A stretch of DNA of 64,000 bases, from contig CBFFRP010000406.1 in NCBI GenBank assembly GCA_965644295.1, positions 310,001 through 374,000 of the forward strand. Direction: 5' to 3'. The DNA comes from Paraphysomonas bandaiensis (Eukaryota > Protista > Chrysophyceae). The notes under the pieces are model-generated. The model did no database searches, was not told where the DNA came from, and was given only the letters and a program-made list of their open reading frames with translations. Below are positions 1 through 64,000 of the stretch, in pieces. Position 1 is the stretch's first letter. Every line of letters starts with the position of its first letter. Made by a program: the position numbers and the translations under genes.

Positions 1-253
1 ATTCATTTGTGGATGTCAGCACAGATGCTGGACTGAAAAAATAAACCAGTATCTTCAGCGGGTGATACGTTTTCATTTTTTGATAATTTGACGACCATAC
101 GGATGGTGTGTGTCCCGCACCATCTTTCACCATTGGCTTGTTTCCTATTAATCTATACGCACTGCACTGTGCATACAAGCAACTATTAGTTCTATCTCTC
201 CCATAGTATATATCTGGTATTACATAATCCAGTGGACTTAACCGAGAAGAGAA

Positions 254-2260
254 ATGCCGAACATTACGTTAATTAGATCCCATTTATTCGAAGCTATTGG
301 GCAAGAATATACTGACGAAGAGTTCGATGAGCTCTGCTTTGAGTTTGGTGTTGAGGTGGACGATGTAGAGACGCAGTTAATCGAGGTATTAGCAGTACTA
401 TATCAATACATTCATCATTATGATCGTCTTGTAGTTTACGGGAGATGTGACTCGTGAAGAGAAGCATGTGGTGTATGTCATAGCTATTCCTGCCAACAGA
501 TATGATCTCCTTTGTATGGAAGGGTTCGCTCGAGCTCTTCGAATCTTTTTGGGAAAGCAGCAAACGCCGGTAAGTGATGAATAATTATAATTTAAATAAC
601 TGTGTTCACGGGTGTTATGTTTGTTACTGGTGTGTAGATTTTCAAGCGTATTACTCCGTCGAATAGGCAGATTATGACAGTTGAATCATCAACGAACTCA
701 ATACGTCCATACTGTGTGTGTGCCGTGTTGCGTGGTGTAAATTTTGACAGTAAGCGCTACAAGAGTTTCATAGATTTGCAAGAAAAACTTCATCAGAATA
801 TTTGCCGCCGACGAACGTACGTGGCAATCGGTACGCATGATTTGGACACAGTGCAGGGACCATTTAGGTATCGTGCCTTGCCTCCTCAAGACATAAACTT
901 TGTGCCATTGACCGAGAACAACGGAAAAGCTTATTCCGGCAAAGAACTACTAGATTTTTATCGTGAAGATTCTTCAGCTAAACATTTGAAGCCGTTCACA
1001 GACATCATTTACGACTCCCCGGTATACCCCGTTATTACCGATAGCACAGATACAGTCTTGTCGTTGCCGCCTATCATTAATGGAAAGCATTCCCGCATCC
1101 AGCTACACACCACAAATGTTTTTATCGAATGTACAGCCACGGATATTACCAAAGCGAATATCGTGCTAGACACGATGGTGACAATGTTCTCTGAACACTG
1201 TGCTACCCCTTTCACCGTAGAAGAGGTTGAAGTAAGGTACGAGACCTCCCACACGGCACTAGTCACCCCATCTTGTCCCGCTGGAGACAGCCAGATTACT
1301 CCTCTTCTCTCCCACCGCCACTGTGACGCTAAAGTTTCTGAGATCAACGGCACTATCGGTGTAACCCTCTCTCCTGATGAAATCTGCCGACTGTGCGACA
1401 AAATGCAGCTCGGGCCTGCTGAATATTCTTCTGCCACGGACTCAGTGCGTGTGCAGGTTCCTCCCACAAGATCAGACGTCTTACACCCTGTCGATGTCAT
1501 TGAGGATGTCGCAATCGCTTATGGTTACAACAATATTGCTCAGGAAGTTCCGAAGACCCTGACAGTGGGCGCTCCCTTACCTATCAATCTCTTCACGGAC
1601 CTGCTGCGACAGGAGATTGCTAGGGCTGGATACATGGAGATGCTCACCCATGGTTTGTGCTCTATTGCCGAGAACTTCACAAACCTGAGAAGACCTGTGG
1701 GGCCAGCTGTGTCACTGGCAAACCCTGCAAATGTGGAATATGAGGTTGTGCGCACTACATTGTTACCAGGTGCTCTTAAGACTCTGGCCCATAACAAGTC
1801 TATTTCCCACAAAGATGGCGTTAGGCTGTTTGAAATAAGCGATGTTGTCGTTCCTGCGGACAACGAGGTTGGTGCACAAAATATCCGTAAGTTTGTCGGA
1901 CTCCATGCTGCCCACAGCTCTGCCTTCGAGGTCGTACACGGTCTGGCAGATCGGGTTTTTTGTTGCTCACAAATCATTCCCCTCAAACAGTATGCCGAGA
2001 GCTCACTATCTAAAGAAGAGTACAAGGCCCTGGAGCGGGTCGCCAGGAGTGGCTTGTGCTACTTCTTTAAGCCGAGTGACGACCCAGTGTTCTTCCCTGG
2101 CATGGGGGCGGATGTGGTATTAAGAAAGACTCTCGATGACGGTTCTGTCTGCGACAAGGTTATTGGAAATTTGGGAGTTGTCCATCCAGATGTATTGCAC
2201 CACTTCGAAATATCGTACCCATGCAGCGTAGTGGAAATCGATATTGAAGCTATTATGTAG
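254..2260 (+). CDS. FARSB: Phenylalanine--tRNA ligase beta subunit (cytosolic), 3 exons: 254-385, 435-569, 638-2260
   Basis: Spliced reading gives YTDEEFDELCFEFG, IPANRYDLLCMEG, FIDLQEKLHQN, AIGTHDLD, VLSLPPIING, PPTRSDVLHPVDVIEDVAIAYGYNN and RTTLLPG, all hallmark eukaryotic PheRS-beta motifs. GT-AG introns at 386-434 and 570-637 restore the frame. Confidence 0.97.
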
Positions 2261-2522
2261 ACTGTGAAGTGTACTTTGTTATGCTGCGTTAATAATCGGC
2301 AATTTAGTATTGGTTATCTGTACTTACGACATAGGTACGTTGTCATATGTTATGCACACGGCAACTTGTACTAGCTTGAAAATGGACAAATAGAGTTAAA
2401 GGTGAAAATAATTCTAGGTCTAATTTCGCATTGCTCCTGAAAGTAGTGAATATCTATACACTATACATCCGTGCAATATAATATACAGATATAAAGTATA
2501 TATGTATATAGTGTTATTGAAA

Positions 2523-2758
2523 GTCTTTTTATTTAGCAATAGGCGTTAAAAACCTGTACCAATATAGTGGCTAGTTGAATGCTAGACATACTAGTTAGAC
2601 CTCTACCCATAACTAATCAGCACAAATTCCATTATCCTACTATTTAACGCTACAGAAGCTGCTTGTGCGTCGCCGCAAGCACCAAGGTGCGACCACTTCC
2701 GTTCTTGATGTTGATTGCGAGTTTCGCCATTGTCGTGTGTCCTAGGACTCACCGGCGC
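2523..2758 (+). repeat. Dispersed repeat (subfamily of the ~470-bp unclassified element), near-identical to 54877-55112
   Basis: Aligns base by base with 54877-55112. Shares TTTAGCAATAGGCG and TATCCTACTATTT..CGCTAC..GCTTGTGCGTC..CAAGCACCAAGGTGC.ACCACTT with the copies at 11789, 29593 and 49714. Confidence 0.9.
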
Positions 2759-3169
2759 TATATGATAGATGTGTATGTAGGGGACACGTTGTGCAACGTA
2801 CAGCATGACAAGTGAAAGCAGTGATCTAAGTCTACTACTACAACACTGGAACCCTTAAGACTACACATACATTGTGTGCAATTTGCATCGGGGACTGCCT
2901 TATGTACCTCACGGCAACCAGGGGAAACAGTACTATACCCTGCTGAGATTGGCGATCTGGTGGCCTTCTTTTAGGCATTGTGCCAAGTGGCTCGGAGGTA
3001 TGCGGATGAAGGTCTTGCAAAAGGTTATGGCCTACTGTGAAGAAGCGTCGAAATCGACTCTTTTGCTGTATTTTAGCCAGCAGTAGAGAGCACATGCAAG
3101 TGAGTGTATAGCTGGACAGGGGTGGGATATGAGGGTCATCCGGTGTGTCCAGCAACAGGGAGTCGAGAG

Positions 3170-3435
3170 TAGGTGCCATTTGCTTGTGAAAATCAGTAAT
3201 AAACATCTGAGCTCTGCTAAACATGAAACAATAGGGTGTTGGCAGTCTGATGGGTGCTTTATTAAGCTTTTGGTTGTGCTTATGTAAACGAATGACGTCG
3301 TCTTCCTCATCATCCTCTTCCTAGAGTTCACCTATGTGTGCATGTAAATCATTTATCAAAAAGTCCTTTTTTCCTACACGCTGAATTTGACTCCTGCTTT
3401 CTTGAAATCTGCACTATGAACAATGTCCGCGTCAC
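3170..3435 (-). pseudogene. hAT transposase C-terminal relic
   Basis: Homologous to 42490-42785. The minus strand reads FSRAQMFITDFHKQMAP, matching ERLFSRAKIVITDFR.RMTP at 50540 (hAT dimerisation-domain-like). Confidence 0.75.
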
Positions 3436-4994
3436 AATGCAATACATAATAAAGATTACGCGGAGGTTCTTGACCATGCATGACTCAGTACAAGCCTAGC
3501 ATGGCATTGACTGACCCTCACCTCCCTCAGAATCACGTATGAACCATGCACGTGTAGTGTAGATCTAGCTGAAGTTTACAAGGCGCGACACGCAAAGAAT
3601 AATTCGGATTCTTATGAAAATCTATGTGTTGCTTAGTTTAATCAGCACGCTCTCGATACATACTCTCAGGCATACTCTTTTGGTGTAAGAGTTTAAAAAG
3701 GTAGATACATATTAGTGGACAATTAGTGTGGTTGTGCTGTTTAAGTATGAGCAGTGAAAAAGTGAATGAATATAACTACCTGGAGAGGGATAGAAGTATA
3801 TTGCATTGCAGTTATGTTATTGCTATATACAGTATTGCAAATATATAGATATTATTTCAACGACCGATATATTGTAGTGCAGAGCAAATTATTTTGAGTA
3901 GCTAGCTACCAATGTTTTCATATATAAATTGAGCAAAATACGTAGTAGAATAATGCATAATTAAGATTGGAAGAGTTAGCTTTCAACTCATAAATTTGTT
4001 GAACACAACTGCGTAATAGTATCTTATTCAGTTCACAAGACCTTAAATCCTACTCCTCCTAATATGGTCAAACCGTTTTCTAGCAAGATGAGCTCTAACC
4101 AACACATATTCAACATCATATTATGAGCAAGCATGTCATCATATTCAATTCATTTTGATATTGATTTACAAATATACGAATGATAGTCCATGTACATAGT
4201 ATAGCAACTGCTAAATGAGTACAGGAATTTCCATATTTTGCCGTCATATGTATATTGGTCAGCTGTGAGTAAAGAATATACTAAAATTTAACTAGCACTT
4301 TTACATCGCACTTTACAACAAAGTAAGAAGAAAGCACAGTTATAACTACCATCTCATTATATTAATGTCTGCTCAGTGAAGAAATTGAGAGTAACGAACA
4401 ACAAAATTAAGTGTCTTCAATACGATTTAAATGTAATATGGATCTCTACACAGGCTTCCATGCAGATGTTGTGATGCACTTTACTAGTGTGTCGTTGCGG
4501 ACAAGATTTCACAGTCACCCCTTTCTCAACCTACAAGTTGGGTGAACCTCCCATTGTTGTGGTGTCGGCGGCATGGTCTTGGCTTATGCTATGGATAGCG
4601 TGCATTGACATTGATCATTGAGTATGTCATGTTGATGATGTGGTAGGGGTGTGATCATCGTGGACCCTTAGAGTGGAACGGAATGTTGCTGGGTATGGAG
4701 TGCTACTGTGTGCTCTATACAGCTCTGTGTCTATTAACACACTGGGCTGAGATATCGAGGACATGACGTGTGGACATTCACTGCCGTGCTGTGTCCTCTG
4801 CTGTTTTTCTATAGGCAGAAGTACATCTATGTACTGTATGTGCTGTATACCGTATACAGTACCATATACTGCAGCATACAGCTGTATGAGGATGGTGTCT
4901 GACAGTTATGTTAGGCGACTCACCATAAGCTACACGCATCCCAAGCAAGTCATAGTCAGCTGCCATAAGATCACCGCCATACGAGCTATCTGAC

Positions 4995-6661
4995 ATGGAA
5001 GAATACACGGAAGAACAGTATGCACAATATCAAGTAGACAATGGTGAATACTATGACGAATCATACTATGAACAGCTCGGATACTATGATGAGAACGGCG
5101 AGTTTATATACTATGAACAACAACAACAGTCGAATAAAGTTACTATCAAGACCGACATGGGTGATGTTACGTACCAAGAAGTGTACTACAATGACCAGCC
5201 CATGCTGGTTGATGATGAGGGAAGGATATTGAACCCAGACAAGTTGAATAGGGTCAGTTGCCACGTAGTGATATACACCTTTTCATCGTGTGCTATTAGG
5301 AGGATCCAAATCTGACTGAAGCATACGATGTATTTTTGTCAGGTTGGCAGAAGCAGCACATGGCTGCAGTATTGGATGCTGAATCGTCATCATTATGTAT
5401 CTGGCCAAATGAACGGCCTCCGATATACCTTAAACGCTTTGATATTTATGAGAATTTGTCAAAATTGTGCCACTACGGAACATCGGATCCTGCAGAATCA
5501 CAGAAGCAAAGGTATAAATCGACACATTTCTGATGTTTATTTTACATACTACAGACACTCCGGAGATTTCTTGCCAGTGAGATCTGTTATGTTTATGGCA
5601 GCACCAACCAGCTTGACGAAGACGCTGGAAATAGAGAGGGTGGCCCCGCCACTGAGGAGTAGAGTAAGTATATATGTAGTCTTTTGATTTCAGTTCTTAA
5701 CTGACTATGTACAATGAACTCAGTTTAGAATGACTGGTGGTAACAACAGACGCGATGTAACGCGCTGGTATCCAGCGGAGAAAGTTGATGCCTTTGTCGG
5801 AACTGCGGGAAGTGTGGGAACAATAGACTACTTCATCGACTGGACAGATGGACCAGACAGGTGTTATATATTCTCATTTTGTGTTTTTAAAATTAACTTT
5901 CTAAAGGTACTACATATCTACCAATTTTGATCCACGAGCAGGATGGCGCAGGTGCGGCAAGAATTGGGTATATTTGATTCTCAAGTTCACGCAGACTCTG
6001 GAGATTTGCAGCGTACCCCGTAACGCAGTACTATATTCTCAGCCGAACCGTAGAACATACTGATTTAGAGTCAGAAGGGGGGAAAGGGGCAACTTGCAAC
6101 ATAGTGAAAGGCTCCTCTGTCTTCTGTCGGAAAGGATGGAGGTAAGTACGTCCCAAGCCTCTTAGTTAATTTCACGCAACCAATCGAAACAGATTAATTG
6201 GTAGCTTTTTCGCATTTGATCTTGAGCTTACCTCCAGCAATAAGTATACTGTGTATACGCGAAAGGTAAGCTCCTCCCGGACATTTTAGAGGATTAGGAT
6301 ATGATGTAGCTTGTTTTTCGTCCTCAGGATCCGTTTCACAGACTGAAACTCACCATGACCGAAGTTGATAATCCGGAAGAATGGACTGAACAGTTCAGCT
6401 TCTTTGCTTTTGATATTCCGATCCCTGGAAGTTGTAAATATGAACTCCAACATTGCGTCAGGTAGTATTGAAGTACTTGGTTGATTGTCAAGGTCATATC
6501 TTTTGTCAAGGTCGATTCATACTACAAGCGCAAGCGTTTCTAGACACCGACTTACTACGGAAGACTCAAAGTTGCCATGGCAGTTTCGAATGAGTATATA
6601 TGTATTCCCTGCAGCAATTGAGGATTGCACAATTTCTTTTGAATGTGATGAATATTTTTAA
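4995..6661 (+). CDS. Multi-exon hypothetical protein with Tyr/Glu-rich N-terminus and repeated W-x(3-5)-F-x-A-F-like motifs
   Basis: About 9 exons joined through short GT-AG introns (e.g. 5952-5994) give a continuous frame ending ...DCTISFECDEYF* at 6659-6661. Confidence 0.7.
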
Positions 6662-6906
6662 TTACTATATTATTCAATTTAGCGTGAATCGAGGCCCACA
6701 ATTTGCTACGATACAGATAACAAACGAAGAAAATTCGCTACCCAATTTCTAGTCGTTCATAAACAGAATCATGATATTATCATTCCACCATATAAATTCA
6801 GAGTAAAATACGTTACTATCGACGACATTTATACAAGTACGCTTGCAGTACGTACATCAGGCAGTACACAATATTATATACAATGACAAATGACACATTC
6901 TATGTT

Positions 6907-8809
6907 CTATGATATCCTATCTGATGCCCGTGCAATCACTCTTCCACCACACACAAATTCTTCAACCTGCATATTCATAGGCACTTAGAAATTCAACATT
7001 TCTAATCGACTGACAACACTATCGTACCTTCCAGGGAACAGAATCCATCCATTCATAACAAATAGTTTTAAGCAAACTCAGGTGAACTTCTTGCACCGAA
7101 CACCTGAGGGTTATTCTTTTACGGGCTACACGTACGGGAGGAGGGTTTCGATTAGGTGCATCTATGTCTCTAAGCTGATTTGATACAATTGGCTTAGGGT
7201 TTGTCTTAGCTTTCTGGGCTTCAGGAACAGAGGTTGACATATCATCGTCATCAGTATCATCACCCGTAGAACTCTCACCTTCGTTATTTTCCACTATTGC
7301 ACCAAGAGTGGTGGTATTTTCAGTATTTTGTTTTAATCGATTAAACTCAAAGGGAATAGTGCCCATTCGAGGCGGAGAATGTCCAGTCTTCGGTTCTGAC
7401 TCGCGGTCGCTATCATCACTACCGACTGACATTGTCCGCCGTATGCTATCCAAAGTGGCAACTATACTGCTAGTTCTCCGCTTAGACTTCTTTCGCAGCG
7501 CCTGTGGGATTTCATCTGGTGCATTAGTTTGGGATGATGCTGGTGTCCGCTGAATCCCAGGCGGACGAGGGACAGAGATGGCAGTGGCATGTGCTCGAGC
7601 TCGAATTTGCGCCGATGATTGCCCAAAAAAGTTCAGCCTAGCAAACATATCTGTGTCACACTCGCGCGCTTTTTGCTTCTCCTTGCTTTCCTCTAGCATA
7701 CGAGTGAGAAGCTTCGGAGAGGGATTCCCGGAACATGCTCGCAATAGGTCAAAAAGCAAAAACCTATTGCACATATATTTAATACGAGATCAACCAAAAA
7801 AATATTTTACCTCGAATCCGCGAGGGAAATTACACGGGATAGAACAGTCACGAGGTTGGCATTCGTCGGCGTGCTGTGGGCTTCCCAGAAGGCACGATGA
7901 ATGGCAGGTGGACACTTCAACTCACGATGCAATTGTAGCAACAGTTTGAGGGCATCGGTGTAGTTGTCTAGTAAATGTCGTGAACTAGAACCAGCCTTGT
8001 ACTGCAACACCGTTATCATCATGACACGGCGTGCACATGATGGTACTCACCTCGCACACCTTCGTTACGAGCGATTTAAGGTCAGCTGTAAAGTCATCAT
8101 TCTCCCCATTAAGTGCAAGCTGCATAGCTGAGGAGTGCATCCAGTCCGCGTCACAACTAAGGGATACACGAGGCGGGTGCATATATCGTGCACACTCAAC
8201 ATCGGTGATATCTGAGCACTCGGTCAGCATAGAGGAGTTCGCTCCAAGAGAGCCTGTAAATTGCATTCCTCCTCGTCGGAGGTTCACCGATGGAGGATCT
8301 TTCTTGGCTAACTGCCGCTTACTCTTTATACGTCTGCCGTTTGATTGATATTTTCCCACTGTTAGGCGCCGCTCTCTACTAGGCAAGGGCGACGACACAG
8401 ATGATAGAGGCGATACTGGGTCACTGACACCAGGAGTAATATCTTCACAATCATCCATGATGTTGACCAAACGATCCACTAAATTCTTTCTACGAGTAGA
8501 ATTATTGGCAGATCCTGGTTGTGATGGTCGTGGACTATCCGGTGCATGGGTCTGGGGATGATGGTTTGTCGGAGTACTAAGAAGCTTCGAAAGTGAACCC
8601 AGAGATTTATCAGTGGAATCGGGTGACAACAACTGTTTCTGGTGCATACCTATAACCTCCTCCCAATCTAATGACTGATTACTATCGATACCATCGTTCT
8701 CTTGACTAGCAGTCTCCAAGCAGAAAGATGAGGCGCCAGCACCACCCATCATCACTGGGAAACACAGTGATTTCTTTTCGGACTTTTTACATTTACTACT
8801 TCGGGTCAT
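6907..8809 (-). CDS. Hypothetical Ser/Pro-rich, largely disordered protein, 4 exons
   Basis: ORFs 7985-8848, 7807-8022 and 7019-7774 join through GT-AG introns. The last exon reads VEEFVCGGRVIARASDRIS*. No domain recognised. Confidence 0.7.
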
Positions 8810-9192
8810 TTTATATTCTATATGAGAGCTACAGTAATCATTAGACACTTCCTTTCAATACAAATTACACGACAAACGCTCTACTCGTCTAATAGCAACT
8901 ATCACTGATAATGGGTTGTAACTGCAGTAGATTTAGTGGACTTCTAACAGCATGTGTACATGCTTTACCACCCAAATCCACGAGAGTGGAAAACGACGGC
9001 TCCTTCAACTGTGGTGGGACTATTTAATCCAGCCAACAATCGCATATATAACATCTCTGTACCTATATATTAGCTACCTGTAGATAGGTACAGCCTGTTC
9101 TTGTATAGGTACGGAGCACACACAGAGATTGGCTTTCAAAACTGACGACAAAGCATGTCAAAGTCTCCAAGTCAGGAAAAATCCGTCTCAGT

Positions 9193-9283
9193 GTATACCG
9201 GTATACGGTGGTATACGGTATAATGTGCGTTGAACTACACACTATTTGTAGGGTGGGGGTATACCGGTTATACGGCGGTATAC
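9193..9283. promoter_or_regulatory. GTATAC palindrome cluster in a divergent promoter region
   Basis: Five GTATAC in 91 bp between divergent starts at 8809 (-) and 9586 (+). Similar clusters occur upstream of other genes. Confidence 0.45.
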
Positions 9284-9585
9284 AATATATGTCATATGAA
9301 TGTCGCATGTAAAACCCCTGGCACCCTTACATCCAATGAAATATTATCGATTGGATATTAATCAATTATATAGTGTGAAAATTTCTTGACCCGGGCAGTG
9401 CAGTGGGGTGTATGCATGCACTGCTGTATGTATGTGCATTTGAATGGACTGTTCTTCCAACACATATTCGTGCCTTCCATCAATCTTGCTGCATTATATG
9501 CACTCATCCTGTTACATGCAACGATAAATGCACTGTGTCTGAGAAGTGAACTTGTTGAGCATTATATCCAAAGGAAGAGATAGTT

Positions 9586-11654
9586 ATGGAGGAGTTTGTG
9601 GAAGGATCTTGCTTCGGCGTGGATTGTCTTGGCTCCTATGTGGAAATTAAAAAATTGGTGCTCTATCTCTGCAATACGGGCTACATATGTGCTGACTCTA
9701 TTACAGATTTCTTCTACAGTAAAGTCATGCGATCAATATTTGAGTTTCGTGAAGGTCAGAACAACGAGTGCGCTTAGGAACCGTTTGATAATTGTTTCTA
9801 TAGGCTCGAATTAACGCCGAAGAAGCCCATGCTCGGTCTCTTGCGAAGGTGGCTGCTATGAGTCTGGATTTTGACTGCGGGGGTTCTTTGTGTGAATCAA
9901 TGAACCAATTGAAGGTATTATTTTACTCATATAGTCAGTTCATTTACATTGACGACATTTCTTCATTCTAGGCTGACACGAAGCACAAATCGGCTCAGCA
10001 TCTTCACTTAGCCGAAAATTTGAATAACGATGTGTATATGCCGGTATGACGTGATCAATGCAATGCTATGACGTGTAGCTTACTCTGTGCTTAGGTGAAT
10101 GAGCTTCGAACTCAGCTCAGTAAGAAAGAGAAGTCGTTATTTGCACAATACCAGAGTATGCAACAGGAAATCAAACACCTTGAGGATAAGTATAAGAAAA
10201 AGTATTTTGCTTACGAGCGAGCCTACAAAGATGCATTTCAGTCTTATGTGGAGTATCGTAATGCCGACAGTTCCCTATCTTCTGCAAATTCTACGAACAC
10301 TCCGAAACGTGACACGCAGACCGCTTCTCTGCGTACCCCCTCGTCGTCTTCCGCTTCAACTCCTACTAGCGCTTTTTCCTCCTTTGCCTCTTCACTTTCC
10401 CCCTCCCTGAATACCCTGGTAGAAAAAACCAAGGGAAAAGATATTCTCAATTGGGTGGTTACATCAACTGCTCACGGCACAACCCGGCGTGCGGACAAGA
10501 ACGAGCTGTACGTTCTTGCCACTCACGCCCTTGCTCGAGCTGAGAGAGCACGTCGTATGGCCAGAAAGTGTTGGTTAGAGTACGTGATTATATCCCAACG
10601 GTACTGTGTTAAAGCACAGATCCTCTACACCAAACTACAGGGCATGCAGGAGTCATTTGTGTTGATTATGCAGGATCACATGCGAAAGATGATTGTCTTT
10701 GAATCGTCATCTCTAGCCAATCAGCAGTACGACATTCAAATGCTCTTCAAAGTCATGGAGAGCATTGATACGAAGATGGATATTTTGCAGTGGATCAATA
10801 AGAGCAAGGCAGAGCTTCCTTCAGGAAATTCCTTCAGAGAGAATCCATGGTGCTCGCAAATATTTGTAAATGGGAATCTATCGCATATAGCTGATCTCCC
10901 TCGTCCTCCTGGTGATACTGAACTCATGTGGGATGAAATGTCACATCAGCCCCCACAATTGTCTGTAGAATTAACGCAAGAAATCTCCCGCCTGCGGCTG
11001 TTGCGCCGTCGGAGCCCACCACCTGACAGTGGTGAAAGTGGTGTCATTGATGTCCACTCAGAGGTAACAGGAAGCGAGTCAGACGCTGGAGAATGTGCAC
11101 CAACCGACGAGGGGCGAGAAAATAAGGACTTAGACTGCGCTTATGAAACGGCAGAAGATGCCTTGGAGATACTTCTGACAGTACAGAGCCAGATGCGTGT
11201 CTACTGGACTGAACTCATGACACGGTTCTCGTACGACTCCAACGGAAACTCTTCGAGCGTACCAGACGGGCATAGGAGGGGAACTTCATTGGATGTCGGT
11301 GATGAGGGTCTTAACCCAACAGGGGACGATAACTCTGAAAACAGTGATGAATCATGTACACCTTCATCAGACGACCGCTCTTCTCCTGTGAAAGATTCGG
11401 GGTCAGAAGACAATAGCAGCGCTGATTCACCACTGATTTCGTCATTAAACGACAACAATGATTCCGCAGAAAGCTATAAGAAAATAATGCAAACTTACGG
11501 CTTATTGGATGCAGTAGCAGGAGATACTGATAGTGAATCTTGTGATATGAACAAATCAATGGGGTTTTCTCTGGCCCCACCTTCTCCATATCAAATACCC
11601 ACTCCTGATTCTCCAGATTTACTTAGTTTAAATATTTCCCCTTCACACTATTGA
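9586..11654 (+). CDS. F-BAR (FCH) domain protein with acidic low-complexity C-terminus
   Basis: Spliced N-terminus CDQYLSFVK..RINAEEAHARSLAKVA..SLCESMNQLKADTKHKSAQHLHLAENLNNDVYMPVNELR followed by coiled coil, the typical FCH/F-BAR pattern. Confidence 0.75.
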
Positions 11655-11788
11655 ATGTTCAACTGAATTTACTGCTTACTTTCGTATTTTTTTAATAAGC
11701 AACCCTGTTTTTAGTCGAAAACATGTATTGTGTGTACTGTGTACCTGTATGCATTGTGCGAAATTATTACATAGCTAGCTTAATGTCC

Positions 11789-12242
11789 CCATCAGTAGTG
11801 AATGTCGTATTATTAGAAATAGGCTTATCAGAGTCATTTCTTAACTCTGATATCCTAACGCTCCGAAACTGCTATTGCGTCACCACAAGCACCAAGGTGC
11901 GACCACTTTCGCTCTATCACTCAAAAGCAAACGCAGTGAGTGAGCAGAATGTTGATATATCTGATGTCTGACACCTAAAATCTGCTGACTTCAGAATTTT
12001 TTATTAGAGGTTGACTTCAGTAGGAAGCCTAGTACCCACGGATACCTGTTTATTCGTCAAGGCCCAAAGACATCTACACAAGTGATACTAATTCGTGTCC
12101 CTTGCACCACACAGACATTTGGCTATGAGTAGGCAGAACAATATCTGCTGACTATATATTTAACCATAGTTTCTCGGAGAAATCTCTCCGGTACTTAACC
12201 CCCAGAACACCACGAAAACGTGCGAGTCCGACTTTGTTGAGG
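11789..12242 (+). mobile_element. Unclassified ~450-bp non-coding dispersed element, copy 1
   Basis: CCATCAGTAGTGAATGTC ... CGTGCGAGTCCGACTTTGTTGAGG. Reverse-complement homolog of the copies at 12899, 29593 and 43382. Confidence 0.8.
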
Positions 12243-12898
12243 ACTCCTCAGAAATTCACATGTTATTTTTTGTACACACTCTTCTGGACACCACACAAGA
12301 ATTAGATCATGGACAAACTTTCGCTTCAAAAATGGTTTTCACTAGTCCACAGCCTTACATTATTATTGTCTACGTTAAACGAAGATGCTTCTTGGTTCAA
12401 GAACACAAGCCAGCCATTAATGGCCCATTGCCCCATAAATGGTAGTCCAGTTCCCAGCAATTATAATGTCATAAATGAAAAATGTCCCGGAAATTATAAT
12501 GGCCACAAAGGCCAGCATATCTGACAAGTTCAACGCGACACCCTTGGGCGTAGTATGTGCTCCTGCAGTCAATGAGAGTGAAATGTGAAATGTTGATTAG
12601 CAGGAAAAATACCTTTTTGACCGATTTTGCATAAGATTATATGAATCCTAGTTATTTAGAATAGCCTATGTTTATACACTTGAATATATGCTCTGTTGAA
12701 CTTTGTATAAAACGTGAGCAATTATATTCTGTAATCTATGCTAACTATTTTCTGATTGGTGACAGTAAAGGAATTAAATAATATAATAGTAGCAAGTTGA
12801 AATGAATAATCAATTATAAACAATTGAGAGTGTACTTCTCACATTTTAGATACTGATGCCAAAGGTTGAAAAAATCACAAACATTTATTATTGAGCCC

Positions 12899-13322
12899 CC
12901 TCAACAAAGTCGGACTCGCACGTTTTCGTGGTGTTCTGGGGGTTAAGTACCGGAGAGATTTCTCCGAGAAACTATGGTGGGCGGCATATATATAGTCAGC
13001 AGATATTGTTCTGCCTACTCATAGCCAAATGTTTGTGTGGTACAAGGGACACTAATTAGTATCACTTGTGTAGATGTCTTTGGGCCTTGAATAAACAGAC
13101 ATTCGGTAATGGGCCCACCTTAAGGGCATCCGGGGTATAGCTCTGCCGGCCTGCTGAAGTCAAGCATCCGGGCTCTAGTGCACCTTAAAGACAGAAAGCG
13201 AAAGTGGTTGCACCTTTTGTAGCGCAAACAGCTTTCGTAGCTCAAAATAGTAGATATCAGAGTTAAGCGCTAGTTAGTTAAATTATTTTGCTATACATTA
13301 GTTCTGACTCTTACACGCCTAT
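12899..13322 (-). mobile_element. Unclassified dispersed element, copy 2 (inverted relative to copy 1)
   Basis: Begins CCTCAACAAAGTCGGACTCGCACG on +. The first ~80 bp are an exact reverse complement of the end of copy 1. Confidence 0.8.
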
Positions 13323-13511
13323 AATAGCAATTTGCTAACACGCCTAAGATGGCGAACGCTCCAACCGAATAGCCTGATTTCGGATACATTGCATACGCAT
13401 ATAGCTATCTTCACCACTTACAGTAGTATTAGTTCCTATGCTCGGAGACGACGCGGCAACAGCCGCTGGGGGCACATAACTAGTAGGTGGAGGATCATCC
13501 GCAGATAGTGG

Positions 13512-13639
13512 ATTACTTTGACTTAGGCCTAACCTATATTTTATAATTTTATAATGATTATATATAATCAGACATTCACTACTATATTATTGACCCAACT
13601 CAAATTATAAAATATAGGTTAGGCCCCAGTCAAAGTAAT
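13512..13639. mobile_element. MITE-like fold-back element with ~38-bp inverted repeats
   Basis: ATTACTTTGACTTAGGCCTAACCTATATTTTATAATTT ... AAATTATAAAATATAGGTTAGGCCCCAGTCAAAGTAAT (2 mismatches). Confidence 0.6.
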
Positions 13640-14541
13640 AAATGATTTAACCTGGTAAACTTTTGTTTCACACTTAGTCGTAAGTTACTATAGCTACAAC
13701 ATTACGACTGACCAAGTAATATTAGTTGTTTGGAAAGCATGAAACAAGCATTCAATAAGAATTCATGTCTGTATACTGTATACGTAAGGTGACTTCGACA
13801 TACGTAATACAATAGTTTCAGGGCAATACGCATCAATATAAAGCCCAGAGTTCTTCAGCCTTGTTCATATTTAAGTTCTATGAATATTATCAATCATTCC
13901 TCCTCTCCTTTCTTTTTGTTTTTTGTTTGAGCATTCCTATGTCCGTAGAAAAAAGTGCTTTCAAAACACAAAGATTTTGATTCATATATCTATTAACTAT
14001 AATAATTTTATCTTTTCACAATATGTTCTAGCAGAAGCATATGAAGTAGAGAGATTGTAGTATAGAGATTGCAGTATACATTATACATTAGTGTTAAAAA
14101 CATAATAGCTGGCTATTACTTAAGTATATAACGTATAACGATGGATTCCTTAGAACTAGAATAATATTCTCACGAAGTGGAGATGCTATGTTCGTGAAAT
14201 ATCAACCATTGATCTGTGTTGGAGTGGCTGCAAATTTAATCGATTACATAGTGCCCCAATTACTTGCCAACTTTATTGTTACACAGCGTGGATACTATAT
14301 ATCTATATATATTATTGTAACGCACATCTATGAACAATGTGCACAAGTGGACCGTATACCGTATAATATTGAGTTTTGTTGAAGTACATGCCAATGTTTA
14401 TTCTAGAAAGGGATAATAATTATTGAACAATAATTAGTTTCGCCCATGACAACATGAGAGTACAATGACAGTATATATATGTCCATGTCATACTGACACA
14501 CGACTACAATTTTTCACTGTGCAACGTAAAGCATTGAAGTT

Positions 14542-16119
14542 TTAGTTTTTACCGGTTGGGATTCTGAATGACTTTAAAAACCGACCAAGATTGGAATGCA
14601 TCTCCATGTCGAGCTCTTCAGTACCAGTACCAGCAAGATCTGCCTCAGGAACACCGTTATAATCCTGGACAGCGGTTGTCGGAGCAGCTGAGGTAACCTC
14701 ATCTGTGGCATCAGCGGAATTGGGATTTGTTGCTTTCAAACTTTCTAAATCTTTGTATTGCTCAATCTCAGAGATCGCAGAGGCAGTGATGGGGAACCAA
14801 GTCGCCTTGGAGAATGAGGTAACGACCCAGCTGAAGTGAGCTAAGCCGGTCATCTCAGTAAAGAGACATACCTCCAGTGTCAAACGAGGACCAAAGCGGT
14901 TCATAAACAACCAAGCATCCTGGTTTCCCAGCAACTGGGCAGGAAGCTGTGCGAAGCAAAGTATGTTGAGAGCAGTTGGGAACCCCAGCTGAACAAATAC
15001 GAACCAAACACCGTCGTTAATTCCAAGGTGGGATATCGAAGGAAAGATTGTACATTGGTTAATAAGAAAAACAACGAAAATAACGAAAAATTGTCTTCCG
15101 ATCAAAAACCGACGGACATTTTTCTCGTAAGTAGCCCTCTTCATTAGAGAGTAGGCGCGGGGGTGAGTCTGAGCATACGGCTCTGGATCCTTCGCCTCTG
15201 CAACCAATATAGCAACTTGAAGTCCCTCAAGATGGGCGAGAAAGAGTATACAGCAACAGAAAACGATAAATACAGCAATGTGTGGAACAGGCAACACGGC
15301 CTGGCCAGTCCAAATGCCCCACATTAGGTAGGTCATGTATGTCAGGATAACGCAGCACGACACCACATATTTAGCTCCTTCCAAAGCATAGTCCTGAATT
15401 GTGAGCTCCTTCTGGTGTCTTTTCGGCTTCTGGTCAGTGATGAAAACAGTATGACGGAGAATAGTGATAAGCATCCAAGCAAAATGCGTGCAGATACCAG
15501 TGATTTCCAAACCATAACACAAGTACAGAGTAGAACAGGATCCATACAAGTTCATAAACTTCCAGGGATCCTTTGCTGCTAGCAACTGAGGCTGAAGTGA
15601 ACCAATGGTAGTTACAACCATTGCACCTGGAAGACCAGTTTGAATGAAAATGAACCAAATCACAGGCGGGATTCCCAATTGGGAAATCTCAGGAAAACTT
15701 GTTACTTGAGCCATAAGAGTCATCACGAACACTGTGAAGAACTGACGACCGACAAGAAATCTTTCCACATTATTCCCTTTCTTCACTGAACTGATTAACT
15801 CAAACGCACGAGGATGCGACTCGCGGTATTTCTCAGGATCTGTGTGCTCGACAGCTAGAATGGCCACTTGCAGACCCTCTAGATACGCCACAAGTGTCAT
15901 ACAGAAGAGAAAGATCAAGAAGTGGGCAATAGGAGGTCCAGGCAACACTGCTTGATTCGTCCATATGCCCCATAAGATATACACCACATAGGTCAGGGTA
16001 AGCCCGGACGATATGATGTATTTGATGTACGTGAAGATTATGTCCCATATTGTCTTCTGGGGAGTGCCAGAGTATGCATTCACATCATCTCCATTGGTCA
16101 CAACTGGCTGAGGACTCAT
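14542..16119 (-). CDS. SIT: Silicon transporter (SIT), full-length two-repeat form, intronless, 525 aa
   Basis: Two homologous membrane halves, each with LEGLQVAIL (EGXQ) and RFL(V/I)GRQFF (GRQ) motifs, which is the diagnostic SIT signature. Confidence 0.93.
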   Translation of the reverse strand: MSPQPVVTNGDDVNAYSGTPQKTIWDIIFTYIKYIISSGLTLTYVVYILWGIWTNQAVLPGPPIAHFLIFLFCMTLVAYLEGLQVAILAVEHTDPEKYRESHPRAFELISSVKKGNNVERFLVGRQFFTVFVMTLMAQVTSFPEISQLGIPPVIWFIFIQTGLPGAMVVTTIGSLQPQLLAAKDPWKFMNLYGSCSTLYLCYGLEITGICTHFAWMLITILRHTVFITDQKPKRHQKELTIQDYALEGAKYVVSCCVILTYMTYLMWGIWTGQAVLPVPHIAVFIVFCCCILFLAHLEGLQVAILVAEAKDPEPYAQTHPRAYSLMKRATYEKNVRRFLIGRQFFVIFVVFLINQCTIFPSISHLGINDGVWFVFVQLGFPTALNILCFAQLPAQLLGNQDAWLFMNRFGPRLTLEVCLFTEMTGLAHFSWVVTSFSKATWFPITASAISEIEQYKDLESLKATNPNSADATDEVTSAAPTTAVQDYNGVPEADLAGTGTEELDMEMHSNLGRFLKSFRIPTGKN

Positions 16120-16598
16120 TATGGAAGACTTCTGGTTATTGGTATCACTTCAACCGACACCAAGCAATAGAAACTGCCCTTTAATCGTATGTATGTACCA
16201 GCGAGCGAGAGATATTTTGATTCTCTGATGCACTTGAAATTTTCGTGTGTGGTGATGAGAGCAATCGAGATATTTCAAAAGAGTGTATGCGATATTTTTA
16301 TATGGAATTGCGGCCTCTAGAGAGTGTATGCGATTTTGAGGAATCTTGGACTACAGTGACGTACGCAGCAGTATACATCACAACGGTTATGCCACCCAAC
16401 AATGATACTCTGTATGAGTTTTTGACGACTGCCTGCACTGTACATATACACACTGTACATACATACATATGGATATATTTTTGTAGATTTCATACATATT
16501 TGAATTTTAAAAATAGTGAAGGCTCTTGCTGTGATGGCAGAGTGAGACACCCGGAGTGGATACTTTCAAGAAAATAGTAAAGTAAGGATTCGTCGAGT

Positions 16599-16850
16599 AT
16601 GGTAACATCATCTACCAGTGGTCGACGGGCAGGTGCCCCGAACTACAAGAAGGCAATTGTCTTGAATATAGTCAATGACATCCTTCCCTCTTCTAGTCTA
16701 GACTGGGTAACTGTGGCAGAGAGGTCAGATAGAAGTGCATACACTGAATATATCAATTGTACAGATATAAGATTGCTGCCCAAGAGACTGTTGATCGTGA
16801 AGGTCCTGATATGAAGAGATACTTCATCCAGAAATTGTGCAACAATGGGA
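16599..16850 (+). pseudogene. DUF6818-like (Myb/SANT-like) gene fragment broken by an inversion
   Basis: GRRAGAPNY..VLNIVNDILPSSSLDWVTVAER..RDCDREGPDMKRYFIQKLCNNG. The continuation RKPTG is found only on the opposite strand in the inverted copy. Confidence 0.55.
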
Positions 16851-16938
16851 CGAATACGATTGATACCACTCGTCCCACTGTTTCCAGTGGGCTTGCGCCC
16901 ATTGTTGCATAATTTCTGGATGAAGTATCTCTTCATAT
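16809..16938. repeat. 41-bp inverted repeat (fold-back) with internal 7-bp hairpin
   Basis: ATATGAAGAGATACTTCATCCAGAAATTGTGCAACAATGGG / CCCATTGTTGCATAATTTCTGGATGAAGTATCTCTTCATAT (1 mismatch). The loop contains CCCACTG-TTTC-CAGTGGG. Confidence 0.9.
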
Positions 16939-18393
16939 ATATAGCTTAAGCTCTATAAACAGTTTATGCATATAGGATAGTTTGTACAAGTAGGCCGGAG
17001 GTGTCTTCTAAAATAACATAAATCTGCATAAATCCATGTGTTTATGCAGCCTATTTTATGCAGATTTATGTATTTGCGTAATTTAGGTAGTCACCCACTA
17101 ATAACGCCCACCTCGTGTACATTTTCCATCGTATCTTCATCACTGTGGTCTGGAATAGTCTGTGCTGTGTTTGAAACAATGTAAAGAGAAAAGAGTGACG
17201 TATTAAAGATATTATCATATCTACCTGTGCACAGTAGCAGATAAGCAATACCTAGGCCACACACTACCTAGATAAATGGTAAAAAAGTAATGCATGAAAC
17301 AACACTAAGTCACACTAGAAAAACACTGTAGAATCTATTGGCAACCGACAAACACCTGTTGAGTTCTGCTATATGAGAGCAATTGAAAGCTGTAGTTATA
17401 AGGTATTTAAATTACTGTATTATACAGTTGTAGTCTTGTTAATCGTATTATGAGAAGTGATATCATGACGATGTAAGATCGTACTAGAAATGAGTGGTAG
17501 TAGAGATGACGTGATATATTGCTTATTATATTTATTATAATCTTCTCTTATCTTAACTTGATTAATGAGTGAATACACGTCCAGTTAACTTAGTAAATCA
17601 TCCAATTGTGTCATAACATGACAACACCAAACTGATCCTGAATTGATGTGGAGAAACCAGTGACAGAGAAAGAGTCTTCTATTCTACGTGGAGTGTGGAG
17701 TAAACAACATATCTTCAGATATGCTATGACAAAATATCATATGACAAAATATGCATTCAACCTTCATTGAGAAGAAATCACCTTAGACTGCTTAGGAAAG
17801 CCGATTATTGTTCTGGTGTAGAAGTAAGGTCGACGTAAAGCAGTGAAGAATATTGAAGAGATATATGCTACCAACATTTGAATATGCTGGTTACTGAAAG
17901 TGACTTTAGAAATTTTGCAACGTGCATTCACGAAATCTGAAACTTTACTTATTTATTTACTTTCTTGCTAATTTCTTTTTAGCTTCACTATTACTACTTA
18001 CGATATACACAACGTCGTAAGCCCAGTAGTTACCCGAACGATATATATTACCCAGTATATATATCTGTCTTCTGTCTATACCGGAGTATTAATTATCTAC
18101 CTTTTTATCCAGTGTCTTTTGCATAATATCACTTCTTCAGACCACAATTAGCAATGACATACACTTACATTTCTATGTACATTTCATACCTAATGTAATT
18201 AAGAATGACCTCAAAGCAACAATATTGCACTTCAGTCATATAGTACTCAGTAGTAAAATAAATCTTGTTGAGTTATACACAGTGACAGTGGAATAAATGA
18301 TTAGTCAGATATAAAATTAATACCATAGAGGATGATATCACCGATAAGCCAGTCATGCAAATATTGCAACTTTTCACCTGTCACATAAATTAC

Positions 18394-19434
18394 TCATGTT
18401 ATAACTAGGGATCTTGGTTTCGCATTGTAAATTGGGGCATATGTATTATACAGCTTCTCCAGTGCGGCAACATAAATATCCATACATTTCTCGACATCTT
18501 TATCCGTTGGGTTTTCAATATGTGGGAGGTGTATTGGCTCTCCCATAACCGTTGTCACACCTTTACTTCGAAGTCGGGTGGTGCTATATACAAGTGGTAA
18601 GGATATACCAAAGGTTTTCTGAAATGAATTTCTAAGGTAGGGAAGGAAGGGTATCTTCGCAACTACATCGAATGGAACTTGAGTAAAATAATCCACTTCG
18701 TTAAACGAATAGCAAGGCACAACTGGTACGCCATAACGTATAGCTAGGCGAAGAAACCCAAGTTTCCGCTTGAGGTCCAGCCAATCCACATCGGGATTAC
18801 AATAAAGGCCTTCACGTGCCCCACCTGGCACCACGAATACACTCCAGCCCTTCGCCAGCCACCGTTCGGCATTGAACCGCGAGCAGTCGAGAACACCTGC
18901 AGCGACTAAAATATCCCTGAATCCTGGTACTAAAAAGCAAGATGATGCAGCTATAACTATTCTGGATTCTGAAAGAGCAGGAAAATGCCTGGAGAAATTG
19001 GAAGTTTCGCTGGCAATATTGGCAATAGTTCCGAAAGGAATAATTCCATGGGGATGAATTCCAACGATACATTGACTATCAATGCTTTTCGTAGGATGCA
19101 ACTTGCAATTGAAGTATGACTTAAAAATTTCACCAATAAATGACGAACGAAATCTTCGGCTAATGCGATGACCATAATACTCAGAAAGGTCACAGTAAAA
19201 CGGAAGATAACACAACATTGCCACAGCACAAGACCATGATATTTGAGACACTGGTAACCAGGCTAGTGAAAAAAAGTAAAGTCGTATAGCTGCTAAGAAT
19301 ATGGAGGATTGTGGCCCTCGCCCTCGCAGGAAACCAAAGTGCTTGCACGCAGCCAGACCGCACAGAGTATAGCTTGTATACAGTAACGGAAATAACTCCG
19401 TTATTCTCGACCTCGTCTGCCAGGAAAGGGACAT
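18394..19434 (-). CDS. DGAT2: Diacylglycerol/monoacylglycerol O-acyltransferase, DGAT2 family
   Basis: HPHG catalytic motif, VPGGARE, RKLGFLRLAIRYGVPVVP, VMGEPI and N-terminal TM segments. Intronless, 346 aa. Confidence 0.9.
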   Translation of the reverse strand: MSLSWQTRSRITELFPLLYTSYTLCGLAACKHFGFLRGRGPQSSIFLAAIRLYFFSLAWLPVSQISWSCAVAMLCYLPFYCDLSEYYGHRISRRFRSSFIGEIFKSYFNCKLHPTKSIDSQCIVGIHPHGIIPFGTIANIASETSNFSRHFPALSESRIVIAASSCFLVPGFRDILVAAGVLDCSRFNAERWLAKGWSVFVVPGGAREGLYCNPDVDWLDLKRKLGFLRLAIRYGVPVVPCYSFNEVDYFTQVPFDVVAKIPFLPYLRNSFQKTFGISLPLVYSTTRLRSKGVTTVMGEPIHLPHIENPTDKDVEKCMDIYVAALEKLYNTYAPIYNAKPRSLVIT

Positions 19435-19802
19435 TACTATGCTAGTTAGCAGATGGAGTGAGCTATCACACTGCTATGACATGCATGTATAGTCTACGGA
19501 GATGGAGGTGTGGAGGAGATTATTTGACGCAACGACCGGGAGGAGGAGCGAGATATTTAACAGATACAAACATCCGTATCACGGGCCTCAGTCCGTTTCA
19601 GAGTATTAACATCCGTTCCGACATCGAAAGTGTATATGAATATATTCCGTGAACACCTGAAAACACTGAATTTTCAGCATCCAGTCCTCAGAAAATCAGC
19701 ATAATCATGGTACAGTGTGTTAAGTACCCGCACAGTGAGTTCCTGTGCATATATCCATCCTACCCAAAGAAGCTCCAACTCCTACCCTGGAAGTATTGCC
19801 TG

Positions 19803-22645
19803 ATGCCATCACTCCGTAATATTTTCTACATCCTCTCCTTGTGGTCATACACAGAGGTGTGGAGCACCTTGATAGATCGCGTGGTGTTGGATATGGGGGA
19901 CAATATAGGGGCTCATGTTGCACTCAAATTAAGACAATACATCACAAGCACCAGCGTCGAGGTACTGGATATGAGCTCCATGTGTGGGGCAGATGAGGAC
20001 GCGTTGTTTACTCCGTCGTCAGTGTTGGTTGCTCTGGGCAACTCTTCCACTAGTGGCTCGTATATATCTGCAGATGCGCTCAATGATGTCCCCTATGAGG
20101 GGTTTATAGTTAAACGCACTCTCTCCTATCGTGGTACACCGGTCATTGCATGTAATGGACGGCCTTTTGCCGGCGATATGCATCCGAATGCCTCCGTTAG
20201 TAAGGAGGATATCCACTATGGCGCTGTGACTGGTGCCTATTATGTGATGGAGATGCTTGGCTTTGGATTCTTGCATCCACTTTCAGTACATGTACCCACT
20301 AAACTAACAGTCAACATGACGGCTCACAAGATGCAGGAAATTCATACTGAGTTTCCTCGATGGCCGGAACGCAATTTCCATGTCCATACCCAGCATCCGT
20401 TGGAGTTGAATGAGGTGTTGCAAGGAATGGACGTTCCTATGGGCGGTCCACTTCTACCCAATTGTAAAGACTATCACGCTACTGCCGACCCTGGGCAACA
20501 TGAAGGTATATACTGTGAGCGATGGGAAGACATGGTGGCGGATGTGGATGCGTTCTTCCAGTGGGCTGTCGCCAATCGTCTCAATAAAGTCGAATGGATG
20601 CTTCTAGGAAATTACAAGTGGGGCTCGTTCGACTCATCGGATATGCGTCAGAAGCGCCTTCGTGTTTTAACGAGTCTTGGGCATCAGTATGGCTTGCTTG
20701 TAGGAGCTGATGTGACTCTCGGTAACACTCAACAACATGCGTGGTACATGGTGAATCCCAGACTACCGTTTCACAAACAAGTGAAACAAATCCACAAACG
20801 AGTGGATTGGGTGTTTGAAGCTGGATTTGATTTTCTTACGACGGAATCAGGCATGAGCGAATTCACGCATCCAGATTGTAAGAATCCATCACACCAATGT
20901 AACGCGTTTAATGGATAACTGCTATTTATATGTACCAAATTACATGTGTTCTCATGTGACATGCTCTGTGACTAATGATCGAGGACAGGTTCTCTTATGC
21001 TAGATCTTCTCAACGAGTATGCGACGTATGTCAACATTACATGGGGGCGTGAAGCCGCTGTCAAAGTACACTGCTCAACTGGACAGGTGAGTGTATTATG
21101 TATTCACGTACCTAACATTTATTTATGGGATCTACTGTTTATGTTCATAGACCTGTCAGGATGTGGTTGACCCGCGAACCGGTGATCCCATCAACTTTAA
21201 CTTTCTCCCATACCACGCTCACTCCGCTCTGGGTGTAATGCCACACACTGTACAGGTGTAAAACGTCAATCATCACTTAAAGTCTGCTTATAACGTGCAG
21301 GTATATGGTCTGGACGACCCTATTGGAGGTTCATATGGAAATAGGAACTTCCGGGAGATGGAAGAGTATATGTACCTAGAAGCCGCCACAGGTAACCGCT
21401 CCGTTGTATACTACGGCGAGACTGCGTATTGGTAAGTTTATGGCTCATCTCCGTATTTTCGATCATATGTGTTTCAGGGTTAGTGTTGACATTGATGTAC
21501 CCCTTTTTCTGCCCTTGTATGGACAGCGGCGACTGCACGATCTGCGCCGCATTGCTCGAACAGAGGAAGAAAGAGGGTTCCGTATACAGGGACAGATGAA
21601 TTTTGACTCTGGATGGGAATGGGGATACTGGCTAAACGATGTTATCACTGCCCGAAGTTCGTGGAACCCTCAATTGGAGGCGGAGGATGACTGGGCGGCC
21701 ATGGAAACTTCTTTAGAACCCTTCACTCGGATTCTTGGTCCAAGGATAGGACATCTGGTGAAGAACTTTCTGGTAGAGTTGACTCGATCGCAGTTAGACC
21801 TTCTGGTGTTCGGCCGCGTGAACTGTTCAGACAATAGAGAGTACAACGATAAGTTGAGTGGGATCGCATACTTATCGGGATCTGATACATACTATGATAT
21901 TCCTCGAATGTTCGGGCTTAAATTTACTCAGCCGGATAAAGTACACATGGATGAGGTGGGACATCCACTCTATGGGGCAGCGCTGGAGCTACTCCGAGCC
22001 ATGGAGGAAAGGTTTACACAGGCACACAAGCAGATAAAGGATATATTGCTACTTGCAATGCAAGAGATTCAGATGGAAAAAGACAAGTACGACCAGCAGT
22101 TAGATAGGGGAGGGTATATGTTATTAGAGGAGGTACGAGATGCAGTGGAGTTACTTGCTATGAGGGCGAGACATGTGCGTCTATTGTACGAGTCCAGAGC
22201 TGCAGATGCCTCAATGTCTCATGATGAGTCTGCCTTCCTTCAAGGTCAAGCCAGATCTTTACTGGGGGAAGCATCGGAGGTAGTACGTCGCAGAGAGGCG
22301 GCCTACAGGGTACCATGGCAGCGAATTGCGTCATGGAGAGAAAACCCTACTGTGTATAGGTTCGGATATCTATGGGCTGTGCACAGTCTCTACTACTGGT
22401 GGAGAGACCAAGGGCTGTCTGAAAGGGGTTCGCTGCAGAGTCAAATGAGTCCATGCTACCTCAATAGGATGGATGCATCTGAAGTTGCTGTGGGTTGGGG
22501 AAAGAAGGCACTGGAAATATTGAGGTACTTGATTAATACGTATTCACCATTCTCACCTGGGTATCCCTTGGAGATTGTTAATTGCATTGCCCCTCCTTCG
22601 AAGGAATACACATTTCCTCGGGACCTCTTTCATCATCACTTCTAG
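19803..22645 (+). CDS. Large secreted protein of unknown function (~850 aa, ~6 exons)
   Basis: Signal-peptide-like start MPSLRNIFYILSLWSYTEVWS. Exons linked by GT-AG introns contain RNFHVHTQHPLEL, KVHCSTGQ, PHTVQ, YYGETAYW and GWEWGYW. Confidence 0.75.
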
Positions 22646-23191
22646 AGTGTACAGTCGGCATAGGTGGTTATAGAGCTTTGTATAATATTAATTGTACTAT
22701 ATAAGTTGTACAGCGGAAAAATGAAAAGGATTATAGCATCGGTACACGGTACCATTACTTCTAACCGTAAGAGATGTGTAACGACATTAAAATGTTAAAA
22801 AGTGCTATTCATTTCCTAATTGATGAATACTTTTCCTGCCACTGCTAAGCGATGATGCAAAGTTACGCTTGTAGTTAAAAACCAGTTGTATGTCATGCGC
22901 ATTTCTACTTGCAATTTAATGCGATAGGGCCTACGCAAATTCAGATGTCTTATTACTTCATCACGTAACCAAACAGCGAAACATATCGTAATATAACTGG
23001 GTAAGCCAATATGTCATAAAATATATCGACACACCACGGGAAACATTGTAAAATGTATATCATATATTCACAGATATGAAACCTACGGCGGATTGTAGGT
23101 TTACTAGAAATACACCAAAGTTTAGTATATATAAGAAGCGAAGATGTTGAAATAGTAGTACGTCTAACTCTTAATAAACATGCGTCTTAAT

Positions 23192-24349
23192 TTATACAGG
23201 CTCTGATGAGCTGTCCATATCTTCGTCACATTCATCGGGAATATCACACTCGGGAAGCTCAGGAAACACACGTACTGGTGAATGGGATTTCGTATTTGTA
23301 GATGTAGTCATACGGGAAGTATCTGAAGAATACGATGGTGAGAAGTTACCGGCATGCTGTCGCTGTACAAAAGGCAGACTATTGGTCATATCAATTGACT
23401 GTCGAAGAATAAAATCATCTCCCCGGGTGAGGTACTCAATGTGCAAGCGTGCTTTATCAAGACAACTGGATAACTTGCGCTGGCATATTCGCATATTCGT
23501 TGTTACGACAATAATAGCAATCCAGAAAATAAAGATGCTTACAGAGACAGCGCAGACGGACGCTACACCAGAGGATATCCCTTCTCCAGACCCCTGTATT
23601 GCAAATGAAAGTGATGCCGCCGCACTGCTAGTGTACATAGTGCTGCAGAGGAATATCATAGTGCACACGCATGAAGCGAGTCTCAAGTATTCTTTCTGTG
23701 GATAGAGTGGAAATACTCTGAATAGCATCCAGAAACACAAAATGAATGACACACTGGCCAGTACACTGGATGTAGCGAGAAGGGCGTAGTCCCAATGTAC
23801 AACTAAATAGTCGGTGAAAAACGATAACACAATAAATTTAATCAAACAGATCCCACCACCAGTAAATATTCCTGCAGCAACAATACGTATTGTATCCCGA
23901 AATACTGCCATACGCCATATTACCCAGCGATTCTGAATCTTTTCCATTGCAAGTTTGGAGCAGATGGCTATGACATCTGCATACACTTCCCGCTTATCTT
24001 TTACATAAATTTTATCGGAAGACGCCAAACCCAACCCCGCACCAGCAACACAAATATAACACACCGGCATGAGTAATAACACACTCCAGTCTAGCCGTAT
24101 ATCCGTCACTCCCAGCCCTCCACTGAGCAATGAGATAGAGTGCATAGTCATGATATCACAAGTCCATATCATCCCTACTCCAACACACAGTGTCATTAGG
24201 ATCATATAGACCACACTGTTGCAGCCTGTCTGCTCCAATCTTCTGCATTCTCTGTGTTGGTTAGATAAGCAGATAACAGTATAGGAGCCTATAAGAACAA
24301 CACCCATAGGCGCTAACAGGCACTCCACTAACCATATATTGATTATCAT
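23192..24349 (-). CDS. MHYT-like integral membrane sensor-domain protein with degenerate motifs
   Basis: Three TM hairpin repeats: GVGMIWTCDIMTM, GGGICLIKFIVL and FLCSTMYTSSAA, with the linkers LDW..LL and WDY.LLA.S at the positions of MHYT-repeat linkers. Intronless. Confidence 0.6.
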   Translation of the reverse strand: MIINIWLVECLLAPMGVVLIGSYTVICLSNQHRECRRLEQTGCNSVVYMILMTLCVGVGMIWTCDIMTMHSISLLSGGLGVTDIRLDWSVLLLMPVCYICVAGAGLGLASSDKIYVKDKREVYADVIAICSKLAMEKIQNRWVIWRMAVFRDTIRIVAAGIFTGGGICLIKFIVLSFFTDYLVVHWDYALLATSSVLASVSFILCFWMLFRVFPLYPQKEYLRLASCVCTMIFLCSTMYTSSAAASLSFAIQGSGEGISSGVASVCAVSVSIFIFWIAIIVVTTNMRICQRKLSSCLDKARLHIEYLTRGDDFILRQSIDMTNSLPFVQRQHAGNFSPSYSSDTSRMTTSTNTKSHSPVRVFPELPECDIPDECDEDMDSSSEPV

Positions 24350-25054
24350 GGTATGATACTTTAATATGCTATTGCTCTATACTGACACACTCTGATATCA
24401 ACACCTAGAAGATATGCATGCATGTATACTGGTGTAGTAGTATACGGTGTAGTGTCTGGCTGTATACCGACACTGCGGTGCCCTGGCAACACTCCTACTG
24501 CTAGTTCCCTACCTCTACACCCCACACCCACACCCACACCCTACACTGACTGCTAGAGATACATACGACGAGATCAGATACGAGGGTTCACAAGTTGGGA
24601 TGAGTGGCTCTAATAGGACTGCTTGCATGGATATGTCACTCTCTAGATGCAGCAGCACCGATTAGGTAGCTCATACATAGATCCAGGTGTATACATGGGC
24701 TGCAGGTGTGTGTATATGATCGTATGAGTGTAGCTGTCTCATAGATACACGCCCATAGATGGAGGATATGGACTACACCTTCCGTATTCTCTTGTATTTT
24801 TTGTATTCCTGCATTCCTGACTTCGTGTGATGGTATACAGTACTGTACGATCGTAATACGTGCTGCAGTCAGCAGTTGTGCATGCGGCAGGATTCGCTGC
24901 AGGGTCGACTGCAGGCAGCATAGTGACTAAAGAACAGGCAGAGCTAGAAGTCTCCATGCATCTCACATGGTCTGAATGAGATGTAGCACTCACGCCATGT
25001 AATTCAAGTCACGATAGTGTTATTCAGCGTATAGATATCCTCTTATAGTGAAAT

Positions 25055-26000
25055 ATGAGCGAAATATATTTCTCTCAGACGAGAAAGAAGAGAGATGGAC
25101 AGGAACTGTTCAATGTTTCCGGCGAGAAGTTTGCACTTCTAAATGAAGTGATCGATAAAAACGCCAGAAAGATTAAAGAGCGCGATGAGAAGAAGAAGCC
25201 GGTTAATTATGCAGTCAGAAGAGTCAATGAGCTCCTTGAGCAAAAGAAGAGTGAGAATGTTCGCCGACGGTTGTACGACTCGCCCATGTCACTGGCCACT
25301 AAGATGGCAATATATGGTGACGAATATCATCTTAGGAAAGAGTTGGACAGAGGATACCCATTTAATTTTCGTGATGCAACGGTATATGCGTTTATACGTC
25401 ATTTGTTTTTCTAATGTTTCCTAGACTGGCCGTACCCTACTTCACGAAGCAGCAGTGAATGGACATCTTCATCTAGTACGTATGCTATGTCGAGAATACA
25501 AGGCCAAAACTAATGTATACACTATTATGGTGAGTAATTAAGTTGTCATACCAGACTGCGGTATAAATATATTCCCATAGGGCCTCGTGACGCCATTGCA
25601 CTTGTCAGTTGCGAAGAACTACAGAATGATATCGGTTATTCTCTGCCAAAATGGTGCTCATACTAATTGCAAAAACATTCAAGGCTGCACTCCACTTCAT
25701 TATGTTAAGTCAAAGACCATTTTGAAAGTAGAGTTATATATTTGTGATGCATACATTGTAATGCTTTTCGCATAGGTGCTACTTCGGTACGGTGCCGATC
25801 CATTGATTCGGAATAAAGACGGTCTCACCCCTCGTGAGCACTACTTAAAGTACACCGAAGTGATTGACCAAGATCCACAAATAGCGAAGAAGTTACTTCA
25901 AGTAGAAGAAGAACACGTAAGAGCGCAATTTTCTGAGGAAATACAGCGGCTGCAAGCCGCAAACGCCGACAAAAGAGGCTCTGATGTTGCAATTTATTAA
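25055..26000 (+). CDS. Ankyrin-repeat protein, 4 exons
   Basis: TGRTLLHEAAVNGHLHLVRMLC, TPLHLSVAKNY, GCTPLHY and LLRYGADPLIRNKDGLTP. Confidence 0.88.
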
Positions 26001-26653
26001 ATGTCAAAATTATGTCAATGTGAATGTATATAATTAGTGAGTCCTTAGCGGCGCTAGCGCATTAATAAATGTTATGAAATCTGTGCATGTCGGTAAAAAT
26101 TACATGTTTGTTTATTTTCACACTTTCTGCGAGTAGCCCTTCGTATCTTCGTATCAATGCTTGACATTAGAATGGGTAAAACGTAAGAAACTGAACGTTG
26201 AACACTCGCAGTTAATCAATTAGTAAAATTGTAATCAACATCTCTCATCACTCACTAAATTTATATTCTCACTTACCAATCGATTTTATCAGATAGTGGA
26301 TAGACGATAGACACGATCTTACACAGTCAATATGTTTCAGTTTGTCTAAACTATCTCGTATATTAGATTTCATATTATACTGTCTCTGACTACTGCGTTA
26401 AGCAACTAACGGTTATAATTCCAAAACCTTAAACTACAGCATTTTAATAGTTCAAAATCGCAATGGATACTCAACACTTCGATAGCATAGCTACATAGTA
26501 TCTGTTATTTACCCACTGTGCCCAGTACTCATATTTATCAAGTAAATAAACTAGGCATATAAAATATAAACTTTATTTATCGATGTACAACAATAAAAAG
26601 TATTAAATGCACACATCTTCACACATCTTCCAACAGAATTCCCAATATTCCCA

Positions 26654-27747
26654 TTAGAAAAACACAACAATGGCTGATACGTTGTCTGTCGTTCCTCGCT
26701 CTATGGCAGTTTCCACCTATTGAAACAATGCATTACAACTTTTCACAATAAGTGCTTTTAGGACAGCTGAACTCACTAGCATTTTAGCTGCCCCTTCGTA
26801 AGGCCCGTCCCCAAAACCTTCTAAAACTAGTTCCACAGCCTCCTGATCTGTCATTACGTCCCACACTCCATCACAGGCAAGTATTACAAAAGGGCATTTT
26901 CCTCGCTGTGACAGCTCGATAGTGCACGTGTGTGGCAAAGCGATCACAAAATCCTTCATGCCATGGTCACCGAAACTTCTTGTCACAGCAAGGATACCAA
27001 GTACTCTAACACAAAACACCAAACTATAACAATCTTCAAAAACAATTACTACACAGCAATACCTTCCGCGGGTGACAAAGCCTCCAGAGTCCTTTATTCT
27101 CTCTTGCTCTGCAGGATCGTCCGCAGTGTGATCATGAGACAAACGCTGTGCTACATAACCGCAGTCCGTTCCGGCTTGGATACTGTATGTCGGTCAGCTG
27201 AGAATTACGCATACAATTTCTACAAATACCCGTCTTCATCAATGGATGCACATAGTACCGCTCGACTGTCCCCAACATTCCCTACATACAGCGTCTTGCC
27301 GATGGGAGTATTGTGCAACAAGGCGCATACTGCAGTGGCCCCAGAAGTGGTTATATTACATTGCTTCGACATTGCATCCGTAATCAGAAAAGCCCTTTAA
27401 AATATGTTTAGGTCCATACTTCAATAGAGATAAAACAACTTACCGGGATATTCTCTCTGCTATGGTGGCATCATCGTCGTGCTGCAGCTCTACATATATA
27501 TTTTTTTCCAACTGCTCTTCTAAGAATTCAGCTATTTCACGACCTGCCACAGAAATTATTCACATCACACGACAAAAAGATCTACCATACCGCCATGTCC
27601 ATCATAGACACCGAAGTAACTGTAGCTGTCGTCGTCGCCTAGACGAGGAACAATACGATGAACGTCTTCCATTGTATTCCTCCTACCGGCGTTCATTTCT
27701 TCATGGCTACATGCCAGAGAATAGTTAGCTGTCACAAGAGAAGACAT
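26654..27747 (-). CDS. Protein phosphatase 2C (PPM family), multi-exon
   Basis: [58 protein letters not shown] and [12 protein letters not shown]. Confidence 0.95.
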
Positions 27748-27869
27748 GAGAACCCTTCGCTATGAGTATACTATGTGCTACAGAAGTAACTGCGAGAGTG
27801 AGCGTGACAGCAGGCAGAGTGTGACTGGGAGTGTAGCTTGAGTGTCGACATATACACACTACTGCTGCT

Positions 27870-27930
27870 GTATACCGGCATACGCTGGTACATACATAAC
27901 TAACGTATACCATCGTATACCATCGTATAC
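27870..27930. promoter_or_regulatory. GTATAC cluster upstream of PP2C
   Basis: Four GTATAC, three of them in a 10-bp tandem (CGTATACCAT), 120-180 bp upstream of the ATG at 27747. Confidence 0.4.
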
Positions 27931-29592
27931 ACCGTATAGTGGTGAAGACCTAGAAGCGGGCCGGTTGGACTCAACGACTAGATCGCATCTCTAGATCTGA
28001 TGCTCTCACCAAACAACTCAACTGATGGATGGTGGTGAAGGACTCCATTATGATCAACCCGATTTGCTTGTCAATGAATTCACAAACTTCTGAAGATAGC
28101 GCAGTTGCATTAGAGAGACACAGATAGTGTGAACTTAGCAGGCGATGACGAGGGTGTAGCAGCAGTTGAAGGGCGCGAAGGCGATCTGACTGTTACACTA
28201 ACCGAATCATTAACACTTGAGACGCTTCCATTTTATGCAGTGTAGTTATATCTATTTAAAGCAGTCAACCATGTTCAGCCGATATGATGATCTGCCATTG
28301 CATGGAGCATCGAGGGAAACTGCAAGTGGTGTTAAATTTTTTACAGTCTATATGAACGTAAAATCATACAGCAAATGATTACTGTATTCACTATTATTGA
28401 AGGTTGTCCTGTTCTTAGTATGGGTTGTGAGGTCTCTGGTTTGCATATATCTCGGATATATGCAGTGTAGACATTACTCGCTAAAAAGCACTGTCATATG
28501 CTCAGATAATATGTGTCGTGTTTCTCTGAGGGAAGTTCAAACTGTGGAAACAATGTACTCTTTGCATGGTCTAATTTGATTGACGCTGATTTAGTACGAA
28601 TAAATGATGGCAAAGTAGTAACTATTTCAGCAATCAAAAGAAAATTTGAATGCTTGTATTACGATGCATAGTATATCTCTCTCACTATTCATTAACCCGG
28701 CAATCTCATGTCCTGGTGATGCTGGAGACCTCAGATACAGTTCCCCGTCTCATGTGTGATATGATTCTCTATTCCACTGACCTCTCTTTCTATATATACA
28801 TATACAGACGAACTTCTCATCATATATGGGTGTGTCACTCTTACCTTTGCATTGAAAAACTTCATTCAAAGGTTCTTTGTCTGTATTCCTTAAGTATTTC
28901 TCGTTTTCAGGTTTTAGTGAGATCTGCCCGAAAGAATCGTCCATTCCAAGGGCTATATTCCTTCCGCACAGTAATGTCTTCAAACTCTCTATTCATTTTT
29001 CTTCATTGGACTCGTTAAACTATGGGATATGAGACCGCAAATGCTACCGTATCGAGTTCTGTCTACTTATTACATTCAGAGAAGTATTATAAGGGGTTAA
29101 TTCACCCGTTTTTTTCAGCGTAATAATCTGCCAACACTCTTTCTGATATACAGTCTCTTATTTACTTCCTTGGTTTAGTCTTCTCAGTTATATAGCCTGA
29201 CAGTTACTATTGAATACCTATCATGAAGTGCAATAAGTCGATCTTTCATCATAGACTCTCATGCTATTACTTATTACTGTGGTTTTTATTTATAAATTCG
29301 GTAGAAAAACGTTTGCAACTATTGTAGGCAAAATCAAGCTCCAATTTCCTATTTGATAATATAGTGCTTTCTTAACTTCTTTAATCATAAGTTATCTGTG
29401 ATAATAACTTGTGCTGCAGAACTAGACGAAATGCATCACTTAAGTCTCAATGGGCAGTGCACCTATCAGCAGATTCACTCAGTCTTTTTTTCTACTCTTG
29501 AGCTGATTGCTTAACACCACTGCACAATATATTGTAATGAACACCTGATTTAGAGTGTATAATGAACAGGCGTAATGACGAATGACGAGCAC

Positions 29593-30094
29593 CCTCAACA
29601 AAGTCGGACTCGCACGTTTTTGTGGTGTTCTGGGAATAAGTACCGGAGAGATTTCACCGGGAAACTAACGTGAGCCACATATGTAGCCAGCAGATATTGT
29701 TCTGCCCACTAATAGCCAAATGCTTATGTGGTACAATGAACACTAATTAGTGTCTTTTGTGTAGATTGGGCCTTGACGAATAAACAGGCTTTTGGGAATG
29801 AATGGACCCACCTTATTGCTTAAGGGTATCCGGGGTATTGAACTGACTGCTGAAGTCAAGCATTCGGGATGTTCACCTCAAGGACTAAAAAATTCTGCAG
29901 TTATCAGATGTCAGGTATATCAACATTCTGCTTGCTTACTGTGTTTGTTTGAGTGATACAACGAAGGTGGTTGCACCTTGGTGTTGAGGTGGGGCAGAAG
30001 CAGCATTCGTAGTGTTAAATAGAATTAGGATATCAGAGTTAAGAACTGCCTCTGAAACACCTAGTGCTAATAATAAGATATTCACTACTAATGG
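29593..30094 (-). mobile_element. Unclassified dispersed element, copy 3 (longest)
   Basis: CCTCAACAAAGTCGGACTCGCACG ... TAATAAGATATTCACTACTAATGG on +. Collinear with copies 1, 2, 4 and 5. Confidence 0.82.
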
Positions 30095-30384
30095 TGAGTA
30101 GATGTTTAGAAAAAGCAAACTGAAGGAGATATATTTCTAAATTGGTAGAATAAGAGTGCGGAATATTAATATTTTAGAATTTGAATAGACATGGAGACTT
30201 AATTAGAATTACTCGACACTCATACACAATTTAAGACTGTGAAACTTATATCAAAATTAAAAAAATACTTGAACAAGAACTTAAGTCATAGCCGCTAACT
30301 AGGCGTTATAATAACGCTTTCATGAAAATCAACAATCTGCCGCGCAGGTACTGATAATAAACTCAGAAGCAGAGCGTACAAATA

Positions 30385-33177
30385 TCACTTTTGGGAAGGG
30401 GTTTGTTCTGGACCGAACGTGTTTCGTTTCATTAATTGCATATGTCTTGCAGCGCGTTTCGCCTCTAAGAGACGAGCGTAATTCTCATTTGTCTTAAACG
30501 CCATACGAACTAGCTGGCCGGATATTACCTGATCCAACTCATGCAGGACGGCATCCCGAGTAATCACAAAACCAGAAACATCATCAGAGGCAACCACCGT
30601 ATTTGCGTTCACTCCAGCCGGAACTATGCACATACTTCCTAGAAAATTGATTGGCCCCATTGATACTGTTTTCCTTGGGTCCCCTGAAGCATGAATAATG
30701 TCTACATATCCCTCTGTAAGGAGAAATCCTTGAGTTGCAGGCTGGTCTTTGCGACAGATCACGTCGCCTTTCGAGAAGTGTTGCACTATGCACACCTTTG
30801 ACCCTTCGACCTCATGCAAAAAATCTGCTTCCCAAGTAATATCCTTTAATTTCTTGTTGTGTTCCTCGAACATCTTTACAAGATCGATTTTGGCATATTT
30901 TTGACATGAGGCAAGGTCTTTCTTGGTGATCGCTGCCGTGCCCTCAACAAACTTCATTCTATGGTCGCTACCAAAGCCATCGGCGCGCACCATTCTATAA
31001 TTGTGAAAAGAAGTTGTTTCAGATTTGTTACTCAAGATCTTTCGGGCCAGGGCACGTGCCAGTATACTCTTGAAGAGCTGGTCGTACTTCTCGTTATCCT
31101 TCGTTGAATCTGACGGTTTCTCCTTGAGGCACTCAGAGTACCACTCAATAATGATAGTGAGTGAGAGATTGAATATAATAAGTGACATCAAAAAGAACCC
31201 GAGAAAATAAACAATAGCAATAGGATGTACGGCAGCCATGGCCTCCTCCATTACGTCCAACAAATTCACAGGTAAAAAGAGTTGTTGCACTGTAATCATT
31301 GCACGCACAGGTGTCGACCAGGCAGTCAACTGCGCTCCAAAGAAAATATGACCGAGCATTGAAAATATATAAGCGACTATCACGGCGAACATCATGTTCT
31401 GCATGAAAATCGGTGCAACTGCAATAATGGCTGTCATAAATGCAGCCAAATCCCCATGAATATGGAAGATTCGGCAGCAACGCATACAGCGAAACGATGT
31501 ACGAAGATCTTGAATGCGCCCTGGTGTCAGCAACTGAAAGACAGAAGGAATCGCGACCCCCAGAACGGGGAGTGAGAGCCTCAATAACATCATACCTACA
31601 GTTCCTGCCACAAATATCCACTCATATATACTTTCATTTTGAAGGACTAACTCCATAACTCGCCCATCGCAGGCCGCCGTACGCAATAAAAATTCTCCAA
31701 TATATACGAACGTGATAAGAGTACATGGTGTTACGATCCCGCCTGTGTAAGGCAATGCGTAATCGTGCACTGCCAAATTAAGCATTAAAATGTCTGCCCA
31801 ATTTAAGTACTGCAGAAGCATTTTTTTCTCAACTAGAGGAAGGACTGTGTTGGTAGTTTTCGTCATTGTCTGTGTGACCGGAACGAACACGACATCTTTA
31901 AAGTACTCCACATATCGGTACAACATCTGCTGAGATTCATGGATACTAACTCCTCCTGTTCGTTCAAACTTGAAAGAGAGTACATCGTGAAGAGAAAGAA
32001 ACTGTAGCAAAGATATTCCGCGTCGGTCGCCCGCGGATATCAATTCGTAATACAAAGCAATTTCCTCCATACTCATGCTAGGGTATAGGTTGAGCATAAG
32101 TGCGCGCCACACCTGGTCCGAAATGAATCCAGACTTATACTCATCCAAAGCAGTAAACGCCTTGACAAGCCCTTGCATCATTTTCAGCCTCTCTTTCTTC
32201 ACTTGTTTGGAAGTAAAGGCAGTAAAAATATCAAAGGTTGCACCAAGAATTACAGAGAGAATAAATCTCTGACCAATGTAGAGCACCGTGAAGAAAAAGA
32301 TGATATACAGAGGGTGGCGCTCCACATCAGATGGGATTAGTCGATCGTAGGTATCATTGGTAAGTAACAACCACAGCCAATTGTAGCTCAAAGACTCTAT
32401 TTGATTGTCCTCGACCACCCTTGGAAACCATACATTGCACCAGACTGCTATAATCATAAGAAAAGCGACAAGAGGAGAAAGAGTCTCAGATAGACTAGGA
32501 GTCATAAGCTTTACGACAGAGAAAAAACGTCGCACACTGCGAGCTCTAAGAAGCCCTATCACAGGACGCAGAGGATTGGTTAGGGAAGTCTTACGGAACA
32601 CAAGTAGGTCAAAAAAGTGGAGGAAAACCGTTGTACCATATAGTTGTTGCCAGTCATGTGCCATGTACTCCCAGAATCCTTGATATATCATTTTCAACAC
32701 TACATCAGCGAGTTGAATTAGAAAGACAACAACATGAATGACAGATACTGTGAACGGCGAAAGATATCCAGAACATTCTTGCCCTGTGGGCTCGAAAAAT
32801 ACCATCAGCGTGTGCAATATCGACGATAGAACAACAATATGTAAAAACCAGTCACTTGTTTGAATATAAAAAATAGTGAACATGAGTTTTGATTTTTTGC
32901 TATTAGTCGCCAAACCATTCGACAGACGCCCTTGAAACGCATCCAGCACACACAGAGAGGCATACTTCGCATTCTTATCAGTTTTCTCTCTCCACTCCAA
33001 AATTAATTTCGGTAAATTGTTTCTCAATACTGCCAATATATACGCCTTTCTCTCTGGAGATATTCGAGGCTGTTCAACCTCATCAAAAGAATCTGCGGGT
33101 GATTTGGACTGATTGATTAACTCCGTCACTCGACTCCTATGAGTCGGTCGATCAGGTGTTAATGGAGCTGAGTTCAT
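30385..33177 (-). CDS. Two-pore-channel-like cation channel (2x6TM, EF-hand-like linker) with C-terminal cyclic-nucleotide-binding domain, intronless, 930 aa
   Basis: S4-like LRPVIGLLRARSVRR and LRTSFRCMRCCRIF. Pore-like LLLTNDTYD and LFLPVNLLDVM. EF-hand-like AFTALDEYKSGFIS. CNBD-like FSKGDVICRKDQPATQGFLLTEGYVDI..FLGSMCIV..NTVVA. Confidence 0.8.
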   Translation of the reverse strand: MNSAPLTPDRPTHRSRVTELINQSKSPADSFDEVEQPRISPERKAYILAVLRNNLPKLILEWREKTDKNAKYASLCVLDAFQGRLSNGLATNSKKSKLMFTIFYIQTSDWFLHIVVLSSILHTLMVFFEPTGQECSGYLSPFTVSVIHVVVFLIQLADVVLKMIYQGFWEYMAHDWQQLYGTTVFLHFFDLLVFRKTSLTNPLRPVIGLLRARSVRRFFSVVKLMTPSLSETLSPLVAFLMIIAVWCNVWFPRVVEDNQIESLSYNWLWLLLTNDTYDRLIPSDVERHPLYIIFFFTVLYIGQRFILSVILGATFDIFTAFTSKQVKKERLKMMQGLVKAFTALDEYKSGFISDQVWRALMLNLYPSMSMEEIALYYELISAGDRRGISLLQFLSLHDVLSFKFERTGGVSIHESQQMLYRYVEYFKDVVFVPVTQTMTKTTNTVLPLVEKKMLLQYLNWADILMLNLAVHDYALPYTGGIVTPCTLITFVYIGEFLLRTAACDGRVMELVLQNESIYEWIFVAGTVGMMLLRLSLPVLGVAIPSVFQLLTPGRIQDLRTSFRCMRCCRIFHIHGDLAAFMTAIIAVAPIFMQNMMFAVIVAYIFSMLGHIFFGAQLTAWSTPVRAMITVQQLFLPVNLLDVMEEAMAAVHPIAIVYFLGFFLMSLIIFNLSLTIIIEWYSECLKEKPSDSTKDNEKYDQLFKSILARALARKILSNKSETTSFHNYRMVRADGFGSDHRMKFVEGTAAITKKDLASCQKYAKIDLVKMFEEHNKKLKDITWEADFLHEVEGSKVCIVQHFSKGDVICRKDQPATQGFLLTEGYVDIIHASGDPRKTVSMGPINFLGSMCIVPAGVNANTVVASDDVSGFVITRDAVLHELDQVISGQLVRMAFKTNENYARLLEAKRAARHMQLMKRNTFGPEQTPSQK

Positions 33178-34440
33178 AATCTAGTATACAATATACGACA
33201 CGCACCCCTTTACTACTAAATAAATTATGAAAGCGTTCGATTGATTGATTTTTAACCCTTTTAGCAGATTTTAATCAGTTTGGAAAAACTAAAAATTGTG
33301 CATTTTAAGGATTCGACAGCGAAATATTAAGAAAAATGAAATGTATCTATTAAAGTGCCTCTGATGTGGTTACCAACACTTTCAGTCCACCTGAAAGAAT
33401 CTTAATGTAATGTATCTCAGGGGCTGGTGCAGGTATGTATGTACAGAGTATGTTATGTATCGACAGCAATACGAATGCATACATATCATGCATGTGCTCC
33501 CTGCTCCCATTCCGTTCTCAGTTCTCAGGCAGGATCTACTGTCAAAATCTGTAGAAATTATACAATACTCCAGTTTTGTGAGAAATTCACACTTTTTTCG
33601 TGTCATGATATTCAACAGTATTTTTCTACTATGCTGTCCATTTGGACACGCACGATTCACTCAAGATTTAAGTGAATGCAAGAGAGTCAAATTAAGTCCT
33701 GATAGCGATAAAGTGTGGTGCGGACCACAACAAATGAGTTTTTCTATGAAGATATTTTCAAGTGCTTTGATAAACATTAACACTACAGCACAGCTTTCAC
33801 TTCTCTGCGACTTAATTGCTGCTATGTTGTGGAGAGTATTTTTATCCAGGGAATACCTGTGTGGATTATGTGTCATAGTTTTACTATTATCATGTGCGGT
33901 AAGTAGTGGATAGATTAGATAACAATGAGAATTACTTGTCGCTCAGCATTGTGTATTGATGTTGCTCTCACTGCCCTGCTATTGATATACGATATACTAT
34001 ATACTATATATTGTATGTTGTATGGATGCTTTGAAGCAGGAATGAATGTTATAATTATATGAAACGACTACACTTTAAAAATTAAAGAGGTGTGTGTAAG
34101 ATATATCATAAGTAATAAGGCATCTAATGAAATACTATTTGTGAAGGCACCTAGAATACAGAATACAGGACACCTGTAAGCCTTAACTCTTTTAGTGCAA
34201 TGTAAAAGCCTGTACACAAAATAAACATTGAACTAAGTAGTGCTTCGTATACCAGTTAGCTTCTACAGAAAGTTATGCATTTACTTTCACCAAAATAACT
34301 TGGTAGATAATGAGGCTCGAAAAATAATAGATTGGATTATTCACATCGTGATGCATATATTAATTACATTAAGAGAGTTTATATCATATAACACAGCGAA
34401 AAATACACAGGATACTGCTAACAATGAAAAGATCTTATAA

Positions 34441-35442
34441 TTAAACTCGTTGAGCCCCACCTCTCATTGGTGTGCCGCAAGTCTCACACGCAGACGATAT
34501 ACTGCATGTCAGCGATAGGCAGACCGAACACATGTAGGTAAATTCGACTTGCTTATCATGGCAAGAACAAGATGCCTTGAAGTCTACACTCCTCTAGATA
34601 TTAAATAGCATTTAGATGGAGCAAAATAGAAAAAATAAAGGCACCTGTACAGGGCTGCGTAAATGTAGTCTACAGGAAGGACTGGGTAGAATATGCGTCG
34701 CCAACATCTGCAGTAGAGAATGTTCATCTGCTAATCTCTGGTAGACTCCCCCGGTAAGGAAACTCGCCTGTTGTAAAAACGAAGAGTCTTGCTCGCGCAT
34801 CACCACAGAGTCCACAGGTACACCGAATTTCTGAGCACTACAAATAGAGCGTTAGTCCCCAACACATGGCGGAAATCTACTACTGAACCTGAATATACAG
34901 TTCATCAGTGAATTATACGTGTCAGGCAAATCAGGTGACAACTGAAATACTAATATCTTAGATTCAACTTGGGGGGTTATTATTTTCCTTCTGTTGATGA
35001 CTGCAGAGAGCTCTTTAGATGTAAACTTTTCAATGCACTGGAACTTACCGCAAAGTGCTTGTGACAACGCCTGTGCAAGTGATCTATCTCTGGAAGATGA
35101 ATTGTCCATAACACTTCCGCCACTAACAGAACTCAAACAAGCCATAAGACTATGGACTAAGTCACTTGTAACAGTAGCGGGATTAGGAATATAGGCATCG
35201 AGACTGCTGTTTTGAATGTTCACTTCGGAGGGAAACAAAACAGAGCTGTCAGGTACTCCAGATGATATCACAGAGAGCATGTTATCCCTGTTCATAGCAA
35301 TGTGCATGCTGCAGTATAGGGTCACTGCCCTGACGAAATCATCAAAACTCAATGTGGTGCTCGTACTCACTGAACTACGAAATTTCCAAAGTGTGACATT
35401 GAAATCAACAATTATAACTTGCAGGACTGGTTTTTCTTCCAT
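34441..35442 (-). CDS. GTF2H3: TFIIH subunit p34/Tfb4
   Basis: vWA-like VIIVDFN..W, LAQALSQALC.INR, YNSLMNCIF, SSFLQQASFLTGGVY, and C-terminal FKASCSCH..YMCSVCLS..CETCGT zinc finger. Confidence 0.92.
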
Positions 35443-35588
35443 TATTCGCTCACAATGAAGGAGCTCGTGAGTTGCAGTAACTTGGGCGGGCTGTCCTTCA
35501 AACAATGCCTAGAGAGAACAACTAGAGTACAGTCCTCTGCTGTGTGCAGCAGTGTATGCCCCTTTAGGGGCTCATCGTAGTGCGTGTA

Positions 35589-35746
35589 GTATACAGCAGT
35601 GTACTACACAGCACAAAACGTATACCGGTATACCATGATATACGGCGGTACACCTCTGTACACATAGAGGGTAGAGGCATGGAGCGGTTTCTCTATATGG
35701 TTGATGTATATACAGTATACTGCTGCTGTGTACGTACAGAGTATAC
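35589..35746. promoter_or_regulatory. GTATAC cluster in the Tfb4/PIH1 bidirectional promoter
   Basis: Five GTATAC in the 450-bp gap between divergent ATGs at 35442 and 35893. Confidence 0.45.
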
Positions 35747-35892
35747 ATATATGTGTGCAGATGATTCCACATCTCATTGCCACAAGATTGCCTAGACTAG
35801 CAGAATTTGTAAAGCAGGTGCTTGCAGAGACTCGTTGATTGCATTGATAGAATTCAGATTTCGTGCTTTGCTCTATCTTTTCAGTCATAAGA

Positions 35893-37903
35893 ATGGCAAC
35901 TGGACAACCATCTGCGGAGGAGAGTGAGAGGATGATGAAGTTCTTAACTGATATGGAGGAACTCCAAAGAACAGATCCTGAAGGTTTTTCGAAGCTATTG
36001 GATTCGATGGGTTTAGGAGCTGCTGAGGGGGACAAGCAGGAGGCCAGTATGGGGCGAAGTGCAGTGATAGACGCCATTGCTCAACTCCGAGCATCTAAGA
36101 ATAGCGGTGTGAATGCAGACATTGAGCTTCCCGATGGAAACACATTGTCTTCCACTGGTGTGAAGAGTAAGGTAACGCATATAGCTGTGAATGTGCGCTT
36201 GTTGATATCACTCTTCAGCAAAAAGGGATACAAATTACTCCAGAGCCCGGGTTCACTGTCAAAACTAAGAACCAAAGCGGTTCGAAGGTTAGTAACTATT
36301 AGAATGCACCAAGTTAAGATAAGTTTTAGTTTTGCTAGATTTTCATAAATGTGTGCCAGCATGCTGAGATTGCTGTGCCTGCCATAAAAAAACGGCTAAA
36401 TGCAGAGGGAGAAGAAGTAGAGGGCATGAATATCCCTCTCAGTGCGGGTCCTGCGCGACTGGGAAAAGATAAAAGCGGGGTAGATTGCAGCATTTATGAT
36501 GTGATTGTAAATCCCCAGGTTATTAAGGACGTGCTGGCGGACCCCACTGGACAGCATCGAGACTTCATTTGTCAGTTGACCATCCAGAGTATTGAACAGA
36601 AGTACTCTGTAGTCTTGGACAAGCGCTACAAGTTACCGAAGATCCGCTACATGGGTGAAGTTGTACCTCAGATGATTCAGGATAGGAAAAACATGCCCAA
36701 TATAGAGGAGGTATCAGGGACCTCAAGCAATAAGAAAAAGGACGGCAAGGGCCGATCAACAGCAAAGCAGAGTAAGGTGGAAACAAAACGCGTCCAGGAG
36801 CCAGACAAGGAGTTAGAGGTTACGCAATACTGGAGATATGACAGCGGAGAAGAGGTGAAGGTGGTAGTTGAAGAAAGCCAGAGTGGATTGGGCGTTCGGG
36901 TTTATCGGGAGCCTCTTGCCGTTCCTGATGATGGAGTTACGCACCTTGTAGTTAAGGCAGTTCTGGATGTTAAGGATTCTCTTAGTACTGATAGCATATC
37001 CATTGCCCTTTCTGCATATAAACTTCAAGTTAAGGTGCCTGGATATACATCCCTCTCACTCTCGTTACCATGCGCTGTCATCTGCACCGACTTAGATGAA
37101 TCTCAAAATACAGATAGTACGCCTGTGAGTCAGATGTGTCGCATGGAGGGTTATACCCGATTGCTGTGTTTGTGCATAACCCTACCAGTAGACCGCACAC
37201 CCTGGAGCGCTGCTCCTGATCCTGGATCGAAGCCATGGATGATTGCTGAAGCACTGAGAGGATCGGACGTTGGCAACAGAGGTGGTGGAGCAGGAAGTTC
37301 TGTAGAGACCCAGAGAAATGATAGCGAGTACCCTGAAGACAAATTTCACATCCAACTCCCAGATAATGTAGATAAGTACACGGGAGTAAAGTATGATGAG
37401 GAAGAATTTCCTGAAGACAGATTCCACAAGAACGATGCGGTCTCCCAATACATTATTGATCAGAGGGAAAAAGATGTCAAGGCCAAGTGGGAGAAACATG
37501 AGAAGTATGCACATGCTAAAGTTGCTATATGTACTAATATGGTATGTCAGAGAGAAGGCAGAGAGGGCCAATGACCCTGACGTAGAGTATATCGATGTGG
37601 ATGACTTTAAGTGGGTTACCTGGCGTTTGTACTATCTTATATGATGTGGCTATTGTGTCAGACCTGGTGGAAAGTATGGCCCTGAAGGTTCCAGTGCAAG
37701 TGCTGACTTAGTGGAAGTAAAAGAAGAGCTTCAACGGGCAGCAGGTGTTGTGGCTTCGTCCTTGGAAACAGAGGTAATTTGAGATAGCTCTTAAGATTTC
37801 TTTGCTAATATGTTTATTATAGGAGAACAGGAGCAGCGCCACAGACCAAAAGGGTGGAGTTTTAGGACTGACATCTCAGCTTTGGACTGAATTATTAGAT
37901 TAA
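35893..37903 (+). CDS. PIH1-domain protein (R2TP co-chaperone / dynein assembly factor family)
   Basis: ITPEPGFTVKTK..KIFINVCQH..NIPLSAGPAR..DKSG..CSIYDVIVNP..YKLPKIRYMG, followed by a CS-like region. Ends LWTELLD*. Confidence 0.87.
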
Positions 37904-38440
37904 TAATATAGCAATCGTAAATATAGTAGTCAGTAGTCAGCACCCAATTTCTTGCATTGTGCACTTTAATGGTAAAATATTTAGCTGTTTTTGGTTCATC
38001 CCTTGAAGGTGTGACACTTGGTAGCTAGTATACTAGTTCGTCGGTGTTGGAATACGTATGTTCCCCATAAATAGAACTGTATTATTCGTTAAATACGATG
38101 AGTCAAAATACTATCTAGCTGTAAAACTGGAGTATCATGACGATTTACACACGGAAATCAGATCAGAATGATGAAATTATGTTGGTGATGAGTATTATGT
38201 GCAATGACACAATAGTTTAAGGTGTAAGCGTGTAAGCAATAATATAATCTATCTAGTATCTAGTCTGACGACTTAACTTTCCATTAGCGATCAAATATAT
38301 AAAGGACAATCGTGGGGAAATTGTTAGGAAGTCATCGTTGAAGCGATTAATTCTATAAACATATTACAAAATACATGCAACAAGTATAATTTTTATATAG
38401 TTAACTTAATAATATACATAATTTGTAACAACCTGAAACC

Positions 38441-39260
38441 TTAAGATGAAAGAATGGCAGGTATTATCAGTACAGCGATAATGAAGTATGCCGTCGTGGC
38501 GATAACAAAAACACCGTGGACATACAACACAACTAAGAACATCCAAAACGCGAGCAAGTTTCGTTTTCCAATACATTTCCCAGTAAAGGGGCAGTGGTGA
38601 TCCAGCTACAATAAGAATTGTTGTCACACAATGATAAAAACAATATAATGGATAAGTACCTTATCCACACAAACAGCGCACTGATAGCAATGTCTCGCCG
38701 AATGTGGTCGTTGTATACGGCACTGATTGCATTCATATGTAACAGGCGATGGCTCCATCGAAACACTATCAGCAATGTTGCTTTCAATGTCCTCAGATAC
38801 TGAATTAGATGCTTTGAATACAATTCCGGGATCAGAACATGCGGTGTAGGAAAAGGTGATAAGTACAACAACTAATGATGCGATTGCGACGTAGGTCATA
38901 ATACGAGATATTGCTTCAGATACGTATATAATGAAAATAACGGATATGGAAATGATCTCCACGTATGTGGTCAGCATAACCGGCCAGTGCGGTCCCACCT
39001 GAGAAGCGTCAAGAAAATAATATTTAAAATGTACACATACCAATAACTGAAAAGGAAAATATGATTTCTTATATCCGTAGATCAATATGTTGTTTTCAAT
39101 CCAATGTGGCGTGAAATAGAAAACATTGTCGTTGACCAAATCCTGAATACATAAGTGAGATACACGTATGTGAAGTGTCTCGCATATCACCCACCTCGCC
39201 ATCAGGAAATTTTTTGACACAGAAACACAAGAGTGATGTAGACGGTGGTTGAATAGACAT
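38441..39260 (-). CDS. DHHC protein S-palmitoyltransferase, 4 exons
   Basis: VGPHW, TACSDPG and CNQCRIQRPHSARHCYQCAVCVDK|LDHHCPFTGKCIGKRNL across an intron. Confidence 0.94.
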
Positions 39261-40020
39261 GATAAGAATACTCTGACGCAACTAGAAGTTATAATTCTGA
39301 TAATTAATCAGTTATTGTATCAGCCATTAGATTTGTGGGGGGGTTAATGAGCCTAGACAACAATGGAGCTGCAATCAATACAACTCAATATAAGAAAGAG
39401 ATCTAGTAATATTTCTGTGTTGTGAGGAATTGCAATCTACTGCAACATCATCCATGCATAGTCTTCAACAATGAGATGCTGGGCTGTGTGGTGGTATGCT
39501 TCCTGTATCGGCATCCTTGTATATTTTTGTTGAAAGATGCCTCTAATATTGAGACAACAATTGTCTGTATTTCAGCCGTAGTTGTATTTCAATAATATAG
39601 AAGAGTTTTGCCTCAATATATTCCCGAAAAATGAGATATACGCCGATAGATACTGATATCATACCACCACATGCTGCAACTTCAGTTCGATTGTACTCCA
39701 CTGTATACCGTATACACACTGTATACACACTGTTTAATATACATCTCAAAAAACTTTAAAAAACCGTTACACATCCTCATAAGTATTCTAAAATACCCTA
39801 CTTTTTCACCTTATCTTGCACATTTATGTATGAAAAAGGGGCTTTTCATACCTACCTTGTATTCAACGGAATGATCTGGTTAATGGCAGGTTGAAAGCAT
39901 TGATACACTTATTTATCGACACAGGCGTGGCTGTGATATATTTGTTGCCACCAGTTCAAGAAACTCAAAATCCATCAAACGAATTTGAAATATTTCTTCT
40001 TTCCTTCCTGTGAATTTGCA

Positions 40021-41569
40021 ATGTTTTATAAAGCTGCTGTGTGTTTGTTGGCTGCTGCGCATTATTTTGCAGCTGAAGGTGTGTCTCACCATACAATATA
40101 CAAGTAGTTTGGTATCTGATTTTTTGTCAATAGTGCCATTGTCTATTCATGATTTAGTTGCGGTTGAATCTGCTGGAGATGCTGTTATAAGGTTAAAAGG
40201 CTATGACTTGGATGGGGACAAAGTACAGTGTTGCAACTATTTATGGAACACGTTTAAATAATTTTCACAGCTATCGTACAGTATTCTTTCTGGGCCTACA
40301 TCGGGAAAGTTGTTTCAGCTTTCTCAGGTGTATAGCAAGCACGGCTACGACCCAAAAGCGGGGGTACATATTACGAGTGGCCCTGTCAGTGTCACAGGGT
40401 CCAGGAACAGAGTGTACTACTCCAGACCAACTCCTGATTCGGCGTCAAATTCAAAGGTAGGGTGTGTGAAATTGAAAACGTTGGTACTCAGGGACTAATG
40501 GCATTTTTAGTGGGGATCATTTGAATACACTGTTAGCGATGGACGCACTGAATCGAAAGTAGGTCATGTGACACTAGTTCCACCCACAGGTGCTCTCGTA
40601 GGCAGCAGCTTCTTCCTCAACAACGAAGGCTGGACAGTTGTTGGCAACACAGCCTCATCGGCATCTGCTGTGTTCGAACCTTACAATAGGGGATCACTAT
40701 TGAGTCGATACATTTCTGCCACGGACGATAAGTTGAGTGTAGAGAGTGATGGAAGAAACGATGAGGCGCTGTGGTTTTTCAAGGTATATGAATATACGCA
40801 AAGTTTTTAGTCTGTTGATCCGAGTGTGTTGAGATCTACATCTACATGCCTATCTAATGCCTATCTATTGCTTCGTGAGTACAGGCCCCGTCTTCCTATC
40901 ACGGCAATCATGGAATTGCCTATGGCGGGCACATGAGCTTCACTATGGCAGCCTTTTCAGGAGATTTTAACAACATCAACGACCAGGTAGTACCTTATGT
41001 ATTGTTGTATGTGGTGTATAGCACTGTTTGAGTTTTCGCTCACACATATATTCAGGCAAACTTAATCGAGCTGGAGTGTGCTGAATGCGTTGGTCCTGTG
41101 AACAGAGGAATCAAGCTAGTATACCCCCTCTCCTTGGCTCTTCAGTCAACTCCTTTTACAGGTACTAAACCGTAACATATACTATCCGTGCACATTTCCC
41201 TTACTTCTTCTTGTTTGTGTGTTTCTTTCCACATGATCAGGTGCTGCCACCAATTTCCGAGTGAAACTTCTCGAGTCATCAGGGTGGCTAAAAGATCCAC
41301 AAAACACCCTCCTTGAGTGGGAAGCTCCGTCGCAATGTGATATGATTCAGACCCTTTCTAGACTATCTTCTGTTAAAATTCTTGGAGATTTTTCGAAGTG
41401 GTTCGAAACGATGGCATTAGATGACGTTATTATATCAAATCTTAAAGGTTAGTTGTGATTACTTGTATTTATTACTGAATTAAATATTATTTCGGGGTTT
41501 ACAGCTCAGATTCCAGTGTGTGCAATGCATCGAAGTGACGCCAGTGTCTGCACATGCGATAGCGAGTAG
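40021..41569 (+). CDS. Secreted protein with cadherin/Big-like N-terminal domain and laminin IV (laminin B)-like domain
   Basis: Signal peptide, LKGYDLDGDKLSY..P..G.L and FEYTVSDG (Big/cadherin-like), then EGWTV, LWFFKAPSSYHGNHGIAYGGHMSF, VKLLESSGW and MIQTLSRLSSVKILG..ALDDV (laminin IV type A pattern). Confidence 0.7.
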
Positions 41570-41997
41570 ATACTGAATAAAGTGTATCGATGTCGTAGCA
41601 TGTGGTATCTTGTGGTTGAACTGATTACTTGTTCGTTGTTGAAATGTGATTAGATATCTGGCATTATGTTGAGAGTATCACTATACAATGATCACATTAG
41701 TGACAGGGTACAAAATGTGTATAATTTACCTGTTGTAGGGTATAATGATTTTATTTTTACATCTCTAGTGAAATGAGTATTTCGATATCATTGTGACCAG
41801 TCACATATTTAGCTGTAGTGGATATTGCGATGGTTTTATGCATCAATACTTATTTCCGGCCAATACAGACACAAGACGACAAATATAGAAGAATATGTAA
41901 AATTTCCCTCTGGAAGTTGCTTGATGGATGATAGACTAATATATTGCTATTTTAGAGTTAAAAATTTCAGTAATTACCAAAAACATATACTTTAGAA

Positions 41998-43338
41998 CAG
42001 GATTGCGCAACAATTAATTGGTGACAGGTGTCCAACAATAATAATTGCAATTAATTGGCAATAATTTCCAATTAATTGCCTTTAACTTTATTGATAGATT
42101 TTAGAATATCTTTCTGTGTTGGAAATTGCTCATTTTAAGCTAGATCACAGAGAGAATTTGTCGTAAGACTAGATAGATTACACAAAGTTGTGATAAACAA
42201 CTCTAACTCATTTAATCCACGCAGCCATAATATCCTACATATGCGAACCTTTCGTTACTGAACATATCTTGAAAGATCAAGCTATTTCAGTTTCTCAATA
42301 TCATCACAGCGTTTGTACATCAATATATTTCACTGTATTCTTGTACATTGTCTTCAAGTGACATACTGAATATACTAGAATAAGATCCATATTCTAATAT
42401 TCTGAACTATATTCTCATCCCAAAGAAACACTAACATTTTCACATTTCAAGATGTCTAGGTTTATTCGCTTGCCAAAATCTAGTCATAGCAATCTTAGCT
42501 CTGCTAAACAACCTCTCATAAACATTGGTAGTGCTATACGAATACTTCATGCAACGATATCGTGTTGGAAGTTTGATGAGTGCTTTTTGGCGCTTTTGGT
42601 TGTCGTTAAGTAAACGAATGGCGTCGTCTTCCTCACTTTTTCAAGTTCACCTTCGTGTGCAGGTACATCATTTATCAAAAAGCGTCGCACCTCTGCTTTT
42701 TCAGCTCGTTTCTGTTCGTCTTCCCTACCGCGCTAAATTTTGACTACTGCTCTATCGAATCTACTTTTGAATAATTTCCGCGTCAGCGCCCAGGTGAAAT
42801 TTCATCCCAGGGTACTTACTAATTAAATCATCAAATTTGTTTATTCGATGCCATCCTGTTGAATAAATAAGAATGATAAGTATGGCTATCCAATGCTTCT
42901 AGTCCATTATTGTTGAACACACACACATACTTCTCTTCCTCTGATAGTGGTACCTATCGGATACACTTAAAACGTCATTTACCCAACTGTAATTGAATAT
43001 TTCGAAGTAGTTGAATATGCTGTCACATTATATGCTATGTATCTAGACGATTGTTATGGAAGTGCTTAATTTGTTCTTTCCCAATGCTCTTTGACATGAT
43101 CTCTTGCATGTTGAGGTTAAAGTTTATACTAACGTTAATTACGATTAATAAAATGGTAACGTAACTGTGCACATGCATCCATACTACTATGCTAACATAT
43201 AATGGGTGTGTACCTAAGATCAGTAGCAAGATATCGTAAGAAGCCATATATATTTTAGCCAGCCAATTAGTTGGCAACAATTACCAATAATAATTGAAAT
43301 TATCACTCTCAAAACCAATTAATTGTTACGCAAGCCTG
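41998..43338 (-). mobile_element. Non-autonomous hAT DNA transposon, 1341 bp
   Basis: 24-bp TIRs CAGGATTGCGCAACAATTAATTGG / CCAATTAATTGTTACGCAAGCCTG (2 mismatches). Perfect 8-bp TSD CTTTAGAA at 41990-41997 and 43339-43346. AATT-rich subterminal repeats. Decayed transposase tail STTNVYERLFSRAKI on the minus strand at 42400-42785. Confidence 0.93.
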
Positions 43339-43381
43339 CTTTAGAACGATGACATTGTTAGTAGGAGACAACAGAACAAAG

Positions 43382-43861
43382 CCTCAACAAAGTCTGACCG
43401 CACCTTTTCGTGCTGTTCTGGGGGATAAGTACCGGAGAGCTTTCTCCGGGAAATTAACACGAGCCACATATGTAGTCAGCGGATAATTTTTTGCCAACTC
43501 AAGGCCAAATGCTTGTGTGGTACAATGGACATTAATATAAGAGTAAAGAGTATCACTTGTGTCTTGTGTAGACATCTTTGGGCCTTGATGAATAAACAGG
43601 CATCCGGGAATGACCCCTCCTCAAGAGCATTCGGGGTATTGGGCTGCCTACTGAAGTCAAGCATCCGGGCTGTTCACCTCAAGGACTCAAAAATCCTGAA
43701 GTTAGCAGATGTCAGGTATATCAACATTCTGCTTGTCCACTACGTTTGCTTTGATTGATAGATACATAGTAGGATATCAGAGTTAAGCACTAGTTAGTTA
43801 ACTTGCAATGCTAAATTAGTTCTAACTCTTATTGATAATAATAAGACATTCACTACTACGG
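43382..43861 (-). mobile_element. Unclassified dispersed element, copy 4
   Basis: CCTCAACAAAGTCTGAC-CGCACC ... TAATAAGACATTCACTACTACGG on +. Confidence 0.8.
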
Positions 43862-44446
43862 TACATCCTGATATCTTGTTAAACTCTATAGCATTGTGTT
43901 CTCCAATGAGATCATGCAATTCTTGGACATTTCACAGATCATTATTTGATAACATAACGTGTATACATTATCAAAGCGTTGAGGTCGTTCTTCTGCCTGA
44001 TTTAAAGACATACAGTGTCTGTATCTTTTACTCAGAAGTGCCTATGCACTTCGACTTCGACGACGAATCAGGTCAAACTGATATGATTTGCTCATATGTA
44101 GAGCCACTCTGGGTGTGGAACTATCACTCATACGTTAACTCGAATCAATTGATTTAATATTGTGTGAGCTTTTGGATTTAAAGCAAGAACTGTGAATCAT
44201 GTTCACAATCCAGTGAGTTATTCCAGAGGGGATTCAATGTTTTCCGGTTTTCGAGCTATAAATCGCATTATTTTCCCTAAAAATTGTGTTTCTGATTGTT
44301 GACCATGAAAATGAGTTTCTGGCTGAATGTTGAGCGACCGGCCCATTAACACTGAGCTCAGCGACGAGGGATTACATATAGTAATATCAGTTATAGTATT
44401 ATACAATCCCTTTAATTAAGCTCTTGGGGAAGGGTATCTTTCTGCA

Positions 44447-45361
44447 ATGGGACGGATGTATTACGCTTTCTGGGTGACATTTGTCCTTGCACGAACGCCA
44501 TGTCTCTTTAGCCAGAATGAGTGTTATTTAACAGAAAGGTTTGCGAATGAAATAGTCGTGTTTTGTCGTGATTTTGTTTACAGTCCACCGAGGGCAAAGG
44601 GAATTGCCATCAGCTTCTGTGAAAGCATGTCCCCAAACGAAAACTGTTGTGTACCTGCTTTTGACGAAGAAATGAGAGAAGAATTTAACTTACTCACTGG
44701 GACATCTGATTTGTGTGTGTCCACTGTGACAGAATCTAAGCTGGCGCTGCATTTCTGGTTTTGTTTTGGATGTTCTGATCAGCAGGTACGACTTTGGCTT
44801 ATTTTATCGTTATGCCTACCTCATCTGTGGGCAGCCTAAAGCGTTGGAGCATAAGGGCACCGTCAATGACGACGATGGTGGTCCATACGAACAGTATGAA
44901 ATTCATGTATGCTCCGATTTTGCAAAACTTCTCTACCCAGAGAACTTCGACGACTGCGGACTCATCATCCCTGGTGAAAGAGGGAACATATGCTCTGATG
45001 ATGACACTGTAATGCCTTCTACATATTGGGGAAAAGGAAAGGATGGAGCGGAAAATTTTTTGAACGATGACGTTGGAGGCAAGCCACCTTTATTTACAGA
45101 TGGTGATACAGAGAAGTTTAAAGTCGTGGTAAGGAAAAGGCGTCGTTGTCCGAAATGACAGTGCATACATATCTGAGCGGGTGGTGTACATTTTATTTTT
45201 ACATACTTCTTATATTAATATTCACTAACGTTGGTGCATGTATTCAGATTGACGATTCAGAGGGATGCTACAGGAGTGGAGGGAGCATGCTCTGTATGTC
45301 GTGGGGTGTAATAATTTTGTCTCTGTTACTAGTTATTTCTGTAGATATAGTTGTAGTTTAA
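44447..45361 (+). CDS. Folate-receptor-like Cys-rich secreted protein with C-terminal hydrophobic (GPI or TM) tail
   Basis: Signal peptide, FC..ENCC..DLC..FWFCFGCS..IHVCSDFAKLLY..FDDCG (folate receptor/NPC1-N cysteine pattern), and C-terminal WGVIILSLLLVISV. Confidence 0.65.
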
Positions 45362-46680
45362 AGGTATTATAGCTGGATATGACATCTTAGATGTGAATTG
45401 AGTACATAGGGATATAATGTATGTTCTCGAAAAGGGGAATAGGGTATGTTAAATTATTATTGCTATTTCTAGCGACATTCTATTTTAAGTACTGTGTTCT
45501 TAGTATTTGCAAAACGCTGTGGGTAATCCCTATGTTGTTTGAGAGCATAGGATGCATTGTAGTATAGCCTTATAGCCCCGTAATTAAACCGGTAGATAAT
45601 AACCAACCACATGATAATGACAGCTCATATGCATAATGGCATATGCATGTCATGGGAATAAGCAACATTTTATCCTTGGGATAATAAGGAGCATTGTTTC
45701 TCATCCCTCAGAGTCCGTGGTTAAATAATGCTATATTTTTTAACTATAAGTGCAAAGATATCAGCATAACTTCCTTGCTACATCATAGGACGCAAAATAC
45801 AGTTTCTCTACATGGGTTTATATTTATCTGATTATTATTCGCACTCAAACGCAATGTATATATTTTATTATTTTAACTGAAAATCATGAATTAAGCTCAT
45901 TTCACATCAGGCAGCATATGTGCAACATATAATACTATTCAAGGACTTCTTTGTCTACTCTTATATATAAACTGAGAAATTACTTCCTTGTATTCAGATT
46001 CGGGTGAGTAGCAGCTAGATAACACTTAGACACAAGAAAGTTAGATCCTAATTAAACAATATAAAAAGGTAATAGTCGTATATAAAAATGCGCCGTACCA
46101 AACTCACAGTGTCAAAGTATCGACTCTGAATGTTTTAATATATCAGACTATCAAAATAGTTTCTACATTCACTACGCATTCTGTGATTAGCATCACGTCA
46201 GCAAACGGTTAGTACTTACAATAGAAATGAAAAGTAACGGAAGCTTCACAGAGGAATGACCAACATTAGTATAATTTAAGCTTTTCTGTATTTGTGATGA
46301 CTGAAGTTATATAACTTGCCCTTTACAGTGCTCTTGATACGTGAAGCAATGGAATGACCTTCTCCTGTACATGTATATCTACTGCTGTATACACATGCCC
46401 AGCTCGCTGTCCACGACGCGGTCATTTCTACATAATATATATTTAGCTTTTTGGCTATTCAAGATACGGAATTCAAAATTTGAGCATACTTCACACAGAT
46501 TCCTTTGCAGGATACTTTTTTTGAGTGCTGTGTGTAATTCTATATGCAGCCCTACGTGTATGATATATGGAGAATAAAGAATAAGAAGAAGTCGAAGTGA
46601 CGAGAGACATACTTCATACTTCCTAATTGATAAGACAGATATACGTATATATACCATCAATGGGTTGAACGGTGCTGATC

Positions 46681-49125
46681 ATGTCATCTGCACCTACTCA
46701 ATCTGGTAAGGCAGAAGCAGTGGATAAATTACGCACAGAGAGTCCGTGTCCTCAAGGTTCGTTTGTGTTGTTTTATTGTATAGAGCTGATCGCTTATTTA
46801 GGAATAGAGTCTCCTTCGAAAAATGGGATTCTGTCCACTACAAAGTCCTGGTGTTCGTCTCCATTTTCGAATCTGGTTGCGCTCAGTCCAGATGGGAACT
46901 CGTTTTCGTTTTCCCTGACAGATTTTTCTCCTGGAATGCCATTTTCCTCTCCGCGGTTAAGGTTTAATACTGATCATGGCAGCCCTCAGTCCTCATCTCG
47001 TGCACACGGAGACCAGTGTTCTTTTTCTCCCTCTTTGTTTTCTCCGTTTAATAAATCCTTGAAGTCGCATAAATTAGACAAATTATTTGATGGAGACTTC
47101 CTTGGGTGCGACTCGATTATTGATTCTGCCACCAAGTGCAACCCTGAGGGTATAGGATTATTGTGAGTAAATTATATATACGATTTTTTATAGTGTATAG
47201 TGCGTAGTAAGGCTTTAAGGAAAACTTGTGTTTACACTTATCTGAATGTCCTGGAAACTATGCTAATGTATTTCGGTGCAGTCAATTCGGCCTGCGAAAG
47301 TGTGACAGTTCCGATATTCACACGAGAGACAATATTTCACATTTACTCGGCACTCTGGATACGAGGTCTGACTGCATGGAGCTAGATACCACGAGTGGGG
47401 ATTCTCTTTTTACCGAGGATACGTCCAAACAGATTTTTGGAAGCCCAATGAAATGCAAGGAGAGTCGTGCCGTTGAACCTCGCGACATAACTACATTAGA
47501 TCAATCTCCTTCCTTCCGTCCACCCTTGTCGTCGTCAAAGAAGTCAATTGCTCCTCCGCAAACGACCCATCCTCCAGTGAAATTACCATCCATCAAGCGG
47601 GCACATGTAACTCCTGGCAGAAAATCACACAACAAGTTTTCTAGTCCGGCAGTGCTGAGTAAGGCGAAGCAACCAGCTAACATGTCACCAATGGACTCAA
47701 AGAGTCGATGTAACTGCAAGAAATCTAAATGTTTAAAATTGTGAGTAGGAAAGCGTATTCTATCACTGCTGTACAACATATGGATGGTGTATGCGAAGCA
47801 ATGTTCAATTTACATGGCGAAGTGATTGTAACTTGGTTCTGTGTTTATGACAGGTATTGTGAGTGCTTTTCAGCTTTACGGTATTGTATCGATTGTAACT
47901 GTACGGACTGTAATAACTGCAAGGAATATGAAGAGGTAAGTGCATGCGTATTTAGCGTACAGTACAGCATACGATATTTGTACAAATTACGTAAGGATAT
48001 ATGATGTTACCGCGAAGTATAGCAGAAAACATGAGACATGCCTGAATTTATGCACTATTGTGTGATATATGGTACGAATATTTAGTTCAGTTTCGACATG
48101 GGGTATCGCATAGATAATTTGTCATGACTAGTCTGACATAATATTGGTGACTCAGGTTCGTAGTGAGGCAATACAGGCGACTAAAGAGCGCAATCCCATT
48201 GCTTTCCACTCAAAGGTTAGTGATAAAAAAGGCCACCTGGCGGGCTGCAACTGTCAGCGTAGCCAGTGCTTAAAGAAGTATTGTGAGTGCTTTGAAGGAT
48301 CAGTACACTGCGGAACGAACTGCAAGTGCAAATCATGTGAGAATTACTCCGGATCGGCGGTATGTACATCATATATATACACGACGAAATTTGTAGTTGT
48401 ATTTTAGCGGTACTGATCAGTTGTATTTAGCTTGTCTAAGCGAAATATATGTATTATGAGTGTTATGTTTTGTATTACCGCTTCTTGTTAAATGTGGTAT
48501 CTTATTTGTAGAAACTTGAAGCAGCCAAAAATACAGCTCGGCAGAAGCGCGAGCGCTATGCTATAAAGTCAGAGTCGTGTAATACTTCTTCGGTTCCACC
48601 TAAGACAACTCATCTATCGACTACGACGTTGACTACCCTGAAGAAGTCGCAAGAACGATCTAGTTGCGTTTCAGGTGAGAGCAGCAGTCGAAACGGTTAT
48701 GATTTAGGTGGAGGTCAAGGTATGAGCTAGGGTCGTTTGAATGCATTGTGCCCTATATGTAGAATACTGAGTTTTGTATTGTTTTGGTTCTAATGGATGC
48801 ACATTCTCCGACTTTATTATTGTTCTGCTCATCTGTGATTCTCTCAGTCCCAGATAGTCTGTCAGAGCACTCTACAGTCGAGTCAATATCTTGCAGTATG
48901 AAGGATAAATTAGATGATGATTCCTCCCCATTCAAAAAGATACGAATAAGTAACGAGAAGGAGTCAGAGCCGAGGTATCCTTTCTTTGGCCCCCAATGTC
49001 CGAGAACAACTAAAGTTACTGCTCTGTGTTGTCTGGAGTACTTGGACGGCCCCAGTCTGTATGCTGTGTCCGTGGTGAATAAGCTCTGGAGTCAGGCTGT
49101 CATGGACGATGCGTTGTGGGAGTAG
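46681..49125 (+). CDS. Tesmin/TSO1-like CRC (2x CXC) DNA-binding protein, LIN54 family, with F-box-like C-terminus
   Basis: CNCKKSKCLKLYCECF..C.DCNC.DC.N, linker ERNPIAF, and GCNCQRSQCLKKYCECF..CGTNCKCKSCEN. Confidence 0.9.
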
Positions 49126-49417
49126 GTATCGTGTAGTTTGTTCTTTTTATTATATTCTTCGTACACGGGTGTTACAATATTTGCCAACAAAGTAGACTGC
49201 AAACATTGCGGAGGAAATATAAGTCGTGACTGGGTGCCAGTCAGTGTGCACTAGTACATTGCTGGAGAATTATAGTTTATGTGTTTGTAATGCCGTATCG
49301 TAAGATGTACAGGACGTGGTGTTTTTAGTTGGTGATGTGTGTTCTCCGTTTATAAACACAGTGTAGCTAGCGATGAATGTGGTAATCAATGCATTGTCTT
49401 CATATTTTCCTTTAAAC

Positions 49418-50680
49418 CAGGCTTGTAACAATGAATTGGATTTCCAACACATCATACATACATACATACACATGCATGCGTTTGCTGCAAATTAACGACA
49501 AATCTTGAGCATATATAAATTTCACCTAATCTTATAGTTTATTACAGACAGTACCATCTAGTTCTCATTATTGCTTGCGCTTGTAACAGAAGAGCAATAA
49601 CTGTACATACAAATGAATATTAAATTATTAGGTTTTAAAAGTGATAATTTCAATTATTATTGGTAAATGTTGTCAATTAATTGCAATTATTTGGCTGGCT
49701 AAATTATATATAGCAGTAGTGAACATCTGATTTAGCAATAGGCGTGAAAGTGTCCGAACAAATGTAGCAAAACAATTTCTTAATTAAGTTGTGCTTAACT
49801 CTGATATCCTACTATTTGGCGCTACTGTAACGACTACGGGTGATTGAGTCTTGCCATCATGACTAACACATTATAACCTCTTAAATCACCCGTGCTTGTC
49901 ATTCCCAATTTTGCTACACTATGAAAGGTGAACTAGCCCGGATGCTTGACTTCAGTAGGCAGCCTTTGAGGTGGGCCCATGCATTCCCAAAAGCTTGTTA
50001 TTCGTCAAAGCCCAAAGGCGTTCTACACTCTAGTACACTCCCCTGTACTACACAAGCATTCGGCCATGAGTGGGTAGAGCATTATCTGCTGACTATATAG
50101 GCGGCTCACGTTGATTTCCCGAGAAATCTCTCCAGTACTTATCCCCCAGAACACCATGTAAAGGTGCAAACCCATTATCTGTTAGCATAGAAGTTTGGCC
50201 ATATATGATATATGTACACAGTCAAGTCATCATTTTACGAATCATAATTGTGTGAGACAGTATAAGGGTCAGTATACACTTTAACTTCAGCACGCAAGGT
50301 TATATAACATATATATATGTTCCGTTAAATCAGAAATGTATACGGCAGTGCTATTGAACCAAAAGAATGCTATGTAAAATAATATAACATGTAAAAGGTC
50401 GTTGGCACGTTGGCACCGCTTCGAAAAAATAGTAATAGTAGTGTAAGTGACGTTATGTGTATCCGTTAGGCCATTCGTGTACTTAAAGAAAGCGCAAAAA
50501 AGCACGCATCAAAGCATTTGTACAGCACTATCAATGCTAGTGAGAGGTTGTTTAGCAGGGCTAAGATTGTTATAACTGATTTTCGCTAGCGAATGACACC
50601 TAAACACCTTGAAATGTTGATATTTCTGTGTGAAAATCGGCATCGTTGGGATGAGATTATAGTTCAGAAAGTTATTCTAA
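49418..50680 (+). mobile_element. Second, degraded copy of the hAT family, interrupted by insertions
   Basis: TIR-like CAGGCTTG--TAACAATGAATTGG at 49418. 49631-49712 is the reverse complement of 43245-43316, homology resumes at about 50169, and the transposase tail STINASERLFSRAKIVITDFR*RMTPKHLEMLIFLCENRHRWD lies at 50510-50680. Confidence 0.8.
49714..50167 (+). mobile_element. Unclassified dispersed element, copy 5, nested in the hAT relic and lacking the last ~19 nt
   Basis: CAGTAGTGAA..TTTAGCAATAGGCG..TTAACTCTGATATCCTAC..CCCGGATGCTTGACTTCAGTAGGCAGCC..TACTTATCCCCCAGAACACCA. Confidence 0.78.
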
Positions 50681-51209
50681 ACTATAGCAATATAATAAGA
50701 ATAGATGTCATCTTGGACAAAGACGACATCTGTTGCAGCAGTAAAAACATAAGATTGTGAAAAAATACGTGTATCGTAACAATTTAGGATGCTTATATTG
50801 CAGCAATAAGATGTAATTGTACTGATAGTCCTTCCAACCTGTTTATGATGGTTAAATCGTATTAACAAATCAGAGTATTCAAAGGATTAGGATAGTTTTG
50901 GGGATTGTTTGGACAACATACTCGAAAGAGTCTGATAGATAGGCTAGTATACAGATAGGATCAAGAACTTGATACAGATGAGGAGTTGATGGAGGTGCTA
51001 CGGTCAATATCAATGCAATAAAACTACAAACCAGACAGCCCACGATTCATGCAAGGAATAAGAAGGTTCCGATCGGGTCGACAAAACTATTTTTAGTTAC
51101 TAATGACAAGTTTTAGTAATACGTGTGATTTTACGAGATATGATACGTATAGTGCGATGGCATATAACATCAATGTGATGAGAAAAGCAAGCAAAGAGGA
51201 CATTATGTA

Positions 51210-52788
51210 CAGTCAGTTCGCGTTATGGTGGATGGTGTGTACCATAAGCCATACTGTCCACCACAACGGCACCATCCACGATTAGAAAACCCGGGTTTTT
51301 GCTTCAAATAACCAGGTTTTTATAAAAAACACAGTTTTTGTCTTATAAAACCATGGTTTTCTACTGAAAACCCCTAAGTAAATGTTTAAAATATCGTATT
51401 CCACACTCTAGTTTGTAAAACTTTCTATTATCGCACTACAGATAAATAATTATGTAAAAAGCCTTGTTATTACGTGATAGGAATGCGCTGAGCTCTTAAC
51501 TACGTTGTTATAGTGTTGACTTAGGTCTTCGGACAGAGAAAAAATGCTGTATCGTTCGTTGTGACGAAGATTGGGTGCGCTCCTGTGAGTAGCATTTAGT
51601 CAATTCACAAGCGTTCTTGAAGAAATTGTAGTGAATAGCAGGAGCATTTTCACAACTACTTTGCATGGTGAAGTCGTATACTACACGCATTGCATCATGA
51701 AATTGATTCAAAGTTACTATAGATGAAGTGGTAGTAGTATCAACACTCGTTTCAGTTAGATCATCATCATCATCTACCGTAGCTGTTAGTGGAGAAATAG
51801 AAAAAGCTTCGAAGCTCTCCTTGGCTTCCTCGATTTCAGCTTCTACGACCATAGGGTCTCAGCTTTGGCGGGAAAAAACTAGAGTAATGTACGAAGGATA
51901 TAAGGATCTCTCAAAGTCAACATGAGAAGAGCAATTGTCCAGCAGAATAAGACATTTCTGTGATCCATATCGGCGCTTATACCAAGGATCAAATACCGAA
52001 TTGATCCACCATACAGTAATACGTCTGTCAAACCGTATAGTCTTACTCAATTCTGCCTCGCAGTACATTCCGTTGGGGGTTTTCCCATAATACAGCCCAG
52101 TTTGATCGGCGTTGAAAATTCTCTGTATTGGTACTTCATTAATTTCACATAATTCACCGAACTTCTGTTTGAACTCTTATAGCAACCGCTGCGTCAGCAT
52201 CGCTGATTTCATTAGCTTCTCCGTGAAGATGCACATGAACATAATTGTTCCGACTCTTCAACACATTACGTAGCCAACCAGATGAAGCTCGAAAAGAACT
52301 CAGCGCTTCTTCATCATCCGCATAGATTATCTATACAGTACAAAAATGTTAAGTATGAGCATATACTTGCTTCTTAGTATTGCTAACCTTTGCATAGTCT
52401 TAGCCTTCTGCTTCAGAAATTGCCAGCTCAACCCGCATTTATCTACTTTGTAGTGCTCCTGGCGAAAATTAATGTACTCAACAAGTTTTCTCTCCACTTT
52501 AGGAAATGAACCCTTCCTTTGCATTCATCTGACATCGCTACATACAGCAGACGAACAGATGCAGTGATGTAAGTATATGAGATGACTATATGATAATTAA
52601 TTGTACTTTTCTGTATATTGCCTACCAATTTTTTCACAACAATCCACCAAAATAGGGATTTTTATTTAAAACTATAGGTTTGTATATAAATCGGGGATTT
52701 TATACAAAAATCCCCGTACCAAGCCTAAATTCATCCACTATAACGGCGATATCCACCATACGTCGTCCACCATAACGCGAACTGACTG
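51210..52788 (-). mobile_element. pogo/Tigger (Tc1/mariner superfamily) element with internally deleted, frameshifted transposase
   Basis: Perfect 23-bp TIRs CAGTCAGTTCGCGTTATGGTGGA with TA on both sides. Minus-strand fragments FPKVERKLVEYI..LKQKA, FRASSGWL..LHGEA, IFNADQTGLYY and CLILLDNCSSH (CENP-B HTH plus DDE_1). Confidence 0.93.
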
Positions 52789-53279
52789 TATGTATGTATG
52801 TATGTATGTATGTATGTATGTATGTATGTATGTATGTATGTATGTATGTATGTATGTATGTATGTATGTATGTATGTATGTATGTATGTATGTATGTATG
52901 TATGTATGTATGTATGTATGTATGTATGTATGTATGTATGTATGTATGTATGTATGTATGTATGTATGTATGTATGTATGTATGTATGTATGTATGTATG
53001 TATGTATGTATGTATGTATGTATGTATGTATGTATGTATGTATGTATGTATGTATGTATGTATGTATGTATGTATGTATGTATGTATGTATGTATGTATG
53101 TATGTATGTATGTATGTATGTATGTATGTATGTATGTATGTATGTATGTATGTATGTATGTATGTATGTATGTATGTATGTATGTATGTATGTATGTATG
53201 TATGTATGTATGTATGTATGTATGTATGTATGTATGTATGTATGTATGTATGTATGTATGTATGTATGTATGTATGTAT
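52787..53279. repeat. (TATG)n microsatellite, about 123 perfect units
   Basis: Uninterrupted tetranucleotide tract read directly from the sequence. Confidence 0.98.
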
Positions 53280-53364
53280 AGAAAACTATGCAGAGAAGTC
53301 CTTAAAGTACCACTACATTACCAGCCGGTTGTCGATTATTGTAAATACCAAACCTCTTGCTACA

Positions 53365-54763
53365 ATGTCTGCTGAGGGTGTTCAGTTTTGGGAGAGTCTA
53401 CTACAAGACAGTTCAAAGCGACTGAAGCAAATAGAGGGCACACTGCTGCTGGTGGGTGACAGTGAGGTGGGGAAATCAGCTCTATTGAAAACATTTTGCG
53501 AGAAAACAGGGTCCCGTCCTGAGAAAGAAATAGTGTCGTATGATTACTTCAATGTATATGATGAGGACCTTGAGTCTTCGTCGAGTGTTAATGTCTGGAC
53601 TCTCGATAGTAATACTTTCAGTTTTTTCGCTGACTATGTGTTGGATCATTGCAGCTTGAATAAGGTCATGTTATTATCTTTGTATGCGTGTATTGTTTGA
53701 TTTATATTTCAGTTGGTTATAGTGATAGCTCTGGACTTATCGAAAGACAATTGTAAGGCGTCGTTATGCAACTGGTTAGAAAGAACACAGGAGAAATTAA
53801 AAGAATTTATATTGAATAACGACAAGAAGTGTGTCACTGCAGAAAGTATTCCAATTCTTGTTGTGGGATGTAAGTCAGACTTACTTCAAGTAGACGAGGT
53901 TGATGGCCTGAAACGTGCAAAGCTGCTTCAGGGAGAACTTCGATCTATTTGCCTTTCAGGTTAATTCGTGTCTTGATGTATGTACCAACTAGCTAAAAGT
54001 GTTGTACAGTTCGAGCGGGACTAGTCTTTACCTCTACAATTCATGATGACGCGCATGTAAACATTGAAGCGTTACGCAGTCACTGTTCTTGTTTACTGGC
54101 ATCTGACTTCGATGGTGCGGTCGCGCGAAGTGGAAATGAAATACAGGTACTAGAAGGCAGCATGAGGTCGACTTATGTAATGTCTCGTGTAGGAAGGAAC
54201 CACAGATGTGTTCATTCCAGTAGGTTCCGAGGATACTCCTGAATTAATATATGCTGCAACTGGTGTGAATGTCACAACTGTGTCGTCTGCATCCATGAAG
54301 TCGAGCGCATCTCATCAATCAAAAAACGAAAAGGCTGCTCAAAATACTCAGAACTCTGTGGAGAACTCTTTGAGTGGCGCTGCTCTTGAGCAGCAGGAGG
54401 AAGAGTGGTTGCAGCAACTAATGGACAGTCTTGGTTCGCCTCCACAGCTGCCCGCATCTGCTGACTCTGAAAGTCTTTCTGCACTTTCAACCCCGTCACT
54501 TAGTGATGTAAGTACACGTCGCCCTGTAATCTGGCTTGAATGAACTGTAATATATTTAGTCTAAAAGTCGAGGCCCGCGACGATCAAGCGTTGCTGCTCC
54601 AACGTCCGCTGGCGAAAATGCTACAAAAAAAAGTAGGAAAGTTAGCGTCTCGAATAGTACAGGTGGCAGCAATACTGATACGATGCAAACTGGTGACGGC
54701 AATAAAGCAGTGCGTGGGTTCTTTGAAAATCTCCTCACTACGAACGCCTCAAAAAAGTCTTAA
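53365..54763 (+). CDS. DYNC1LI: Cytoplasmic dynein 1 light intermediate chain, ~5 exons
   Basis: P-loop LLVGDSEVGKSALL, YDYFNV..VNVWTLD, VIALDLSK, IPILVVGCKSD, LRSICL..AGLVFTS, VFIPVGS.D, and C-terminal amphipathic helices EEEWLQQL and VRGFFENLL. Confidence 0.87.
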
Positions 54764-54876
54764 TTCTCACGTGTAGTTAATGCCATATGTAAAGCACACA
54801 TTTTCTACATTAGTACGAGCTTCGATACTGTTACTCTGCAATTGTAAAAATTGTGTTATGCGTTCTATATGTTAAG

Positions 54877-55112
54877 GTCTTTTTATTTAGCAATAGGCGT
54901 TAAAAACTCGTTCCGATATAGTGGCTAGTTGAATGCTAGATCTACTAGTTAGACCTCTACCCATAACTAATCAGCACAAATTCTATTGTCCTACTATTTA
55001 GCGCTACAGAAGCTGCTTGTGCGTCGCCGCAAGCACCAAGGTGCAACCACTTCCGTTCTTAATGTTGTTTGTGAGTTTCGCCCTGCTCGTGTGTCTGAGG
55101 ACTCACTGGCGC
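54877..55112 (+). repeat. Dispersed repeat subfamily copy, paired with 2523-2758
   Basis: Collinear and highly similar to 2523-2758. Confidence 0.9.
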
Positions 55113-55325
55113 GTGTTGTCCGGGGGTCTCCCCTTGGGATAAGGTTCCGCCTGGCTCTGAGGTACAGGGTTCTGTATTAAGGTCCTGAGTGTACCGAGTA
55201 CTACTGTGCGCTGTACACGTACACCTTAACCTTGCATTGTTGCAACTCTACAGCTACTATGCCGCAACTTTGTTCATTACCAGCAGCAAACTTAATGCTA
55301 TAAGAGTTAGAATATAGTTTCCTGC

Positions 55326-55429
55326 CCTCAACAAAGTCGGGCTCGCACCTTTTTACTTTTTTTTTCGTGGCGTTTCGGGGGTTCGGGGATAGGGTTAGGA
55401 TATACTTCTCCGGAAAACTAACTTGAGCC
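55326..55429 (-). mobile_element. Terminal fragment of the unclassified dispersed element
   Basis: CCTCAACAAAGTCGGGCTCGCACC...TTCGTGGCGTTTCGGGG...TTCTCCGGAAAACTAAC. Confidence 0.7.
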
Positions 55430-57191
55430 TAATAGAAAATGACATAACTGAACAACACTTTCACTCTATGCTTAGATTATAAGTAAGAAACATATAATAA
55501 ACTTATGATCAATGATCAATAACACTTGTCAACATCTATCATTTCCATACAATCTTAAATATCACAATATTATACGGTCAATATATTTCAGTTTCACTAC
55601 TACGATTTGTTCTCATAATACAGTTACCACTTCTGTGTTTTCTATTAACAATCACAACTCAAATAATACTACCATACGTTGCATTGGTACTAATTTCTTC
55701 TCTAGCTGCTGATAGGAAAAGTTAGACGTCAATATAGTAAGTACATGTACATCACACCTTCTATTCTCTCTTCATGTCTGCATAACACATGTGACGGTAT
55801 TCGATCAATGTCTTGACACACGCATGTCATGCATGTATAAGTACCATGAAAATGATGAATGTATAGTATATTTATACAATGTATATAGGTTTCCTTTGTG
55901 CAACTTGCATGGTCGACGTACTAATGTGGCACGATTGAACCATAATGGCTGGGATCAGAGGCATCAAAAGGAATAATACTGGCTGGACCTGTGTTCATGA
56001 GTGTATATCATAAGTATCAGGTTGGACCTCTTACCAGCAGTATTATTAGAGAGCAGACACGTGTTATGGTAAGCATTCAAAGCAGTCATCTATCTTTTAG
56101 TCACTTCTCAACGGTTAGTTTTTTGTACATTTCTGACGGAATACAGCCCAAATGGACAGTACTTCTGTATAAGACGGTTGTATAATGGGGTATGAAGTAC
56201 AGGAACAGTAGTATGATGGCAAGTACGCCCAGATGATTGGTCATTGTTGTATGCTGGAGACTCATTCGGTTTGCTTGTCTTCACAGGGTTCTGCGTGAGT
56301 GTTCAGAAAACCGATATATCCGCATAAATGATCAAATCTGTGGAATCTTTTGCAGAATATTGTACTAGATAGCTTCTTGTAGAACATGAATGATTCTTTA
56401 TGATTGCTGTCACTTCTCTGTTATGACGGGGTGTAAGGGTGTCCGCGAATGCTTGGGAAAAATTAGATTTTATATTGATTTTCTATCTAATGCAGCACCG
56501 GATATTCAAACCCCTGGCCTGGTTAAAAATTATGATCTCCACACGACTATTATTACCTTATCACAGCAAGATTGATTTTAGGGGTAACAGATTCCAAAGT
56601 TGTAGCGGATTCTTTCCTTTTACCCCCATTTTCAAACGGCTCAGATTGGAAAAGATCTAATAAATTTTCAGCTTTTGGTTTAAAGTGACGACGGGACACT
56701 GGCATTAGGGCTGACCGTAGGACGGAAGTGCTTTTACCACAGTAAGAGAAAAACAGGGCGTGTTGATAGTGAACTGCACAAAATGCCATGTCAAGGTGTT
56801 ACAGCATTGCTCTTAGAGGGAGCATTAAGTTTTGCCTGAAGTTTCAGTTTAAGGTTTCTGGATAATTACTGTTTATGAGATTAATAGAGCATTATGAATT
56901 AGATTATCTCAACTGAAAAAACAGTGATATACGAGGAATGAATATCACAATTTAATCGTGTAATTTGCGAATATATTGTAAGAAGCATCTGTATAGTATT
57001 AGTACATAAGAGTAGGGTATCGTACGTAAACATGCTAAGTATTAGAATTAATGAAAATATAACGTTTCTTTAATTGTCAACGTGGAGTTCTATCCGTAGC
57101 GCCCAATATTCTGTTGGAAAAAGTTCTGCGAGAAGCATAAACATTAAATACATGAATCACAGATACAAAGAACATATCATGTTCACTGTAG

Positions 57192-60100
57192 CTAAAATGT
57201 TCTTACCGCTTTAGATGCTGTCTTGCCTAATTTGAAGCGTTCTTCACCACCAAACTTCACTCCTTTATTCAATTCAGTTGGCGGGGCCGCCCATTGTTCT
57301 CCAAGCACATCATTATCTCCTTTTTTCGATGATGTAAGCGACTGTCGATTTCTCCAAGTGGAACCTTTGCTGCCAGCTGTTGTAGGTCTACTACTCGACT
57401 TAGGACGAGAATTCAAGTGGTCATCGTGCTGGGCACTGTGTGGACGTGTTTTTCTGTGAGATGCGTCTTCTTCCGACTCCTTTTCTTCATCGATAATTCG
57501 TTTATCACTCGACTTACGACGACGAGGAGGTCTGTCTTCTTTCGTCGCCTTGACTTCATTATCCTTTATTCGACATCTGTTTTCTTTCGCCAAACGTTTA
57601 ATTTCATCAAGAGTAATGTTAATCGTTTGCATCTCTTTCATTACATCATCGCTTCCAGACTCTGATCTCCTAAGGAGAACGTTAATTCGGCTCAATATAT
57701 CTCGCAGAACGGTCACATGATCACCACTACCAGTGGGTTCGTCGTCCGGTATGACTATAGGCGGAATCACAATGGACTCGATTTTCTTGATAATTTCTTT
57801 AGATAGCTGTTGGATTTCAGGGCGCAAGGTCCCTACAAATTCCTCTTTCATTGTCTTGATATTTAGTGTCAGTTCTTCCGTAATATTTCGAATTTCAGAA
57901 GCCACATCGGGCGCGGTTGTCTTCGTCCTTTCAATATACTCTTTTAACTGTACCGTTTGTTTGTCAACAACGGGAATGAAAGCACCTACCACACTGGAAG
58001 AAACAGTATCAATGGAGCCCTTCAATTCCCTTGTTTGCATTTCCATCTCAGGTTTTAGCTCTCCCATGGTATCGTACATGCTATGAATTGAAACTTTAAT
58101 GTCACTCATATCACTGGTGATGTCCTCAATGTCACTTCTGATAACAACTTTGTTCAACATATTTTCCAATATAGACAGTCGTTCGTGAAGAAATTCAAGG
58201 GCTGTGGGGTCCATTCCACCACCACCACTACCTGGACCGTCACCACCTCCAGAATCCTTCTTGCCAAGTTCCCCAGAATCTCCTTTTGGGCCTTGAGTAC
58301 CATTGCTGCCTTTACCCCCATCTGGTTCAGCTGCTGGCTGCTTCGAGAACAGCTTCATCATATGCAGCAAAGTTTTAATCTTAGTCAACTCCGATGTTAT
58401 CGGTGTCCAGTCAATCTCTGGGGCTTTCTTGTTCTTCAATACCTCCAAAAGCTTAGTGACTTCTTTAAAACGCTCCACGTAATCTGTCCTGGGGATCGCC
58501 TCGACTGAGCCCTGCAAAACATTCAGTCTTTGGGTAAAGTCTAACATAGAAGGAGGAATACGCTCCAACATGTCTCTGATTTCTCCTAGCCCAGAAGTCG
58601 AAAGGATAACTTGGGGAATATTGTCTACTGAGATTCGAAGGAGAGACAGCTGCTCTAACGACTGCTGCAACATCGTATTAGTGCTCGATAAATTCAAGTC
58701 ATGATGGGGCAACTCCAATGGTGCTGTACCTCCTTGCATCGCCGCTAGATATTTCAATATATCAGCTTGCGACTCTCTCACATCTATTACAACGTGAGAT
58801 AAATCCCTCATCGCAGAAGCAAGAGACCCATCTGACTCATCACTTCCAATACCATCTATCTTCTCGAGAATGGAAGAGGTCAATTCACCGATTGAATTGA
58901 GGTCTGATTTCATTTCACTTTGACCCTTGGCCAGCTTTTCAAAATGAGGGTCTAGATTAACAGAACTTGGAGGAGAGGGTGTGCCGGGAGAAATCTGGGG
59001 TTCTCGCTTGAAGATGTTCCAAATGTAATTTTTTTTCTGTGATTGCAACAACCCCTCGATATTTTGGTAAAATTTTTTCAAATCTTCTTGAGTCGAACCT
59101 TTCATTCCTTGAAGAGCCACTAGTATGTTTTTAAGGCTATCGCGAATGTCATCAATGTGTGGTATATGTCCGTTTGGATTCACACTGTGGTTCATTCCAG
59201 AAATAGCAATCTTGATAGCATCAAAGTTACTCTGCATATCTACGGCCAATTGGGCTATCAACTCTCTACTTGCCGTCGTTACATCCACTATAGATTGCAT
59301 GCTTTCTCCCACTGATTGCACTTTATCTCCAATTGATTGCATGTCATCACCTATTGTTTGCACTTTTTCTCCAACTGATTGCACCCTATCCCCCATTAAT
59401 TGCATGCTTTCTCCAACGGATTGCACATTATCTCCCACTGATTGCACTTTATCTCCCATTGACTGCATGCCATCACCTATTGTTTGCACTTTTTCTCCAA
59501 CTGATTGCACTCTATCTCCCATTGACTGCATGCCATCACCTATTGTTTGCACTTTTTCTCCAACTGATTGCACTCTATCTCCCACCGCATCAATGCGTTC
59601 AGCTAACCGACCACTGTCCTTATCACATGTGCTAATAATAGTTTCCATCAAATCCTTGTGCTGTGTCTCAACTAAAGAATGCAGACCATTTAAGTACTGA
59701 TTTCCGGTCGTAGTGGCAGTGTGGACAGTCTGTACTTGATTAAGTAGCTGTGACGTCGAAGACTCATGGAGCTTCTGTACTTCGGTGACAGTCTCAGTGG
59801 CCTTGGACTCTATGAGACTTGCTAAATCATTTTGACCGGGCAAGAAACTGTCAATTCGAGAACTTACAACTGCGAATCCACGATCAACTGCGTCAACTAT
59901 CTTTACACCTTCTTCAGTTGTATGCACAATACTACCCTCAATATCTGTACGTAGTACAGAATGCTGCTCCTTCAATGTGGAATGTACGTCTTCCAGTTGA
60001 CTATTGACGCCATCTTTGATTGTGCTAATAGCAGTCATCTCAGCAGAGTGACAATTATTCACAGCTGAATTTATCTGAGAACTTACTTCACGAAGGAAAT

Positions 60101-63100
60101 CTTCTCCAGCAACTACCACACGGTGGGTATCAGCAACAGAGGCAATTATAGCTTCTCGAGACTCTGTAATAATATCACGAGTAGATTGATCAGATGCAGC
60201 AACGACACCACAGTTTTCTTCAAATTCCTTTCGAAAACATTGAACTTCCTTTCTTGCATCTTCTATACCCTCATGAATAGTACTTGTACTATCCGTTGTA
60301 ATATTATTCAACTCTTGCAGTTGCATTTTCATTCCTTTAAATCCCTGAGCCATTTTATCCAAAATTTCTTCAGTGAAGTCATCTCCCATACGCTCTTCAA
60401 TCATTCGTCGAATAATATCAACAGTGTGCGCTAGTTTATTGATTACTTTCGTGTTATTGTCTCTGACGGAGACAATATTCAATATATCTGTCAGTTGGGA
60501 CATCACAACGTCTATCACTTGCTTTCCAGACAACTTGTGCTCTAAGCTATTCAGTTTGTGGTTTATTTTTTCCAGTGCCTCTTCGTGGTCACTGCTGGAA
60601 GTATCATATTGATGAACGGTGTTATCTCCCTTCCGCATGTTAAGCCTTTTCAAGGCGCGTTCTATTTCTACCAGTCTACCAAACAGAATATTTCCCATAC
60701 TTTGCCAGTTGTGACAATACGGCAGGCCTGATACCCAATTGTCATTTCTTCCTTTGGCCCCTTCTATTTTGTACTTCGCAAAATATTCGGTAGGATAATC
60801 GAATCCACGAGGGTCGAGAAGCCACTCACCTTCAGGCTTGTAGAACACTTGCCGCAGGATATAACTTCCCTCGGAATCAATCTTTCGGGGGTCCATCTTT
60901 TCAACTATGATTTGAGACATTCCTTTGCTTACTTCGACATCTTTTCGAATACGTCGTAACTTGGAAAGGATAGACGGCATTCTGCCAGCAACACCGCAGT
61001 TTTTGCCCGTCAAAGTATCGCACAAGTCAACGGTAGAAGCAATGCAATTTTCAATAATAGTGGAATCTAGCACTGTGGGCAACGCATCGAGAAATGCGTT
61101 AAAAGCACTATTACCATTTTTACCTTCCTCGAAGACAGCATCTTGACGTGATTGGTTCACCTCTTGCAAAGACACGCGGACATTTTCATATTCTAAAAGG
61201 TCGTTGTGGTATCCATTCATCACTGTCTCTTCCACGTGACTCCAGTTCTCCGCCGCTGAATACTCTACTAGTGCTGCACAATTGTCCTGCGCGAGCAGTC
61301 GTTGCACACGAGCGTTCCCACTGCTGGCTCTAGCCATGGTAGTCTGTAATGACATTCGCCGCAACATATCCTCAATTTTAAGCATCAGGCTTGAATCCAT
61401 CGATGTATCGACCCTAAGCATGGAACGGAGGTATACTTCAATTTCAACTGAGGCAGAGATACCTGCCTCTTCGACACGCTCCGGTTTCGAACCTGGCCCG
61501 AATAACAATTTCATACCCTGTCTCACCAAACTCATTGCTCTGTCAGCACCACTAAAATTAATAATCAAACCAGAGAGAGCTTGCGCCCATTCCAAAGACG
61601 CCACGTCACTGAGAGCTTGGGCTGTGGATCGATTAGCACCTTCCACTTCAGTTATAGAATCTGGCTTACAAAATTCCAGAGAACCGTTGCGGATATCTCC
61701 ACAATTGGATTCGTCCACAATGCGACTTGTCACGCCTTCCATATATCCGAGTGCATAAGACGCAAAGTGAAGACTTGTTACCATACGTCCAACATGATCA
61801 GACTCATTACGCAGCGACTCGCACGCAGCAACTTTGCGTCTTTCGTTCATCCGCAAGACACGCAACGACTTCTCATTCTTTATATCTCTATGGTAATCGA
61901 GCATAACTGTCTCTAAAGTGCTAATCAAGTTTTGCACGCAGAAAAAATCTTCTGACAAAGATAGGTCCGCAAACTGCCGGGCAACATATAAACATAGCAT
62001 AGCGGTGCTGAGAATACGTGGAATCTCTTTCATCTGTACACTCTCTAAGTGCTGATTAGGATTACAATCAGTCTCTTCAATTGGCAGCGGATCGACTGCA
62101 TTATCACGTAAAACTTTTACAAGGCCGCTGTCTTCGACGTTTTTCGCCAAGCACTTTCCTAGCATATTCATCGTTTTTGCCAAACCTTCAAGAACGCTTC
62201 CAATTAATGGTAAACACTTATGTACAAAGCATTTGTCGCTCATACATCCATTACCCACTTCGCGACCATATTCACAATTGCAGTGTGAACTGTAAGCGGT
62301 ATCTTGAAGTTTGAGATGATGAGAGAAATGAAGCAAGTTTTCTTGATCCAAATCGTCAGCGAACTCCTTATCGTTGTCAGTATCAATATGTTTATCAGCA
62401 GCGTTGAATTCGTCCGGTGTGCCGTCGGCACATTTAACTGTCGTATGCTTTACATTACTCGTATCTGGGACATCTATTTCCGTACCGAACACCTGCTTCG
62501 TGGCCTCTATACGTAATATAATACCATTGACCACAGTAGGCAGAGAAAATTCCGGTTGAAATCGGGTCGATACGACTTTAGCTGTAACAGCACCGCCATT
62601 ACGTTCCAATCCATTTTCAATTGAGCGTGTAGTATCAGTATCGATATGCCCCGGTTGAGAAGTAGCCCAGTCTTCGACAGCATCCAGAGTCTGCTTACTT
62701 CCACAACTGAACACACTCTTCAGAACCTGCGACACACTTATCGAATTCTTCCCTATCTTTTTGGGGGGGTTAGTTGCCTTAGATTTTTGGGGTCGCTCTT
62801 TACTACTTTTGAATTTCTTAGATTTCTTTTCTCCACAGCAAGACACATGCGACAGCAATACCTTAAAAATATGTAGGTGGCAAGAAAGTTCATCGATGGC
62901 GGCAGTGCTATTAACACGAAGAAAATGTACAGGATCAGTTCCTCTGCTAGAAAGCCTCTTCAGATCCGCAAAGGAATCAGAATCACGCTCCACGATCTTA
63001 TATAAAGCAGTCACCTTTCGCAAATACTCGTTCACGGCACCGCAGTGGTCAATATATTTTGCCACTAGCATCTCATAACGGCAGCACAGACACTCTGGTG

Positions 63101-64000
63101 CGTCACTACCAAGCTTATCAACATCCTCAGTGAGAATCGAGCTTACAACTGTATCAGTTGCTTTATCTAGATCGGACGCATAAAAAGCGTAGTCGAGTCT
63201 CCCTCCAGCTCGCATAAGATCAGCATCATCTCTTTGCAAGTGCTCTACGCGGTTGTGAATAGTGCGTAATAACTCTCCAATTGTATCATTATTGGCGGTG
63301 TTAGTTGATTTTATTTTACCAGGCTGATGAATATACAACGCTCTATCTAGAACTCCCTGCGCTAGCGAGCGTATACAGTGGTCATCAAAACTGCAAAGCT
63401 TGATATCAAACAGTCCACGAAATGATAGTAGCACATCAATCGCCTTCGAGATTCCATGTACATGTTTCTGCGTCGTCGCCATGTGTTTATCGACTACCTG
63501 TATATCTTGCGCTGACATTTTTAAGCTTTCTTTCATTTCATACACCAGTTTACGGTACTCTTGGTCGAGTTTCTTATTTTTCATATTGGTACTTGCATCC
63601 ATACGCAGGCACATATCCTCTGTAATTACAACTTGTCTTCGGACCATCACTGATATCTCCTGTGTGCCTTCCAAGAGTTCTCCTAATGCTTCCTGTACTA
63701 TTCCGTGCATTGTCTCAGAAAGCTGTTCCATGTCAAAAATTTTCGCAAGCAAAGGCACATCCGACCGGCGTTTGCGTGATACACTTCGAACAAGTTTTAT
63801 GATTCCCGCCACTTCTTCATTCCCACAGACACATGCATGCATGAGGTCGACGCACTGCATAGCAATCTCTAACGGAGCATCATGATCTCGTTGCAAACTT
63901 CGTAAGCGATTAATTGCAATAAAAACATTTCTGAATGCGTTGTTAATATATAGCGTCGTCAAGAGCCAATTCCCTTGACACTGCTGGAGCTGTGTAGTTG
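57192..64000 (-). CDS. Giant intronless coiled-coil-rich protein of unknown function, >2256 aa, 5'-truncated by the window
   Basis: 6.8-kb uninterrupted frame that stays open to base 64000 (TTQLQQCQGNWLL upstream of the listed TTG). Contains a heptad-repeat block and a short Gly-X-Y run. Confidence 0.88.
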   Translation of the reverse strand, partial: TTQLQQCQGNWLLTTLYINNAFRNVFIAINRLRSLQRDHDAPLEIAMQCVDLMHACVCGNEEVAGIIKLVRSVSRKRRSDVPLLAKIFDMEQLSETMHGIVQEALGELLEGTQEISVMVRRQVVITEDMCLRMDASTNMKNKKLDQEYRKLVYEMKESLKMSAQDIQVVDKHMATTQKHVHGISKAIDVLLSFRGLFDIKLCSFDDHCIRSLAQGVLDRALYIHQPGKIKSTNTANNDTIGELLRTIHNRVEHLQRDDADLMRAGGRLDYAFYASDLDKATDTVVSSILTEDVDKLGSDAPECLCCRYEMLVAKYIDHCGAVNEYLRKVTALYKIVERDSDSFADLKRLSSRGTDPVHFLRVNSTAAIDELSCHLHIFKVLLSHVSCCGEKKSKKFKSSKERPQKSKATNPPKKIGKNSISVSQVLKSVFSCGSKQTLDAVEDWATSQPGHIDTDTTRSIENGLERNGGAVTAKVVSTRFQPEFSLPTVVNGIILRIEATKQVFGTEIDVPDTSNVKHTTVKCADGTPDEFNAADKHIDTDNDKEFADDLDQENLLHFSHHLKLQDTAYSSHCNCEYGREVGNGCMSDKCFVHKCLPLIGSVLEGLAKTMNMLGKCLAKNVEDSGLVKVLRDNAVDPLPIEETDCNPNQHLESVQMKEIPRILSTAMLCLYVARQFADLSLSEDFFCVQNLISTLETVMLDYHRDIKNEKSLRVLRMNERRKVAACESLRNESDHVGRMVTSLHFASYALGYMEGVTSRIVDESNCGDIRNGSLEFCKPDSITEVEGANRSTAQALSDVASLEWAQALSGLIINFSGADRAMSLVRQGMKLLFGPGSKPERVEEAGISASVEIEVYLRSMLRVDTSMDSSLMLKIEDMLRRMSLQTTMARASSGNARVQRLLAQDNCAALVEYSAAENWSHVEETVMNGYHNDLLEYENVRVSLQEVNQSRQDAVFEEGKNGNSAFNAFLDALPTVLDSTIIENCIASTVDLCDTLTGKNCGVAGRMPSILSKLRRIRKDVEVSKGMSQIIVEKMDPRKIDSEGSYILRQVFYKPEGEWLLDPRGFDYPTEYFAKYKIEGAKGRNDNWVSGLPYCHNWQSMGNILFGRLVEIERALKRLNMRKGDNTVHQYDTSSSDHEEALEKINHKLNSLEHKLSGKQVIDVVMSQLTDILNIVSVRDNNTKVINKLAHTVDIIRRMIEERMGDDFTEEILDKMAQGFKGMKMQLQELNNITTDSTSTIHEGIEDARKEVQCFRKEFEENCGVVAASDQSTRDIITESREAIIASVADTHRVVVAGEDFLREVSSQINSAVNNCHSAEMTAISTIKDGVNSQLEDVHSTLKEQHSVLRTDIEGSIVHTTEEGVKIVDAVDRGFAVVSSRIDSFLPGQNDLASLIESKATETVTEVQKLHESSTSQLLNQVQTVHTATTTGNQYLNGLHSLVETQHKDLMETIISTCDKDSGRLAERIDAVGDRVQSVGEKVQTIGDGMQSMGDRVQSVGEKVQTIGDGMQSMGDKVQSVGDNVQSVGESMQLMGDRVQSVGEKVQTIGDDMQSIGDKVQSVGESMQSIVDVTTASRELIAQLAVDMQSNFDAIKIAISGMNHSVNPNGHIPHIDDIRDSLKNILVALQGMKGSTQEDLKKFYQNIEGLLQSQKKNYIWNIFKREPQISPGTPSPPSSVNLDPHFEKLAKGQSEMKSDLNSIGELTSSILEKIDGIGSDESDGSLASAMRDLSHVVIDVRESQADILKYLAAMQGGTAPLELPHHDLNLSSTNTMLQQSLEQLSLLRISVDNIPQVILSTSGLGEIRDMLERIPPSMLDFTQRLNVLQGSVEAIPRTDYVERFKEVTKLLEVLKNKKAPEIDWTPITSELTKIKTLLHMMKLFSKQPAAEPDGGKGSNGTQGPKGDSGELGKKDSGGGDGPGSGGGGMDPTALEFLHERLSILENMLNKVVIRSDIEDITSDMSDIKVSIHSMYDTMGELKPEMEMQTRELKGSIDTVSSSVVGAFIPVVDKQTVQLKEYIERTKTTAPDVASEIRNITEELTLNIKTMKEEFVGTLRPEIQQLSKEIIKKIESIVIPPIVIPDDEPTGSGDHVTVLRDILSRINVLLRRSESGSDDVMKEMQTINITLDEIKRLAKENRCRIKDNEVKATKEDRPPRRRKSSDKRIIDEEKESEEDASHRKTRPHSAQHDDHLNSRPKSSSRPTTAGSKGSTWRNRQSLTSSKKGDNDVLGEQWAAPPTELNKGVKFGGEERFKLGKTASKAVRTF
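59290..59590 (-). repeat. Coding tandem repeat of 21-bp units with 63-bp higher-order period, encoding (V/M)Q(S/T)(V/I/M)G(D/E)x heptads
   Basis: Repeated ACTGATTGCACT(C/T)TATCTCCC and ATTGTTTGCACTTTTTCTCCA. Protein VQSVGEK-VQTIGDG-MQSMGDR repeated. Confidence 0.9.

Follow-up and report, generated by a model that had tools for sequence, protein, structure and literature searches.

A family of repeats scattered through the 64,000-nucleotide stretch of Paraphysomonas bandaiensis DNA analysed here (the window) is, we conclude with high confidence, a SINE-like non-autonomous non-LTR retroposon that consists of a head and body joined to a tail copied from a LINE and is probably moved by a LINE protein acting in trans, through target-primed reverse transcription (TPRT). 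The term SINE-like is used because the head has neither a tRNA, 7SL, 5S or snRNA origin nor an internal Pol III promoter. Both RNA ends of this retroelement are structured, the 3' end as a LINE-type stem-loop tail and the 5' end, possibly, as a head resembling the hepatitis delta virus (HDV) ribozyme. The original prediction had proposed a ghost omegaRNA locus or, as a fallback, a new structured-RNA retroelement; the fallback was right in envisaging a non-autonomous retroelement with structured ends but not in calling it new, because SINE/LINE partnerships and ribozyme-headed retroposons are already known.

Copies in the window and in the genome

Blastn searches recovered the related segments of the original prediction at roughly the positions it had given, although the eight segments do not form a single family: six are SINE-like, whereas those placed at 2523-2758 and 54877-55112 are the 3' ends of 5'-truncated LINEs (Table 1). 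Copy 2 had been thought to stop at 13322, some distance short of its actual end. In copy 1, the head (5' end CCTCAAC...) occupies approximately 12133-12242, and the LINE-derived tail, which matches the 3' UTR of the partner LINE denoted LINE-C, ends ...GACATTCACTACT at 11794.

Table 1. SINE-like copies and truncated partner LINEs in the window
Feature	Position	Strand	Details
5'-truncated partner LINE (LINE-C type), ORF end and whole 3' UTR, not SINE	2515..2759	-	85% identity to the last 246 nt of LINE-C (reference L062:4168-8077, aligned positions 3665-3908)
SINE-like copy 1, full length, decayed	11794..12242	-	78% identity, positions 2-492 of the 493-nt consensus
SINE-like copy 2, longer-tailed variant	12898..13583	+	Head 12898-12985; ends ...AATCAGACATTCACTACT at 13583
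SINE-like copy 3, full length (head, body, LINE-type tail)	29592..30090	+	86% identity, consensus positions 1-493
SINE-like copy 4, full length	43382..43858	+	Consensus positions 2-365, 422-450, 465-493
SINE-like copy 5, old	49715..50187	-	First ~20 nt of the head damaged or replaced
5'-truncated partner LINE type, last ~330 nt, not SINE	54871..55199	-	79% identity, positions 3576-3906 of the LINE-C 3' half
SINE head fragment, ~105 nt	55325..55429	+	70% identity to the consensus

The sharp terminus shared by the copies is real. Its 19-base sequence, GAGTCCGACTTTGTTGAGG, has 4 matches in the window (at most 2 mismatches; 0 expected), with a fifth, more decayed copy at 43382, and 1067 matches in the 62.5-Mb genome (at most 1 mismatch), spread over hundreds of contigs, against 0 for the control. 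A first look at the genome yielded 2610 candidate copies; the family comprises about 1,000-2,600 copies and makes up roughly 1-2% of the genome. Likewise present in the sequence are the hairpins, the AGTAGTGAATGTC end and the CCCGGATGC repeats (5 found against 0.09 expected) that had been noted, and the reported lack of an ORF was borne out: the longest open frame, in a 1.19-kb form of the element, is 88 codons, and coding capacity is absent. Conservation is even along the element, at approximately 90%, with no extra constraint apparent on the head. A 16-mer of the head, searched against metagenomes, returned at least 120 chance matches, of which the sole extended one (L154, 35 nt) diverges immediately; the contigs concerned were not regarded as human DNA, and none entered the later analysis.

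Orientation and the LINE-derived tail

The original prediction had read the element on the wrong strand. Taken in reverse complement, the AGTAGTGAATGTC end is the 3' terminus of an active LINE with apurinic endonuclease (APE) and reverse transcriptase (RT) domains, which makes the sharp end (in the same reading, CCCTCAACAAAGTCGGACTC...) the 5' end of the element. In this orientation, the copies share a fixed head and body of approximately 365 nt, which always start with CCCTCAACAAAGTCGG and include tandem units of 27-30 nt in the body, followed by a tail of approximately 80-190 nt of LINE 3' UTR that differs by subfamily. Consensus positions 363-443 (81 nt) and 459-493 (36 nt) are 94% identical to the LINE-C 3' UTR on the LINE sense strand, and in the long-tail subfamily 192 nt match the same UTR, also on the LINE sense strand, at 79%. 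The LINE 3' UTR has a stem around a variable hairpin, and beyond this stem its end, ...AATAATMAGACATTCACTACT, is single-stranded. The tail-donor LINE encodes APE and RVT_1 domains, with L1 ORF2p as the best solved relatives, and at least 40 of its copies, 98-100% identical, end ...CAGACATTCACTACT (L062:~8077).

A young subfamily of 1.19 kb carries a different tail, of 820 nt, ending ...AATAATCAGATTTTC. No LINE partner was found for this subfamily, all 40 scored matches to its tail being full SINE copies, and comparison of this tail with LINE-C and with a second LINE, LINE-A, detected no protein or DNA similarity beyond the 16-nt terminal motifs. LINE-A (L061) and LINE-C (L062) were themselves suspected of owning the sharp end, a copy of which lies just downstream of each; these copies are neighbouring insertions, because genome-wide copies of both LINEs stop before the terminus.

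Target-site duplications and the mode of insertion

The element had been described as free of target-site duplications (TSDs), which proved to be wrong: young copies are flanked by perfect TSDs of 11-16 bp. Perfect TSDs of 11-15 bp flank every one of the five young copies for which both ends were located, and comparison of a filled site (L065) with the empty site, located inside a LINE copy (L062:5373-5388), revealed a 16-bp duplication and defined the exact ends of the insertion as CCCTCAAC...CAGATTTTC. Exact TSDs of at least 10 bp were found in 7 of 32 copies, compared with 0.1% of mismatched control pairs. In the window, copy 2 retains a decayed TSD (12885-12897 / 13584-13596, with 11 of 13 bases identical), and copy 3 a possible one (AATGACGAGCA / AATGGTGAGTA, 8 of 11, read by eye). 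Across the family the length of the TSD varies between 10 and 16 bp. Copies stop raggedly on the 3' side (+A, +AATA, +AATTCAA) but always at the same base on the 5' side, where the junction showed no untemplated bases. TSDs of varying length are typically left by TPRT, not by a transposase. The window also contains 5'-truncated LINE tails. From the tail homology and the TSDs we infer that a LINE protein acts on the element in trans: it would bind the borrowed 3' tail of the element RNA, then nick the target DNA and reverse-transcribe the RNA in place, with the TSDs of 10-16 bp being left by this target-primed reverse transcription.

These observations make it extremely unlikely that the repeats are ghost omegaRNA loci belonging to a DNA transposon of IS607/Fanzor type, for which the flank beyond TTGAGG would supply the guide. 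The likeness to such loci is superficial and limited to a structured, sharp, non-coding terminus and G-rich junctions, whereas the TSDs are present and variable in length, the opposite end is a LINE 3' UTR, no copy contains an ORF, that of a nuclease included, and the filled and empty sites directly refute this interpretation. Furthermore, the Cas12f1/TnpB-type TNB domain (PF07282) had 0 matches in the whole genome, while 8 of 14 control genomes were positive. A DNA transposon derivative (MITE), Helitron, Crypton or solo LTR is no more credible, and nothing speaks for any of them beyond the fact that this is a dispersed non-coding repeat: the termini CCCTCAAC... and ...CAGATTTTC / ...CACTACT do not form inverted repeats, nor do they have the form TG..CA or TC..CTRR, and the variable TSDs and ragged 3' end do not fit either.

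A putative ribozyme at the 5' end

Given a LINE-dependent retroposon, the likeliest source of its sharp 5' end, with a probability that we place slightly above even, is an HDV-like, L1Tc/Pr77-type ribozyme that would cut itself free from longer read-through transcripts of the host. The ribozyme would comprise the first ~87 nt and cut exactly before base 1, so that the element would depend on host read-through transcription and self-trimming. This step is suggested by the predicted fold of the head and by motifs shared with L1Tc. The strands of the nested double pseudoknot of HDV-like ribozymes are ordered P1-P2-P3-P3'-P1'-P4-P4'-P2' (PMC4908430). The consensus head can form P1 of 6 bp, P2 of 5-8 bp, P3 of 3 bp with a 7-nt loop and P4 of 7 bp, and both the minimum free energy (MFE) and the centroid folds include P1 (positions 1-6 with 40-45) and P4 (53-59 with 64-70). 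A descriptor of the complete double pseudoknot (P1-P2-P3-P4), anchored at +1, is matched by the head, with thresholds that were chosen after the sequence had been viewed; the same descriptor was passed by 7 of 5000 shuffled sequences (0.14%) and by 0.57% of window start positions. P1 begins at the invariant C1 of CCCTCAAC, the exact insertion boundary in L065, which is a coincidence in position with the predicted cut site and nothing further.

By-eye comparison of the head with the L1Tc primers (PMC3185411) identified a CCCU start, UGGUG before the 3' strand of P1 and AGUA before P4 in both, and GAAGCUAA after P4 against GAAACUAA in L1Tc. The candidate catalytic C75, in J4/2, lies in GAAACUAAC, where the L1Tc primers have GAAGCUAAG (PMC3185411). 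P1.1 in the head amounts to one A-U pair at most, and that of L1TcRz is said to be just 1-2 bp (PMC3185411). The short P1.1 speaks against a ribozyme, as do the linker between P3 and the 3' strand of P1, which is 4 nt in the head versus 0 in HDV, and the long J4/2. Among the window copies, copy 3 has one disabling change in the P1 3' strand and another in P4, and in copy 4 the candidate catalytic C is mutated (GAAATTAAC).

Other tests of the head were negative. A search of Rfam gave no ribozyme match, the HDV, CPEB3 and drz models included, even at E<=10; the MFE is ordinary (z = -0.86); and among 34 heads compensatory changes were seen in 0 of 24 pairs, with covariation values not above those of shuffled controls. 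The lack of covariation is to be expected among dead, decayed copies that go back to a single master lineage; the test has little power here, and its outcome is not decisive.

These negative results speak for a distinctly less probable version of the same LINE-dependent retroposon, in which the head acts as an internal promoter, either Pol III or Pr77-like Pol II, that sets the transcription start at base 1, and does not self-cleave. Such a promoter would explain the sharp 5' end equally well. However, the HDV-like topology anchored at +1 is rare by chance, and the head shows no similarity to tRNA, 5S, 7SL or snRNA and no A or B boxes by eye. For head and body together, ARAGORN predicted no tRNA, and Rfam returned no tRNA, 5S, 7SL, snRNA or other family at either E<=1 or E<=10. 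Transcription by Pol III, in particular, fits poorly with the TTTT conserved at +26..+29, the additional T4 runs of the 1.19-kb form and the element length of 0.5-1.2 kb. The promoter and ribozyme roles are not mutually exclusive, because in L1Tc one and the same 77-nt segment performs both (PMC3383444).

Another possible source of the head is the 5' end of an unsampled autonomous LINE in this genome, of which the repeats would be internally deleted, SIDE- or NARTc-like derivatives. This relationship holds for L1Tc/NARTc and the R2 SIDEs (PMC3383444, PMC3414825), and the genome contains several further LINE-type RT groups. We nevertheless consider it improbable: LINE-C, the donor of the tail, was examined as a source of the head and proved to have a different sequence at its 5' end, with no HDV-like fold by the same descriptor, none of 100 listed head sites (contigs C1-C80, inspected by hand) lies upstream of an RT match on the same strand, and all sampled copies with both ends defined are ~1.2 kb or shorter. 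Returning to the proposed self-cleaving head, the broader proposal that a Pr77/L1Tc-type ribozyme, a type characterised to date in retroposons of trypanosomatids, serves as a SINE head in a stramenopile-like protist, where it would replace the Pol III promoter and freely join varied LINE tails while the tail-donor LINE itself goes without it, has in our estimate an even chance of being correct.

Significance

A speculative Fanzor/IS607 interpretation gives way to a well-supported retroposon, and a repeat that accounts for ~1-2% of the genome of a marine protist is recognised as a recently active SINE/LINE partnership. Should the head be confirmed as an L1Tc-type HDV-like ribozyme, this design would extend well past the trypanosomatids, and a ribozyme could stand in for the promoter-bearing head of a SINE and be shuffled onto the tails of different LINEs. 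The family, its truncated LINE partners and the young copies with perfect TSDs should be masked or annotated, and are potential polymorphic insertion markers.

Comparison with known systems

Among known elements, NARTc and L1Tc of trypanosomatids (together with SIDER and RIME/ingi) carry, in their first ~77-88 nt, an HDV-like ribozyme (Pr77/L1TcRz) that cuts at base 1, and they have TSDs (PMC3185411, PMC3383444, PMC4035085). Like them, the present family is a short non-coding retroposon, probably moved by a LINE, and the CCCU start, UGGUG, AGUA and GAARCUAA are common to it and L1Tc (by eye). In trypanosomes, however, LINE and parasite have a common ribozyme head and a poly(A) end, whereas here the 5' end of the tail-donor LINE differs and is without the fold, poly(A) is absent, and recognition apparently proceeds via the structured LINE 3' UTR. 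The host differs too, being a stramenopile-like protist, and cleavage is putative.

Stringent SINE/LINE pairs, in which tRNA-derived SINEs carry tails of CR1/L2/RTE-type LINEs, resemble the family in the modular arrangement of head, body and LINE-derived tail of 80-190 nt, the absence of poly(A), the variable TSDs, the many copies and the subfamilies with swapped tails. They differ in that the head here does not come from tRNA, 5S, 7SL or snRNA and lacks recognisable Pol III boxes, and in that the active 1.19-kb subfamily is long for a SINE.

In R2 SIDEs, the Schistosoma Sm-alpha hammerhead SINE and twister-variant elements, a self-cleaving RNA, like the one proposed here, cuts the co-transcript and so frees the RNA of the retroposon (PMC3414825, PMC8501958). 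The R2 SIDEs are specific to an rDNA site and take both ends from R2, unlike the dispersed elements described here, the ends of which have different origins. With the omegaRNA ends of IS607/Fanzor elements, the family has in common only a non-coding, structured and sharply bounded terminus, and it is set apart from them by its TSDs, its LINE tail, the absence of a nuclease and its opposite polarity.

Abundance, target sites and anatomy of the family

A blastn search with three of the originally listed segments as queries recovered all of the related segments reported for the window, and the 19-mer GAGTCCGACTTTGTTGAGG of the sharp end occurs there at four sites (up to two mismatches; none expected), with a fifth, more decayed copy of this terminus at window position 43382. 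In the complete eukaryotic assembly (62.5 Mb, ~40% G+C), the 19-mer was found at 1067 sites with at most one mismatch and its reversed control at none, and a search seeded with a 502-nt copy yielded 2610 first-look candidates. Given these window and genome counts against expectation and control, both the family and the sharp end prove real and far above chance.

Six near-identical genome matches first revealed a young 1.19-kb subfamily that ends in ...AATAATCAGATTTTC; of its 259 candidates, at least 40 were scored as copies, and identity is 97–100%. Perfect flanking duplications of 11–15 bp were present in all five young copies with both ends identified, contrary to the original prediction, which held that the family lacks target-site duplications (TSDs). 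Alignment of a LINE copy interrupted by a young element (L065, filled site) with an uninterrupted LINE copy (L062, empty site) showed that the 16-bp TATCCCCAAAGTAATT, present once in the empty site, flanks the insert on both sides in the filled one, and gave the exact ends of the insert, CCCTCAAC...CAGATTTTC. Exact TSDs of at least 10 bp accompany 7 of 32 copies, compared with 0.1% of 980 mismatched control pairs; the older copies are ~10% diverged and retain TSDs only in decayed form, as in copy 2 of the window. TSDs of variable length are a signature of target-primed reverse transcription by non-LTR retrotransposons. The 5' end is invariant and adjoins the TSD without extra bases, and the 3' end of young copies is ragged: some stop at ...GATTTTC, others add A, AATA, AATATA or AATTCAA.

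Each element consists of a head, a body and a tail, and the direct repeats previously noted in the interior correspond to the tandem units of the body (see table). Old copies are evenly conserved at ~90% along the whole element, and over its first 365 nt the young subfamily is nearly identical to the old consensus. Two window copies, copy 1 and copy 2, lie head to head with 655 bp between them, are 93% identical over the first ~200 nt and have the subfamily-specific changes CACGTTTT and GAGAAACTATGG in common; judging from the sequences, they may have arisen by inverted duplication in place and not by separate insertions. Within the tail of copy 2, ~230 nt match neither the consensus nor the sampled LINEs; this stretch is an inserted sequence or else another variant of the tail.

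Positions of features of the retroposon family and of its LINE partners
Feature	Position	Remarks
Head	~1-90 (true strand)	
Body	to ~365 (true strand)	27-30-nt tandem units with GCATCCGGG and CACCTYAAGG
Tail	beyond ~365 (true strand)	at least three subfamily types
P1	1-6 with 40-45	MFE and centroid folds
P4	53-59 with 64-70	MFE and centroid folds
P2	14-16 and 18-22 with 80-87	added by hand
P3	23-25 with 33-35	added by hand; 7-nt loop
Copy 1	window 11794-12242 (-)	
Copy 2	window 12898-13583 (+)	
TSD of copy 2	window 12885-12897 and 13584-13596	11 of 13 bases kept
Unmatched stretch in copy 2 tail	window 13330-13560	
TSD, young copy		AAGATAAAGTACA
TSD, young copy		CAGTTGATTTGA
TSD, young copy		GTATCGGAACG
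TSD, young copy		CGAAGTCCTCATAAT
TSD, young copy		ATGCTAGGCCTAT
Empty site of L065 insertion	L062:5373-5388	16 bp
LINE-A element	139-5227 of L061 (G000:C426:354000-362000)	3' end ...AATAATCAGACTTTCC at ~5227
LINE-A ORF	L061:139-3282	holds APE and RVT_1
LINE-A second frame	L061:3207-5138	overlaps the first
LINE-C 3' terminus	L062:~8077	...GCCTATTGCTAAATAATCAGACATTCACTACT
SET domain of LINE-C	L063:1802-2404 (-)	within LINE-C, G000:C440:3934-13290, minus strand
187-bp repeat	L062:3980-4166	
SINE fragments near LINE 3' ends	G000:C296:27843-28149; C28:50604-50850; C25:47377-47597	examples

LINE partners and orientation

An RVT_1 scan of the genome detected several groups of LINE-type reverse transcriptases, two of which were studied. 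LINE-A, an active family, encodes an APE domain and RVT_1 and is represented by at least 40 copies that are 92–98% identical. LINE-C, read from L062, L063 and L064, has RVT_1 with an APE domain upstream of it, is ~9.4 kb long with a single giant open frame of ~3,000 codons, its best solved relatives being L1 ORF2p, and is present in dozens of copies at 98–100% identity, as measured over its 5', RT-proximal and 3' regions. As read, both LINE-A and LINE-C are directly followed by a SINE copy (L061, L062). The sharp terminus as a part of either LINE was considered and rejected, since genome-wide the LINE copies end before the adjoining SINE copy.

The 3' terminus of LINE-C is the reverse complement of what had been described as the other end of the family. 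Alignment to the LINE-C 3' UTR gave 94% identity for two stretches (81 nt and 36 nt) of the 493-nt family consensus and 79% over 192 nt for a long-tail subfamily. Because all of these matches lie on the LINE sense strand, sequence comparison identifies the AGTAGTGAATGTC end as a 3' tail derived from the LINE, which makes the sharp end the 5' end. In both LINE and SINE, the tail is predicted to fold into a stem (UAGUAGG/CCUAUUG) around a variable hairpin, followed by a single-stranded terminus of ~22 nt. Two segments formerly counted as family copies, 2523-2758 (85% identity) and 54877-55112 (79%), turned out to be LINE-C-type 3' ends with 5' truncation and not SINE copies, given that both include the end of the LINE ORF. 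Neither LINE-A nor LINE-C was accepted as the source of the young-subfamily tail, with which they have only the terminal motifs AATAATCAGAYWTTC and GCGRCRAYGCACAAGC in common; the terminal motif of LINE-A is similar to the end of this subfamily.

Just upstream of the APE endonuclease, the LINE-C ORF, in the one copy in which this stretch was read, contains a SET domain (Pfam PF00856; E = 5.6e-9, score 36.8 bits, cut-off 22.4); this region also shows weak similarity to structures of KMT2C/KMT2D and viral vSET (E ~0.005). Such a histone-methyltransferase-type domain, as predicted from sequence, is unusual within a LINE ORF, and a literature search found no earlier description of one. A 187-bp repeat adjoins the 5'-truncation point of a LINE-C copy on contig C15 and has four further copies at 99% identity (contigs C439, C169, C380 and C42). 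Many LINE-A and LINE-C copies have SINE fragments, in either orientation, no more than a few hundred bases from their 3' ends, a pattern suggesting that these elements insert in clusters or into one another.

The original prediction had proposed a ghost omegaRNA locus. This is contradicted by the TSDs, the LINE tail at one end and the absence of any ORF from the family copies, and also by the lack of PF07282, which has no matches anywhere in the genome (8 of 14 control genomes match). Its fallback, a structured-RNA retroelement, proved essentially right.

A candidate ribozyme in the head

No tRNA was found in the head, nor any match to Rfam families, ribozymes included, at E<=1 or E<=10, and its folding energy is ordinary (z = -0.86). 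With P2 and P3 added by hand to the computed P1 and P4, the strand order becomes P1-P2-P3-P3'-P1'-P4-P4'-P2', that is, the nested double pseudoknot defining HDV-like ribozymes, which cleave at the first nucleotide of P1 (PMC4908430). The head passes a loose fold descriptor anchored at +1, as do 7 of 5000 dinucleotide shuffles and 241 of 42,594 window start positions, figures that are optimistic because the thresholds were chosen after the head sequence had been seen. Compensatory changes were found in none of 24 helix pairs, a result of little weight either way, since all of the copies are dead and descend from a single master lineage. The weak points are P1.1, which would have one A-U pair at most, the 4-nt P3/P1 linker and the long J4/2. 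Transcription by Pol III is disfavored by a conserved TTTT at +26..+29 and by the element length of 0.5–1.2 kb. On balance, the head is slightly more likely than not to be an HDV-like ribozyme of the L1Tc/Pr77 type, and an internal promoter is the less likely reading. The two roles may coexist in the head, as in L1Tc (PMC3383444).

Comparison with known retroposons

Positions +1..+5 (CCCTG) and +27..+77 of L1Tc can be read from printed primers (PMC3185411), with which we compared the head by eye. Both heads start with CCCU, carry UGGUG directly 5' of the P1 3' strand, and have a J1/4 of 7 nt ending in AGUA and a P4 hairpin. The J4/2 of L1Tc has GAAGCUAA where the one here, with the candidate catalytic C75, has GAAACUAA. 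Jointly, J1/4 and J4/2 agree at 11 of 15 positions, for which a binomial calculated by hand (p = 0.3) gives a probability of ~1e-3 before allowing for the choice of register.

The feature is real and well explained. Tail sharing between SINEs and LINEs and ribozyme-headed retroposons are already known from L1Tc/NARTc, SIDER, R2 SIDEs and Schistosoma elements (PMC3185411, PMC4035085, PMC3414825, PMC8501958); what this family adds is its host lineage and a tail-donor LINE that is itself without the head.
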